A DNA stretch of 64,000 nt from contig CAVOHZ010000003.1 of NCBI GenBank assembly GCA_963695855.1, positions 1-64,000 of the forward strand. Reading direction: 5' to 3'. Source of the DNA: an uncultured Nitrososphaerales archaeon. GTDB taxonomy: Archaea > Thermoproteota > Nitrososphaeria > Nitrososphaerales > Nitrososphaeraceae. The translations under genes and the position numbers were made by a program. Shown here piece by piece: positions 1 to 64,000 of the stretch. The stretch's first letter is position 1; the number at the start of each line of letters is the position of its first letter. The notes under the pieces were generated by a model. It saw only the letters and a list, made by a program, of their open reading frames with translations, was not told where the DNA came from and made no database searches.

Positions 1-207
1 ATAATACATAGAAGAAGGGAACAAATATTTCATATAATAATACACCAAGAAGATGATGGATAGGTGAAAGAACAATAGCAATTGATAATTGTTATAAATT
101 TTCATAAATAAGATTCTTTAAATAATTGAATTTTTAAATTTTTAAATAGCTAATAATAATCCTGAAATATATCAATCATTTGATGGTTATTATTATTATT
201 ATTATTA

Positions 208-1131
208 TTATTCTAATGAAGAATATTTTAGATATTTTTCAAATCTATCTGCATAATTTTTCAATATGGGTTCTTGACTAATTAGGTAAAGTGACTTCAA
301 TTGCTGAATCTGCCCTTTCTGATAATCTCTCATTGTCCAATCTTCCATTAGGTCATAATTAGACCAGAAACCATTATCATATTTTACCAGATTTTCTTTT
401 AAATAATTTATTCCTTTGTCAAATATTGTTTTTGCTACAGGATCCTTGGTTTTTTCATAATAAGACCATATAGATAATAGAGATTGAGTATGACCATTTA
501 ATACATATGTCTTTTGAAAGCCAGGTTTTGCCAAAATATGAAGAAATAAAGAGTTATTTCCGATACCTTCGTAGGTTACAAAACCCCCTTCATCATAATC
601 CACCAAAAAAGATCTAATTATTTTTTTTGCTACATCCAGATATTTCTCACTTCCTGTTAATTCGTAAGCTAAAGTTAATACCTGCAACCCTTTTGCTTGT
701 GCTAATGCAGACGAATATGGCGGAGATATCCAACCATAAAACATCCATGGGTATTCGTATTCCCATAAAGAATATTCTCCCTTGTTATTAGCATTTTTTA
801 CAAGCCAGTCAGCAGAGCTGATAAATTTATCTTTTGACTGTTCTTTATCCTTGTCTTTTACATAGTCTGCATAATACATTAGCCCTCCACTTGCAACAGT
901 TAAAGGATTGTATACTTTCCTTTGAACGCCGTGATAATCAACTATTAAAACACCATTTTCATCAGCTTCTATCTTTGTGCGTGCACTTCCCAAGTCTGCC
1001 TCTACATTTGGAACTAAATTCAAGTTTACGAACGGGATACTCTGATTATTATCATAATAATAAAGTGTAATGTATATCAATGTTGAAATCATAAAGATCA
1101 TTAGATGACTTAGCGTCAGCCTCAGATACAT
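208..1131 (-). CDS. Membrane-anchored D-glucuronyl C5-epimerase family protein
   Basis: N-terminal TM segment; motifs YNPLTVA, SALAQAKGLQVL, YVLNGH..SL..IW.Y and YD.GFWSNYDL resemble the C5-epimerase C-terminal (alpha/alpha) domain. Confidence 0.8.
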   Translation of the reverse strand: MYLRLTLSHLMIFMISTLIYITLYYYDNNQSIPFVNLNLVPNVEADLGSARTKIEADENGVLIVDYHGVQRKVYNPLTVASGGLMYYADYVKDKDKEQSKDKFISSADWLVKNANNKGEYSLWEYEYPWMFYGWISPPYSSALAQAKGLQVLTLAYELTGSEKYLDVAKKIIRSFLVDYDEGGFVTYEGIGNNSLFLHILAKPGFQKTYVLNGHTQSLLSIWSYYEKTKDPVAKTIFDKGINYLKENLVKYDNGFWSNYDLMEDWTMRDYQKGQIQQLKSLYLISQEPILKNYADRFEKYLKYSSLE

Positions 1132-1167
1132 CTATAGAATTTAAATCTCCATTTTCTTATTATTATT

Positions 1168-1913
1168 TCACTCTATCGTGAACATCAATCGAAAATCACA
1201 ATTCGTATCGACTATATCGTATAAATCTCCTGCTTCGCCAGAACTTTCAGAGCAATAGTCATGTTTCAAGTCTTTTCCAAAATTATCTTTAACAGTAAAT
1301 TCCTTTGCTATTATACCGATAGCATCATTTTTGTCAAAAGCTGTTAATGGTTCAACAGCAAATCGTGATTTGTCCTTATCTTCTGATAATGGTACCCCCC
1401 ATTATCTAAGATAGTGGAAATATCTGGCAAGTAATTTTTTAGTTGGTCTGTTTTACTATCGTATTCTATCCCTAAGGTTATTATCCTCAAATTTTCGTTG
1501 CTCGGGATTTGTAAATTTATAAATTTCTCTCCTTTTGGAAATACGACTTTCTGACCACTTTCAACTCCTATACTTGAATTTGGTAGTAAGGATATTCTTT
1601 TTCCATTTACATAAGCATCAATCCTCCACTCGCCATCAAATAACAGATCATGATCACTGTTTATCTTAATTGAATCAAACGATATTTTCAAATCACGCAT
1701 AATTTCTGAATTGTTATTTGTGATATTGATAGACTCGTCGTCATTTATCTTTTCATCCTGGGCGAGACTTTGATCGATCTGGTTTAATAAAAGCAAGCTA
1801 GTACCTAATAAAAAACCAAAGGTTATCATGGTATTTACAGAATGCCTTTTAGGATAAAACATCTCCTTTTTATTTAAATTAGAGATGTTATTGACTCTAT
1901 CGACTTCTTTCAT
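1168..1913 (-). pseudogene. Secreted hypothetical protein, frameshifted at a G6 run
   Basis: ORF 1344-1913 shifts at the run at 1395-1400; another frame continues cleanly (VPLSEDKDKSRFAVEP...NCDFRLMFTIE*) to the stop at 1168. Confidence 0.65.
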
Positions 1914-2102
1914 TTTAGAATAATCTTCTTTTTCTATATAAAATCAATTTAAATTTTTATCGCCCAAAAATTATAATTTGAATAATAAATTTCTGAAATG
2001 AAAATCTTGATACTTTAAAATAGTTATTAAAACTAAAGAATACACCATATTTTGTTCGATCTATCAAGTCTAAATTGGTTATTATCGTTATTATTATTAT
2101 TA

Positions 2103-2441
2103 TTATTTGTTGTTTTCATTTTCTAAACTACTGTTATTTGATGTCAGCAAAAGTAATTCTTCGTCAACATTATTAAGATGTTGCATTGCTTCTATAAGAT
2201 CTCCTTTTTGTAAAGAAAGTCTAACCTCAAGGAGGTTTTCTCGAATTTCCTTTATTGAATCGCTATTCACGTCTATTGAATATGCGCGATCAATTGAAGA
2301 AAAAACAGGTACTGTGTTTATCAACACTGATGATAGAGCAACAGCAAGAAAAATATTTATCACAAAAATAAAGCTAAAGTTGATCATCCCCAAAAATTTA
2401 TTTACATAAACACTATTTAAAATATGCCCATGATGAGCCAA
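2103..2441 (-). CDS. Small secreted/membrane hypothetical protein
   Basis: Hydrophobic N-terminal segment followed by a helical hairpin; true start is probably the downstream Met (MINFSF). Confidence 0.55.
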   Translation of the reverse strand: MAHHGHILNSVYVNKFLGMINFSFIFVINIFLAVALSSVLINTVPVFSSIDRAYSIDVNSDSIKEIRENLLEVRLSLQKGDLIEAMQHLNNVDEELLLLTSNNSSLENENNK

Positions 2442-2526
2442 AAATTATTCATTGCATTATCATACTAATAATCAATTAATTTTTTCTATACCAAATTGTT
2501 TGATATTTTATATGATAGATATGGTA

Positions 2527-3240
2527 TCAAAGGAATCTAATAGAATCAATTAACTTTGTTACCTCTCCAAGGTTTTTAAAGTATCCTTCTTCGTTAGCGA
2601 TATATTCAATTTCATACACCTTATCCCCCTTTAAAACCCAGATATTCATTCCGTATCTTTTATCCTTAAATGATTCACTTGAATTACGGTGGTCTTCTAT
2701 CGAATATTCAAACTTCCAAGCTGGAATATTTTCTCTTCCAATATATTCCACGTTATTACTAACATAATTGAATTTAAGGTCAGAAAACAGAATCTCTAAA
2801 TCCTGGATTTTTATCTTTGCAAATTCTTTAAGTGAAATATTGTTCAAGTTCAAGTCATATGATAAGATATTAAGAATTGGAGGAAAATAGGAATAAAAAT
2901 AATTATAATAGTTTTTACTATTTTTATTCTTATAATCTTTATAAAGATCAGAATCGTGTATTTCGAGAGAGATTATTTTATCACTAGGAGGAAATATGTT
3001 AATAAATTCTGATATTTGCCAGTTAGATGGGTATTTAAAAACAAAATCAATTCTTGGATTTTCATAATTATAATAGAGCGTTCCATTTGTGTATTTGAAA
3101 GTCTTAATGTCAGGTTTCGTGTCTAATTGTCCTAGTGATGTGATTTGATTTAGGTAAAAACATTTTACTAGTATCAGTATGATAGCTATGATTAACAATC
3201 TGTAACATATACTACTACTACTACCATTCAATTTATCCAT
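2527..3240 (-). CDS. PsbP-related secreted protein
   Basis: Signal anchor; YENP..DFVFKYPSNW and K.GDKVYEIEY.A...IDSIRF patterns typical of PsbP-like proteins. Confidence 0.7.
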   Translation of the reverse strand: MDKLNGSSSSICYRLLIIAIILILVKCFYLNQITSLGQLDTKPDIKTFKYTNGTLYYNYENPRIDFVFKYPSNWQISEFINIFPPSDKIISLEIHDSDLYKDYKNKNSKNYYNYFYSYFPPILNILSYDLNLNNISLKEFAKIKIQDLEILFSDLKFNYVSNNVEYIGRENIPAWKFEYSIEDHRNSSESFKDKRYGMNIWVLKGDKVYEIEYIANEEGYFKNLGEVTKLIDSIRFL

Positions 3241-3638
3241 CTTAATGGCAAAACTATATTTAATCCCTTACAAATACCAATCAAAACCATATGAGGATTT
3301 CTGGTATACAATTCTTGATGACCCACACAAACCTATCTGTTTACTAAAATTATGTGGAAAAGAATTTGATTGTTGATAAATTGAGAAATCATGCTATGTA
3401 TTTTAGGACACATAACCATACATATAAATAAGATATTGTTTTATATTGCGTAAACCATCTAGCCTAAGTTGTCTCACTATCAATTTTAGCAGGCAAAAAC
3501 TGTCTCATATATAATTTATGACCATAATAATCTACTAATAAAATGATTAATTTTCTTATCATTTTAAGACTAAAAAATATAATAAAAAAATAGAGTGGTT
3601 TATGTCAATAACCGATGCTAGACCGCTGTCAGTTATGG

Positions 3639-3810
3639 TTATGGAATTGGAGTTGCTACCGGTAAGTAATTCTTTACAGTACAGACCTTGTTGTCGCCAG
3701 GTTTTAATTCTCCTTCACAATCTCCTTCATATATTATACATACGCCTGTTTGTTGCAATGGACCTTGAACTGAAACACCAATTACTCCACCTTGATCATA
3801 TCCAGAATTT
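3639..3810 (-). pseudogene. C-terminal remnant of a surface protein (Ig-like repeat)
   Basis: YEGDCEGELKPGDNKVCTVKN resembles the 'GDCSG.I..G..K.CT..N' surface-protein repeat; no credible N-terminus. Confidence 0.35.
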
Positions 3811-3826
3811 TTACACGATCTTTCTA

Positions 3827-4093
3827 CTGCGGTATATTGGAAAAGTGCAAAGATGATATATCTGGGGTCATCAGGCTGGTCCACGAATTCTGGTATCCCT
3901 ATTCGTAATGGATGGCATGGCTGGCGACATATTTTCGTTGGTGGTCATACTGGTCTTTCCGTGGATGTACATTTATGGTGTCGAACAAAATGGAGATCTA
4001 CGTTGGTATAACTATCATGGTAACGGCGAGGATGATGTAAGTGGGAATATAGGCTGGCATCAAAATTCTCGTAATTTTATAGGAAATGGATGG
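3827..4093 (+). pseudogene. Tachylectin-like beta-propeller remnant (about two blades, frameshifted)
   Basis: IYGVEQNGDLRWYNYHGNGEDDVSGNIGWHQNSRNFIGNGW, plus a preceding frameshifted copy DDISG/SSGWSTNSGIPIRNGWHGWRHIF. Confidence 0.55.
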
Positions 4094-5056
4094 TACAAAA
4101 GAAAAAATGGTCGTAATAGGTTAGAAAGTTTATTTCTAATATTACCAGCAAGATTAGATTTAATTTTTTATTTTTTTTCCTAAAAAATTCATACTAAATA
4201 ATTTCAATATAGAAAAGGGCAAAATAATAATAACCAACTAACATATAATAATTTTCTAATAGTTATGATACCAATCTTTTTTTGTTATTATAACATAGAC
4301 ATTCACTGTTTAAGGATTTACAAGTACAAAGTATGAAATAATCCATTTAGAATATATCACTTAATGCAGTTTCATGAGAAAACATAACTTGTTTCTTGTC
4401 ATTGAAGATCATTAATGATCTTAATTTATTATCTAAACAAATCAATGAAATAAAGATTAAATACAATAACAAGATTACTGGAATTTCTATTTCTTTGAAA
4501 TCTTATTTTCATACTGTAAAAAGAAGCCCAAAAGTGGGACCAAAATTTAGGTCAAATTTGTTTCACATCTCACTGGCCCCATTCTGATATTAGTTCGCTG
4601 GTAGGATTCACCCAAAAAAATGATAAGGCGAGTCAAAAATAATGAAAATAGAAAAGTCTTAAAGAATCAATGCATATTCATTATTTGTATATGCAATTAG
4701 ATCACAAGTTACAAAAGATTATAATCTTAGAAGATTAAGAATCTTTTTTTAATTATAGAGAATGGCATACAAACCATAATATGTCATATCAGATGTTTTT
4801 GTTACATTTTTTCTATTCGACCTGAGAATGAAGATTTTTGACCAGGAACTAATATATCTTCATATGCTTTTATATTATTATTCCTATTGTATTATCATTA
4901 ATTACCATTAATCTAAATATTGTACAAAAGAGATATACCAATAAGATATGAAATACAAAAATTGATAACCCTATTAAAGAAACTAGGTTGTATCAGGAAG
5001 TTTAGAATGGAGTTGTATGGAAGTCACTTTCAATTTGGTTTTATATTACCGAGATA

Positions 5057-5560
5057 TTCAGATAGGAGGAGTATACTCCTGTTCCTTTTGTTCCTGAGTT
5101 AAACCCTCAAATGCATTGACAAGTCTCCACTGTCTCTATCGATGGTCCCTAGGACCTAAAATCGTGGAAAATTGCGTCTATTTGTGCCTCATTTGAATCT
5201 GAAAAACAATCTTCCTGTTAGTTCTGTCATCAGCGGGAGTAACTTTTAACAGATCATTGGGTTAGCATTTCTGCATATATTTACAGGTTTTTATAGTATA
5301 TGATTCTATCTCGAAATTCGTTACCATTTTGTGTATTTGCCTCTGTCTGGAACCTTGTATTGCAGTCATTCCCTTTTCTGCTGCAGATGCAATACAGGTC
5401 TGAGGCAGGTATCTGGGAAGATATCTATACCATTTACGTTAATGGTACTTTAAGACATTTTATTGTTGGACGTTTACGGCTTCTTCTGACATTGTGTATT
5501 TGTATATTAGTTCTTGTAGATGTAATGACCAACAATCATGTCGCTACTATCATATAATAG
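5057..5560 (-). pseudogene. Decayed secreted hypothetical protein
   Basis: Broken frames give IKC../TINVNGIDI, TEANTQNGN and NAFEGLTQEQKEQEYTPPI*, resembling my recollection of Nitrososphaeraceae secreted proteins. Confidence 0.35.
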
Positions 5561-6199
5561 CACAAGATATGTCTTTGTTTGATTGCTGTTACGTTGTTAT
5601 TGAATTTTAATATAAATGAGGTTAAAAGGAACAATATCTAATCTTGTAAATATTTAATTATTATTGAAAATAATTAACTACATAAAAACATATCGGATGA
5701 CTGATCCCAAAGTACAATATCAAACAACATATTGATTGTTGTTGACGGACAAGAAATTTCTTCCACCATTCATAAATTTTTTTAACTCTATAAATCCATA
5801 ATTTTTTTAGAAGATCTATACTTTATTGATATTTATAATCCATTAAAACACGTTATGAATCTCTATTAAAAATGAATATCTTTACTATTTTACAATAAAT
5901 TAGTAGGTCATTTTAATACTTCAGGTTCTGCTGCTTCTACATCAATTTCAATCCAGTTAACTTGATTTATTTTTTCAAATTTCAACTATTAAATTGTCTT
6001 GTTTATTACATTTAACTTCTATAAATCAGAACTCTCTCTTTCTCTTTCAGGAATAAGATTATAGCAACTATAGAGGCGTGATTTGCTTTCATTAAAATAT
6101 GCAGAGTAATTATGAGTATTGATGATCGGGAATTTATTCAGATCAATATTGCTGTTTAACATTTGAAAAATTTCAGGTTGAGATTCTTTTATTATTTTT

Positions 6200-7016
6200 C
6201 TATTCTTTGATCTTCCTTTTTTTATTTGATTTAAAGTTTGTATAGAATCCTTCTGGTTTGTCTCTGTTAAACGGTTTGTCTCTGTTAAACGGTTTGTCTC
6301 TGTTAAACGGTTTGTCTCTGTTAAACGGTTTGTCTCTGTTAAACGGTTTGTCTCTGTTAAACGGTTTGTCTCTGTTAAACGGTTTGTCTCTGTTAAACGG
6401 TTTGTCTCTGTTAAACGGTTTGTCTCTGTTAAACGGTTTGTCTCTGTTAAACGGTTTGTCTCTGTTAAACGGTTTGTCTCTGTTAAACGGTTCTGTCTCT
6501 GTTAAACGGTTTGTCTCTGTTAAACGGTTTGTCTCTGTTAAACGGTTTGTCTCTGTTAAACGGTTTGTCTCTGTTAAACGGTTTGTCTCTGTTAAACGGT
6601 TTGTCTCTGTTAAACGGTTTGTCTCTGTTAAACGGTTTGTCTCTGTTAAACGGTTTGTCTCTGTTAAACGGTTTGTCTCTGTTAAACGGTTTGTCTCTGT
6701 TAAACGGTTTGTCTCTGTTAAACGGTTTGTCTCTGTTAAACGGTTTGTCTCTGTTAAACGGTTTGTCCGAATCAGATTGGAGGTTTTCTGGAACCAACTG
6801 TTCAGTAATTTCACCCGTTTGTGGTGTTTCAGAAATGTCCTCAACTGTCCAATAATGTCCTAAACTGCAGAAATAAAAATAATTTTCACTCGAAGTTTTG
6901 AAACAAGATATAAAATCAAGAGACAGATCATCTTTGCAAAATTTGCAATTACCAATATATTCCCCATTACTTTGCTGCTGCTGCTGCTGCTGCTGACATA
7001 TTATTACTGATATCAA
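6200..7016 (-). CDS. Zn-ribbon protein with ~28 PFNRDK repeats, split by a 1-nt insertion
   Basis: polyQ, CKFC...CSLGH, then a (PFNRDK)n tract. The extra C at 6493 splits it into ORFs 6483-7016 and 6200-6844; basic C-terminal tail KSNKKRKIKE. Confidence 0.55.
6255..6767. repeat. 18-bp tandem repeat GGTTTGTCTCTGTTAAAC, ~28 copies
   Basis: Directly visible; perfect except for one inserted C at 6493. Confidence 0.98.
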
Positions 7017-7778
7017 GCAGTAATAAATAATTTGTTAAAAATGAATTTCCTGGTAAATTTAATAGGCTATTTTGAAATTCAATTTCTTTGGAATTATCAG
7101 GGTAGATTTTAAAATGTGATAATAATTCTTCAAAATTCAAAAATTCAAAAAGTACGATAATGAGTGAAATAATATATATTTACAAAATTTCAATTCGATT
7201 TTTATGGTTTATAAATTATTTTACAATATCCTATTTGGATAATTTGTCATAACTTGAAATTTTATTTAACCAATTTTCTTGATATACCTGTTTTCATGGT
7301 AATTGTTCTATTTTTCCCGACTTTATTATTGAATGTCTATTAATTATATACATATATTTAAATATTGTAAGAGGGCAATTATCAAAATATTTTTTATTCA
7401 TTATGTTGATTTTTTTAAATGAATAATTACCATAACTACTATTCCATAAATCTTAATATAATATATCAAAGAAAAAATAAATTTTGCATGGCAATTATAT
7501 TGGCATTATTTCTTTATCTTATTGGCATAGTTTCTTCTATCCATTGAATAGAAAATCGAAAATAATATGACAAGGAGACATAGCTCCATATATGCATGAT
7601 CAGATTTTCGATTATTGTTGAAATGTAATCAAGAATTTTTTAATCTCAATACTAACTGTTAGTAAATCCTGTAATAATACAATAGAAATTTTTTAATATA
7701 AAATATCTATAAAGAAAATTACAGAAGATTATGATAAAAAATTAAAATCTAGTAAATTTTTCTATATAATGATCTATA

Positions 7779-8975
7779 TTGAAAATAGTTTTTAAAAGTA
7801 TCACTTTTATGCTTTTTCCTCTAGCACTATTATTTCTCCTCATTCCAGTTATCAATTTAGATGGTAGCTACTTTGCATTCGCCAAGAAATCTCATAATAG
7901 CGATGGAGACGATGACAATAGCAGTGATAGCACTAACCAAGATAGCAATAATGATGATGATAAAGGCGATGATGATAAAAAATCAAAAGATGATGATAAA
8001 AAGAAAGATAAGAAAAGCAAGAAAGATAAAAAGAAGAAAAAATCAAAGGACCATGACAATAATAAAACAGAAAACATTCCTGATAGCGTGAATAAAGTAG
8101 ATAATAACATGGACGATAGATTTGGAATAAAGTACATCTATCCTACGACCACAAATGGTCAAGAATGGTTTCTAAACATGGCAAATCCACTTGAGGACTC
8201 TCGTTTTAGTCCATTCAATTTAAACACAGCAAAAACAGACCCGAACCTTGAAATTTCTCAAAATAAAGATGGATCTTGGAAACTAAAATCGAAAAATTCT
8301 GAAGCCAAGGTAAGAATGGACGTCTTTACTTCCGAAGGATATCATCCTGAAAGGATAGAAACTTTTGACCATGAAAAACTAGCAGAAAAAGGCTATATGG
8401 AATCTACAACAGACTGGAAAAATGTTGAAATGACTGGATACATAAAATTGAATCATTATACTATTCCCCCTGATGAAGGAAAATTTACTTGGTATAATAG
8501 AGGGGGTCACCATAGTCTATCAAATCCTTGTGAGGGAGTTGGATACAAAGGAAGTATTTATTTTTCTGGAGATACAAAATTTTCAAAAGAACAGTGGCAT
8601 GTTAGCTATGTTTTCAGCGACATCAAGAAGGCAGCTGGACCTATCAAAGATAAGTGGATAGGTTACAAGTTTATAACATATAACATTGAAAACCCAGAAG
8701 ACCCATCTCGCACGATCGTAAAAATGGAGAGTTGGTTGGATCCCAGAAATGATGGGAATTGGATAAAAGTAGACGAACATACTGATAGCGGGAATTGGGG
8801 TCAAGCAGGTAAAAAATGTGACGGAGACACGGATCAAATTATCACATGGGGAGGTCCAATTGCAACCTTTAGATGGGATTTTGCAGATGATGTGGATTTC
8901 AAAAATTTGAGCGTTAGAGAGATTCAGCCACCTGTAAGTAGCCTGAACATATTGGAAAAAAATAATATAAACTGA
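7779..8975 (+). CDS. Secreted protein with D/K-rich linker and Trp-rich, probably beta-sandwich carbohydrate-binding or lyase-like domain
   Basis: Signal peptide (AFA), D/K low-complexity tract, then DRFGIKYIYPT, WKNVEMTGY and WGGPIATFRWD motifs. Confidence 0.6.
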   Translation: MKIVFKSITFMLFPLALLFLLIPVINLDGSYFAFAKKSHNSDGDDDNSSDSTNQDSNNDDDKGDDDKKSKDDDKKKDKKSKKDKKKKKSKDHDNNKTENIPDSVNKVDNNMDDRFGIKYIYPTTTNGQEWFLNMANPLEDSRFSPFNLNTAKTDPNLEISQNKDGSWKLKSKNSEAKVRMDVFTSEGYHPERIETFDHEKLAEKGYMESTTDWKNVEMTGYIKLNHYTIPPDEGKFTWYNRGGHHSLSNPCEGVGYKGSIYFSGDTKFSKEQWHVSYVFSDIKKAAGPIKDKWIGYKFITYNIENPEDPSRTIVKMESWLDPRNDGNWIKVDEHTDSGNWGQAGKKCDGDTDQIITWGGPIATFRWDFADDVDFKNLSVREIQPPVSSLNILEKNNIN

Positions 8976-9171
8976 TAACTGCATGATTGAGATTAATTAA
9001 ATTATTCAAAAATTAAACTAGTAATGTAATCTATTAAATACCAATCCAAAAGATACAAATAGATAATAGAATGAGGTGAGACATTTAAATAGATATTTAC
9101 AAGACCACTTTTCAACGATTGTTATTATTTGAAACCATACATATTTAAAAAAGAGAATGTAAGCTGATAAT

Positions 9172-9238
9172 GGGAATGAAGTGATAAGCTGCTCCAGTCT
9201 GAGTTACAAGCTATGAAGTACTCGCGACGAACTGACCC
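9172..9238 (+). ncRNA. Candidate C/D box guide sRNA
   Basis: GGG...CCC terminal stem, C-like ATGAAGT/GTGATAA, CTGA (D'), ATGAAGT (C'), CTGA (D), 11-12 nt GC-rich guides; TATA-like TTTAAAA ~25 bp upstream. Confidence 0.55.
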
Positions 9239-9349
9239 AAAAAATAAATAAATCTGATATCCTAATTGTTTGTTTAAAACATAGATCAATAGACATAGCA
9301 AAGAAAATAAAATAAAAGTAAAATAAAGTAAAGAAAAGTAAAGAAAACT

Positions 9350-10525
9350 TTATGTCTTTAGTTTTAACAGAGGCAAAGATAATAAAATTATCACAATTCC
9401 TGCCAGAAACCAAGCAATGTTATATCCGTATTCAGCTATGACATAGGAAAACATTACTGGAATCCAAAATGAGGTCGATAGCGAAATGCCATTAACAAAA
9501 CATACAGATAGAGTCTGATATTGCACTTTTACATCTTGATCCTGTTTTGCTTTTGCGTAGATTACAACAAATCCCATTGACAGAAAAATACCAGAGATCA
9601 GAATTGAAAAAATTACGATATAAATTGAATCAATATACAAAAGCATTATACTACAGGCAGAAATGACCGCTGAAAAGAACAAAAGTTTCTTTGTATCTTT
9701 AATCTTGTCGTACATCCTTCCAAAAAGAGGTGAAAATACTATACCTACTATCAAACTCAGACTTCCGAAAAAGCCTGCCAGAATTGGCTCCACATTTAAT
9801 TTTTCTATCAAATAAATAACCATAAAAGTTAGAGTCAAGCCTGCACCTGTTTGAAACCCCAGTAATGAAATTCCAAGAGTGATTAATGATCTGTTTAATA
9901 GTACTTTTTTTATTTCATTTATTTCAACTTTAACTCTCAATTTAAAGTCGCTAATTAAATAAAGTTCCATGACAGTGGCAATTATTATTCCTACAATTCC
10001 TCCAAATATAATGGACCAGCGCCAACCAAAGATCTCAGTTAATTCTATCCAGCCAAAAATTCCTAACAGTGCACCTATAGCGTGTGCCGAGTTGAGAATA
10101 CCAATCCCCAATCCAGTATTTTTTTCCCCTAAGAACCGAGATATCAAAGTAACACTTGGTCCAAAAAAACATGCCATGCCAGCGCCCACCAAAAATCTAA
10201 GAATTGCTATTTGTGTAATATCTTGTAAAAGACCAGAAATTACGACCATGGATGAAGAGAACAGGATACCAAAAACACCTACTTTACTGGCACCGAATTT
10301 TGCAACCAGTATTCCTGCTGGTACTTGAAAGATACCGACTCCTATGATAAAACTGGTAGTTATTAACCCTAAAGAGGAAATATCAAGACTGAAATCCTGA
10401 GATATAAAATAAAATATTGAAGAAATATTGAACCAATTTATTGTATATAAAATTCTAGCTAAAAATAAAGAAAATGGAATAGGTGAAAAAATCATTTCAA
10501 ATACTTTCATATATTTACAAAACAT
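9350..10525 (-). CDS. MFS transporter
   Basis: About 12 hydrophobic segments; motif A variants (GILVAKFG, GRMYDKIKD), LRFLVGAG and FGWRW. Confidence 0.9.
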   Translation of the reverse strand: MFCKYMKVFEMIFSPIPFSLFLARILYTINWFNISSIFYFISQDFSLDISSLGLITTSFIIGVGIFQVPAGILVAKFGASKVGVFGILFSSSMVVISGLLQDITQIAILRFLVGAGMACFFGPSVTLISRFLGEKNTGLGIGILNSAHAIGALLGIFGWIELTEIFGWRWSIIFGGIVGIIIATVMELYLISDFKLRVKVEINEIKKVLLNRSLITLGISLLGFQTGAGLTLTFMVIYLIEKLNVEPILAGFFGSLSLIVGIVFSPLFGRMYDKIKDTKKLLFFSAVISACSIMLLYIDSIYIVIFSILISGIFLSMGFVVIYAKAKQDQDVKVQYQTLSVCFVNGISLSTSFWIPVMFSYVIAEYGYNIAWFLAGIVIILLSLPLLKLKT

Positions 10526-10836
10526 TTTGATTGATAGTGAGATCTCATAAAATCGTTATCATTGTATTTTATAGCGCATCTTTATAACCATACAAGATGC
10601 TAGCAAGATGATTATTCGAAATTCTGACCAACTGATGGTTTTTCACTTGAAATATAATGTATCGATGTTCAAAAAAAGATAGTACTGACAAGAGTTCACC
10701 AAAAGTTATTAGAATCACTATTTATTTCTATAAATCTTTTAAGATTAATAGATTATAAAAATTTTCCAATATCTAGATTAACTACATTTTAGAGCAAAAA
10801 TTAATACTGTAATAATGATATTATACAGACGAACAA

Positions 10837-11457
10837 ATGGTTGAACGTGCGCTTAAATCAACGTTTTATGTAAGAATTGTCACATTTACAACATTACTGC
10901 TATTAACTCTCTTTTCTAATCAGCAATATAGTATTACTAATGCACAACAAGAAGAAGAGCCAGAGACCAAACAAAAAGAAATAATAAAATATTCATCAGG
11001 AAAGGGTGGATTCGATTTATCAATAGAGGGTACAAAAATAAATGACAAGATCAAGGGAAGCGAGGGAAATGATGAAATCTATGGGGATAAAGGCAATGAT
11101 CTTTTGGATAGCGGTCTAGGGAATGATGAACTGTACGGAAATGACGGTAATGACAAGTTGAAAGCAGGAAAAGGTAATGATTTGCTGGAAGGAGGTAAAG
11201 GGAATGATGCTCTTAAAGGGTATCAAGGTAACGACACATTAGTTGGTGGATCAGGAAATGATAGATTAGAAGGAGGTAAAGGCGCTGATAGTCTTCAGGG
11301 AGACAAAGGAGCAGATACTTTTGTATGCGACATTGAAGACCAAATAATAGATTTTAAGGCAAAGGAAGGAGATACGTTATCAGAGGGCTGCACAAATAAA
11401 GAATTTTCCGCTAAAACCATAACGGCTTCTTCTGGTATAAACAATGAGGTACCTTGA
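10837..11457 (+). CDS. Secreted RTX/hemolysin-type calcium-binding repeat protein
   Basis: Signal peptide followed by about 10 GGxGxDxL nonapeptides. Confidence 0.9.
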   Translation: MVERALKSTFYVRIVTFTTLLLLTLFSNQQYSITNAQQEEEPETKQKEIIKYSSGKGGFDLSIEGTKINDKIKGSEGNDEIYGDKGNDLLDSGLGNDELYGNDGNDKLKAGKGNDLLEGGKGNDALKGYQGNDTLVGGSGNDRLEGGKGADSLQGDKGADTFVCDIEDQIIDFKAKEGDTLSEGCTNKEFSAKTITASSGINNEVP

Positions 11458-11617
11458 TAGTCAAAAGTACGGAGTCTTACTTTCTTTTGTTACCGTTTAT
11501 TGTTTATTGATCATTGTTTATTGTATTTTTAATAAGGTGAATGTAATGAACGATTTTTTTAAATTTTATACAGATATATGGTAATAAAAAATATTGGGAA
11601 ATCTTTTGTTATCTCGA

Positions 11618-11836
11618 TTAAGTGACGTCAGGTATATCATCCATTTCTGATGAAACATGTGAAGTCGTTTGATTTGTTATATTTACTGGTGGTATTGGTT
11701 TAATTTCTTCTTGCTCTTGACCTACTGCGGGATTAATAAATCCGCCAGATAACGAGAGGAAAGAGAGAATAAGAACTGTTGACAGCAATATAGTGGAAAA
11801 TAAAATCATATTTACATTCATACTCTTATTATGCAT
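11618..11836 (-). CDS. Small secreted hypothetical protein
   Basis: Signal peptide ending AVG-Q and a short acidic mature part. Confidence 0.5.
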   Translation of the reverse strand: MHNKSMNVNMILFSTILLSTVLILSFLSLSGGFINPAVGQEQEEIKPIPPVNITNQTTSHVSSEMDDIPDVT

Positions 11837-11980
11837 TTAATAGTATTAAAATATTAAAGTATTATTTTAGATTTTAAACCAATTATTAATATAAATATTT
11901 TAATTATTTGCCGTCTACAAAAGTAATAGTTTCGTAGATTTTTTATCTTTTATTTTTTTATCATAAATTATCACAATTTT

Positions 11981-13270
11981 TCACTTGTTTTTTTCTTCAA
12001 CCTTATAAATTGTTCCTTTTGTGTCATAATCTCCTTCTGTTTTCTTATCAAGAATATATAGAAATCCATCGTAAGGATTAACCCGCATATCCAATAAACC
12101 ATTAAATCCTTCAGCAAAAAGAAATCTTTTAGTATCTCGCTCATCGTTTGAATTGTTTATCACTATCAAATTATTTCTATTACGATCGAGGTCAAATTCG
12201 AATATTTGATTTGTATCTGATGAAACCAACAAATTGTGAGTATTTTTCTTTCCTAAATAGTGCGAATGCAAAAATAATAGTGATTTTAGAGGAATATTGA
12301 CCTCTTCCGTATGCTTTAAATCGTCATAATAATCTCTCTCAGTACAAAGAAAATTCTCATTTTTATTCACATTTTTAATCAAAACCGTATTCATGGAACT
12401 ATTATTATCTATCGGTTGTACTAACATACGGATTTCACTCCCATTATTGGCTTCGTCTTCCAAATACCAAAGTGTACCACTATATGGGTCAAAATCTGCT
12501 CCAAAGGGATAGGATAGTCCATGACCATCGTGTGATCCGATGTAAACGTTTTGACTTGATAATTTGCTGTTAAAATCATTTTCCAAATTTGTTTGAATAA
12601 AACACTCTCTCCAACTCATTTCTCTTTTCACAGGATCCGTTAAAGTAATAGCACCATCAATACCGGATTCTTTCTTGAGATTTTCTATATTGAGATAGAG
12701 ATTATTATCTGGACCTAATCTAATTATTCCTTCGTCTTTAATGGAATCTTGAAAAGATTTAAGGGAGAACAATAATACAGGATTCATTAGGACATTTTTT
12801 TCATCATCAAGTTCATACCTATAAACTAGATCTTTGCAATTATCCCTTGGGTTACACTGAGTATAGTAGAGAAATATATAATGCGTGAAAATACCGTCTT
12901 TAGTTATATCCTTTGAGATTATTCCTTTCATAAAGATCTCTTTACCACCTTCGGTATCTAATTTTAAAATAGGTTTTCCAACCAGATCCCCGTCAATTAC
13001 TCTCTTTATAAAACCTTGTTTTTCATAAATCAAAATATCATTAGGTCCAGCAAAACCAAGATAAACAGGAGAGTCAAATCCATCATATATTGATTGAATT
13101 TCTACTGATTTATCATAAACCTCAACTTCTTTCTCTTTATTAGAATTTTCTTTTATATCATCGTCATTGTTATCTGGTTGTGAATAAACATTCAGGATAA
13201 CTAATCCTGAAATCAAGATAAAGATAATAAAAATAATTGTGAAACATGATGTTAACTTCAATACTTTCAT
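11981..13270 (-). CDS. Degenerate PQQ-dependent sugar dehydrogenase (GSDH)-like beta-propeller
   Basis: GFDSPVYLGFAGPNDILI, LGPDNNLY, FGADFDPYSGTLW, FAEGF..L.D; canonical HxGG and GxRN motifs are lost. Confidence 0.75.
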   Translation of the reverse strand: MKVLKLTSCFTIIFIIFILISGLVILNVYSQPDNNDDDIKENSNKEKEVEVYDKSVEIQSIYDGFDSPVYLGFAGPNDILIYEKQGFIKRVIDGDLVGKPILKLDTEGGKEIFMKGIISKDITKDGIFTHYIFLYYTQCNPRDNCKDLVYRYELDDEKNVLMNPVLLFSLKSFQDSIKDEGIIRLGPDNNLYLNIENLKKESGIDGAITLTDPVKREMSWRECFIQTNLENDFNSKLSSQNVYIGSHDGHGLSYPFGADFDPYSGTLWYLEDEANNGSEIRMLVQPIDNNSSMNTVLIKNVNKNENFLCTERDYYDDLKHTEEVNIPLKSLLFLHSHYLGKKNTHNLLVSSDTNQIFEFDLDRNRNNLIVINNSNDERDTKRFLFAEGFNGLLDMRVNPYDGFLYILDKKTEGDYDTKGTIYKVEEKNK

Positions 13271-13456
13271 AACTATCTTCTAGTAGAATGTGCTATATTA
13301 AATTTAAATTTACTTTATACAAAAGTGTCAATTTCGTGATAGTAATAATATTTTCATTGTATTTCTGACCTAAATACAAACTTGATTGAAAGACACAGGT
13401 TTTTGCTTTTTGTCTTTTAAAAGATCCAAATCCAATTAATATGTATTTATGATGAA

Positions 13457-15307
13457 CTAACATGGGGAAAATACTTGCATACGTTGATTGCCCCTGTCGA
13501 CAACATATACATCTCCTTTAGAATCAAGGTTTACATGTTCTGGTTTATGAAATTCTCCATTTCCTATTCCTAACTTTCCAAAGCTTGTGATAAATGTTCC
13601 GTTAGTATCAAACACCTGTATACGAGGATTGCCTGCACCGTCTACCATAAACACATGGTCGGCAAAATCAACTTCTAAGTGTTCCAATGGTAATGTAAAT
13701 TGACCATTTCCACTGCCCGCAGACCCCCATTGTTTTATGAAAGTTCCATTATTTGTAAATTTCTGAATCCTTGCATTTTCTAATTCATTAACGTAAATGT
13801 TTCCTTCAGAGTCCACATCTATTCCATGCGGATGAATAAATTCACCAGGTCCTGTTCCATTTTTACCAAATTTTGAGACAAAATTAAAATTCTTATCAAA
13901 TAAGAGTATCCGATCGTTTCCAGTGTCTGTTAAATAGAAATTTCCTTTTTTATCTATGGTCATATCTTCAGGATTTGAAAATTGATTTATCCCTTCCTCT
14001 CGTTTAGTTCCATCTTTTTTATCTTGAACATCTTGATTGATTGCTTCGGAATCGCCTTGAATTGAATTCCATGATTTGATTGGAGTTCCATTGGTATACA
14101 TCTTTTGAACACGATCATTTCCTCTATCGATGATGTATAGATAATCGTTTGGATCAATTATCATACTATAGGGATTTTGAAATTGTCCTAAATGTTTACC
14201 TTTTTCTCCAAATTTTGAAATAAATTTTCCGTCAGGAGTAAATTTTTGTACGTCGTTACGTTCCCGGTCATTTACATATATATCGCCTTTAGAATCAAAT
14301 ACTACATCATGTGGACGTAAAAATTGTCCATCCCCCGTGCCTGAGGAACCCCATTGCGACCTGTAACAATATGCCACTGTACTAGTTGCGTTTGTTGTTG
14401 GCAGTACTGTTGTTGCTGTCTTTGCTGCCGTACTAGTTGCGTTTGTTGTTGGCAGTACTGTTGTTGCTGTCTTTGCTGCCGTACTAGTTGCGTTTGTTGT
14501 TGGCAGTACTGTTGTTGCTGTCTTTGCTGCCGTACTAGTTGCGTTTGTTGTTGGCAGTACTGTTGTTGCTGTCTTTGCTGCCGTACTAGTTGCGTTTGTT
14601 GTTGGCAGTACTGTTGTTGCTGTCTTTGCTGCCGTACTAGTTGCGTTTGTTGTTGGCAGTACTGTTGTTGCTGTCTTTGCTGCCGTACTAGTTGCGTTTG
14701 TTGTTGGCAGTACTGTTGTTGCTGTCTTTGCTGCCGTACTAGTTGCGTTTGTTGTTGGCAGTACTGTTGTTGCTGTCTTTGCTGCCGTACTAGTTGCGTT
14801 TGTTGTTGGCAGTACTGTTGTTGCTGTCTTTGCTGCCGTACTAGTTGCGTTTGTTGTTGGCAGTACTGTTGTTGCTGTCTTTGCTGCCGTACTAGTTGCG
14901 TTTGTTGTTGGCAGTACTGTTGTTGCTGTCTTTGCTGCCGTACTAGTTGCGTTTGTTGTTGGCAGTACTGTTGTTGCTGTCTTTGCTGCCGTACTAGTTG
15001 CGTTTGTTGTTGGCAGTACTGTTGTTGCTGTCTTTGCTGCCGTACTAGTTGCGTTTGTTGTTGGCAGTACTGTTGTTGCTGTCTTTGCTGCCGTACTAGT
15101 TGCGTTTGTTGTTGGCAGTACCGTTGTTGCTGTCTTTGCTGCCGTACTAGTTGCGTTTGTTGTTGGCAGTACTGTTGTCGTGTTTTTTTGCCCATTTTTA
15201 TCTTGTTGACCGTATGATAAAGAAACCGGAGTATCGATCGAATTTATAATAGAAATAGAACAGACTAAATTAATAATAATCAGAATTGATAAGGATATTC
15301 TAATCAA
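13457..15307 (-). CDS. Secreted NHL-repeat beta-propeller with Thr-rich repetitive stalk
   Basis: Signal peptide, ~16x TTVLPTTNATSTAAKTA, then NHL repeats (GxGxGQF..P..., D..N.R.QKF). Confidence 0.9.
   Translation of the reverse strand: MIRISLSILIIINLVCSISIINSIDTPVSLSYGQQDKNGQKNTTTVLPTTNATSTAAKTATTVLPTTNATSTAAKTATTVLPTTNATSTAAKTATTVLPTTNATSTAAKTATTVLPTTNATSTAAKTATTVLPTTNATSTAAKTATTVLPTTNATSTAAKTATTVLPTTNATSTAAKTATTVLPTTNATSTAAKTATTVLPTTNATSTAAKTATTVLPTTNATSTAAKTATTVLPTTNATSTAAKTATTVLPTTNATSTAAKTATTVLPTTNATSTAAKTATTVLPTTNATSTAAKTATTVLPTTNATSTVAYCYRSQWGSSGTGDGQFLRPHDVVFDSKGDIYVNDRERNDVQKFTPDGKFISKFGEKGKHLGQFQNPYSMIIDPNDYLYIIDRGNDRVQKMYTNGTPIKSWNSIQGDSEAINQDVQDKKDGTKREEGINQFSNPEDMTIDKKGNFYLTDTGNDRILLFDKNFNFVSKFGKNGTGPGEFIHPHGIDVDSEGNIYVNELENARIQKFTNNGTFIKQWGSAGSGNGQFTLPLEHLEVDFADHVFMVDGAGNPRIQVFDTNGTFITSFGKLGIGNGEFHKPEHVNLDSKGDVYVVDRGNQRMQVFSPC
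14379..15178. repeat. 51-bp coding tandem repeat, ~15.7 copies
   Basis: Directly visible; near perfect, with one silent variant near 15121. Confidence 0.98.
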
Positions 15308-15973
15308 TCGGTTTATTTCATATTCTAGACTATATTAATTTATAGCAGTTTTTACGTCTAAATAATTGAAGTAATGATTTTGGTATTTTTTTGTCGTAAG
15401 GCATAAAAAACGCTAGTATTTATAAAAATAAAACCAATTAATACTTTATTATTGATTTAATTCTTTATTTATGAGATTATTAGAATTAATTTTTTTATTC
15501 ATTACAAATTGAAAATAAAAAATATGAAGATCTTATTATGAGCATGAATGATATACAAATAACGCTAACTAAATTATAATTCGTTTTTTTACTGCAGACT
15601 TGCCAAAAACGATCCATATTTCAATAGATGAGAATTTTCTAACGAAATGAGCAAGCGTAAAGATAAATATGTTCCAAATATATTCTAATTCTGAAAAGGT
15701 TCGTTTAGCTAGTTGTATTACTATATTTTCTTTAGGTTTAATAAAAATTAAAATATGAATATCTTAGCTTATAAGGTTCAACTCATGTGAGAAACTATCT
15801 GATAATGATATAGCATACCCCTTTGGAGTATTACAGTAAATTTTTTCAATTATTTCATATCTCACCTATCGAAGATATAACCAACCATAAGTAAAATAAT
15901 ATAGATATATATTCTAATTCGAAAAGAAATGATTTATGCTATTTCACTAGTTATTTATAGAATAATCCTACTT

Positions 15974-16888
15974 TTATTTAAAAAAGCTATCCTTCCTTGC
16001 AAATACTTGATTCCCATTATCAAAACTCTTTATAAGTCTCTTCTCACAGTGTGAGTGTTCTGGTGGAGCTAATTCCTCTCCAGTGACACAAATAAAAAAC
16101 ATATCTCCTATCTGTACTTGTCCCAATTCAGTATTTCTGTTAAAGATAAATGGAATATCTAATATATCATTGCCACTCTTATCGTCCAGATTTTGTAACT
16201 CTTCTTTTGCATTTATTGTTTTTACCTCGTATTCCCCCCTTACCATCCCTACTACATTTATTTGATCAACTTCGTCAGTCTTATCGTATAGTGGAATTTT
16301 TGCATTTAATTTCACTTCTTTAGCAGTATTATCGCCCTTAATATTTAATTTGTTAAGGTTTACACTTGCATTAAATTTGTTCAGAGCATAGAAGAGCTTG
16401 GCTGAATTTTTGTCCGTTGAAACTATATTTCCTTCGTCACAATCAAAGACTGGAATTTCAGTATTTTGAATATTTGCTAATTTTTGTATCTCAGTATTAG
16501 AAACATAACCGCAAACAAAATATTGATCCTTTATTCCAATGGACGATATATCATTACTTTTATCGTATTCTAAATCTTTGATCAGTATATTATTTGTCGC
16601 CTGCGATTTTTCTTTTGCTAGATCTATATAAACTTCCTTTGCCTCTCCATTAACATATGATATCACTTTTATCGTTTTTGCATTTTGATCTATATTGTTT
16701 AAATTCAATTTTATTTTGAGTTTCATTGTTCCTTTTTGTTTATTATCATCTTTTTCATCTTGATCACTTTCATCATCTGATGCAGCATATGCTAGATTTG
16801 TGATATTATAAGAAAAAAATAAAGTAAATAAAAGAATAGCTAAACTTACAAAGCAAAAAATAAATAACTTGTTATTTACAGAGGTCAT
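15974..16888 (-). CDS. Secreted two-domain Cys-containing hypothetical protein (paralog of 25415-26293)
   Basis: Signal peptide (AYA); shared YFVCGY, DCxEG, MVxGEY, QxGDxFFxC and CExRLIKxFD motifs. Confidence 0.75.
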   Translation of the reverse strand: MTSVNNKLFIFCFVSLAILLFTLFFSYNITNLAYAASDDESDQDEKDDNKQKGTMKLKIKLNLNNIDQNAKTIKVISYVNGEAKEVYIDLAKEKSQATNNILIKDLEYDKSNDISSIGIKDQYFVCGYVSNTEIQKLANIQNTEIPVFDCDEGNIVSTDKNSAKLFYALNKFNASVNLNKLNIKGDNTAKEVKLNAKIPLYDKTDEVDQINVVGMVRGEYEVKTINAKEELQNLDDKSGNDILDIPFIFNRNTELGQVQIGDMFFICVTGEELAPPEHSHCEKRLIKSFDNGNQVFARKDSFFK

Positions 16889-17220
16889 TTGATTCTATTT
16901 TTCATCCCTATATTATAAATATGCTCTGTGGTGCAATTAAATAATATGATTGATTTTAATTAACCTTTATAATTCAAGATTGTTATAATAATTTAAAAGC
17001 TGGGATATGATTAATTTTCATTTATCTTACATTTTATAAAAAACGTTTTTTAAAACAACACTTGAAATATCCTAATATTGTGGACAGTCTTCATGAACTC
17101 GAGATATAGGCATAAGTACCAGAAGTCTAGGATTTTTTTTAGGAATTTTGCATAAAGATAAAGGTAAGTTGAAATAAAAAATTATATTGATTACACTCAT
17201 TATTCGATTCAATATTAGAT

Positions 17221-19386
17221 TTAGTTAAATTTATTAATATTTTCTGCTTGTAGAATATCTGCTTTAATAGTGAAGAGTGCTGTAAAGGATTCACTTTCAG
17301 CATTTTGTATTTGTATCGAATTTCCTAGAAACGGAATAGATAAATCATATTTATCTCCACTTTTCTTTTCAATTGACGCTATCGTTGTTGGAATATACTC
17401 ATCTTGTTGTATATCTGCTTTAAAAGGTGAATCTGGACCACTTTCAAGCGATGGTATATTTATAAAAGTATTTGAATTTATTTCATAATTATTTAGGGAA
17501 AGAACATCTATTGGTTGGTTAGATGAAAGAGTCAGAATTCCAGAGTATATAGCACCATCTTCTCTTGGTGGAAGAATTACAGCTGTTTGGTAAGTTTTAG
17601 ATTTTTTACCTTCTTGGACTTCTTTTGGTAATGAAGATAGTATTCCTTTCAATATTATCTGGTCACCTATTTCAGATTCGTTTACAATTTTTGATATTTG
17701 GTCAAAGTTCATTTTTGCAGTATCATTATTGGGTTTTATATCAACGGTTGTAATAGCAGCATCATTTTTAGCATCTATGAGTGTTTCAGTAGAAACTTTA
17801 GATGTTTTTGTGATTAAGTCTGCTATACTTTTTGCATCTATCTTTGGTTTTTCAGCTTGTTTAGGTGCCATTTTAGTCAAAGCATCTAGAACTGAGACAC
17901 CAATGTCTGGCTTCTCTGCTTGGTCTGCCTGCTGAACCTGGTCTGCCTGCTGAACCTGGTCTGCCTGCTGGGCTACATTCTCTTGCATTATATTACCTTC
18001 AGTGGGGACTATTCGGTATACCGCTCCGGATACCACAGTTGATCCCTTCTTTCTATTTTCATTTGATCCCGAAACAACATACATATCACCACTTCCTGGC
18101 TCAATCTTTATGTCGGTAACATAGCTAAATCCATCAGCAAACAAAATATCTTGAAATTCTTTTTTATCTTTCGCGATCTTGTCAGCTAGTGTTCCATCTA
18201 AAAGTAATTCATCCCTCTGATCATTTAAATTAAAATTGAATATTCTACCGCCATCAAAAGAACCCACAAATATGTCATTTTCATACTGGTTACCAAGACT
18301 TTTTGATTGATAAAAAACGAGTGCTGTTGGTGCCACAGTTTTATCCCATATAAATTTTGGTGAACCATAATATCCCTTTCCAACATATAACAGATCAGTG
18401 GGTTTTTCAGCCGCCACGGTGTCATAAGTCTTAGAAGATTTATCTAATTTCAGCTTGTTTCCAATACCATCACTATGCCATATTCCAAAAATTTTTTCTG
18501 CTCCGCTATTAAATCCAGGTTCAACAAGATTTATTTCATCTGCGAAATAGGGACCGTTCTCACTGTCCCATAATTTGCCAGTCAAAGGATCGAAATCCAT
18601 TCCAAAACTGTTTCTAACTCCATAAGCATAATACAAGTTAAGAGGATATTCACTTCCAAGTATTCCCCCACCAACTGGTTTGCCATCTTGTGTTATCCGA
18701 AGTATTCCACCTCTTCCATCAAAATCATGGCCGTCTTCATAATTTTGGCTCTTACTTTCATAACGAATAGTTGGAACGCTTCTTTGAAAATTTCCGACGC
18801 TCAAATAGAGATTTCCATCCGGACCAACTTGCACTATGCCTCCTATGTGCGAAGTCTCTGGAAATGAAGGAATTCCTAACAACAATTTTGGATTTATAAG
18901 GAGATTGTTCGTATTGTCAAGTTCGTATCTATAAATTCGGTTCTCGCAGTTTTGGGACTTGCCTTCACACTGCACAGCATACAAAAATACATAATGAGTA
19001 ATATCGTTAGTATTCAGCGCCGTGCCATTCGTATTATCAGGTGTTTTTATTTCACTGATAGCTATTCCTAGTAGACCTCTCTCGTCTTTTTTACTTACAT
19101 CGATCTGTAATAGTGGCTTTTCTATGGTTTTACCATCAATTACCCTTTTAACAAGACCCGTATCTTTTTCAAGGATTAAAAAGTCATTGGGACCTAAAAA
19201 GGCCATAGTGGTGGGAAAGTTGAATCCATCTGCAACTAATTCTATCTTCAGGTTTGGATCATAAACAGTTGGTACGACATTGACCTTTTCTGAACTCTGT
19301 CCATAAGATTTTATATTGCCAGGATTTAATACCATTAGAATAACCATACTAAAAATCAAATATGTTATGAATGAGGCAATTTTCAT
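17221..19386 (-). CDS. PQQ-dependent sugar dehydrogenase (GSDH) family protein with C-terminal extra domain
   Basis: ERGLLGIA, HIGG, GPDGNLY, YAYGVRNSFGMDFDP, ENGP...DEIN; QQADQV linker repeats; C-terminal ILPPREDGAIYSG domain. Confidence 0.88.
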   Translation of the reverse strand: MKIASFITYLIFSMVILMVLNPGNIKSYGQSSEKVNVVPTVYDPNLKIELVADGFNFPTTMAFLGPNDFLILEKDTGLVKRVIDGKTIEKPLLQIDVSKKDERGLLGIAISEIKTPDNTNGTALNTNDITHYVFLYAVQCEGKSQNCENRIYRYELDNTNNLLINPKLLLGIPSFPETSHIGGIVQVGPDGNLYLSVGNFQRSVPTIRYESKSQNYEDGHDFDGRGGILRITQDGKPVGGGILGSEYPLNLYYAYGVRNSFGMDFDPLTGKLWDSENGPYFADEINLVEPGFNSGAEKIFGIWHSDGIGNKLKLDKSSKTYDTVAAEKPTDLLYVGKGYYGSPKFIWDKTVAPTALVFYQSKSLGNQYENDIFVGSFDGGRIFNFNLNDQRDELLLDGTLADKIAKDKKEFQDILFADGFSYVTDIKIEPGSGDMYVVSGSNENRKKGSTVVSGAVYRIVPTEGNIMQENVAQQADQVQQADQVQQADQAEKPDIGVSVLDALTKMAPKQAEKPKIDAKSIADLITKTSKVSTETLIDAKNDAAITTVDIKPNNDTAKMNFDQISKIVNESEIGDQIILKGILSSLPKEVQEGKKSKTYQTAVILPPREDGAIYSGILTLSSNQPIDVLSLNNYEINSNTFINIPSLESGPDSPFKADIQQDEYIPTTIASIEKKSGDKYDLSIPFLGNSIQIQNAESESFTALFTIKADILQAENINKFN

Positions 19387-19652
19387 TTTTTTTAATTTAT
19401 TTCACTATATCGAAATTGATATTTAAGAATTACAATACAATTCTCTAAATCTTGTATACTTATTTTTTTAATTATAAATCAATTAATTGAAAATAGAAAT
19501 AATAAAGCGATGACGGTACTGAAACCATAATATATAACTACTAATTCGCATCAGGAAAAAACAAAAATCATTGATTTTTGTAAAGATATATTAAAAATAT
19601 CTTATTTTGGCGATCCTGCTCTATTTTAGTTTAACATTAAACATACAGCTTA

Positions 19653-20645
19653 TCATTTACTTATCTTGAAATGTTGAATTCTTGAATTCTTCGTATCGCT
19701 TATATAGACATCTCCGTTTTGTTGGTTAATTGCAATATCTTCAGGTTTATTAAATTCTCCATCACTAGATCCTTTTGCCCCCCACATTGTTATAAATTTG
19801 CCATTACTATCGAATTTCTGAATTACTGACTGCAATCTGTCTACAATGTAGATATTATTTAAATTATCAATTGCTATTCCCGGGATACTATAAGAAAATT
19901 TTCCTTCTCCACTTCCCTTTCCTCCCCACATTGTTATAAATTTGCCATCACTATCAAATTTCTGAACACGAGAATTTCCCATATCCGTTACATAGACATT
20001 GTTATTTGAATCCGTTACGACTCCATGAGGCTTGGAAAATTGACCAGCTCCTTGACCATCAGAACCCCATTTTTTTATAAATTTACCACTACTATCAAAT
20101 TTTAGGACTTCGGAATTTCCTCTATCAGGAAGATATACAAATCCATTAGAGTTTACATATATTTGATGTGGTGTTCTATTTTCCGCATCACCGCCAGTTT
20201 CACCATATCCAAATTTTGAAATAAACGTTCCATTAGGATAAAATTTCTGTACACGATGATTATCTAGTTCTACTGTGTAGATAAAATTTTTCTGATTATC
20301 GACAGCAATATCATGCAATGAAAGAAATTGACCATTCCCTGATCCCTTGCTACCCCATTTTGTTACAAAAGTACCGTCTGGAGAAAATTTTTGAACCCTG
20401 TCATTTCCAGTATCCGTCACATAAATAAAACCAAACTTATCTATAGCGATACTGTGTGGAATCACAAAATTGCCATCTTCCTGTCCCTCTGTTCCCCATG
20501 TATTTGCCAGAATATATTTATCCTGATTTACAACAGCAAAAACCTCTAAATTTTCGTTTACATGAAAAAATAAAAGAAGAGAACCGGATAAAAGAATGAG
20601 CAAGTGTATTTTACACGTAATAAAGAAACGGATACCACTATTCAT
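19653..20645 (-). CDS. Secreted NHL-repeat six-bladed beta-propeller
   Basis: Signal peptide and six NHL repeats (PHS, LHD, PHQ, PHG, IPG, PED). Confidence 0.9.
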   Translation of the reverse strand: MNSGIRFFITCKIHLLILLSGSLLLFFHVNENLEVFAVVNQDKYILANTWGTEGQEDGNFVIPHSIAIDKFGFIYVTDTGNDRVQKFSPDGTFVTKWGSKGSGNGQFLSLHDIAVDNQKNFIYTVELDNHRVQKFYPNGTFISKFGYGETGGDAENRTPHQIYVNSNGFVYLPDRGNSEVLKFDSSGKFIKKWGSDGQGAGQFSKPHGVVTDSNNNVYVTDMGNSRVQKFDSDGKFITMWGGKGSGEGKFSYSIPGIAIDNLNNIYIVDRLQSVIQKFDSNGKFITMWGAKGSSDGEFNKPEDIAINQQNGDVYISDTKNSRIQHFKISK

Positions 20646-20819
20646 TATTATTTCTGTTAATACTAGTACAACATATAACTATAACCCGATACAATTCAGA
20701 ATTGAAAACATAGTTTTTTTATTATTATTTCTAAAAATTGTTTAGTTACTTTTTATCCTTTGCACTTGTGAATATAATTATGAATTTTTTTAATTATTAA
20801 AATTCAAGTTAAAAAAAGG

Positions 20820-22598
20820 TTAGGTAAATGGAGCGAACTTTTGGATATCATCTCTTTTTCTATCAGATACATATACATTACCTTCTGAATCTACTGCCAA
20901 ATGTTCAGGGTCCTGAAATTGACCATCTCCTTTACCAAACGATCCCCATTTGGTAATAAATTTGCCTTCACTATCATATTTTAATACTCTAGGTTGTTGA
21001 CTACAGCCAGGATCAGAATTTGGATCAGTTACATATACATTATCATATTTATCTAAAACAATATGTTCCATATGACAAAATTGATAGTCACCACTTCCTT
21101 TAGTTCCCCACATTAAAAGTGGTTTCCAATTACTATCAAATTTCTGAATTCGCTCATTTCCTCTTTCATTTACAAAGAAATTACCTTTAGAATCTATCTC
21201 TATTGTAGTAGGAAGATTAAAATCGCCAGCTTTAGTTCCTAATTGACCAATAGCCTTGATAAAGTTTCCTTTGGTGTCAAATTGTTGTATACGATTATTT
21301 TTAGAATCTGACACATAAACATATTTAAGATCTTTACTTACTGCAACATGTCTTGGATTATCAAATTTTCCTAGTTCTGCACTAGGAACTCCGTCTGTAT
21401 TACCAAATTTTAAAATAAAATTCCCTTTACCATCAAACTCTTGTACTCTATCATTTGCTCTATCTGCTAACCATAAGTTTCCTTCTTTATCAATATCAAT
21501 TCCATAGGGAACGTGCATTTGACCATCACCAGTCCCATCTTCTCCGAATTTAAAAAGAAATTGACCATCTTTATCAAATGCTTGAATACGACTTCCGTCT
21601 CTATCTACAGCATATAGAATCTTTTCATCAGGACCAAAATCTAAATCATGAGGACGAAGAAATTGACCATCTCCAGATCCTGCGCCTCCCCATTTTTTTA
21701 CAAACTTGTAGTTTGTAGCATCTTTGAAATTAAAAGATCCCATAGTTGCAGCCTCTGTCACATTACTTCCCATAGTTGCAGCCTCTGTCACATTTGTTGT
21801 AGAAAAATCAAGGTGTAGGACTTGACCATCTTTAACTTCTGTGTTATTTTCGTTGTTGCTATATACCTCTTTTATTTCTTCATCTGATAGTCCTCTGTTC
21901 CATATCCTAACCTCATCCAAAGCACCATTGAAAAATTTATCTTCTTCCAATGAATTTGCTCCTATCCTTAAAGGTTGGGTACCGGTATTATCTGGTAACG
22001 CTCCCCCAGTTATTTTTGTAGATACCTCTTTTCCATCTATATCTAGTTTCAATAAATTGCCATCATATGCTAACAGTACAAAATGCCATTTTCCATCATT
22101 ATACTTCTCTGTAGAATTTACTGCGAAGTACTCACCAGATTTGGTTTCAAATCCTCCTTGAATTATTCCCTTACTTGAGAACCAGAACCCATAATTCATA
22201 TTTTTACCCGCTTCGTCACTGTTAAATCCTCCTTTATTCACTAAAATAGCAGGTCCTGGTAAAGTAGATTGATTATTTTTTATCCATGATGCAACAGTGA
22301 AATTTTCAAGGGAAAGTGTATTATTATGAGGAATATCCTGGTACTGTGTGCCGTTCAATAACAGAAATGGTTCAAAATTGTAACCAGCTGCAGTAATGTT
22401 GTTTCCAGCTGCAGTAATGTTGTTTCCAGCTGCAGTAATGGATTCTGAGATGGTATTATTTGAGCCCTTGATCTCTATAGTACTCGTATCATTTTCGATG
22501 TTTTCATCTAATGAATACCCATAGGATATAGTCATTAAAATAAAAAAGACTGGTACAAGAAATGTTAAACTTATACAATTACGTATTTTATAGTTCAT
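20820..22598 (-). CDS. Secreted LamG-like jellyroll + NHL-repeat protein
   Basis: FTVASWIK, NDGKWHFV, LRIGA and FNGALDEVRIWNR (LamG-like), then six NHL repeats; short ITAAGNN and NVTEAATMGS linker repeats. Confidence 0.9.
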   Translation of the reverse strand: MNYKIRNCISLTFLVPVFFILMTISYGYSLDENIENDTSTIEIKGSNNTISESITAAGNNITAAGNNITAAGYNFEPFLLLNGTQYQDIPHNNTLSLENFTVASWIKNNQSTLPGPAILVNKGGFNSDEAGKNMNYGFWFSSKGIIQGGFETKSGEYFAVNSTEKYNDGKWHFVLLAYDGNLLKLDIDGKEVSTKITGGALPDNTGTQPLRIGANSLEEDKFFNGALDEVRIWNRGLSDEEIKEVYSNNENNTEVKDGQVLHLDFSTTNVTEAATMGSNVTEAATMGSFNFKDATNYKFVKKWGGAGSGDGQFLRPHDLDFGPDEKILYAVDRDGSRIQAFDKDGQFLFKFGEDGTGDGQMHVPYGIDIDKEGNLWLADRANDRVQEFDGKGNFILKFGNTDGVPSAELGKFDNPRHVAVSKDLKYVYVSDSKNNRIQQFDTKGNFIKAIGQLGTKAGDFNLPTTIEIDSKGNFFVNERGNERIQKFDSNWKPLLMWGTKGSGDYQFCHMEHIVLDKYDNVYVTDPNSDPGCSQQPRVLKYDSEGKFITKWGSFGKGDGQFQDPEHLAVDSEGNVYVSDRKRDDIQKFAPFT

Positions 22599-22959
22599 CT
22601 TTCCTTTCTTCTAAATAAAAACTAGAATAAATTTTTTTTGATACATGTATGTAGAAAAAATATTACAAAAATGAAAGCGAATTTTTTTCATTACTTCTTT
22701 AAACTTATATTTAGTTGAACAAAACGTTTGTATTGAATTCATAACTCCTTTTATTATATTGAATGAAATCTATTAGTTTGCTCTAGTAAAAATTACTATT
22801 CTAGGGCTAAATCCTATAATTGTGTAGTCTTTATAAATTTCTCTTGCAAACCAAATTAACATAATAATTGGAAAATGTATTCTATTTTTTTATGGAATAG
22901 AACATATTAAACTAAAATCGGTACATTTTAGCATAAAATAGAAATTTAATAAAATTCGT

Positions 22960-23453
22960 TTTTAAATCAATATCTGGATACCCTGTACCACCATCTGTAA
23001 ACAAACTTGTTTTCCATATCTCACAACCGAGTATCTAATGAATTTTTCAGCAACAGCCATTTTCTCTGCTCTAAGATATAGATTCCAAGTACAGAACTAT
23101 GAATTGGTTCAATACAAAACCATAACTATATTGAAATGTTGGTTACCGATTTGAATAATGGTTTTATCTATAACGAATTCTGATATTCTTTTTCTTTTAT
23201 AAATTTGACAGGACCCAATCTCTGAATCCAGTTTGATAAATACAGACATGTAAATCATTTTCCTATCTTTATTTTCATATCTTTAAATAGTATTAATGCT
23301 TCAGATGTATTTCTAAACCTGACAGTAAGGAAGTACAATTACAGCGAATATATTACAATAAAAGTAGACATTCTATTTGTTTCGAATCTTAAAAACATAC
23401 AAGTTAGAATAGAACCTTCACAGCTAAATCTATTCTCTTAAATTAACAGCTTC
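22960..23453 (-). mobile_element. IS6-family remnant (truncated, frameshifted)
   Basis: Homologous to the copies at 29447 and 39743 (MFLRF..NR, LWFCIEPIHSSVLGI, VYRW); left end GAAGCTGTTAATTTAAG. Confidence 0.75.
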
Positions 23454-23515
23454 TACAGATTCTTACTATTTTAAGACTTAATTTATAAATATAGTACTAT
23501 GACATGATGTTATAG

Positions 23516-24889
23516 TTGGATAAAATGAATAGTAACAGAATTATAATATTAACTCTATCTTTTCCACTTTTACTTTTTAGTTTTTGTAATATTTATGCTC
23601 AAAGTCAAAATCAACCTAGTGTTAGTGGTGGTGAAGGTATAGTTCTTTCTGATCCTAAATTGAAATTAGAATTAGTGACATCCGGACTTGATTTCCCCAC
23701 TACAATGGCCTTTTTAGGTCCCAATGACTTTTTAATCCTTGAAAAAGATACGGGTCTTGTTAAAAGGGTAATTGATGGTAAAACCATAGAAAAGCCACTA
23801 TTACAGATCGATGTAAGTAAAAAAGACGAGAGAGGTCTACTAGGAGTAGCTATCAGTGAAATAAAAACACCTGATAATACGAATGGCACGGCGCTGAATA
23901 CTAACGATATTACTCATTATGTATTTTTGTATGCTGTGCAGTGTGAAGGCAAGTCCCAAAACTGCGAGAACCGAATTTATAGATACGAACTTGACAATAC
24001 GAACAATCTCCTTATAAATCCAAAATTGTTGTTAGGAATTCCTTCATTTCCCGATCCCGCACATATAGGTGGAATAATAGATATAGGACCAGACAATAAT
24101 CTTTATGTTACTGTAGGAAATTTCCAAAATACTATTCCATCAGAGGTATACAAAACTAAGACTCAAAATTATGAAGATGGTAAGCCTGTGGATGGAAGGG
24201 CTGGAGTTCTAAGAATAACCCAAGATGGCAAACCAGTTGGTGGGGGAATACTTGGAAGTGAATATCCTCTTAACTTGTATTATGCTTATGGAATAAAAAA
24301 TAGTTTTGGAATTGATTTTGATCCTGTAACGAAAAAACTATGGGTTACAGAAAATGGACCCAAATTTGGTGATGAAATTAATTTGGCGGAACCAGGATTC
24401 AATAGTGGTTCTGATAAGATATTCGGTATTTGGAGAGCTGATGAGGAAGGTAAAAAACTGCAAACAGAGGGCAAGGAAGGTGAATATGTAACTGAAGGTA
24501 ACAATCCTAAAGACCTAGTATATTTTGAAGGAAAAGGACATTACAGCCCTCCTGAATTCATATGGGATAAATCAGTAGCTCCAACTGCACTATTATTTCT
24601 TGATTCCAAAAACTTTGGAGCTGAATATGAAAATAACATGTTTGTAGGATCTGCAGATGGGCAAATATTTCATTTTAATTTAAATGACAATCGAACTGAA
24701 CTCCTTTTAAAAGGTGTTCTGGAAGATAAAATAGCTACAGATGATAAAGAGTTTGCTGATATATTATTTGCACAAGGTTTTGGTATTATTACAGACTTGA
24801 AGAAAGATCCAGATGGGAACCTATATGTGGTATCAGGAACAAAAGAATCAAAATCAGAAAAATCGGGTATTGTTTATAGAATAAAATGA
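23516..24889 (+). CDS. PQQ-dependent sugar dehydrogenase (GSDH) family protein
   Basis: Signal peptide; ERGLLGVA, HIGG, GPDNNLY, YAYGIKNSFGIDFDP, ENGP..GDEIN. Confidence 0.88.
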   Translation: MDKMNSNRIIILTLSFPLLLFSFCNIYAQSQNQPSVSGGEGIVLSDPKLKLELVTSGLDFPTTMAFLGPNDFLILEKDTGLVKRVIDGKTIEKPLLQIDVSKKDERGLLGVAISEIKTPDNTNGTALNTNDITHYVFLYAVQCEGKSQNCENRIYRYELDNTNNLLINPKLLLGIPSFPDPAHIGGIIDIGPDNNLYVTVGNFQNTIPSEVYKTKTQNYEDGKPVDGRAGVLRITQDGKPVGGGILGSEYPLNLYYAYGIKNSFGIDFDPVTKKLWVTENGPKFGDEINLAEPGFNSGSDKIFGIWRADEEGKKLQTEGKEGEYVTEGNNPKDLVYFEGKGHYSPPEFIWDKSVAPTALLFLDSKNFGAEYENNMFVGSADGQIFHFNLNDNRTELLLKGVLEDKIATDDKEFADILFAQGFGIITDLKKDPDGNLYVVSGTKESKSEKSGIVYRIK

Positions 24890-25414
24890 TTATTCCTGGC
24901 AGGATAATTTATAAAATAAACAATATTTTTAAATCAAAATAATAAATAATAAAAATATAGCCATATACTTTATGGAATCATTGATCAATCCTGTTGCGAT
25001 AATCCTATCTATTATCTGTTCTAAAGGTTTTTAATAATTGAAGTCTGCATTTGGTCAAGAATTCTAATAGTTTCTGTCAATGTGATTTTAATAAATATTA
25101 ATTTTATATATTTCAACTGCAAAGGATCCCGCAATGGTATTATTAAAAGATCTATATTTTGACTTGGTGTCTTTTATTAACTAACCTTTTCGTTCTGTTA
25201 CTTACCCATGTCTTACCTAATGCATCTTTATATTTTTATTATTGATAGTGATTATTTTCTAATATAAAGTATATCCATATGTATAATTATATATTTATCA
25301 AATTTTTTTCTTGAAGATTATTTGTGAGGGAATTGTAACTTATGACATAACGTCATTAATTTTATAGCGTCTAAACAGATTACTTTATATAATAGCCAAA
25401 CTTCTCATTCATCC

Positions 25415-26293
25415 TTGTTACGATACAAATTTTTGGTATTGATGTTCTGGTTATTGATTATATTTTTGTCTTATTCGTTCTTTATTTTCCCTAATAATTC
25501 TTTGGCCTTGTCTGACAAGAATAATGAAAATAATAATAGTATTGATAAATTTAAACTGACTATTGAAATTAATTTAAATAATATCAGACAGGAAAATCCT
25601 CAAATTATAAAATTAGTTGTTTTTATCAATGGTGAAATTCAAACCAAGATAATAGACATCACAAATGATGTAAAGTCAGCTAAGATTTCTATAAAGACTC
25701 CTCCTTTTGAATTTAATAAAAGTAACGACGTTTCAAAAATTGACGCAGGAGATGAATACTTTGTATGCGGTTATATATTAAAACAAGGTCCCAAAATAGA
25801 ACCAAGCAATACAAATATCAATAACAAAACAATGTTGTATGACTGTAATGAGGGTCGCCTTGCATCTCCAGATAAGGGCTCACCAAAAATATTTTCTACA
25901 CTTACTAGATTTGATGAAAGTTCCGCCTCTTACCAGTCGAGTAGTGCAAATTCAGTCCCACTATCAAATAGTAAAGAGGTAAAAATTACTCTTTTGAATC
26001 CTACAAATGTTATACAGCACTTGGATTATGCAAAGTTTGCAGCAATGGTAAAAGGGGAATATCAAATAAAAAAAATAAATATCAAGGATGAAATAAAAAA
26101 ATCAAAGAACAAAGATACAATCAGCGTTCCATTTACCTTTGATATAAATACAAAAATTGGACGAATTCAACCAGGTGATTTATTCTTTGGATGTATTACC
26201 GCAGATGGATATTCCTCGTCAGAAAACTCTGAATGCGAGGTAAGGCTTATAAAGCATTTTGACAAACCAAACAAGTTACCGGTAGCACACTAA
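25415..26293 (+). CDS. Secreted two-domain Cys-containing hypothetical protein (paralog of 15974-16888)
   Basis: Signal peptide (SLA) and the same conserved Cys motifs as its paralog. Confidence 0.75.
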   Translation: MLRYKFLVLMFWLLIIFLSYSFFIFPNNSLALSDKNNENNNSIDKFKLTIEINLNNIRQENPQIIKLVVFINGEIQTKIIDITNDVKSAKISIKTPPFEFNKSNDVSKIDAGDEYFVCGYILKQGPKIEPSNTNINNKTMLYDCNEGRLASPDKGSPKIFSTLTRFDESSASYQSSSANSVPLSNSKEVKITLLNPTNVIQHLDYAKFAAMVKGEYQIKKINIKDEIKKSKNKDTISVPFTFDINTKIGRIQPGDLFFGCITADGYSSSENSECEVRLIKHFDKPNKLPVAH

Positions 26294-26379
26294 TAATAAA
26301 ATACAAAATTATGCATTCTTATAATCCTAGATGTGATGTGTTCCCCAAACAGTCTTTTTATGACTGATATAATATTTCA

Positions 26380-27160
26380 TATGTCATGTATTAATCGTGA
26401 AGATGCTCTTGTAACCACGTTTCATTTTTTTCTATATTTACCAATAGTTTTCAAAACGTGTAGATCTTCATAACTTGAAGGTATATCACTAAATCCATTT
26501 AAATTCTCTTTTACAAGTACTTGGCTATCTTTGTCTTAATATTCTTTATTTGCAACAACTGCAGACAATGATTTTATTTTTGATATTTTTATTGTAATAT
26601 GTTTGAAATCTATTGTATCATGTCTTTTTGGACCTCGTCTTAACTTGATCTTGCAGATGATCTATTTTAGAACATCTGTCCGAACCGACAAGTTAGTATG
26701 TTTCTTTCTTAATTTGGCTCTATTTGTGTAGTATTCTGATTCATATGTTATTTGAATCCAGTTTAATTTATCCCAGCCAATATGTGTCTTGTACATATGA
26801 ATATTATAAATAGAGATATTATTCATTATAATGACGCTGCATTGATTCTATCAGTTAATTTTTGTAGTCCTGTCTAGTGGATATTCTTGACAACTGTAGA
26901 AACAGCTTAGATAAATTATTTCAACCAACTAGTCTGTAAACGAAGTGTAACTCTTATTTTCATACTGTATCATCACAACAAGAACAATGTGTTGCCATAC
27001 AGTATAGATGTTATTGCTTTTTCAATGTAGATATAATGGGATCCTAAAATATTTGAGAATACGTAATAATTGGTCTGCTAACCGAATGTATCGGATTATT
27101 GTTTATTCAATAACTAATTGTACATGTTATGTTGTTAGCGATGATCGTTTCTCCAGACCC
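26380..27160 (-). mobile_element. Decayed IS5-like DDE transposase element
   Basis: Broken frames give RFANQLLRILK..RIPLY, YTVWQHIVL, TGFK, SEYYT, KLRRGPKRHDTIDFK and VVANKEY; GGGTCTGGAGAAA at 27160 may be the left end. Confidence 0.65.
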
Positions 27161-27168
27161 TTGAATTT

Positions 27169-27507
27169 TTAACTTTTTCGAATTATTGCTAAAAAAAACA
27201 ACACTAGTATAGAAAGCGTTATTGATGAGACCAAGAGCTCATTATATGGATTTTCAATAGCACTTATTGTATCTCCTAATATTTCCAAACTTAATTGAAT
27301 TGTAAAAAGTATAAATGCAATCGAAGCATATAATATTATTTTTAATCTAGTTTTTCGGTAAGCATTTATAGACAAAATAAATAATAAAACAGAAAAACAT
27401 AGAATTCCTGTATTAACAATTTGTTCTAATGTTTCGGATTCTAAAGATATATTTAACATTAAATTTGAAAGAAGAAATGCAGATATAAGGATGATACTCT
27501 CAATCAC
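27169..27507 (-). CDS. Small 3-TM membrane protein coupled to a wHTH regulator
   Basis: Hydrophobic; AYRK..KILYA..AF motif shared with 40644-41015; overlaps the regulator stop. Confidence 0.75.
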   Translation of the reverse strand: MIESIILISAFLLSNLMLNISLESETLEQIVNTGILCFSVLLFILSINAYRKTRLKIILYASIAFILFTIQLSLEILGDTISAIENPYNELLVSSITLSILVLFFLAIIRKS

Positions 27508-28084
27508 TTTCTTTTACCCCCTTATCATAATTATGATTGTCATTATTGTAAGATAATGATAGAAATATTTCAACAAGTCTATTGCTCCAATTATCCCAAA
27601 TATGAGGATAATAATTTTTCATTAGTGCAACAAGATGTCTTGGATCGTCAGTTATCTTATATCTCTTGTATTTACCTTCCCTTATTTCATATATTACTTC
27701 ATAATCTATTAATCTAGAAAGATGCCAATTAACAGATGGTGTTGAGATTCCGATAGATTCAACAATTTGATTTTGAGTAGGATTTTGTTTTTCAATAATA
27801 AACATTAGTATTTTACGTGACGTTTCCTGAGTTAAAATTTGTAATAAATTTTTTTCATTTTCATGAAATATGCCAACTGGAAAATAATATTTATATAAAC
27901 CATTTTTTGTAAATGTTATTTTCCCTTCTTTTTCTAACTTTTCCAAATGATATTGCGTTGTACCCATAGATATTTTCAATTCCTTCTTTATTTGTCTAAG
28001 ATGACAAGCTGGTTTTTGTTTAATAAACTGTAATATTTTACCATAAATGTCAGTATCTTTTTGTTTATCACCTGGGTTATCCAC
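27500..28084 (-). CDS. Double winged-helix (ArsR-like) transcriptional regulator
   Basis: P..HLRQIKKEL.ISMGTTQYHL..LE.EG plus a second HTH (ISTPSVNWHLSRL). Confidence 0.88.
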   Translation of the reverse strand: MDNPGDKQKDTDIYGKILQFIKQKPACHLRQIKKELKISMGTTQYHLEKLEKEGKITFTKNGLYKYYFPVGIFHENEKNLLQILTQETSRKILMFIIEKQNPTQNQIVESIGISTPSVNWHLSRLIDYEVIYEIREGKYKRYKITDDPRHLVALMKNYYPHIWDNWSNRLVEIFLSLSYNNDNHNYDKGVKESD

Positions 28085-28385
28085 AATAATCTTTTTAACT
28101 CCTATATTTAGTAAATTATTTCACAATATATTTGTAGATATGAAGATAGATATGAAAATATATCTATACTTTGAGTATACCTATACTTTGATTTTACTCG
28201 TCAATCTAACCTTTCTGGTACACTTAGCTAAATGAATATAATTTTTGAAGCAGTAACTTCCTTAGTATTTATGTAGTTGTATCAAATTCCTTAATTATCT
28301 CAACTTGTAAAGTGATATAATGAAAAAACTAATTTTTTTAGGACTTGCTCCATTGGAACAAGAAGATGAGTATGTGAAATAGAAT

Positions 28386-29396
28386 TTGATTAAAAATTTA
28401 CAAGAAAACAATCAACCTATCATATATGATTCTCATATCATCTATAACTATTTACAATATAATATTAGACACATAATAATCTTTTTAGTTTTTATATCGG
28501 TAATAAACCTCCAAAGCTCATATAGTCAGCAATTAACTAATAAAGGATTTAATGTTATTAGTTCTAGTGATTTTGGATGTTCGCCTGATGCAAATAATAA
28601 TATTCAAATGATAATAGAAAAAAATCCTGATCTTTTTCTAGTTCCGGGTGATTTAAGTTATAAGACTGACGGAAATTGTTGGTTCAATGAGGATAATCCT
28701 TTAGATAGTATTACCAAAATAGCAATTGGTAATCATGATTCTTCAGAGGAAGAGTCACAAACATTAGAACAACAATATGAAAACCATTACAAATTAAAAA
28801 ATCCCTTTTATTCTTTCAATATTAAAAATCTACATGTTCTCGTAATGGATACACAACTGAAACCGACAAAAAACGATGCACAATATAAATTTGTTATAAA
28901 TGATTTAAAAACCAGTTCAACAGATTCTAAACTTGACTGGATTATAGTAATGTTGCATAAACCGTTATATACTTCTACATCTAAACATCCACCTGAATTA
29001 GAATTTCGTTCGTTATATCATACTATTTTCGATAACTATGGTGTTGATTTAGTAATACAAGGACATAATCATATATATGAAAGAACATATCCGATAAAAT
29101 ATAATCCATCCAGTATTACTAATCCTATAATATCATTAGGAACGAATTCTCAAGATCTGCAGAAGGATTACATTTTTAAGAATACTTATCCAATTTTTGT
29201 TACTGTTGGGGAAGGAGGAAAAAGTCATTATGAAATACTCGATCATCCACAATATATTGCTAAACAAGATAACACACATTTTGGATTTTTAAATATTGAT
29301 GTTACAAATGAACAACTAAAATTAACATTTTATGGAATCGAAAGTAACAACCAACTAAAACCTTTGGATAAATTTATTATACAAAAATCTGTTTAA
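28386..29396 (+). CDS. Secreted metallophosphoesterase (purple acid phosphatase-like)
   Basis: DFG, GDLSY, GNHD, VMLH and GHNH.YER motifs. Confidence 0.9.
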   Translation: MIKNLQENNQPIIYDSHIIYNYLQYNIRHIIIFLVFISVINLQSSYSQQLTNKGFNVISSSDFGCSPDANNNIQMIIEKNPDLFLVPGDLSYKTDGNCWFNEDNPLDSITKIAIGNHDSSEEESQTLEQQYENHYKLKNPFYSFNIKNLHVLVMDTQLKPTKNDAQYKFVINDLKTSSTDSKLDWIIVMLHKPLYTSTSKHPPELEFRSLYHTIFDNYGVDLVIQGHNHIYERTYPIKYNPSSITNPIISLGTNSQDLQKDYIFKNTYPIFVTVGEGGKSHYEILDHPQYIAKQDNTHFGFLNIDVTNEQLKLTFYGIESNNQLKPLDKFIIQKSV

Positions 29397-29446
29397 TATT
29401 TCTATTCTATTATTATTTATTTAATAGTTTGTTAATACAGATAGTA

Positions 29447-30168
29447 GGCTCTGTTCAGATAAGCAGTAAAAGCTATAGCTGAGAATGTTCTAAATATACT
29501 ATGAAAATTAAATTTGAAAGAAATAGAACATCTACTATTATTGTAATGTATTGTCTTTATCTATACCTTCTTGGTCTCAGTCTACGAAATACTTCTAACG
29601 CATTAACTATATTTAGAGATCAGAAGAGAAGTTATGTTTCTATTTGGAAATGGATTCAGAGATTTGGATCCTGTCAGATCTATAAACGAAAAAGAGTAAC
29701 TGCTTTTATTATAGATGAGACCATTGTTCAGATTGGTAACCACCATTTCTGGTTATGGATTTGTATTGAACCGGTACACAGTTCTGTGCTTGGGATCTAT
29801 CTCTCAGAAGAGAGAAATATAATAGTCGCTGAAAAGTTCATAAGGTCTCTTGTATCAAAATATGGAAAACATCCCGTATATACAGATAATGGTACATGGT
29901 ATGATGAAGCTTGCAACATAATTGAATTGAAACAGTATCTACACTCCCTCACCATTTCAGAAAAGTTTGATGGAAAGAGTCAACAAGTATTTGAAAGACA
30001 GAATAGAAAGTTTTGATAACTACTATCCTTGTATGCAAGAGGAATGTAATCTATTTTACATACATAACTGGATACAATTCTTTGTTTCAATGTATAATGA
30101 TACTATAACAAATAATAAGAATTATTTTTGGTTAAAGGAGGGGAATATTAACTTAAATTAACACAGCC
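29447..30168 (+). mobile_element. IS6-family element, ~720 bp, frameshifted transposase
   Basis: ORFs 29501-30016 and 29967-30161 (IDET, YTD.G.WY, ER..K.LKDR); imperfect ends GGCTCTGTT...AACACAGCC. Confidence 0.85.
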
Positions 30169-30819
30169 AGTAACTTATTAAATAATTGAACTTGGATATA
30201 CAAATTACTGCCTTTCTTATTTTTTTTCATCTCTTCTAATTCAATATATCTCGGTTATCAATCACATCAAAATCAAATAATATCTTTCCTCTCTTTACCA
30301 GAGACTCATAATTTATATGGTTCACATAACATTGCTATAATAGATTAGCTAAATGTGTTAGGAAGAACGATTAACGGAGCAAACCAATCTATAAAAATAA
30401 CTATGTAAAAAATATATAGATACTATGATGAAATATAATTCCAGCTATGCTTTATTCGCTTTGCATATGTTAAATTCAATCGTAAAAGATATAACATAAT
30501 AAAAAGGTATCTCTTTGAATTAGAAATAAAAAGTAATAGTACAAGAATGTATTTGTTATCATATTTTTATGTATATATTCGCTCATTCTTACTAGCTTGT
30601 ATCTATATTATCCCCTAATTGTTACATAGTTGTATCACAATGCCTTTATTCGTAATATTTAATTATTATATCATGCAAATTAGACAATGTTCTATACAAA
30701 GAGGATTATTTATTCAACAAAAACGCAATCTTCATTTTGAAGACATTCTAGATTATCTTTTAAAAACAAGTCAAGATATACGATTTTAGAAATAAGATTA
30801 TCAAATAGTGAAATAATAA

Positions 30820-31839
30820 ATGAAATATGTTATTTTGTTTTATTTTTTATCTACAATCCTAGTTACTTCGATAATAATTAGTGGTAACTTTGTTTACGGT
30901 CAGGATCCTTCTCAAAGTAATAAACCCATCGAAAAAGAAAAGCCTTTCAACATAGCAATCGCGTCGGATTGGGGATGTAATAAAGACGCTAAAAAGACCT
31001 CACAAAATATTCAAACCCATAATCCCGAACTTGTCATTTCAGCAGGAGACGAAAGTTATGATAAATCTGCAGGTTGTTGGTTTGAAATAATAGATCCATT
31101 CAAATCAAAGATGAAGATAGCCATGGGAGATCATGAATATAGTGAAACTTCAGGTGGAGATAAAGGTGTAATTAATCAATATCTGAACCCTCTGAATCTA
31201 GAAAAAACATATTATTCTTTTGATATGAATAATGCTCATTTTGTTTTTATAGATGCATATATTGATTATGGTCCTGGATCAGATCAATATCAATTCATTG
31301 CAAATGATCTAAAGAATGCTTTTAAAAATCCGAAAATAGACTGGACATTTGTTGTTGAATCTCCACCTATCTATACTTCGCCTTCTGTCCATCCAGGTGA
31401 TTCTACAATCAGAGATATTTATCATCCTCTTTTTGATAAGTATGGAGTTGACCTAGTATTTACTAGTGACAATCACAATTATCAAAGAACTTTTCCACTA
31501 AAATATAACAATAATGGTGACAATTCTAATCCCATAGTATCCAATAAAAATACAAATGATTATAACAATGATGATGGAGTTATCTATATTATTTCTGGTA
31601 CTGCAGGAAGATCTCATTATGTAATTAAAGAACAATCATCTTTTGTTTCAAAACAAGATGATAAAAATTTTGGATTTCTAAATATTGATATAGAAGGTAA
31701 GTCATTGAAAGCAATTTTCTATGCAAATGCAGAGTCAAATTTTAAACATATTAGTAAAGATAATAACAATAACATAATAGACCATTTTAGCATTTCGAAG
31801 CAAAATAACGGGTCATATAATAAATCTAATAACGTTTGA
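30820..31839 (+). CDS. Secreted metallophosphoesterase with altered metal ligands
   Basis: DWG, GDESY, GDHE, VVES and SDNH.YQR motifs. Confidence 0.88.
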   Translation: MKYVILFYFLSTILVTSIIISGNFVYGQDPSQSNKPIEKEKPFNIAIASDWGCNKDAKKTSQNIQTHNPELVISAGDESYDKSAGCWFEIIDPFKSKMKIAMGDHEYSETSGGDKGVINQYLNPLNLEKTYYSFDMNNAHFVFIDAYIDYGPGSDQYQFIANDLKNAFKNPKIDWTFVVESPPIYTSPSVHPGDSTIRDIYHPLFDKYGVDLVFTSDNHNYQRTFPLKYNNNGDNSNPIVSNKNTNDYNNDDGVIYIISGTAGRSHYVIKEQSSFVSKQDDKNFGFLNIDIEGKSLKAIFYANAESNFKHISKDNNNNIIDHFSISKQNNGSYNKSNNV

Positions 31840-32316
31840 GACTAGCTACCTGTATTTTTCTTACGTAATTAATAGCTGTTTACGATTGAGATAAATGATC
31901 GTAGTATAGAACTGGATACTGTAGTTAAGAGAATATACTAATCTAGAGGACACGAAAATGTGTAGTTGAAAATAATTTATTTAAATCAGAACTTGAAAAA
32001 AAGATTATAACAAGAACCGTTTGTGGTCACATCTTGGTAAAGCTTAATATGAATTTATATCACTTAGCATATATTACTGATACACATATTTGACACTAAA
32101 TTATTGATTGTATTTTTTTGGTTTGTATTTATTCCATTAGTAGGGTAACATACAGATAAATCTTATAACAATATGTATAAAATTTGTAATTGTTATATGT
32201 GGAAAATGAATAGTACAATTCTATAATTTGGCAAATTAATCCTTATATAAAAAACCTAATATGAATACAGGGTTGTATCACATTATTTTTAAACTTTTAA
32301 TTAATTAAATACTTCA

Positions 32317-33321
32317 TTGAAGAAAGTCTCTCGTACGGAATTAATTTCCAATAAAAAGAATATAAAGCTTATCTTGTTAATTTTTATTTCTGCTGTATTT
32401 TCTGTTATAATAATCAATCTTGCTCAAACTGCTAACGGGGACAATACGTATCAAACAAATAATTTTAATATTGCAGTTGCATCAGATTGGGGATGTAATG
32501 AAGACGCTAAAAAGACTTCAGAAAATATCCAAAACCATAATGCTGAACTTGTGATTGCAGGTGGTGATCTTAGTTATGAAGCGTCTGCAGATTGTTGGTT
32601 TAAAATTATTTCGCCCTTCAAATCAAAATTAAAGGTATCTCTGGGAGATCATGAATATCATGAAACGACTGGCGGGATCCAAGGAGTTTTAGAAAATTAT
32701 TTGAAACCGCTACACATACAAAAAACGTACTATTCTTTCGATATAAATAAAGTTCACATCATTGCAATGGATCCCTATATTGATTATGGTACTAATTCTG
32801 ATCAATATCAATTTATCGAATCTGATTTAAAAAAAGTATCTCAGAATCCAAAAATAGATTGGATATTTGTTATAGAACATATCCCAATGTATACATCACC
32901 TTCTGAACATCCTGCTGATGTAACCATTAGAGACACATATCATAATTTATTTGATAAATATGGTGTTGATTTAGTATTTAGTGGAGATAACCATAACTAT
33001 CAAAGAACTTTTCCACTAAAATATAACAATAATGGTGACAATTCTAATCCCATAGTATCCAATAAAAATACAAATGATTATAACAATGATGATGGAGTTA
33101 TCTATATTATTTCTGGTACTGCAGGAAGATCTCATTATGCAATTAAAGAACAATCATCTTTTGTTTCTAAACAAGATGATAAAAATTTTGGATTTCTAAA
33201 TATTGATATAAAATCGGATAAAACACTAACTGCTAGTTTCTATGCAAATGAAGATAGTTTTAATAATGATAAAAATAACAAAAACGTTATAGATAGATTT
33301 ACCATTTCGAAGATGACTTAA
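32317..33321 (+). CDS. Secreted metallophosphoesterase with altered metal ligands
   Basis: DWG, GDLSY, GDHE, IEH and GDNH.YQR motifs. Confidence 0.88.
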   Translation: MKKVSRTELISNKKNIKLILLIFISAVFSVIIINLAQTANGDNTYQTNNFNIAVASDWGCNEDAKKTSENIQNHNAELVIAGGDLSYEASADCWFKIISPFKSKLKVSLGDHEYHETTGGIQGVLENYLKPLHIQKTYYSFDINKVHIIAMDPYIDYGTNSDQYQFIESDLKKVSQNPKIDWIFVIEHIPMYTSPSEHPADVTIRDTYHNLFDKYGVDLVFSGDNHNYQRTFPLKYNNNGDNSNPIVSNKNTNDYNNDDGVIYIISGTAGRSHYAIKEQSSFVSKQDDKNFGFLNIDIKSDKTLTASFYANEDSFNNDKNNKNVIDRFTISKMT

Positions 33322-33474
33322 CCATATGACAGAAATAGAAGTATAAAGTACGTGTAACACTTGTGGTAGGATAATACGGTGTTGGAAATCAGAAAATATT
33401 GACATGATGTTTATCTGCAGACATAAAAAAATAAAAATGTACCTAAATATGTTTACAATTTATTGGTGATATAA

Positions 33475-35023
33475 TTGGTTGAATGGTTAAAAATTAAAGG
33501 CGATGAAAAAAATAAATTTCTTTTACTTCTACTTCCTTTAATTTTAAGTGCAGTTATCAACACCTGGAATATAACAGGTTTTCCTAATTTACACGTTGAT
33601 GAAGGATATTACATGTGGAAAACAATGTCTATACTTCAGGGTCAAGGTCTCCTAACATCAGATAGCTATTTGGATAGATATTTTGCTCCTTATTTTGGTC
33701 CGATATTTTTAGCAGGTCTTCTTGGAATGATAGGATATCCTGATATAGTTAATCCAACTCTTGATACTGCTTCGATAGAATCACTTTATTTAATCCCACG
33801 ATTAATTATGAGTATTTTTGCAATCTTAGATACTTTTCTTATCTTTAAAATAGCTGAAAAAAGATATGACATAAAAATAGCATTTATAGCAGCGGTTCTT
33901 TTTGCTGTAATGCCATACGAATGGTTACTTAAGAGAATATTTCTGGAAACAATCCAGTTGCCTCTGCTCTTGACGTCAATATTGCTAGTACTCTTATCTG
34001 AAAAAGATCCCAGATGAAACAAAAAATACCAAAGCTGAAATAAAAAATACTATTTTGATTCTATTTTCAGGTGCTCTATTAGGTTTGGCTATATTTACAA
34101 AAATCCCTATTTTTGCAATGATTCCACTAATAGGATATCTTATTTATGCAAATACCAATAAAAAAAATAAATTTAAGAGTCTTGGATTGTGGCTTATTCC
34201 AGTCATTTTAATTCCTATGTTATGGCCTGCTTTTGCTTTTTCTATAGGCGAATTTGATAAGTGGATTGAAGATGTCTTACAACAAACTCAACGAGAGAGT
34301 AAACCACTTGTTAATACACTTACAACATACCTTGAAAATGATCCCGCAATGTTTTTGTTGGGATTAGCAGGAATAGTGAATGCAGCTATTAGACGAGATT
34401 ATTTTATATTGTTATTTAGTCTTCCTTTCATCTTATTTTTATACTGGATTGGTTATGTATCAACTTTTCATATAATACCTCTTTTTCCGGTATTTGCAAT
34501 TGGTGGTGCCAAAATGATAATTGATTTAACAAATTTAGTACCAAATCTAAAATTTTGTAAAACTATCCCATATGTTATTTTATCTGCTATTGCTGTATTT
34601 TGTCTCATCTCTACATTTCTTTTGATCTCGATTGATACAAACTCTGTAGTATTTCAAACACATTTAGCTGTAATCCAGGAGTTACAAAAGACTAATGGAA
34701 CTATTACTCTTGTTGGAAATGCACTTTATTTATGGATGCCACACTATATTTTTGATCTACCTTATAAAACTGCAAGTTTCGATTCGACTAATCCTCTAGA
34801 TAGTGAACATTTCATCCTAATAGCTGATCCCAGATATAAAGCGATCATAAAAGAAAACAGTCCTCGAGGAATTTTTCATAAAGACCTGTTTCTACAATCT
34901 CAAATAATTGAAACAATCAAACCGGATCATCCAATTAAAAAATACAAGCTCAATATTTATCCATATACAAATTTAAGACAATCATCAATAGTAAGAGATG
35001 TAGAAATACGATCTAACTACTAA
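33475..35023 (+). pseudogene. GT-C (ArnT/PMT, GT39-like) polyprenyl-phosphate-sugar glycosyltransferase, single frameshift
   Basis: HVDEGYY after TM1 and SG.LLGLAIFTK.P. Removing one base at ~34000-34011 joins ORFs 33475-34017 and 34055-35023 via DETKNTKAEIKNTI. Confidence 0.8.
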
Positions 35024-35404
35024 CTGTTTTGAGTTTAAGTCAATTAAATCAATCAATCTTTTATCGATTATAGTTATAGTGAATGACATCTTGAGGATGT
35101 AGAAAAATTAAATCTTGTCTTTATAAATCCTAATCAAGTCTTTCCATTTATTTTTTCAGCAACTGTATCTCCCAAAAATTGGTTACTATTATAGTAATAA
35201 TAAATTATATTTATTACTATTAAATTAACTACTGTGTATTATAAATAAGATATATGTGTTATTCACTTTTACATATCATTTGGTAACAGAAGAACCAATG
35301 TTAAAAATTCCAAAAAAAACTTCTCAAATAATCGTATCATATTACAATAATGAAATTATTTTATTATAATTTTGTAACATTAGTCACATTTAGAGTATTC
35401 TGTT

Positions 35405-36556
35405 CTATCCCACAGGCTTGAATACTTGAATAGTATTGGCTGCCCTATCTGAAACATACACATTTCCATCCGAATCTATTGCAAGGTGTTCTGGATCAGT
35501 AAATTGACCATCGCCATTTCCCAAGGATCCAAATTTTGTAATAAAACGACCATCGGCATCAAACTTTTTGACGCTAGGTTTGCCACTGCCAGTATCGCCA
35601 AGTTGTGGGTCATTAACGTAAATGTTATCATATTTGTCTGTAGCCATATGTTCTACTTCTGAAAACTGGTTATCGCCGGTTCCTGTCGAACCGAATTTTA
35701 AGAGAAAATTGCCATTGCTATCAAATTTTTGAACTCTGTCGGTTCCTCTATCATTTACAATTATATTACCTTTTGAATCTATTATAACAGTAACAGGCAG
35801 AATAAATTGGCCATCGCCGCTACCTAGAGTTCCCCAGCTCTTGACAAATTTACCGCTAGGATCAAATTTTTGGATACGGTTATTCTTTGAATCAACAACA
35901 TAGAGAAATTTTATATCTTTGTCCACAGCAATTTGTCTTGGATTATTGAATTCACCTGGTTTTGTACCAAAAGAACCAAATTTAAATAGAAAGTTACCAT
36001 CTTTGTCAAATTTTTGAATACGATGATTTCCTCTATCAGCAATCCAGACGTCACCTTTGGCATCAACATCAACACTATATGGTACAGTAAATTCACCATC
36101 TCCTTTTCCTTTTGATCCCCATTTCTTTATAAAGTTGCCATCTTTATCAAATATCTGAATACGATTACCATCTCTATCTACAGTATAGAGATATTTTTCT
36201 GTAGGATCAAAGTCAAGGTCATGAACTCGTTGGAATTGGCCATCTCCAGTTCCGTTTGATCCCCATTTTTTAACAAATTGATATACTGTAGCATTTGGAT
36301 CAAATGCGCTTGCGCTCTGAACGAGCATCATAGACAAAACCAACATACTTGTTATAATAAGAAGAGAACTAGAAAGATAGTAAATGTAATGATTAATGTT
36401 ACAATTAATATTACAATTAAGATTTGATTTCATATCACTTACTTTCATAGTTACCATTTTTGGGACAATAGAAAAATAGATTTTTACAATCCATTTTGAA
36501 TATAAATCAAAAAATGAATTTGAATTATAATTAAAATATTTTTGTTTCATAAACAT
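35405..36556 (-). CDS. Secreted NHL-repeat six-bladed beta-propeller
   Basis: Signal peptide ending ASA and six NHL repeats; true start probably downstream of the first Met. Confidence 0.9.
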   Translation of the reverse strand: MFMKQKYFNYNSNSFFDLYSKWIVKIYFSIVPKMVTMKVSDMKSNLNCNINCNINHYIYYLSSSLLIITSMLVLSMMLVQSASAFDPNATVYQFVKKWGSNGTGDGQFQRVHDLDFDPTEKYLYTVDRDGNRIQIFDKDGNFIKKWGSKGKGDGEFTVPYSVDVDAKGDVWIADRGNHRIQKFDKDGNFLFKFGSFGTKPGEFNNPRQIAVDKDIKFLYVVDSKNNRIQKFDPSGKFVKSWGTLGSGDGQFILPVTVIIDSKGNIIVNDRGTDRVQKFDSNGNFLLKFGSTGTGDNQFSEVEHMATDKYDNIYVNDPQLGDTGSGKPSVKKFDADGRFITKFGSLGNGDGQFTDPEHLAIDSDGNVYVSDRAANTIQVFKPVG

Positions 36557-36609
36557 ATATAGAGATGATTAACATAGTTTAAAAATTATATGATACAACT
36601 GTATAACTG

Positions 36610-37285
36610 AGGCCGGGTCATAATTATTCCATTTTCATAAAGAATAAAGCTAGTTTATTGGTGTATGATGTTTTGGTGAAAAACTATCATTCAATCCAAC
36701 AAACTAGCACAGAAAAGATCTACATCTATTCTAATTAGTATTTTGTATTTGATTGGTTTGATTAGTTGGCCACATAATAATAGAGGAGGAGGAGGTGGGC
36801 GTGGTAGACCATATTTCTATCCTTCTACTGTTATACTACGATGTTTTATAGTACGTATCTGGTTTAGATTGGATTTGAACAGAGCATTATATGAGTACCT
36901 TGCAATGGACCTATCATATAACAGAAAGGTAATAATGAAGGGATGTGGACTATCCAGAATACCAGGCAGAAGAACATTTGATAGACGTCTTGCTACACTA
37001 TCTGATGATATCAAAAACAGGATTACTACAATGCGTGAACTTTTTGTTCGCGATAAAATAATCGATACATCTATCCTCTCAGCAGACAGTGCCCTTATCA
37101 AGGCTAGAGGTTATGTCTGGCACAAATCATCTATGGAAGAGGGAGTAGTACCACATTCTGGTATTGATACAGATGCAATGTGGGGATTCAGCCATACAAA
37201 GGAGGGTTGGATATTTGGATACAAATTACATTTGATATCAAGTACTGGTGGTTTGATAATTGTACCTTTGGCAGTTAGAGCATAA
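36610..37285 (+). mobile_element. Truncated DDE transposase (IS4/IS5-like)
   Basis: GRGRP, RRTFDRRL, ADSALIKA, DTDA.WG and GWIFGYKLHL motifs; C-terminal half is missing. Confidence 0.75.
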
Positions 37286-37350
37286 CTTACTGTCTGATTT
37301 GGATTTACTGGACTTGTTCACATATAGTTAGATCTTTAGTTAACTTAACA

Positions 37351-37700
37351 TCCATGAAAATCTCCATCTGTATTAGGTCATCCTTATGTTCCTGTCAAGC
37401 GTAATATTATATAATATTTGTAGTATTAAAAATTATCTAAAATAGCCTATCCTAGATATGTTTCTTTACATTATTTTTATTTTCTTTTTTTCTTTTATTT
37501 TTTATATAGCTTGCAGGCGGCAAACATCCCTCCACCTTCTTTATGATGTGCTTGTATAGCCGCTCGGATATTGGGTCAGTGAGAGCCTCACTCTGATACG
37601 GAGTATGTTAAGTTTGAACCTAGCCTGTATACAAGAGGGATTGGTACCCAATAAAGATTTTCATGTAGTCAGAGCCGATTCTGCTTCTATTTTTTTCAAA
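37351..37700 (-). mobile_element. Orphan structured non-coding element, probable IS110-type right end
   Basis: Nested inverted repeats ATCCCTC/GAGGGAT, CTTGTATA/TATACAAG and AGTGAG/CTCACT; AGGNTAGG motifs and terminal TTTTCAT shared with 39363-39609. Confidence 0.4.
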
Positions 37701-37752
37701 CTTGAGATAACATAATTATCAAAATACAGGCGGATATAAAACACTATTTTTC

Positions 37753-38871
37753 TCACTTAATTATTTTGAATTCATCTAACACTTCGCCGTCATTGGAATA
37801 GTATTTACCTATTAAAGTATTTGCGTTATTTTGAAAATCGATATCCAAAAATCCATAATTTGAATCCTGTTGAAATACTATAAATGGTTCCTGGTTGGTA
37901 AAAGCATCAAAATTAACTCCACCAGTTCCTACAACTATCTGAAACATTCCTTTAGGGGATGTGTATTCAGTTTTGCCGTTATCGTTAATAATTGGTTGTG
38001 CTGGATTTTTTTCATTATAAGATAGAGGATATGTTCTTTGATAATTATGGGCATGGCCACTAAACAGTAAATCAACTCCATATTTTTCAAACAGGGGATG
38101 GTATGTATCTCTCAATTTTTTTATTGGTTCACAAGAGTCATGAAGTCCACAAAGTGAAGAATATTGCTGTCTATGAGTCATAACGATAATCCACTTTATA
38201 TCCGGATTTTTTGATGCTTGTAACAGATCTTTATCAACATATTCATATTGTTCTGTTTCTTCAGCATCTGAGAAACGATCTTCTTCACCAGCATTATATG
38301 TAGATTCAGAAGACATCATTAGAAAATGTATGTTCTTGTAATTAAACGAGTAATATTCCCCGGGTAATCCAAAGTTTTCCATATATTGTTCGAAAATGGT
38401 AGGCGACATGTAATCATGATTACCAATTACTGACTTCATTTTGTCAGATATTGGTTTAACTATGTCTAACCAACAATTCATATCAGTGCCATAGGATGTA
38501 TCTCCAAGACTGAAGACTATCTCTGGATTGTGATCTTGAATAGAATCTACTGTCTTTTTAGTATCTTTAGTGCAACCCCAATCACCAACTATTGCAAAAT
38601 TGAAATTAGACGAATTTTTTTCATCCTCAAACTGTTCATTTTTTTCCTTAAAAGCCATATTTTGACTTTTAGAATCTGCACTTTCAGAGTTTTCACTTTT
38701 ATGCGATGAAGTGCTTTTACCGCTATAGTCATTAGGGTCATAATATTCTTCTAATGGCAATTCAAAAATATTATCATCTTTGGAAAATGCATTTTTTAAT
38801 GAAATATGAGTAGAAAGTAATAACGATAAACACAAAGAAATGATTAATATTTTATTATATTTATTTAACAC
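37753..38871 (-). CDS. Secreted metallophosphoesterase (purple acid phosphatase-like)
   Basis: GDWG, GDTSY, GNHD, MTH and GHAH.YQR motifs. Confidence 0.9.
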   Translation of the reverse strand: MLNKYNKILIISLCLSLLLSTHISLKNAFSKDDNIFELPLEEYYDPNDYSGKSTSSHKSENSESADSKSQNMAFKEKNEQFEDEKNSSNFNFAIVGDWGCTKDTKKTVDSIQDHNPEIVFSLGDTSYGTDMNCWLDIVKPISDKMKSVIGNHDYMSPTIFEQYMENFGLPGEYYSFNYKNIHFLMMSSESTYNAGEEDRFSDAEETEQYEYVDKDLLQASKNPDIKWIIVMTHRQQYSSLCGLHDSCEPIKKLRDTYHPLFEKYGVDLLFSGHAHNYQRTYPLSYNEKNPAQPIINDNGKTEYTSPKGMFQIVVGTGGVNFDAFTNQEPFIVFQQDSNYGFLDIDFQNNANTLIGKYYSNDGEVLDEFKIIK

Positions 38872-39362
38872 GTTAAGATAAAATTTTTATGGTTTAAATA
38901 TTTTTGTAATAAATGGGTTTTAATATTGACCCAGTACAAATTTATTAATTAAATTTAAGGAAAACACTATCGATAAAAATATTACTCAAAATTTTATAGA
39001 AACATTGAAAAAATATTAAAAACAGGGCCAAGAATGTGTCTTTGCGATACTAATTGGAGAAGATATAGATCAAGATAGTTATGATTTTAATTAATAAGAA
39101 TGAACATAAAATTAATAACGAAAATATAATCGTAATAGAAAAGGTTCTTCGAATTCTGTTTTATTAAATTTAAATAAAATATTAAACTAATCAATATTTT
39201 GTTGATTTATATGAATTAACAGTCTGATTCCAGTATATCTTTCAATTTCGTATGCAGAATTCATATTAATGGAAGTGTATCATATAGCAAAGAACATTGT
39301 TCTTGTTTTAAAATATCATTAATCCCTTACCGATTTCATAAACAGAATCTCAGCTTAATTTC

Positions 39363-39742
39363 AGGATGAAAAGATTTGACTTGAATATGCGAAACTATAT
39401 GTAGGAAGGTTTCTCCAATGTTCATATACTACTCGTTCCTAATAGGATTAGCTGGTGAATAATAGCATTCTCCCATACGCACCAATAGTGCACCGTGGCT
39501 TTGCGCTAGTAGTAGCCAGACCTAACCTACAGATGACATCCATAATAGTTGTCATATAATAATAACAATATGATGATGCAAGAAACCAGGAGGTCCTAAC
39601 ACTATATTATTATCCATCCAGTCTAAAGGGACGATCTTTCTTTAGCATAACATATATCACACGCATCAATTTTCTTGCTGCTGCAATTATGGCAATTTTG
39701 TTGTTCCTCTTTCTATTCTTTATCTTGTTGCAATGTACTGTT
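39363..39742 (-). mobile_element. IS110-family remnant: transposase C-terminus plus right non-coding end, cut off by IS6
   Basis: Minus strand reads KIAIIAAARKLMRVIYVMLKKDRPFRLDG* (stop at 39610), the typical IS110 C-terminal ARKL helix; a structured ~250 bp region follows. Confidence 0.7.
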
Positions 39743-40462
39743 GGTGCTGTTAACTTAAGGAAAGAGATATAGCTGCGAACGTTCTATTCTAACAATATAT
39801 GTTGTTAAGATTTGTCAGAAATAGAACATCTACGGGTATAGTAATGTATTCTTTGTATTTGTACTTTCTTGGTCACAGTCTACTAAATACATCCATAGCA
39901 TTGCAACCTTTTAAGGATCAAAAAAGAAGTTATGTTGCTGCATGGGATTGGATTCAACAGTTTGGTTCATGTCAGATCTATAACAAGTAAAGAAGAATTT
40001 CTGCATTCATTATAGATGAGAATATAATTCAGATTGGTAGTCAACATTTTTGGTTGTGGATCTGTATAGAACCTGTTCATAAATCATACTTGGAATCTAC
40101 ATTTCTAGAGAAACATGTTTGTAGCAGAGAATTTTATTAGATCGCATGTATCAAGGTATGGAAAACATACAGTTTACACAGATGGTGGCGGTACGTGGTA
40201 TCCACAAGCATGTAACTTTTTAAATCCAAAACATCGATTGCATTCACCTTAAGAGAAGAGCTTTATAGAAAGAGTGATGCAGTATTTCAAGGATAGGACA
40301 TAATGTTTTGATGATTACTATCCTTGTAATAATAATAAACAAAATTGTGATCTACAGCATGTATACAATTGGATCAAATTATTTGTTCATCTGTATAATG
40401 CAAAAATTAGAAACAATATTGTACCAAAATTGGAGGCTAAATAGTCTTAAGTCAACACAGCC
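39743..40462 (+). mobile_element. IS6-family element, 720 bp, inactivated transposase
   Basis: Terminal inverted repeats GGTGCTGTTAACTTAAG / CTTAAGTCAACACAGCC; homologous to the 29447 copy; internal stops and frameshifts. Confidence 0.88.
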
Positions 40463-40643
40463 TGATTTTAGTGTAGAATTTTGGTATTATTTTTAAATTC
40501 AATTATAAATATATACGATGATTCTATCTTTTTAAGATATTTGTTATAAATTTATTCTAAATGATTTACATAAATGCCTTTTTAACATAACAAATCTCAT
40601 TTTGTTATTGTGATACAATTCCGTCAACGAAAAGAAAAATATA

Positions 40644-41015
40644 TCATTTCTTTATGATAGCAAAAAAGAAGAACAAAGTAACTAAAGTTGTTATTGATGC
40701 AGCAAAAAACTCTAATAGAGAATAAGATTGTAATATAGGATAAAAATCTTCAAGAGCTTCAAAGTATAAATAAAAAGTAAAAGATACAAATGCAAATACC
40801 GCATAAAGGATTTTCTTGACACCTTTTTTCCTATATGCGTAAATAGAGAGAGCTGAAATAATCGTAGATAGTATTGCACTTGAAAAATATACGATTCCTT
40901 CCAGTTGATCTATATTTACCAATTGAAAAATCATAAAAAAAGATCTACTTTTTATCTTCGTCTGATAGCAATAGAAATATTTCTGCAAGGCTGTTAGCCC
41001 ATCTATCCCAAACAC
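40644..41015 (-). CDS. Small 3-TM membrane protein coupled to a wHTH regulator
   Basis: Paralog of 27169-27507; real start is likely the internal Met (MIFQLV) just after the regulator stop. Confidence 0.72.
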   Translation of the reverse strand: MFGIDGLTALQKYFYCYQTKIKSRSFFMIFQLVNIDQLEGIVYFSSAILSTIISALSIYAYRKKGVKKILYAVFAFVSFTFYLYFEALEDFYPILQSYSLLEFFAASITTLVTLFFFFAIIKK

Positions 41016-41484
41016 CTTTGTAATAATTTTTTAATAATCTGATTATTTCAGGAATGTTAGAGTACTCACTATTATTGACCGAATACCTGATAAATTTTCC
41101 ATCTTTTTTTTCAGTTATCACACCATAAGAAATCAATCTCTCAATGTGCCAATTGGTCGCTGAATAAGAAATATTTAAATGAGATGCTATTTCACCTTTC
41201 GTAGGATTTTTCTTTTCGATTATATACAAAAGAAGATTTCGTAAAGAATTATGACTTAATATTTGCAACAACTCCTTCTCATGTTCTTGAAATATCCCAT
41301 ATGGATAATAAAATTTGTAGAAACCTTTCCTCAAAGAAATAATTTTTCCATCTTTTTCTAGCTTATTCAATTGATATTGAATTGTTCCCATAGAGAACCC
41401 TAATTCCTTTTTTATGCCTCGAAAATGACATCCAGGATGATTTTTTACAAAATCTAAGACTCTTGAACTATTATCTTGCTCCAA
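40945..41484 (-). CDS. Double winged-helix transcriptional regulator
   Basis: HPGCHFRGIKKELGFSMGTIQYQL and NWHIERL; paralog of 27500-28084. Confidence 0.88.
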   Translation of the reverse strand: MEQDNSSRVLDFVKNHPGCHFRGIKKELGFSMGTIQYQLNKLEKDGKIISLRKGFYKFYYPYGIFQEHEKELLQILSHNSLRNLLLYIIEKKNPTKGEIASHLNISYSATNWHIERLISYGVITEKKDGKFIRYSVNNSEYSNIPEIIRLLKNYYKGVWDRWANSLAEIFLLLSDEDKK

Positions 41485-41779
41485 TGCTACTAGACCTTAT
41501 AATATTCAGGATAAAATCTTTGGCATATAAAGTATAAGAAATAAAAATTAGTACATCTGTGTAAGTATCTAGGCTAATAAGACTATTAGAATATCATCCA
41601 CAGTCATCTTTTTGTACCACATAACTTTTAAAGGGTAAGCAATTAAAATTGAAGGTGCAAATTTCGAGAAATTTATTTAATGTTAACGCAAGTTATTTTA
41701 CCTCCGCTCTGTATGATATTACATTGAAAAAATCATCTTTATTTCTATTGCATGACAGGTCCTATTTGGTTCATTTACT

Positions 41780-43867
41780 TTGAGAATAAAAAGAGATAAT
41801 ATGAAATCCCATGTTCTGATATTAGTTGCTTCTGTAATATTCTTAGCTGTTATAATAAATTCCAACCAACTTGCTAATGCTCAGAATTCATCTTTCCATA
41901 ATACCTCTAAAAGCGTCGAGCAACGATCAAGTTCTTCTTTAGAATCCATTACTACTACTACCACTGCTGGTTACAATTTTGAACCATTTCTGTTATTGAA
42001 CGGCACACAGTACCAGGATATTCCTCATAATAATACACTTTCTCTTCAAAATTTCACTGTTGCATCATGGATAAAAAATAATCAATCTACTTTACCAGGA
42101 CCTGCTATTTTAGTGAATAAAGGAGGATTTAACAGTGACGAAGAGGGTAAAAATATGAATTATGGGTTTTGGTTCTCAAGCAAGGGAATAATTCAAGGAG
42201 GATTTGAAACCAAATCTGGCGAGTATTTTGCAGTAAATTCTACAGAGAAATATAATGATGGAAAATGGCATTTTGTACTGTTAGCATATGATGGCAATTT
42301 ATTGAAACTAGATATAGATGGAAAAGAGGTGTCTACAAAAATAACTGGGGGAGCATTACCAGATAATACCGGTACCCAACCTTTAAGGATAGGAGCAAAT
42401 TCATTGGAAGAAGATAAATTTTTCAATGGTGCTTTGGATGAAATAAGGATATGGAATAAGAGTCTAAATGCATCTGAAATATCAAATGCATCCAATAATA
42501 ATATTTCTACTTCAATTAATCCTATTGTTTATTTAGATTTTAAAGAAAATGGTGATAATAACATTGTTCCGAATTTAGTTAATAATAGCAAGTTACAAAC
42601 AAAGAAAAGCGTCAATACGCTTCTCGAAAAAGAACAAAAAAAGTCTAATACAAATGAAAAAATAGATGTGCAAGCTTGGAACGAGCTTGTCCAACAAAAA
42701 TCAGGAAATACTCAGCAGAATAAAGCTGCATCTCTGTCCACTGACAAGACGAATTTCAATATAGCAGTTGCTGGTGATTTTGGTTGTTCTACAAGAGCTC
42801 AGGAAAATATAAAAAATATAGAACTTCAAGAACCTGAATTGTTTTTAGCTGTGGGAGATTTAGCATATAAACCAACTGCTGATTGCTGGTTTACTATGAC
42901 GAAAAATATAGATTCTAAAACTAAAATAGCAATTGGAAATCATGAAGATAAAGAAGAATTAGACGGATCTGATCTATTGATACAACAATATCTAGATCAC
43001 TATCAACTTCCCAATTCGTACTATTCTTTTAATCTCAAAAATCTTCACGTTCTTGTTTTAAATACCCAATTAGAATTTTCTGTGGATACTGTAGCGTCCT
43101 ATGCTACGTCTACACCAAATACAGATAATAATGATAAATCAGATTCTAAAGTTAAAGATCAATCTAATCTAGGGATTCCTGATACAAAATTAGAAGATTT
43201 ATTGAAAAAATACTCTCTCAAAATAAAAGTACCAAAACTTGACAAATTATTAGATAAAACGGCGCTAGTTCCAGATCTAGAAGTAGATCCCAAACAATAC
43301 GAGTTTGCTGCTGATGATTTGAAGAAAGCAAGCACTGATCAATCGATAGATTGGATATTTGTAATCTTTCATAAACCGATATACTCCTCACCCTCAAAAC
43401 AACTTGAAGAATACATAATTAGAGAAAAATATCAACCACTATTTGATCAGTATAATGTTGATCTAGTACTTCAAGGACACAATCATATCTATGATAGAAC
43501 TTTACCGATAAAATTTAACTCGCTTAATATAACCAATCCAATTGTAGATAAAGGAAATGACAATAGCCATTTCACTAATCCAGATGGCACCATATATACA
43601 GTGGTAGGAACAGGTGGAAAAGGACCAGTTCGTATCTCTGGTACTCCATTTTACACAGTTAGTCAAGATAGACCTATAGCAGGATTTTTGAATATAAATA
43701 TAGATGGAAAAGATTTGGAAGCGACATTTTATGATATTGGCTTAAAATGTAAAGAAATTAAATCAAAGAAAACTGGCCAACCTGTATTAGACATTGAATC
43801 ATGCCAACCAAGAGATGAATCCACACAACTAAAAATTGTAGATACATACAAAATATCAAAAAGATAG
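41780..43867 (+). CDS. Secreted LamG-like + metallophosphoesterase fusion
   Basis: LamG-like domain nearly identical to that in 20820-22598; GDFG, GDLAY, GNHE, IFH and GHNH motifs; ~70-aa insertion in the catalytic domain. Confidence 0.9.
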   Translation: MRIKRDNMKSHVLILVASVIFLAVIINSNQLANAQNSSFHNTSKSVEQRSSSSLESITTTTTAGYNFEPFLLLNGTQYQDIPHNNTLSLQNFTVASWIKNNQSTLPGPAILVNKGGFNSDEEGKNMNYGFWFSSKGIIQGGFETKSGEYFAVNSTEKYNDGKWHFVLLAYDGNLLKLDIDGKEVSTKITGGALPDNTGTQPLRIGANSLEEDKFFNGALDEIRIWNKSLNASEISNASNNNISTSINPIVYLDFKENGDNNIVPNLVNNSKLQTKKSVNTLLEKEQKKSNTNEKIDVQAWNELVQQKSGNTQQNKAASLSTDKTNFNIAVAGDFGCSTRAQENIKNIELQEPELFLAVGDLAYKPTADCWFTMTKNIDSKTKIAIGNHEDKEELDGSDLLIQQYLDHYQLPNSYYSFNLKNLHVLVLNTQLEFSVDTVASYATSTPNTDNNDKSDSKVKDQSNLGIPDTKLEDLLKKYSLKIKVPKLDKLLDKTALVPDLEVDPKQYEFAADDLKKASTDQSIDWIFVIFHKPIYSSPSKQLEEYIIREKYQPLFDQYNVDLVLQGHNHIYDRTLPIKFNSLNITNPIVDKGNDNSHFTNPDGTIYTVVGTGGKGPVRISGTPFYTVSQDRPIAGFLNINIDGKDLEATFYDIGLKCKEIKSKKTGQPVLDIESCQPRDESTQLKIVDTYKISKR

Positions 43868-43870
43868 TAA

Positions 43871-44815
43871 ATGAGTGTCATTCATGTATTGAAATCTAAT
43901 TATATTATGACTTGTTTTATTCTTTTATGTTCTTTATTTTTCTCAACTGATTATTTTGTTAAGATTTCTTATTCATCTACAAATTCGACCGATTTTAATT
44001 TTGCATTGGTTGGTGATTGGGGTTGCACTCCAAATACAATAAAAACGGTAGACTCTATCCAAAAACACAATCCAGAGATAGTCTTTAGTCTGGGTGATAC
44101 ATCTTACCAACTTGACAGTGACTGTTGGTTAGACATAGTTAAACCAATATCTGACAAAATGAAGTCAGTAATTGGTAATCATGATACAATGACACCATAT
44201 ATGTTGAACCAATTAATGAATTATTTTGGATTATCCAAACAATATTATTCATTCGATTACGATAGTATTCATTTTCTGATCATGTCCTCTGAATTTTTAT
44301 ATCTTTCTGGTTCTGGACAGTATAGTTTTGTTGAAAATGATTTATCTAAAGCCTCCAAAAACCCAGATATAAAATGGATTATTGTGTTGATACATAGACA
44401 ACAATATTCTTCACTTTGTGGACTTCATGACTCTTGTGACCCGATAAAAAAATTGAGGGATACCTACCATCCCCTGTTTGAAAAATATGGGGTTGACTTA
44501 CTGTTTAGCGGCCATGCGCATAATTACCAAAGAACCTATCCGCTATCATATAATAGCATAAATTCATCACAACCAATTATCAACGATAACGGCAAAACTG
44601 AATACATATCCCCTAAAGGAATGTTTCAGATAGTTGTAGGGACTGGAGGGATCGATTTTGATCCTTTTACCAATCAAGAACCTTATGTTGCATACCAGCA
44701 AGATTCTAGCTATGGATTTTTAAACGTGGATGTAGCCGATCATGCAAATATGTTTATAGGTAGATATTATTCCAATAATGGCACTATATTAGATGAATTT
44801 AAAATCACTAAATAA
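43871..44815 (+). CDS. Secreted metallophosphoesterase (purple acid phosphatase-like)
   Basis: GDWG, GDTSY, GNHD, LIH and GHAH motifs; close paralog of 37753-38871; starts 3 bp after the previous gene. Confidence 0.9.
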   Translation: MSVIHVLKSNYIMTCFILLCSLFFSTDYFVKISYSSTNSTDFNFALVGDWGCTPNTIKTVDSIQKHNPEIVFSLGDTSYQLDSDCWLDIVKPISDKMKSVIGNHDTMTPYMLNQLMNYFGLSKQYYSFDYDSIHFLIMSSEFLYLSGSGQYSFVENDLSKASKNPDIKWIIVLIHRQQYSSLCGLHDSCDPIKKLRDTYHPLFEKYGVDLLFSGHAHNYQRTYPLSYNSINSSQPIINDNGKTEYISPKGMFQIVVGTGGIDFDPFTNQEPYVAYQQDSSYGFLNVDVADHANMFIGRYYSNNGTILDEFKITK

Positions 44816-45075
44816 AAAATCTACTCTTGTAGAAAATCTGGTTTTATCACATATGCATACCTATTAGTTAGAATTTTCGTAGTATGATATCTATCTGTGT
44901 TTTAAAAGGATAAAAATTAAAAGATTTATTTTTTTATAATAGTTCCTTCATATAGAATAGTCTATAAAGTAAGCCAAAATAAAATTTACATAATATTTTG
45001 TGAGAATCTCTTTTTATGTTTATAAACTAACGATTGAAAAGCAGTATTTAATCTTAGAATTTATTTAAAAAAAAT

Positions 45076-45597
45076 TTAGTTGTTGTAAGATTTTTCAATT
45101 TTTCTTACATAGTTAAAATAATTCTGTATTGAATCATTGTAGAACCTTCGAGTTACTTCAATGGATCTGTTAATAATTTCAACATTTCCTATTACAATAT
45201 CATTGATTATCTTGGTAGAGGATGTAATGCTATCGGATATGTTTTTGTTAAATTTGTTATATACGTCGCCATATCTTTCTGGAATCATAAAGTTGTTCCA
45301 GTAGGTTTTGTATAAATTATTTAATACCTGAGAATATCCGGATTGATATATATTTAGTATGTTTTTTTGTAATTCAATACAGCTATTTGAAATATCTTTA
45401 GATGTTTTAATAAATCGTTCTTGAAATTGATTTACACTATCAACATTATCTTGAAATATCTTTTTAGTTCCTTCCTGATATTCTATTAATTCTGTGTTTA
45501 TCTTATTAGCAGTTTCTTTAACGGTGGATGTAACTTCTTCTACTTGTTTTTTTTGCTGGTCTGCATTTTTTTCTATTTCTTCTTTCTTACTTGACAT
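45076..45597 (-). CDS. Amphipathic helical protein (possibly phasin-like), paralog 1
   Basis: ELQKNI...YW.NF.IPERY...Y..Y.RKIE.SYN motifs shared with 63141-63695. Confidence 0.7.
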   Translation of the reverse strand: MSSKKEEIEKNADQQKKQVEEVTSTVKETANKINTELIEYQEGTKKIFQDNVDSVNQFQERFIKTSKDISNSCIELQKNILNIYQSGYSQVLNNLYKTYWNNFMIPERYGDVYNKFNKNISDSITSSTKIINDIVIGNVEIINRSIEVTRRFYNDSIQNYFNYVRKIEKSYNN

Positions 45598-46490
45598 GGG
45601 TTTAAGATCAGGCTAACCATCACATAAAAACTTTATGTAAATTCTGGTACAATAGAAATATAAAAAATATTCAATTTGTAAAATAAAATTCAAATTTCTT
45701 AACAAATCCGCGAAATATTTTATTTATTTTTCAATCCCATTTATAAATCGGTACCTTTTATATTTTACCATCAAAAATAACCCTTCATCATCCAATCTCA
45801 ATTTAAGTATTCTCTACCTAGGTTTTTTGAATTTTCCTTTTCTTCGTTTGTCCATTTTTAAGTTGCATCATTTTACTTAGAAATTGCACAAATTCAAAAA
45901 AATATTAGAGTGTATTAGACTATGATAATCTCATTTTATTGTTGTTTTCATTTAAATTTATATACCAATTTACACTTGCATGAATCCCAAATCTTGCATG
46001 ATTTCCATATGTCTTTAGACAGAAATATCTTGACCAAAGAGTTAATTGATATGTCATCTGTCTGGCTATATTCTTAAAAATACTTGCCATCTTGATAAGT
46101 ATTTTTTAACAAACAAGTATTTCTTATTCTATTTTGTTATTGCCTCAGTATTTTATATATTGTACAGCATGTTTTTCGGCATGACAGGTATCAGAGCAAT
46201 AATAATCATCACACATGTAACAGAAAACTGGATAATCTTGAGTCTTTTTTCCACAATTTGCACAGGTTACTGACATATCCATAATTACTAATATGTCATA
46301 ATGATATGTAAATATTACTCTGGATGAAAAAAATAATCGTGTTAACCGACCAACAATCTAGATCTCATTAAAGAGAATTTTGGGCATTTAACCTAAAAGA
46401 TAATGATATACAATAATCAAAGTCTTCCTGAATTTCCATAATCATATCGGTGTTTAAACGACTCGGTTAAATGTTCGTTAAACATTTATT

Positions 46491-47006
46491 TTATTTTATC
46501 TTCGACCTTTTGATTTTTTCCTGCAATAACATGCAACCTTGAATCAGTGTTTCAGGTCTTGGAGGACAACCTGGTACATAGACATCAACGGGTATAACGC
46601 CATCAATCCCTGGAAGAACGTTGTACGAATCAATATACAGGCCACCTGTTATAGAACATGCGCCCATTGCAATGACATATTTTGGTTCTGCCATCTGGTC
46701 GTAAACCATCCTTAGCCTTGGAGCCATCTTTCTTGTAACCGTACCTTGAACAACAATAAGATCACACTGTCTTAATGAACCAAATGCTTCAATAATACCA
46801 AATCTTTCACAGTCATAACGCGGACTGGAAGTAGCTCCAAATTCAACACTACAACATGCAGTTTCAAGATGAACTGGCCATAGGGACCAAATTCTTCCCC
46901 AGTTTATTGCATACCCTAATGGTTGATCAAGAGCGTTGACTAGTACATCACTAACCTTGCTTACTAGAAGGTTAAAATTTGAAGGATTTATTAATTCTTT
47001 TAACAT
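46491..47006 (-). CDS. nuoB: NADH-quinone oxidoreductase subunit B
   Basis: SLWP....ACC.VE, RQCDL....GT...KMAP, AMGAC...GG and VDVYVPGCPPRPE motifs. Confidence 0.95.
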   Translation of the reverse strand: MLKELINPSNFNLLVSKVSDVLVNALDQPLGYAINWGRIWSLWPVHLETACCSVEFGATSSPRYDCERFGIIEAFGSLRQCDLIVVQGTVTRKMAPRLRMVYDQMAEPKYVIAMGACSITGGLYIDSYNVLPGIDGVIPVDVYVPGCPPRPETLIQGCMLLQEKIKRSKIK

Positions 47007-47403
47007 CTGTACTTGGTCAACCCTAAATATAATATATCATCAAGATAATTTATTCATTTGCAAAGCTATTTCAGTTTTTGATTCCAAGAATAAGACAGAT
47101 GAACATATTATCAATATTGAAACTCATATATTTTGCCTATATTTAGATCTTTTAAACATAAAAGATTAATAATAAAATCAACTCACTTGTTTTTAATTAA
47201 TGTTTGTTTACTTTCTTGATCAAATAGTTACATAAAATTATTACAATTTATTGATTTAATTGCAAGAACATATTATCATTTCATATGATAAAGGTCTATT
47301 TTTATTAACATAATTCCATTATATGGATTTCATCAATCACTAGTATTTTTAGGTAATTAGCTTAAAAAATAATAAATATCATAGATGGCTTTAACTTTAT
47401 GCA

Positions 47404-48285
47404 TTGGAATTAAATTATGATTACCCTCTTTATCGACCTCCTTCTGAAGCCAATTCTATGATCTTTCAAGTAACTTTGGGCTGTTCATTCAATAAGTGCT
47501 CATTTTGTAATATGTATAGAACAAAAGATTATTCTGAGAGACCATGGGAAGAGATAAAGATGGAAATAGATATTTCCTCAAAATACTATCCGGAAACTAC
47601 TAGAATTTTTCTTGCTGATGGTGATGCTCTCAATTTATCTGTGGAGAGATTAACACAGATACTAGATTATTTGTATCAGAAATTTCCATCGCTAGAAAGA
47701 GTTTCTTCATACGCTATGCCGAAAAATTTGCTACAAAAATCGGATAACGAATTACAATTGCTAAAAAAAGCAGGTCTAAACATGTTCTATGTTGGTATTG
47801 AAAGTGGGAATGATATTGTATTAAAAAAAGTTACCAAAGGGGCGACCTATAAAAACATTGTTCAAAGTTGCAATAAGGCTAGAGATAACGACTTCATTTT
47901 GTCTTGTATGGTTATACTTGGCTTGGGTGGTACAACCTACACAAAAGATCATATTGAAGATACCGCAAAGATTATTGGAGAAATTTCACCAGATTACGTT
48001 GGTGCACTAAATCTTCACCTAGAAGAGGGAGTATATGAGGAATTCATGGCTAAATATAATGAACCATTTACTTTCCTGGATGATATCCAAGTATTGGACG
48101 AATTGGACAGACTTATTTCAAATATAAATCCTTTCAGACCAATAATTTTCAGGGCAAATCATGCGTCAAATGTATATTCAATTAAAGGGACTCTTCCTAA
48201 TGACAAAGAGCACATTTTAAATTTAATTAGAAATTTGAAAAATCACCCTGAAATGTTAAAGCCCAAAATATTGAGACGGTTTTAA
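47404..48285 (+). CDS. Radical SAM protein
   Basis: YRPPSEA..MIFQVTLGCSFNKCSFC (CxxxCxxC), FLADGDAL, GIESG and FRANHASN motifs. Confidence 0.9.
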   Translation: MELNYDYPLYRPPSEANSMIFQVTLGCSFNKCSFCNMYRTKDYSERPWEEIKMEIDISSKYYPETTRIFLADGDALNLSVERLTQILDYLYQKFPSLERVSSYAMPKNLLQKSDNELQLLKKAGLNMFYVGIESGNDIVLKKVTKGATYKNIVQSCNKARDNDFILSCMVILGLGGTTYTKDHIEDTAKIIGEISPDYVGALNLHLEEGVYEEFMAKYNEPFTFLDDIQVLDELDRLISNINPFRPIIFRANHASNVYSIKGTLPNDKEHILNLIRNLKNHPEMLKPKILRRF

Positions 48286-49240
48286 AAAATTAAGATAAAT
48301 ATAATATAGAAATAAGAGAATAGGATCAATTCTAATTCTAATTAAATGAGGCTGGATCATAATGTAACTAATAGATATTTGTAGTGGTATAAGTAGTAGT
48401 CTGATATTGAGAATCCCAACCATTCATTTGTTTGTGCGAGAAGTGTTTTCTCTATTTAATGCTGTCATAATGACCAAAGGGACGATAGAAAGGAAACCTG
48501 AAGGCTAATAATCCCGCGTCATATTTTATACGTCAATGTCTTTTATGCAACTAGTTTTCTCCAAGAAAATCAGAAAAAAAGGGTTTCATTATCATTATAG
48601 CGTTATTTTTGTTGTTTATATCTACCTTCTTTTGTTGTTATGTCCAATAAAATAGGTTTTGCTTATATCCATTAGATAGGTTATATCAGTAATTTTAATA
48701 AAATATCAATTATCAATCAAAAGTCAAGTAAAAAATAGTGCTGACCTATCACATTTTCATTTGAAATGTGATATATGGGGGATTTGTGTGTTATTTACTC
48801 TATATTTTTATCCGAAGTTGCAATAAGAGGATTAAATCCACCATTTCAGGTCCTTCCTAAAATTAAAAAAGAAGTCATATCGTAAAATATTGGTATTTCT
48901 ATGGTTTAATTGTATGTTATTCTGAAAATTTTACTTCTTGCCTTGTTTATTCGAATCTCTCATTTATCTCTAGTTTTTTATAGATATTTGTATAAAAAAA
49001 GGCAAAACCGAAAACAAATAACAACATATTGTTAGATAATAAAAAAATAAGATTTAGCCATTCGTGATTTTATGTAATACAACAGTAATTCTAAATTTTG
49101 AAAAATACAGTATCTTAAATCATTCTAGCATGCATATCACATTTTTGAGATAAGAAGGGGTAAGGCAAGTGTATCTTCGAAGTCATTTTTGATTGTTAGA
49201 CTGACAGGGAATTTATTAAAATTACTGATATAACCTATCT

Positions 49241-49280
49241 AATGGATATAAGCAAAACCTAATGGATATAAGCAAAACCT
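49241..49280. repeat. 20-bp tandem duplication AATGGATATAAGCAAAACCT x2
   Basis: Directly visible in intergenic DNA. Confidence 0.9.
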
Positions 49281-49474
49281 ATTTTATTGGACATAACAAC
49301 AAAAGAAGGTAGATATAAACAACAAAATACTATTGCTATGATATTAGCATCGGTATTGCTCTACCAGTTACTTTATACTATAACCAAATAAAAAATAACC
49401 AACGACAAAAATAACATACTATTATTGCTGAAAGTACAACAATATCTGTTAATTAAGGTATGATGCAGCGTCTC

Positions 49475-50758
49475 TTATTTATTGCTTGGTCGAAATCTCA
49501 AAATAGCGCCTATCTTGCCAAGGCTTGCTAGCTGTGTGCCTTCTTCAGTTTTCCCTGACAATACTTCAAGCTTGGACCCTGTCATAATTGATAATTCTTC
49601 TAAAAATTCAATAAGGTCCTGTTCATTTGCCTCAAGCTCATTGCTGCTACCTGCACAAGACGGACATGAGTTAGATAAAAGTTCTTGTTTAACAGATATC
49701 AAATCACTCCTGTCAATAAATTTTTCCTGAGTGTGCGAACATTTATTGCATTTAACCTCTAGTCTTAAAAAAGTAATATCATCAGTAACAATAACAAGAT
49801 CTGCGATTCCATTTCGAAGAGATTCAATTACATCAAAGATTCCGTAAATTCCGAGGCCTTTTCCTGAATGTACCTCACTCATAAAGTTCTTTATTATCTT
49901 CTTTTCTTCCATCAAACGATATTCCATCATTATACCTTGTTCATTGACCTTATCTATTAGTTCTCTAACACCTTCTCCTCCTGAATAAGAGGAATCCAGA
50001 ACAGCTATCACATTATTTTGTAACCTGTAATCGAGATACTCCTCCTTTAAAAAATTTTCCTTTGTAGGACCAGGCCCTCCTACGATTATCCCTTTGACAG
50101 GATATTCATCGATAAAAATCTTTTGAGAATAATCTGCAACTCTTTTATAATATTCATTTAACTCATTATCCCGTAGCCTTTCAAATCTTCTGGCAGATTG
50201 ACCACCTTGACGATGTTTTCCAGCCACACCAGAAGTCAGAGATTCGACTACTTCCCATCTATCCCCCGTCAATATTCCTAATCCTGCCTCCTGTGTATCC
50301 AGTGAAAGTATTCCAATTACCTTATCATCTTTCATCATGTCTTTTAGATGATCAATCCAAAAATGATCATCACATCTATACAGATTAATTTGGATGGGCT
50401 TTGGAGGAACCACTGAAAATATCTCAATTTTTTCAGTTCCAAAACCTTTTCCAGTGGGAATTGCACCACAAAATATTACAAGGCCGTTCTCTGGGGCTTC
50501 CTTATACAGTTTTAGATATTCGATTGTCCTGCTTAATGCATCCTGTACGTGAGTCCTTGTAAGATCTGATTTAATGTTTGATGCCGTCCCCGCTTCGTTT
50601 TTAAGTTGAGCCATAACATCATAGATTGGTCTTTTTGGAGGAATATAGACAGTCACAAGTTCGGTTCCGTGACCAGTAATATTTCCCAACTTGTTTATCA
50701 TTTTATTTAACTTATAACGTTTAACTGAATCCCAGTTACTTTCTGAAGATGACGACAT
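49475..50758 (-). CDS. prf1: Peptide chain release factor aRF1
   Basis: TASNIKS, YRCD, GKHRQGGQSARRF, GPGPTK and GAILRF motifs; CxxC..CxxC insertion in domain 3. Confidence 0.97.
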   Translation of the reverse strand: MSSSSESNWDSVKRYKLNKMINKLGNITGHGTELVTVYIPPKRPIYDVMAQLKNEAGTASNIKSDLTRTHVQDALSRTIEYLKLYKEAPENGLVIFCGAIPTGKGFGTEKIEIFSVVPPKPIQINLYRCDDHFWIDHLKDMMKDDKVIGILSLDTQEAGLGILTGDRWEVVESLTSGVAGKHRQGGQSARRFERLRDNELNEYYKRVADYSQKIFIDEYPVKGIIVGGPGPTKENFLKEEYLDYRLQNNVIAVLDSSYSGGEGVRELIDKVNEQGIMMEYRLMEEKKIIKNFMSEVHSGKGLGIYGIFDVIESLRNGIADLVIVTDDITFLRLEVKCNKCSHTQEKFIDRSDLISVKQELLSNSCPSCAGSSNELEANEQDLIEFLEELSIMTGSKLEVLSGKTEEGTQLASLGKIGAILRFRPSNK

Positions 50759-50901
50759 TTAACAGGATCTCAAATTCATTTATAATGCTATTTTATTGTT
50801 ATTGTAACTAAAATCGCAATTTTACCCTATAAACCTATTAGATACATTGTTACTTTGGTTTATAGATTTTAAATACGAAACCATAGCATTAATAACCAGT
50901 A

Positions 50902-51456
50902 ATGCTTCCAAGATTAGAATACATTAGACAGACTCGCCTCAAATTAGGAATAACCCAAAGAAAATTGGCCTCTTTATCTGGAATAAGTACCTCAATGATA
51001 AACCAAATAGAAACTGGAAGGTGTAAACCAAGTTATGATACTGCCAAAAAGATCTTTGAAATTCTTAGTTCCCTAGAAGGAAATTCATCAAAAAAAGCAG
51101 CAGATCTATGCAGCAGAAAAATCATTTTTGCCCAAAAAAATGACACTCTTTATAACGTAGTTGAAAAAATGAGGGACAATTTTGTAAGTCAAATACCTAT
51201 TTTTGATGGACAGAAAATAGTAGGAATTGTCTCTGAAGACAATCTTGCGAAAAAAATGGTTGAAAATGAAGAAAAAGATCTGAAGAAAATGACGATAGAA
51301 ATGGCGATGGAATCTCCTCCACCACTAATAGATTCTGAAACACCTGCGAAAGCACTTGTTCCATTAATCAGATTTGCAAAATGCATTCTTGTTACTGAAA
51401 GAGGAAATGTAATTGGAATAATTACAACAACAGATATCTTGAAAATGGTAGAATAG
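50902..51456 (+). CDS. XRE-type HTH + CBS domain transcriptional regulator
   Basis: R..LGITQRKLA..SGIS.S.I.QIE.G...PSY followed by a CBS pair (SQIPI, GIITTTDI). Confidence 0.9.
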   Translation: MLPRLEYIRQTRLKLGITQRKLASLSGISTSMINQIETGRCKPSYDTAKKIFEILSSLEGNSSKKAADLCSRKIIFAQKNDTLYNVVEKMRDNFVSQIPIFDGQKIVGIVSEDNLAKKMVENEEKDLKKMTIEMAMESPPPLIDSETPAKALVPLIRFAKCILVTERGNVIGIITTTDILKMVE

Positions 51457-51495
51457 AATCGAAATTCAAGATAAGAACAACATAAACTAAAAAAT

Positions 51496-51615
51496 CTAGA
51501 GTTTTTCCAAACCTATACAACAATCTGCACAACTTATGCACTCCTTACAGAGATTTAGTTCGTTCGAAGAATCAGAAATTGAAACCCCGCATAAGGCGCA
51601 CTGTTTTTTATTCAC
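51496..51615 (-). CDS. 39-aa Cys-rich small protein (putative Zn finger), absent from the ORF track
   Basis: GTG-started ORF MNKKQCALCGVSISDSSNELNLCKECISCADCCIGLEKL*; TATA-like TTTAAATA ~25 bp upstream. Confidence 0.6.
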   Translation of the reverse strand: MNKKQCALCGVSISDSSNELNLCKECISCADCCIGLEKL

Positions 51616-52470
51616 AATAATATAGGTATTTACAACTTATTTAAATCATTCCTTAAAATTAAAGGATATCAAGAATACCATGATAATGCAGAGATTTATT
51701 CGAAAATTTTATCCTGTATTTGAAAAGTTCAAATTTTCTACTCATATTTTGAAAAGGATTTTTTTTAGATTACTTGAATAAAAATATAGATTTTTACATT
51801 TGATTATCGTAAGCATTTTAGCGTAGGTATCTTTTTTGTAATCCTTATGTTTTCTTGATCTATTTTTGCACTTTGCTAAAAAGAATATCAATAATAATTA
51901 TCTATACACATTGTTTAGACACGTAATTGACTAAAACTTTCACAAACAAAATGGTTAAGGTAATTTTACAAATTTCAATTATTAAAACTTATCTAATAAT
52001 ATACCAAATGTTTTAATAACATATTTTTCAATCGGTATAAAGCAGTCCATAATTAACTTAATCAAAAAATGGTAAATATTAAAAAGTTACACAATATTAA
52101 AAAATCCATTAATTTATTATTCCATTTCATCGTGATTAATTTTTGGCGATTCTACTTTTAACTCTTCTTTGATCCTATTTTCCAAAACCAAAACAAAACA
52201 TATTTCCAATGCATCTAGTTAGAATTTGGATATGAAATGCAAAAAGTTAGGAAATCCAAAAGTTCTTGTTCTAAATATGAATCTACTTATTCATTTTGAC
52301 TAATCCAATATAAAAAAAATTATTATAAATTGTAAATAATAGAATAATGATAACATAAAGAAATTAGAAATAATAACAAGGAACAAAAATCATCAGTAAA
52401 AGTAGTATTATCAAATTATTTCAAAACAATATCCATCACAAAATTTAAAAGACCAAAAATTAATTTTATG

Positions 52471-52488
52471 AATAAAAGTTTTATATAA
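52471..52488 (+). promoter_or_regulatory. BRE/TATA promoter of the dodecin gene (probably leaderless)
   Basis: Purine-rich AATAAAAG then TTTTATATAA, ~20-27 bp before the ATG at 52507. Confidence 0.55.
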
Positions 52489-52506
52489 CAAAACCATGAA
52501 AATATC

Positions 52507-52713
52507 ATGGTCTATAAATATATCAATATAATAGGAACATCTCCTAACAGTATAGATGATGCAGTAAGAGATGCAGTTAAAGAGGCAACACGAACCATTA
52601 ACAACATAGAATGGGCAGAACTTGGACGAGTGACATTCAAAATTTTAGAGAATAATGTCAAAGAGTTTCAGGCAGAAGTAAAAATAGGGTTCAAAATAGA
52701 AAAAAGAGATTAA
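52507..52713 (+). CDS. Dodecin family flavin-binding protein
   Basis: VYK.I..IGTS..SIDDAV..AV.EA..T..NI.W and FQ..VKIGF motifs. Confidence 0.92.
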   Translation: MVYKYINIIGTSPNSIDDAVRDAVKEATRTINNIEWAELGRVTFKILENNVKEFQAEVKIGFKIEKRD

Positions 52714-52859
52714 CTTGAGCTTATTTTTTTCCATTTTTTTTAATTTTTAAAAACAAGATATCAATACTGCAAAAGATAGTGTAGGGTTTACCTTAACAAA
52801 ACTTTCATATTTTCAAAGATATGGAAGATTTATTAAATGACCGTATAATATGATAATTA

Positions 52860-53443
52860 ATGAAAACAAAGATAAAGATAACAATAGTTTTGGGATAATA
52901 ATAATTATAGCAACCGTTTCTACTGCTTTACTTTCAGTATTTCAAACTTATTGTAGCGAATCATTTGGTCAAGCAAATGAAACAGGAGATCTATAATCAT
53001 CTGAAAAAGATAGTTTTTCTCAACTGACAGAATCCTATTTGTTGGGCTCATACTATAAAGAAGATGAACCATCTACCCAAAACACTTGGTTATGATCTCG
53101 CAGGAGAAAGGTTAGTCTTATCAGGTAAAGTATTGGATGTGCTATGTGAAGCAGTTGAGGATGTAGTATTGTATTTCTGGCAGACATTTAGTAGTAGAGA
53201 CTATGATAATTTAGGATACATATTATACTAAGAGAAAAGGTTAAGAGTGATAAGAAAAGCAATTATTTTCTCAATAAAATTTTCCTTAAACAATATTCGC
53301 AGCGTGATATCACACGCCCTAGTCACATTCATCTAAAGGTTGAAGATCCAGCCCAACCAAAAGAGTCTATGATAATGAAAATAAATAAAAGAAAGGATAC
53401 GAAAATAGCCAATTTTGATTTTATTATAGAATATTGTAACTAA
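52860..53443 (+). pseudogene. Secreted intradiol ring-cleavage dioxygenase-like pseudogene
   Basis: Frameshifted pieces: signal peptide, GSYYKE, GERLVLSGKVLD..C, FWQT....YDN.GY, RPSHIHLKV and NFDFII. Confidence 0.75.
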
Positions 53444-53850
53444 TATACTAAATAGTTGCTGTAATGTTTGTAAAAACTAGGAACTGTAAGAACTTTTGAG
53501 TCATTATTCCTTAATCTCAATTTTGCAATGATTTTTGAATAAAATAATGGTAATATATGAAAATAACATCCTGAATTATTGTAGTCAAAAATCCTGTTTT
53601 ATTTATTGATTTTTTTATTAATTGTCAATAATCTCTTATTTCAGCCAAAAAAATTATTCTGCTTTTCCATCTTTGGTATAATTGTTTATAGTACAAAAAG
53701 TTCTAAAATATTATAATAGGTTGATAAATTTGGACCAATTAGTTACAAGTTTATTTTTACTGATAAACCAGCATTTACTGACTTGTGAGAATAAAAAAAT
53801 TACAATCGATCTCAGAAACCGTCAAATAACTTTATTATCTAAGTTTACCA

Positions 53851-54135
53851 TTGATATTTATGGGTTATGAATTTAGAACCAAGGATATTACAAATCCTTA
53901 CAGAAAAATAATAGAAGATTCCATGAAAGATCTTAGTCCAGATATGAAAGATGAAATATTGAAGTTATTGTACTCATGGGAAGGTAAAAGCTCGGCGGTA
54001 AAACTTGAAGCAATTCTAGGTAAGGAAAGATTCACATCTTTAATAAATAAAATTAGAACTAACGCAGAATCTTTAAATGAAGAAGATGAGAAAAATTTGA
54101 AGGATTTGTTTAAAGAATCCGTAACATTTGATTAA
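53851..54135 (+). CDS. Hypothetical protein
   Basis: Protein-like helical composition; likely start is the ATG at 53860. Confidence 0.6.
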   Translation: MIFMGYEFRTKDITNPYRKIIEDSMKDLSPDMKDEILKLLYSWEGKSSAVKLEAILGKERFTSLINKIRTNAESLNEEDEKNLKDLFKESVTFD

Positions 54136-54412
54136 AAAAATTCTTACTTTGGTATTATAGTGCCAATCTTTAATATGATGTTTTTGTTGTGAAGTAATGA
54201 AGATTCCAAATACATTACAAAAGTTAATCAAATACTAGTATAAATCTCGGAAAATAATCTAAAGATATCAATTTTGTGTTATATGTACCATCCCGATGAT
54301 TTTTTTTTGATTAGTACCTCTAGGGAATCATGTTGTGGATTATAAAAATTAATAATGACAATATTAATAAAATAAAAAAAATATTTTTTATACAAAAATA
54401 TGAAGTGCAAAA

Positions 54413-54950
54413 TTAAAAATTCGAATAACCCTTATAGTTTTCGATGAATGAAGTATAATATCTTTGAACTACTTCTACGGTTCTACTGTTCTACTGAAGG
54501 GGTCTATTTTCTCAAATAAATTATCGTTCATCACTCTGGCTGTATCAATAGAATTTTGAATAATTTTTATGTTTAAATTGCTATATACTTCAAAGTATTT
54601 TTCTGGAGCTGTAGATTTTTTCCTTTAAGAATTTAATATCTCATCTTGAAATCTGGTGTAAATTTTTTGATAGCTCCTACTAATATTTTTTTGGAATTCT
54701 ATATAGTTATTGGAAATTTCTTTTATTGCCTCAATCGCTTTTTTTTTGATAATGGTCTACGCAAACAAAGTATCTTGTGGGGAAACTTAAAATGTTGTAT
54801 TTCTTGTTCTTACATTCCATTTTAATAAAAACAACAAGATTATGTGGAATATTATGTTTGTTTAGCACTAGGAGGGTTTGAATGATTTTGCTTAAGGTGC
54901 AGGTCAAGTTCATTCATATTTTTAAAAATCTTATTACAAAACTGACATTT
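54413..54950 (-). pseudogene. Pseudogene of the amphipathic (phasin-like) family
   Basis: KEISNNYIEFQKNI...PEKY.EVY.NLN...FSRTVEVVQRYY aligns with 45076-45597; one internal stop and an 8-bp duplication; 5' boundary approximate. Confidence 0.7.
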
Positions 54951-55470
54951 CTTGAATTTTTTACTACTCAAAAAATCTACTAGATGCATAAGATATATAC
55001 CTAAACCGAACATTAAACAATAATACGACTTTCTTTCTAATATCCTTTTGCGACATTAAAAAAATTACATTATTACTATTGTAATATATCGCGATTAAAC
55101 ACAATTAGATTGTCAACACTTGATAATAACAAGAATATTGAAAAGACCGTAAATTAATATCATATTTTAGATTTCACCCAAAAATGGCAAATTCATCGAG
55201 TTCATTTGAAAATAAATAGTATTTGAAAAATAATGATTCTACTGGGGTAGTCAATCTTGAAATCATATCATAAGAATTGACATCATTGTTATTCTATGAT
55301 AAACTATAGACCAATTATTGATATCGATACATAAAATGCCCAAACGAAATAATAAAACCACAATTTATTGATTTATTATCATTTTTATAGAATATTTTAT
55401 GATAAACGGTTCTGGTGTTTTATACTAGAAAATTAAACAAGTTTAATAATTACATGATATATATCAATAT

Positions 55471-55764
55471 ATGGAAGTTGTTGAGCACGATTCCTCTGCA
55501 TATGATGATTCCTCCATACATGATTTAGAATTATCCGTAATTACTAACAAGTTTAATATTTTAGAATCATCGTTTTCTCCCATCCGTGATGAAAGGATTA
55601 ATTTGATTGAAATTGCACAAGGACTAAAAGATCTCTTAATTGAATCAGGGTTTACTATAGAATCTATATTAAATACACAGGCTTTAAGAATCGCTGAAAT
55701 CTTGGGAATAGATGAATCTGTCGTATTATTGATACAAGCAGAAGCTAAAAAAATAGTAAAATAA
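55471..55764 (+). CDS. Hypothetical protein with HhH-like C-terminal domain
   Basis: IA.GLK..L...GF.TIESI......IAEILGID resembles RadA-N/HhH modules. Confidence 0.6.
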   Translation: MEVVEHDSSAYDDSSIHDLELSVITNKFNILESSFSPIRDERINLIEIAQGLKDLLIESGFTIESILNTQALRIAEILGIDESVVLLIQAEAKKIVK

Positions 55765-56318
55765 TTTATATTTTTTGCATTTGAAATGATTCTGTTCACA
55801 TCATAGATAAGTTATTCTATTATAACAATAACCTGATACACTTTACATAGATCTTTTTCTCAATAGTCATAACACTCCCTTTTCTCATCGCATATTCTGA
55901 AAATTCAACCATAATTCATTTCTTCTAAATACTCCATATTCGTAATTTTTTATAACCAATCAGAGAACTTCTATTCATGTTTAGCACTGTGTTGACCGTC
56001 AAACAAGCATCGTGATCCTCTTGTTTTAAGGACAACCTTAAATGTTGGATTTCCTTCGGTAAGCCAGCAGAAATTGTCTCAATATTTCATATGGGTGTTA
56101 TAAAGATTCTAATGTAATAGAAACCAACATTTTTTTTCTGTATCTGGGTGGCAAAATCCAGATATATAATAAATATTTACAAATTTCAATAGATTTTTAA
56201 TCGTTATGACATTTTTAATCATTCTAAAAGAGCGGGAGTAAAAACGATCAAAGATATCCACAAGGATGATTAGTAAAGTTGGTTGATCTGATCGAGGCAT
56301 ATCCAAATAAATTAATAT

Positions 56319-57931
56319 TCATACCGAAGGTATTACTTGTGCTGCATTTCTGCCAGGTGCCATTGATACTGCCGGTCCTGGATGGTTACCTGATCCACAT
56401 AAGTATACATTCTGTATTGAAGGAATTTTATAATTCGACAATTCTGGAATCAGTCTCATATTAAATAATTGATAGGGAGTGACTGCACCACATGAGTGTG
56501 TTCCAAATCTTGTGTTTGTTGGTCTATTTTCAAAATCTAGTGGTGAAAATACTACTCTTTTTATGGTCTCTTTTTTTAAATTTGGAAGATAATTTTCTGT
56601 TATAAAGGATACAATTGAGTCAGCATATTATTCCTTTAAATCATTCCAATTTTCAGCATTTGCTAAATTTGTATTTTCTTTATTTTTCTCATCAGTGTCT
56701 TTATAGTATTTAATTTTGTAAGGAACACTTAGCACAAGAAATTTAATTAGATGTCTTCCTTTTGGCGTTCTGCTTACATCTACCATAGAATCATTACTCA
56801 TAATAGGTAGCGCTTCATCGGAAATCTTACCGCTTCTACATTCATAAAATATCTTTGAAAGGTATTCTACAGAAGGTGGTGAAAGATGAAGTTGAGTTGA
56901 ATTTGTGGCTTCGATATTTTCTTTGGACTTTATGGGATTTTTTAAAGCAATATAAATAGCGAAGATAGAATCACCCCATTCCAAATTTTTCATTCGTTTC
57001 ACAATTACGGAATTTACATTTTCTTCTCCTATGTGATTAATTATTAATGTATATGGATCTGTACTATATGCGATCACTTTTTTTAACACCAATCACTCCC
57101 GTTTTCAAGTTTTACGTCTATTGCTCTTTCATTTTTTATGATTATCTTGTCAACGCCACATTTGGTAATTATACCTCCTCCATTTGTTTTAAGATATCTT
57201 GCTAATGCTAATGGTAGGTTTATGAGGCCGCCTCTTACTACATTGTTACCTTCATGTTGAATTATACTGGAAAAAAGGTAAGATAGTGATACACGCCCTG
57301 CATCATCTGGAGAAAGTCCTACAAATGCTGCAAAAGTTCCAAACATAACTCGTGTCTCTTCAGATTCAAAATATTCATTGCACCAAGATCGCATTGATTG
57401 AATGAGAAATCGATATCTGTTTAATATTATCTCGTCGGCAACTCCTTTTTCGATTTTTTTTATTTTGGAGGATAGTAATTGTGGGGATGAATTAATAGAA
57501 GAAAGATATCCTTTTTTTCTTTTTTATATGATTCAAATAACATTATCCATGTTTGAGCATCTTTTTTGAGTACTTTTCCATGCTCAACCGTTTTTTGTAT
57601 ACCTCGATACATAGAGATAAAACTACCATCTGGAAAAATATGAGAGTAGCAGATCTCTGGTTTTATAAACTCAAAGCCATAATTATGAAGCTGTAATTCA
57701 CCAGGCACTGGAGACAAATTGGCCAGCTGATAACCAAAAGCATGTACATCAGACATATACCCTAGTAGAGGTATCTCTTCAGTTATTGTCATACCGCCGA
57801 TAGAACCATATTTTTCTATTACGAGAACTTTAAGTCCAGATCTCAGCTAAATAACAAGCACAAGTTAAACCGTTATGTCCTGCTCCTATAACTATGGCGT
57901 CATAATAGGGTTGAATAATATCATTTGTCAA
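56319..57931 (-). pseudogene. Phytoene dehydrogenase-like FAD-dependent oxidoreductase pseudogene
   Basis: YDAIVIGAGHNGLTCACYLA at the 5' end; fragments 57460-57792, 57083-57394 and 56628-57092; C-terminal CGSGNHPGPAVSMAPGRNAA; several frameshifts. Confidence 0.88.
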
Positions 57932-58347
57932 AACAATCAATTCATCTTTTTTTAAAGCATATTTGGTATCTTAATGATACATAAAAGTTTAATACAAAAG
58001 ATATTCCCTCTTAATCTGAAGATTATTACAGTTGTTTATTTCCAATTAGACAAATGTTGCTAGTATTACTCTTATATAGAAATATTTCATCTCAACATCC
58101 AATTTAGTATTATTTTTATATTCTAATTTTTGGCAAAATTATCACAACTTTCTATCTTGACTAGCATAATCCTCCCAATTGTCTTTTTTACTAATATTTC
58201 ATGGTAGTGAACATTTATTTGATACCAACTAGATAAATATGATCTATAATATTCCAAATATATCGTTAATCATATGGTTGAATTTGATTACATATCAGTT
58301 AACTTCGTTAACTGATAATTAAATAGGCTATTGTTACATTTTGTCTG

Positions 58348-58545
58348 ATGTCTAAGGATAAAGCTAGATCCAAAATCTCAAATTTATTTAAATTCAAAGA
58401 AAAATTTTATAAAACCAAAGATGATCACGAAATTTTCAAATGTAAGGTATGTAAGATGGAATTCGATAATAAAGACCGAATGGATATTCATAAAAAAATT
58501 GCACATTCAGGAAAAGGAGAAAAGAAGAAACAGTCAAGACATTAA
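58348..58545 (+). CDS. C2H2-type zinc finger protein
   Basis: FKCKVCKMEFDNKDRMDIHKKIAH. Confidence 0.8.
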   Translation: MSKDKARSKISNLFKFKEKFYKTKDDHEIFKCKVCKMEFDNKDRMDIHKKIAHSGKGEKKKQSRH

Positions 58546-59004
58546 ATTTTTACTTTAGAGTGTATGATAGTTCAAAAATTATATTAATGGGTGGCATATC
58601 AATAAAAATTCTAGATTTAATAATCATTGTCAGCAGTTGTAGCAGTTAAAGAAATTAGAGCGAAGACATTTCTATACTTGTTATAGACAAACTGAAGAAA
58701 TAGAGTATTAAAATTTAAAATTACTAAGATCTACTTATTTGTATAACTGTGTATATATATCAAACAATAAAAAGTAGTTATGTCAACATTGGTAATTAAA
58801 ATCAATGTAAGATAAATGAAAGAATTTTTGCGTCATGAAAAGACTGTTTGATGAAGGAATAATATCTAGATTGATACGAATGCAAAATAGATATTTGAAT
58901 TTGAGATTTATATGATGCGATGTTCAAAGGATGATAATTTTCAATATTTTATGGATGGTTTCTGCTAAGTTTTATTTATATTAAGCATAAACAATATTAG
59001 ACAT

Positions 59005-59208
59005 TTAAACTACTTCAATTGACGTCTTCAAGTCAAAAAAATTCAAAACTGATTTTAAATTTTCAATTTTATTTGGTAAATGATCGCTTTTATCTTCTGT
59101 ACAGTTCGATAGATTTTCACACGTCTTAATTTGAGCCATTATTATCTCCTTTCTATCAATACAAAGAGTGTGACATAGTTCCGTAATTAAGTATATGACA
59201 TTTGTCAC
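59005..59208 (-). CDS. Small hypothetical protein
   Basis: LCIDRKEIIMAQIKTCENL...IENLK helical pattern. Confidence 0.45.
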   Translation of the reverse strand: MTNVIYLITELCHTLCIDRKEIIMAQIKTCENLSNCTEDKSDHLPNKIENLKSVLNFFDLKTSIEVV

Positions 59209-59675
59209 AGGATTTTAAGTATAATCATATATGTAATAAGACCTAGACATGTAATTGAAAATTGTTCACGTAAATTATATAGAGATGTAGAAATTCCAAT
59301 TGAAGATATAGAGATTATATCTGTAGAATGGATGAAAATATAAATTCAAAGTCTTTTATAAAAATAAAAACGAATCACTTATAATTTCTATCCGAAGTGT
59401 TTTTATCCTAAAACATCGATACCTTTCTCTCATATTATAATATATTTCCGAAATGATTATGAAGGATATAAATCAGTCTTATTTTCGATTAAATCTCTAG
59501 ACTCTAAATTTGGATAAGAATATCGAAGGGAAAGAAAATATAATATGCTTTTAATTATTACGAATATTTGCATCGGTGGATGAATAAAGCTGTCATAATA
59601 ATCTAGCAAGTTAATCTAGAATAGAGAAGGAAAAGTTTTTGATTCAAATAATATAATTGATTATCAAGATTTGAG

Positions 59676-59918
59676 ATGAGAGAAGGATTATCCTTTACTG
59701 CAGTTCGTCAGGATATGAAAATAGATAATAATATCAAATTGTTATTTGATAAAATTGCAGATATAGAAAATATATTTGGTAATATGTGTTACGTAGTAAT
59801 GGGATCGGATTATGGATCACCTATAAATGAATTACAACCCGAAGATCAGGAGAAATTAGTTGATTGGATTGAAAGAAATTTAGATTCTTCTCATGTTTTT
59901 AATTATTGTTCAAAATAA
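59676..59918 (+). CDS. Small hypothetical protein
   Basis: ATG start, protein-like composition, AT-rich promoter-like sequence upstream. Confidence 0.55.
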   Translation: MREGLSFTAVRQDMKIDNNIKLLFDKIADIENIFGNMCYVVMGSDYGSPINELQPEDQEKLVDWIERNLDSSHVFNYCSK

Positions 59919-60119
59919 CCAATCATTTACGTATCTAAACTTAATGAAGGAAGTAATCGCATTCGTTTAACTATTTTGTATTTCAACATCTGGATATGAG
60001 AACATTCAAAATGTTCAGAACTAATAATAATTTGAAGCATAAAGTTTTCCTTGATTCTAATTGTTTATACCTAATTATCTTGATAGTATAGATAGCTGAA
60101 GAGTTTTAAACGATTTCAA

Positions 60120-60356
60120 TCAATTAAAATCATAAGGGATCAATGTCATAGTGGACTGTATGTTGCTAATTTTTCTAATCCGTCTTTGAATTATATCTTC
60201 TAGATCACCAATTTTGTCAAATAATATTTCAACTATGATGTCATATACGCCATAAACTATACTACATGTCAATACATCCTCTATTGATTTAATACTTGCA
60301 GCAACAAGCCTTTCATTACCCGATTTACAGTTAATTAAGATATATGCCTTGGGCAT
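60120..60356 (-). CDS. Stand-alone Lrp/AsnC ligand-binding (RAM) domain protein
   Basis: AYILINC..G.E, VYGVYDIIVEI and IRKI..IQSTMTL motifs. Confidence 0.9.
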   Translation of the reverse strand: MPKAYILINCKSGNERLVAASIKSIEDVLTCSIVYGVYDIIVEILFDKIGDLEDIIQRRIRKISNIQSTMTLIPYDFN

Positions 60357-61149
60357 TAGAATTTAATAAGAGGATCTAACCAAAAAACTTTTGTCCAAGA
60401 TTTAATAATTTAAAAGATTAATCTAATGATAAACTTTTATTGTTATTTAATCAATATAACGTTGAAGTCTCGTTAAAATCATCTTAATTTTAAAAACATC
60501 TTAAAAATAAGCAAAATTCTTGTTTGTTATTCTGGTTGTAGTTGCTCACATCGCCTAGAAAAAGTTTGTTACGCTTTATTTTATATACAGGAAAAAAAGA
60601 TCTTTCCTATTATTTTCAAATCCTAGATACGGTAGAAATGAATTCTACCGTATGGGAAAATTCTATAGTTATCACAAAATAAGCATTTATCAGAATGGAT
60701 AAGGCAAGACCTAAGAATTTTATTTTCTTATAAAAGTTTCCGAACCCAAGATACATATAAAAAGATTGGCTGTTCACAAATGTGCATTATCATGATCTAA
60801 AAAATTAACATGTTTTCACAACTTGAAATTTCAAATAGAGTCGGAGCTATTCTTACACAATAACATCGTAGTTTCACCGTTGGATTTTAGAATCACTGAG
60901 AATTTTGTTGATATATTACATTCAGCTTATCACAGTTATAAGAATATAAACATTCATCATAAGATTCAGCAGATACGTGAGAAATGTTAAACATTATGAG
61001 ATTGCAGAAGTGAGGGATCTACAGTTAGCAGATGGCCTGCAATTTATATTTTGGTTTTAATAATCGAAATATATTTAAAATTAAAAAGTTTTACCAAATT
61101 CCCTATTAATAACGATTAGATTTAGGTTGTAAACGAAAATAAAACTATT

Positions 61150-61698
61150 TCATGAGCAGTCTGTTTTTTTCACACAATCCAAATAACTCTGAATTATGTC
61201 TTGGTAAAATCTTTGTGTAACCTCTATGGATTTCATAAAGGTGTTCAAATTTTTGTTAATAATATTGTCTAAAAATTTTTGTGAGGTGTCTGTATTTCTA
61301 ATTGAACTGGCATACCTATTCGTATCATAGAACATACGATGTGTAACTTTTTTATGGGTAGGAATATAATCCAATGACGAATCGAAAATATCCTGTAATA
61401 AATTTGAATATATCATGTTATAAGTACTAATCATGTCCATGTGAAGATTTATGTAGTAGCTTGCAATCTCTCTGACTGTCCTAATAATTTCTTCTTGATC
61501 TTGCATGATATCCTCCTCTACAATATATGGTGATGGTATAGTTTTTTGATTTTTCACCTGGTAGATAATAGCATGTCCGAATTTGTTAGGTAAATGTTGC
61601 TCTTTGAATTCAGCATTCTTCTCTTTTTTATTGATATCTTTTTCTATAGTCTTTATCTTCTTAGATAATCTATGGTTCAAGATTTGTTCAGATATCAA
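61150..61698 (-). CDS. Amphipathic helical protein (possibly phasin-like), divergent paralog
   Basis: QEEII.TVREIA..YI.L..DMIS.Y...F.KSIEVTQRFYQD.IQSY aligns with 45076 and 63141. Confidence 0.6.
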   Translation of the reverse strand: MISEQILNHRLSKKIKTIEKDINKKEKNAEFKEQHLPNKFGHAIIYQVKNQKTIPSPYIVEEDIMQDQEEIIRTVREIASYYINLHMDMISTYNMIYSNLLQDIFDSSLDYIPTHKKVTHRMFYDTNRYASSIRNTDTSQKFLDNIINKNLNTFMKSIEVTQRFYQDIIQSYLDCVKKTDCS

Positions 61699-63140
61699 TA
61701 CATGATACTACATATTCTTACTTATAAGGAGTGGGTGTACAGGATCGTAAACAGACAGCATAAAAATTAATAACTATAGATTGCCAGCATTATACATTTA
61801 TGATTTTATTCTCTAATGTGGGAGAAATTCTTGCACCTATGATAATCAATCTGATACTCCAGGTATCGCAGGAATATTATGCATATGGATCTGTATTGAA
61901 TCAGACGAAGACTTGAATGTGACATTGATATATGAAATAATTAAAAACTTTGCAGTCCTATAAAAAGCAAAAATTCCATTCATAATATGATTTGAATTGT
62001 TCTTAACTTGCTATGACCAAACGAAGGGAGCTAAAATATCAAATAGACGTTCCATTGACAGAAAACTGAAAAAGTACTATTCGAAATAAGATTCTAAACT
62101 CATAGTATTCTTTTCTTATTCTAAAAAAAATTATTTATCACATGGTTTTGTATTTATAGAGTTCTTCATTCATCAGAATTTACACTTAAAAATAATTCGC
62201 TTCCTTTAAACATATCAAATCATTCCATTGGAATTTTATAAATTCGTTTTCCTTGTACAGTTATATATTTTTCATAATTTGCAATCAAATTTCCTAAATA
62301 GTTTTCATCCTTTGATCTACCGCATTTTGGAATTAATTTATTCTAATCGTGTACGTTCTAGATTTTATTTAAAATACATATCACAAAATATTCATATAAA
62401 AAATTCTGCTTTAAAATTTATTAATACTAAATAATGTTCAAGAATATCTCTTTTTCCATTTCCTTCAGAATTACCTTCTGGTTGTCACTTTCCGATTTTT
62501 CAATTTGATTTCTATTATTTCTGTTCCGCAAACTCCTTTCTTGTTAAAAAGAACGGAAATATGTTGCTCTAGTTGTTACTGAGTTATAGTAGGTGATACT
62601 AATTACATAGTCCTTCTACATGCATTAAATTTAACGTGATATTTTTTAATATATCATAAAAATCAACATTCGTAAATTCGCTTTTTGTTCGTCATGTAAC
62701 CCACCATTTTTATCTTTGTAATAAGAATCCGGTGCAATAATCACCAATATCTAAAGATTTAATCTATGCCAAAAATATATAAGGATAAAAGCTCACTGGT
62801 TACTTTATACCAACAATAATTAAATAACAAGATGAAATATGATATCACAAAATCTGCTGAATGAAACTAAGAATACTCTACCAGAAGAGAAAAAACAACA
62901 ATCATAATATCAAGTCCAATTATTAATTCTATAAAAGTACTTGATCGTATAAGGTTGGTCCTGAGTACTGAATGTCAGCGGAAAATGCTACCTAGGCAAT
63001 GTGTTTCAGGTTTCATATGTCATGGAGCATTTTAATATGCGTAAATTAGAGTATATTTGACAAATTATGAATTAGATTATTAAAATTTCAGATAAGGCAA
63101 TAATATAATTATTTATAAAAAGAAAAAAATGAATTTTTAT

Positions 63141-63695
63141 TTATCTGTTATACGATCTTTCTATTTTCCTTGCGTAATTAAAGTTATTTTGTAAAATGTC
63201 GTTATAATACTTTTGTGTGAGTTCTAATGTTTTATTAAAATTTTCCACACTGCCTACTATAACCTCGTTTATCAAATTTGTTGCGTTGACTGTACCATCC
63301 TGTATATTTTTGTTTAATGAATTATATGTTTCAGAGTATCTTTCTGGAATCTTGAAATTTTGCCAGTATGACTTGGTGATGTTGTCCAAGAATTGAACGT
63401 ACGATGATTGATATGTACTAATGATATTTTTTTGTAATTCCACGGAGTTATTTGATATTTCCTGTGAAGTTTTGCTGATTTGTTCTTGATATTTTCTGAA
63501 GGTATCTACATTCTTTTCGAAGATTCTTCTATTATCTTCTTGAAATCTATTTACTCTTTCAGTAATATTTTCTGTTGTGTCTGTTATGTTAGCTGCTGTA
63601 TCCTTAATTTGTTGATTTTGTTGTTCGACGTATTTGTCCGATGATTCTTTTATCTTGTTAGTAATTTCCTTTACGTTATCTTTTTGAGATGACAT
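63141..63695 (-). CDS. Amphipathic helical protein (possibly phasin-like), paralog 2
   Basis: Clear paralog of 45076-45597; rich in Q/N/T, no TM segment. Confidence 0.72.
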   Translation of the reverse strand: MSSQKDNVKEITNKIKESSDKYVEQQNQQIKDTAANITDTTENITERVNRFQEDNRRIFEKNVDTFRKYQEQISKTSQEISNNSVELQKNIISTYQSSYVQFLDNITKSYWQNFKIPERYSETYNSLNKNIQDGTVNATNLINEVIVGSVENFNKTLELTQKYYNDILQNNFNYARKIERSYNR

Positions 63696-63949
63696 ACAAT
63701 AACATCAGACCTGAAAGAATATTAAGATTTATACTATTGACTATAGATTATCCATTTTATTATATAGTAATTAAATTTTGTCTCGATATGGAAGTTGATT
63801 AGCGAATATTATTAAGTACAAAATGAAATTTTCACATTAGCAATATATTTACAATATAATTCGGAATTGCATATGTATAGGCCATTACGATTTACAAGGA
63901 ATTCTGCTTTACTTGCTTATTAAAGATAGGTACAATTTAATGACTTGAA

Positions 63950-64000
63950 TGGAGGGGAAGGGATTCGAATCCTCAGATAGAATCTCTAATTTCTTGGGAT
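63950..64000 (-). tRNA. tRNA 3' end or tRNA-derived fragment at the window edge
   Basis: Minus strand GAGGATTCGAATCCCTTCCCCTCCA resembles a T-arm plus acceptor 3' strand; the upstream part does not clearly form an anticodon arm. Confidence 0.35.

Follow-up and report, generated by a model that had tools for sequence, protein, structure and literature searches.

The 45-kb island at positions 208-44815 of the window (the whole analyzed stretch of DNA, 64,000 nucleotides long) looks like several small linked modules rather than one machine. On balance, we regard it as probably a vertically inherited stretch of a Nitrososphaeraceae chromosome carrying a duplication-built cluster of exported proteins, whose modules are separable and do not make up one pathway. 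Old local duplication, inversion, gene conversion and IS activity would have built this cluster. Module A (~7.8-26.3 kb) would comprise GSDH-like propellers of the sGDH quinoprotein type, each with a Cys-family protein, together with NHL, RTX, MFS and ConA-like proteins, and module B (~27-44.8 kb) six phosphoesterases like purple acid phosphatases (PAPs) and two pairs of a wHTH regulator and a small membrane protein. ORFs and Pfam profile matches were called across the 64-kb window; the contig carrying the window's own protein is 484,618 bases long. The left part of the island, up to the end of module A, holds the following features:

208-1131, minus strand: membrane-anchored D-glucuronyl C5-epimerase-like protein (C5-epim_C E 4.8e-33, profile positions 4-188 of 188; hydrophobic residues 3-21)
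1344-1913, 2103-2441 and 2527-3240, minus strand: three small exported or anchored proteins (N-terminal hydrophobic segments; no Pfam match above cut-off)
6200-7016, minus strand: repeat-protein ORF(s) with hexapeptide repeats (TRF: 18 nt x 28.4 copies at 6255-6767)
7779-8975, plus strand: exported ConA-like protein (signal or anchor, K/D-rich disordered linker, beta-jelly-roll domain at residues ~110-398)
9350-10525, minus strand: MFS transporter (MFS_1 E 1.7e-39; 93% identical to the syntenic gene of the related contig L001)
10837-11457, plus strand: small exported protein with RTX repeats (calcium-binding beta-roll; HemolysinCabind E 1.2e-27)
11981-13270, minus strand: degenerate GSDH-like propeller (GSDH 21 bits, below the cut-off of 25)
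13457-15307, minus strand: NHL six-blade propeller on a Thr-rich stalk (NHL E 6.6e-27)
15974-16888, minus strand: Cys-family protein 1 (N-terminal helix, acidic linker, two 7-stranded beta-sandwiches)
17221-19386, minus strand: GSDH-like (sGDH-type) six-blade propeller with a C-terminal tail of ~250 aa (GSDH E 2.7e-34)
19653-20645, minus strand: NHL six-blade propeller (NHL E 3.8e-40)
20820-22598, minus strand: fusion of a LamG (ConA-like) module and an NHL propeller (Laminin_G_3 E 2.3e-29, plus NHL)
22816-23398, minus strand: degraded IS240/IS6-type transposase remnant between two inverted GSDH blocks (tblastn to ORFs of loci L014, L021 and L025 and to the window remnant at 29501)
23516-24889, plus strand: GSDH-like propeller (GSDH E 1.1e-32; 73% identical to 17221-19386; catalytic His kept)
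25415-26293, plus strand: Cys-family protein 2 (35% identical to 15974-16888; the conserved Cys residues align)

Nearly all gene products of the island had been described as secreted or membrane proteins, and 26 of the 28 non-transposase genes indeed encode an N-terminal hydrophobic segment or several TM spans. The call was based on the hydropathy of the N-terminus (best 12-residue hydropathy of at least 2.15, or several TM segments) and not on a signal-peptide predictor; the only genes outside it are those of the two wHTH proteins, and the 13 ORFs of the right flank (45-64 kb) all stay under 2.1. Of the 22 soluble island proteins, 12 have an (A/G/S)-Q pair after the hydrophobic core. From their sequences, nearly all island products are likely extracytoplasmic. 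The family counts of the preliminary description (six metallophosphoesterases or MPEs, four NHL proteins, three GSDH-like proteins, two LamG fusions and two Cys-family paralogs) were all recovered from Pfam matches and paralog identity, and the C5-epimerase-like gene, the RTX protein, the MFS and the two wHTH/3-TM pairs are likewise present by Pfam and TM segments. The GT-C is there as a multi-TM gene, but its PMT_2 match (E 0.003) does not reach the cut-off and a frameshift cuts the gene in two. The NHL propellers had been called His-rich, a label that does not hold, His making up only 1.3-2.4% of their residues; a recurring His was found in the blade motif of 3-4 of the 6 blades in three of the four proteins, and in the fourth, 20820-22598, the blade pattern search recovered no more than 2 blades. 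No amo or carbon-fixation gene lies within the 64-kb window, so the label "chemolithoautotroph" stems solely from the family of the relatives.

Among the smaller genes, 2527-3240 has a weak PsbP-like match (PsbP_2 E 1.5e-4, 22.3 bits where the cut-off is 27), every NCBIfam RTX match of 10837-11457 is far under its cut-off, and the 18-nt array of 6200-7016 is read in two frames, with an ortholog in L001 at 14213-14707 (63% identity over 122 aa). The C5-epimerase-like gene stands at the left edge, and the cluster may therefore extend past the window.

The linkage of Cys and GSDH genes is a notable feature of module A. Cys-family protein 15974 has no match in Pfam or NCBIfam. Its AF2 model (pLDDT 76, pTM 0.71) places one pair of the conserved Cys residues C126, C150, C267 and C281 in each beta-sandwich, and Foldseek relates it to adhesin, pilin and Ig-like folds at TM scores of only 0.15-0.24. 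The protein thus has two beta-sandwiches by its model, and its family is lineage-restricted. Our comparison set consisted of 79 Cys-centered loci from 47 Nitrososphaeraceae assemblies, 40 of the 79 being shorter than 10 kb; the family profiles were built from 1-6 window sequences on naive ORF calls, and relatives may thus be undercounted. We found 23 GSDH matches within 2.5 kb of Cys genes (314.7 kb of sequence) versus 4 at 2.5-10 kb (490.9 kb), a rate ratio of 9.0 (p 1.1e-6). Full-length Cys-GSDH pairs occur in 13 assemblies besides the window, the link is scattered over the Cys tree (13 changes among 77 rows), and the divergences of the two families are correlated (Mantel r 0.53, a value reached in 0 of 2000 permutations). 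MPE, NHL and RTX matches were not significantly enriched near the Cys anchor in comparison with positions further out (ratios 1.9, 1.0 and 0.9), and the neighbors of Cys genes in other genomes are mostly unrelated housekeeping genes.

The GSDH-like copies at 17221 and 23516 retain the catalytic His and the R-N motif; in the alignment of 17221 to sGDH 1C9U, His144 corresponds to His and Arg228-Asn229 to R-N. The best solved relatives of 23516-24889 are 2ISM and 3A9G, and the C-terminal tail of 17221 has no Pfam match. The 11981 copy is 28-30% identical to the other two, and both it and its L001 ortholog have "KDEG" instead of "H-x-G-G", the catalytic His and the R-N motif being replaced. This copy is 67% identical to its ortholog while its neighbors are 79-93% identical to theirs, indicating that the gene evolves fast. 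In locus L036, a GSDH-like gene beside a Cys gene starts with a plastocyanin/azurin domain (PF00127, 23.5 bits where the cut-off is 21.2), a fusion that hints at a redox role. The role of module A would be sugar oxidation or binding outside the membrane, with the Cys protein as a non-enzymatic partner or anchor of the GSDH-like propeller. That the GSDH family is expanded in soil AOA has been published, along with the proposal that it feeds in electrons from sugars (PMC6657660; PMC13006922), 9-17 copies of PF07995 being given for Ca. Nitrosocosmicus in PMC6657660; the passages on GSDH expansion, not aimed at the question, contain no Cys-family neighbor.

Module B and the genes around it are these:

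27169-28084, minus strand: double-wHTH regulator (27500-28084) overlapping a 3-4-TM gene (27169-27507; HTH_24 E 7.4e-17, HTH_HVO_0163_N E 1.1e-14)
28386-29396, plus strand: PAP-like phosphoesterase with canonical metal ligands (Metallophos E 7.8e-15; motifs SDFG / GDLSY / GNHD / LHK / GHNH)
29501-30158, plus strand: frameshifted IS240/IS6-type transposase remnant (DDE_Tnp_IS240 E 1.2e-7; tblastn continuation 30018-30158)
30820-31839, plus strand: PAP-like phosphoesterase, Asp variant of "S type" (motif III GDHE, no His in motif IV, motif V SDNH)
32317-33321, plus strand: PAP-like phosphoesterase, Asp variant of "H type" (GDHE, motif IV His kept, GDNH)
33475-34017 and 34055-35023, plus strand: frameshift-disrupted GT-C-like gene with several TM segments (PMT_2 E 0.003, sub-threshold; stop and frame change)
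35405-36556, minus strand: NHL six-blade propeller (NHL E 5.9e-26; 54% identical to the NHL part of 20820-22598)
36743-37285, plus strand: fragment weakly resembling a DDE transposase (DDE_Tnp_1_3 E 0.0057, below cut-off)
37753-38871, minus strand: PAP-like phosphoesterase with canonical ligands (Metallophos E 6.9e-17, plus Metallophos_C)
39799-40417, plus strand: degraded IS240/IS6-type transposase remnant (tblastn 60-75% identity, spread over two frames, to ORFs of L014, L021 and L025)
40644-41484, minus strand: second double-wHTH regulator (40945-41484) with a 3-TM partner (40644-41015; Pfam and TM segments)
41780-43867, plus strand: fusion of LamG and a PAP-like phosphoesterase with canonical ligands and a ~70-aa insert (Laminin_G_3 E 3.6e-29, Metallophos E 1.3e-10)
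43871-44815, plus strand: PAP-like phosphoesterase with canonical ligands (Metallophos E 5.2e-13; 73% identical to 37753-38871)

The six PAP-like genes sit within 17 kb. Four of them have the five motifs with all seven PAP ligands (D, D..Y, N, H, H.H), and the best solved relatives of 37753 are the plant purple acid phosphatases 3ZK4 and 6GIT. The gene at 30820 is recognized as an MPE only via its 67% identity to 32317. Among the 120 closest database relatives of 32317, the Asn of motif III is changed to Asp in all 120 and the first His of motif V to Asp in 119 and Glu in 1, none of the 120 has lost the Asp, Tyr or His of the Fe site, and the motif IV His is present in 52, the other 68 having Ser, Pro or Thr there. 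The genes 30820 and 32317 belong to this large subfamily with the second metal site rebuilt with Asp. We infer that four of the enzymes would bind metal at the canonical Fe(III)-M(II) ligand set and two at a site of the rebuilt kind. The Fe-Ca sites of PhoD and PhoX are a possible analogy for the Asp variant. In the tree, 30820 is sister to a gene of locus L005 and 41780 to the L002 gene 6509-7813, both at 96% SH-aLRT, and the six MPEs are old paralogs of at least four old subtypes. That such old paralogs stayed together fits selection for co-location. The role of module B would be extracellular phosphoester hydrolysis, possibly under local control by the wHTH pairs.

Both wHTH/TM pairs are divergently arranged with an MPE gene, 27169-28084 with 28386 and the second pair with the LamG-MPE fusion at 41780; sequence identity between the pairs is 49% for the regulators and 42% for the TM partners. 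The intergenic region shared by wHTH 27500 and MPE 28386 contains two exact 14-nt direct repeats (28159-28189), and in L002, L051 and L069 a wHTH or TM3 gene is found in the vicinity of MPE and NHL genes. The exact repeat is local only, and no upstream motif common to the island genes was found, a relaxed pattern giving 8 matches against 4.7 expected.

These arrangements bear on the preliminary description's reading of the island as one coordinated extracellular system, either scavenging organic phosphorus or building and remodeling a surface glycan or EPS, with co-regulation perhaps via the wHTH/TM pairs. The export-type N-termini, the density of PAP-like enzymes and the divergent wHTH/TM pairs speak for it, and so does the LamG module, which is common to NHL and MPE proteins, ties the two functionally, and in relatives is also fused to the ConA-like domain and to MPEs. 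Island families moreover adjoin one another in other genomes beyond a scatter model: they fill 17 of 25 neighbor slots of MPE genes and 15 of 22 of NHL genes, with MPE-NHL adjacency in 4 of 25. Up to 10 kb away from the Cys anchor, MPE, NHL and RTX matches stay at a density of ~0.017 per kb, which would be very high if it held genome-wide, and regional clustering is therefore likely; all loci being anchored on Cys genes with no random genomic background, the degree of clustering is uncalibrated.

Against this stands the limited conservation of the whole. The number of further island families per Cys locus was 0 in 37 of the 79 loci, 1 in 22, 2 in 12 and at least 3 in only 8. The gene order is repeated by a single contig, L001, a 14.7-kb contig of a related, congeneric assembly, which is collinear with window positions 6606-22038 at 82-83% nucleotide identity, the orthologs being 67-93% identical in protein. 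The comparison across Nitrososphaeraceae thus finds some families together (window 6.6-22 kb, Cys-GSDH, MPE-NHL), but not a conserved 45-kb block. The island has no phosphate transporter or pho-type gene, and its sole transferase is the broken, sub-threshold GT-C; its genes use both strands and are 130-900 bases apart, and the coding fraction of positions 1-44815 is 0.66. What stands of the proposed system is the extracytoplasmic location and a partial co-location; with 37 loci lacking other families and no shared upstream motif, we consider a single coordinated system unlikely. Its glycan side would consist of just the C5-epimerase-like gene, the dead GT-C and a single ConA-like protein.

The AF2 model of that ConA-like protein, 7779-8975, averages a pLDDT of 76 and exceeds 90 in most 10-residue blocks of the domain, and a Foldseek search of PDB gave the galectin-like 1OQ1 (TM 0.64 on target), the ulvan lyase 6D2C, a legume lectin and lectin-like jelly-roll subdomains. 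Many of its 1355 homologs are fused to F5/8-C, Ig-like or LamG domains, LamG being found in 14 of 120 relatives, and the modeled fold suggests that the protein probably binds or acts on glycans. A fusion of LamG with MPE is likewise seen in 14 of 120 relatives, and the common module would direct the NHL protein and the phosphoesterase to the same, probably glycan, ligand.

Such binding modules could also mean that the NHL, LamG, RTX and Cys proteins and the glycosylated Thr-rich stalk are mainly structural or adhesive parts of a cell coat, the enzyme-like folds serving for binding. The stalk of NHL 13457 is mucin-like, with 51 nt x 15.7 copies at 14379-15178 (TRF) and an N-A-T sequon in each 17-residue unit; the protein has 21 N-x-S/T sequons and is 616 aa long versus 361 aa in the L001 ortholog, consistent with no repeat expansion in the latter. 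The best solved relatives of NHL 19653 are TRIM-NHL domains (E 1e-54), the PAL amidating lyase scoring E 3e-16, and binding domains rather than enzymes are thus nearest to the NHL propellers. The adhesin- and pilin-like fold of the Cys protein and the GSDH-like copy without the catalytic His agree with this reading, as do the hair-like surface filaments and the missing S-layer that PMC11559005 reports for Ca. Nitrosocosmicus; the window may be from another genus. Retention of all seven PAP ligands in four MPEs, of the strict Fe-site set in the variants and of the catalytic His and R-N motif in two GSDH-like copies argues against it, the Foldseek scores of the Cys protein are low, and a mainly structural role appears improbable.

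A modular, duplication-built cluster would account for signs of local rearrangement. Identities between island paralogs span 28% to 73%. The GSDH DNA at 23646-24139 is 89% identical to 18772-19265 in inverted orientation, 43871-44815 has inverted repeats I3 and I4, the MPE inverted repeat being 81% identical, and the LamG DNA at 21898-22395 is 97% identical to 41959-42456, again inverted, the two window modules being only 91-94% alike with L001. The IS240-type remnants at 22.8, 29.5 and 39.8 kb fall between gene blocks, direct repeats D6 and D7 at the 39799 remnant match 29512-29704, and Cys genes in L014, L021 and L025 also have a transposase of this family next to them. A horizontally acquired island or insertion hotspot with accidental content would explain these at least three remnants and the DDE fragment, the low coding density, the frameshift in the GT-C and the scarcity of genes at 3.2-7.8 kb, but we think it very improbable, as the GC content shows no compositional break (0.28-0.35 in the island versus 0.26-0.33 in the flank), the window contains no tRNA gene, no Rfam match and, by Pfam, no integrase or phage gene, the 6.6-22 kb part is collinear in the related assembly, relatives within the Nitrososphaeraceae number in the hundreds to thousands for each of the six families and no closer outside relatives were seen, and the right flank is equally gene-poor and has a broken gene too, such that decay is not special to the island.

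Pho regulon clusters and polysaccharide utilization loci are coordinated bacterial loci for extracellular nutrient capture. Like them, the island has exported hydrolase-type genes beside regulators and a transporter; unlike them, it shows no conserved gene order across genomes, its enzymes have no uptake system for phosphate or glycans next to them, and we found no operator common to its genes. Closer is the duplication-driven genome expansion reported for Nitrososphaerales (Sheridan et al. 2020, PMC7603488), which the island resembles in having families at 2-6 copies and signs of local duplication, inversion and conversion; the body of that paper does not mention phosphoesterase, NHL or PQQ, which its supplementary tables may list.

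The MPEs resemble purple acid phosphatases, their best solved relatives being PPD1 3ZK4, wheat phytase 6GIT and kidney-bean 1KBP (E 1e-15 to 7e-8), and share export-type N-termini with the plant enzymes. They differ in their shortness, with a catalytic core of ~280 aa, with the N-terminal FN3-like domain not reported by Pfam, in a conserved Cys pair adjoining motifs I and II and, for 30820, 32317 and the 120 closest relatives of 32317, in the swapped second-site ligands. Two GSDH-like copies compare with sGDH 1C9U, 2ISM and Pyrobaculum 3A9G in scoring above the GSDH cut-off, being exported and having equivalents of His144 and Arg228-Asn229, whereas Gln231 and His227 of sGDH are not kept, one copy lacks the catalytic His and one has the 250-aa tail lacking a Pfam match. 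The NHL propellers share six NHL blades with TRIM-NHL proteins (E down to 1e-54), the PknD sensor domain and PAL lyase, but unlike these they are exported, and some are fused to LamG or to a Thr-rich stalk.

The family inventory that the preliminary description gave for the block at 208-44815 was borne out by our ORF listing and Pfam searches, and comprises the following (single coordinates are gene starts):

208-1131, C5-epimerase-like gene (Pfam C5-epim_C, E = 4.8e-33)
9350-10525, MFS transporter
10837-11457, small RTX-repeat protein (HemolysinCabind, E = 1.2e-27, three stretches of tandem nonapeptide calcium-binding repeats)
11981-13270, 17221-19386 and 23516-24889, GSDH-like propellers
13457-15307 (minus strand), 19653-20645, 20820-22598 and 35405-36556, NHL propellers
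15974-16888 and 25415-26293, two paralogues of a cysteine-containing (Cys) family, 35% identical
28386, 30820, 32317, 37753, 41780 and 43871, six metallophosphoesterases
LamG modules, fused to one NHL protein and to one phosphoesterase
27169-28084 and 40644-41484, two double winged-helix (wHTH) genes, each overlapping the gene of a protein with 3-4 transmembrane (TM) segments

By a simple hydropathy criterion, the products of all but two of the 28 nontransposase genes have an N-terminal hydrophobic stretch or multiple membrane spans; the exceptions are the two wHTH proteins. Of 13 right-flank ORFs, not one reached the same value. In 12 of the 22 soluble proteins, A/G/S-Q follows the hydrophobic core, a hydropathy-based pattern compatible with cleaved signal peptides. 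The epimerase-like gene scored 114.7 bits against a cut-off of 23.3 and covered the whole profile, that of the D-glucuronyl C5-epimerase C-terminal catalytic domain. The RTX protein belongs to no named RTX toxin or protease family, every NCBIfam score lying far under its cut-off. The GT-C glycosyltransferase (PMT_2/ArnT-like) had to be withdrawn from the inventory, as the PMT_2 match is subthreshold (18.2 bits against 26.1) and a frameshift interrupts the gene at 34017/34055.

The block reaches the window edge leftwards and has its right border at about 45 kb. Beyond it we read phasin-like, nuoB-like, radical-SAM, aRF1-like and CBS-domain genes from translations, profile scans being confined to the phasin-like ones. 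The latter are three coiled-coil paralogues at 45076-45597, 61150-61698 and 63141-63695 (-), one with a weak, subthreshold Phasin_2 match; a degraded fourth copy lies at 54397-54777. The gap between the radical-SAM and aRF1-like genes holds a perfect 69-nt inverted repeat with arms at 48607-48675 and 49259-49327, separated by 583 nt. The stretch 51457-64000 is very gene poor, with few ORFs above 100 aa, has a G+C that falls as low as 0.26 and carries pseudogene traces such as 53015-53452, which corresponds to one ORF of a related locus (L028) in three pieces. Likewise, three successive ORF pieces at 56331-57916 (-) match a single 547-aa ORF of another locus (L078, 7873-9513) at 53-60% identity, indicating a gene broken into frames; the pieces had no match in Pfam.

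The Cys family was chosen as the anchor for a scan of related genomes because a GSDH-like gene followed by a Cys gene is found twice in the window, inverted. Anchored on this family alone, the scan gave 79 loci totaling 872 kb from 47 assemblies, all of Nitrososphaeraceae type, many of the locus contigs being short. Using shallow profiles built from the window's own paralogues and naively called ORFs of at least 70 aa (E ≤ 1e-5), we found matches to 84 Cys, 27 GSDH-like, 20 metallophosphoesterase, 13 NHL, 8 RTX, 6 wHTH, 6 TM-partner, 5 ConA-like, 3 LamG, 1 C5-epimerase-like and 1 MFS protein. The gene order of the window was repeated in only one of the 79 loci (L001), which reads LamG-NHL, NHL, GSDH with tail, Cys, NHL, GSDH, RTX, MFS, ConA-like and repeat ORF; the collinearity extends over 6606-22038 of the window (82-83% nucleotide identity), and the orthologous proteins are 67-93% identical. 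The repeat ORF has its counterpart at 14213-14707 of that contig (63% identical). In the window, ORFs at 6200-7016 (-) contain 28.4 tandem copies of an 18-nt unit (6255-6767) that code for hexapeptide repeats, with a Cys-rich N terminus ahead of the repeats and two repeat blocks in different frames.

The preliminary description had proposed the whole block as one coordinated extracellular system, whose families should then co-localize in related genomes. For the block as a whole this did not hold: further island families numbered none in 37 of the 79 Cys-anchored loci, one in 22, two in 12 and at least three in 8, the same split for the 39 loci of at least 10 kb being 15, 13, 5 and 6. It did hold for the Cys-GSDH pair. 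We counted 23 GSDH-like genes within 2.5 kb of Cys genes (314.7 kb of sequence) vs. 4 at 2.5-10 kb (490.9 kb), a rate ratio of 9.0 (P = 1.1e-6) that compares near with far within Cys-anchored loci and not with a random-locus background. Around the same anchor, no significant near/far gradient was seen for metallophosphoesterases (11 vs. 9), NHL (5 vs. 8) or RTX proteins (3 vs. 5). Among 244 gene slots at most two genes from the anchor, 24 were occupied by GSDH-like genes, 7 by metallophosphoesterases, 6 by NHL, 4 by RTX and 192 by no island family; the 144 of these 192 neighbors with at least 125 aa were scanned and proved mixed, including CorA, histidine kinases, aminotransferases, tRNA synthetases, a few CHRD, multicopper-oxidase and PQQ_2 proteins, and IS240 transposases. 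Relatives of the right-flank coiled-coil paralogues also occur near Cys genes (L020, L022 and L035), and the 3-TM family that partners wHTH genes in the window stands alone directly upstream of Cys genes at L002 9626-9931, L069 215-466 and L079 821-1114.

The 19 full-length Cys-GSDH pairs have gaps of 133-1912 bases and lie on the same strand in 10 cases and on opposite strands in 9, so the two genes are linked but not in a constant operon arrangement. Mapped on a quick tree built from 77 Cys proteins, the adjacency requires 13 changes (shuffled mean 17.8) and is thus spread across many paralogue clades. The divergences of the two families are correlated (Mantel r = 0.53, matched in 0 of 2000 permutations), which is compatible with co-inheritance and co-duplication, shared species history contributing.

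The AF2 model of the Cys protein (pLDDT 76, pTM 0.71) has a helix at the N terminus, which a disordered acidic linker joins to two β-sandwiches of seven strands each. Conserved cysteines C126/C150 and C267/C281 are placed on adjacent strands, one pair per sandwich, an arrangement suggesting that each domain has its own disulfide and that the two domains stem from an internal duplication. The folds matched in Foldseek were those of adhesins, pilins and Ig-like domains, with low TM-scores. The family had no match in Pfam or NCBIfam, and in the Atlas it fell into nothing but unnamed archaeal clusters; its profile gave just 182 matches at E ≤ 1e-3, many of them short, among 1.84 billion representatives, which marks it as small and lineage restricted.

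Among the GSDH-like propellers, 17221 and 23516 exceed the Pfam GSDH (PF07995) cut-off of 25 bits (119.4 and 114.1) and 11981 falls below it (21); their nearest solved structures are 2ISM, 3A9G and sGDH. The catalytic His144 of sGDH aligns with a histidine in both 17221 and 23516. Arg228, Asn229, Gln231 and His227 of sGDH are positions which we take to bind PQQ or Ca: Arg228-Asn229 aligns with R-N in 17221 and K-N in 23516, and Gln231 and His227 are not conserved in the window copies. The third copy, 11981, and its L001 orthologue have lost the catalytic His and the R-N motif and, at 67% identity, form the fastest-evolving orthologue pair. Directly after the Cys gene of another locus (L036), a GSDH-like ORF at 9102-10508 carries an N-terminal plastocyanin/azurin domain (PF00127, 23.5 bits). 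With Asp in place of the catalytic His and an early end, followed by a second GSDH piece downstream, this ORF may be broken, so the fusion can do no more than hint at a redox function of the GSDH-like proteins. One report (PMC6657660) describes PF07995 as expanded in Ca. Nitrosocosmicus and proposes that it feeds sugar electrons into respiration.

The metallophosphoesterases have plant purple acid phosphatases (PAPs) as their nearest solved structures. The five motifs with seven metal ligands (GDxG, GDxxY, GNH[DE], xxH and GHxH) are complete in 28386, 37753, 41780 and 43871. In 30820 and 32317, motif III reads GDHE (Asn to Asp) and motif V [S/G]DNH (first His to Asp), and 30820 additionally lacks the motif IV His. 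Following the usual PAP assignment, we take motif III Asn, motif IV His and motif V first His to be exactly the ligands of the divalent-metal site, the Fe(III) ligands being untouched. As far as motifs can tell, these two proteins are relatives of the PAP family with a different second metal site. Its change is not decay, being constant among the 120 closest database relatives of 32317: motif III Asp is present in all 120, motif V has Asp in 119 and Glu in 1, and Asp, Tyr and the second His are kept in all, with motif IV His kept in 52 and replaced in 68. The same coupled Asp-for-ligand replacement was found in five locus genes (L002, L003, L005, L065 and L069). Two cysteines are also common to all six window enzymes, one directly following motif I (D-[WF]-G-C) and the other some 35 residues further along (C-W); they probably form a disulfide that characterizes this exported subfamily.

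Literature searches returned nothing relevant on metallophosphoesterases in Nitrosocosmicus or secreted metallophosphoesterases in Thaumarchaeota, only unrelated work on purple acid phosphatases in ammonia-oxidizing archaea (AOA), and nothing relevant beyond an acetylome study on the wHTH-related HVO_0163. A search for a shared operator, by inspection of 25 upstream regions and by pattern, gave one local exact repeat only: two 14-nt copies 17 nt apart with an adjoining imperfect inverted repeat, at 28159-28189 between the wHTH gene 27500-28084 and the phosphoesterase 28386. This is a candidate operator. The 14-nt word did not recur in front of other genes of the island, and at up to two mismatches the pattern had 8 matches against 4.7 expected, a number reached in 13 of 100 shuffles.

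The four NHL proteins match Pfam NHL at E = 3.5e-21 to 3.8e-40 and classify as six-bladed, a simple pattern finding 6, 5, 2 and 6 blade motifs; they are nearest to TRIM-type binding propellers. By composition they are not "His-rich," as they had been called (His 1.3-2.4%); in three of the four, His recurs in the blade motif of 3-4 of the 6 blades. The gene 13457-15307 contains a 51-nt repeat in 15.7 copies (14379-15178, 99% identity) coding for a Thr-rich stalk with one N-A-T sequon per unit. Its 616-aa product compares with 361 aa in the L001 orthologue, as would be expected if the repeat had expanded in this genome only, and the stalk seems recently expanded. A literature search for NHL repeats in Nitrososphaera found nothing relevant beyond an unrelated thioredoxin-NHL protein. 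The product of 7779-8975 was confidently modeled as a ConA-like jelly roll, a domain with 1355 relatives and frequent fusions to F5/8-C, Ig-like or LamG domains. We rejected a polysaccharide lyase for this gene: the Atlas lead to PF14099 was weak (14% of members, 125 shared features), Foldseek supported the jelly roll only, with mixed lectin and lyase neighbors, and a PDB sequence search gave nothing below E = 0.06. Foldseek matches to neurotoxin receptor-binding domains (TM 0.26-0.34) are explained by this lectin-like subdomain of generic type and do not suggest a toxin.

The block bears traces of repeated duplication. Paralogue identities range from 28% to 73%, coding density is 0.66, and the following three long inverted DNA repeats and three transposase remnants were found:

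Inverted repeat in the LamG modules of the NHL and phosphoesterase fusions, 498 nt, 97% identical
Inverted repeat in the 5' parts of two GSDH-like genes, 494 nt, 89% identical
Inverted repeat in two phosphoesterase genes, 515 nt, 81% identical
22816-23398, 29501-30158 and 39799-40417, degraded IS240/IS6-type transposase genes, located between gene blocks

The two LamG modules are closer to each other (97%) than to their L001 orthologue (91-94%), which points to recent conversion within the genome. In a quick tree of 17 metallophosphoesterases, 30820 groups with an L005 gene and 41780 with an L002 gene (both 96% SH-aLRT), indicating an array of old paralogues and not a recent amplification. On this evidence, the block is better described as a cluster of exported proteins that was built by duplication and contains separable modules than as a single system. 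We retain the latter as an unlikely alternative, because island families adjoin each other elsewhere (17 of 25 metallophosphoesterase and 15 of 22 NHL neighbor slots in other genomes), old paralogues have remained together, and each wHTH/TM pair faces a phosphoesterase gene. A horizontally acquired, foreign island would agree with the IS remnants; it was not supported, given a G+C of about 30% across the window with no break, the lack of a tRNA or integrase, and the collinearity of part of the block in a related assembly. Rfam gave no match at the gathering score over the window. An antiphage defense island was dismissed, since the strong PADLOC matches among 28 proteins covered only the generic HTH part of Csa3/CARF models in the two wHTH proteins, the remaining two being weak (E = 1.6e-4 and 3.9e-4).

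Within such a duplication-built cluster, a sugar-side module would comprise the GSDH-like proteins with their Cys partner and the NHL, RTX, MFS and ConA-like proteins, and a phosphoester-side module the six PAP-like enzymes together with the two wHTH/TM pairs as local regulators; the LamG module could be an address label common to both. A bolder pair of proposals, which taken jointly we consider quite improbable, is that the Cys protein is a dedicated extracytoplasmic partner of GSDH-like propellers in an undescribed sugar-electron side entry to AOA respiration and, separately, that the Asp-rich PAP-like proteins are a new metal chemotype of secreted phosphoesterases abundant in soil archaea. 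In that role, the Cys protein could anchor the propeller to the membrane or dock it to blue-copper electron carriers.

Soil ammonia-oxidizing archaea of the Nitrososphaeraceae are abundant. To our knowledge, most of their exported proteins are without a known role, and their use of organic carbon and organic phosphorus is unsettled. Reading the 45-kb "system" as old paralogues kept together advises caution in pathway-style annotation of such clusters. Instead of a new machine, the region offers three testable handles: a predicted LamG "address" module tying a propeller and a phosphoesterase to a common ligand, the conserved association of a quinoprotein-type dehydrogenase with a two-domain protein as its putative partner, and a very large phosphatase-like subfamily whose second metal site appears deliberately rebuilt.
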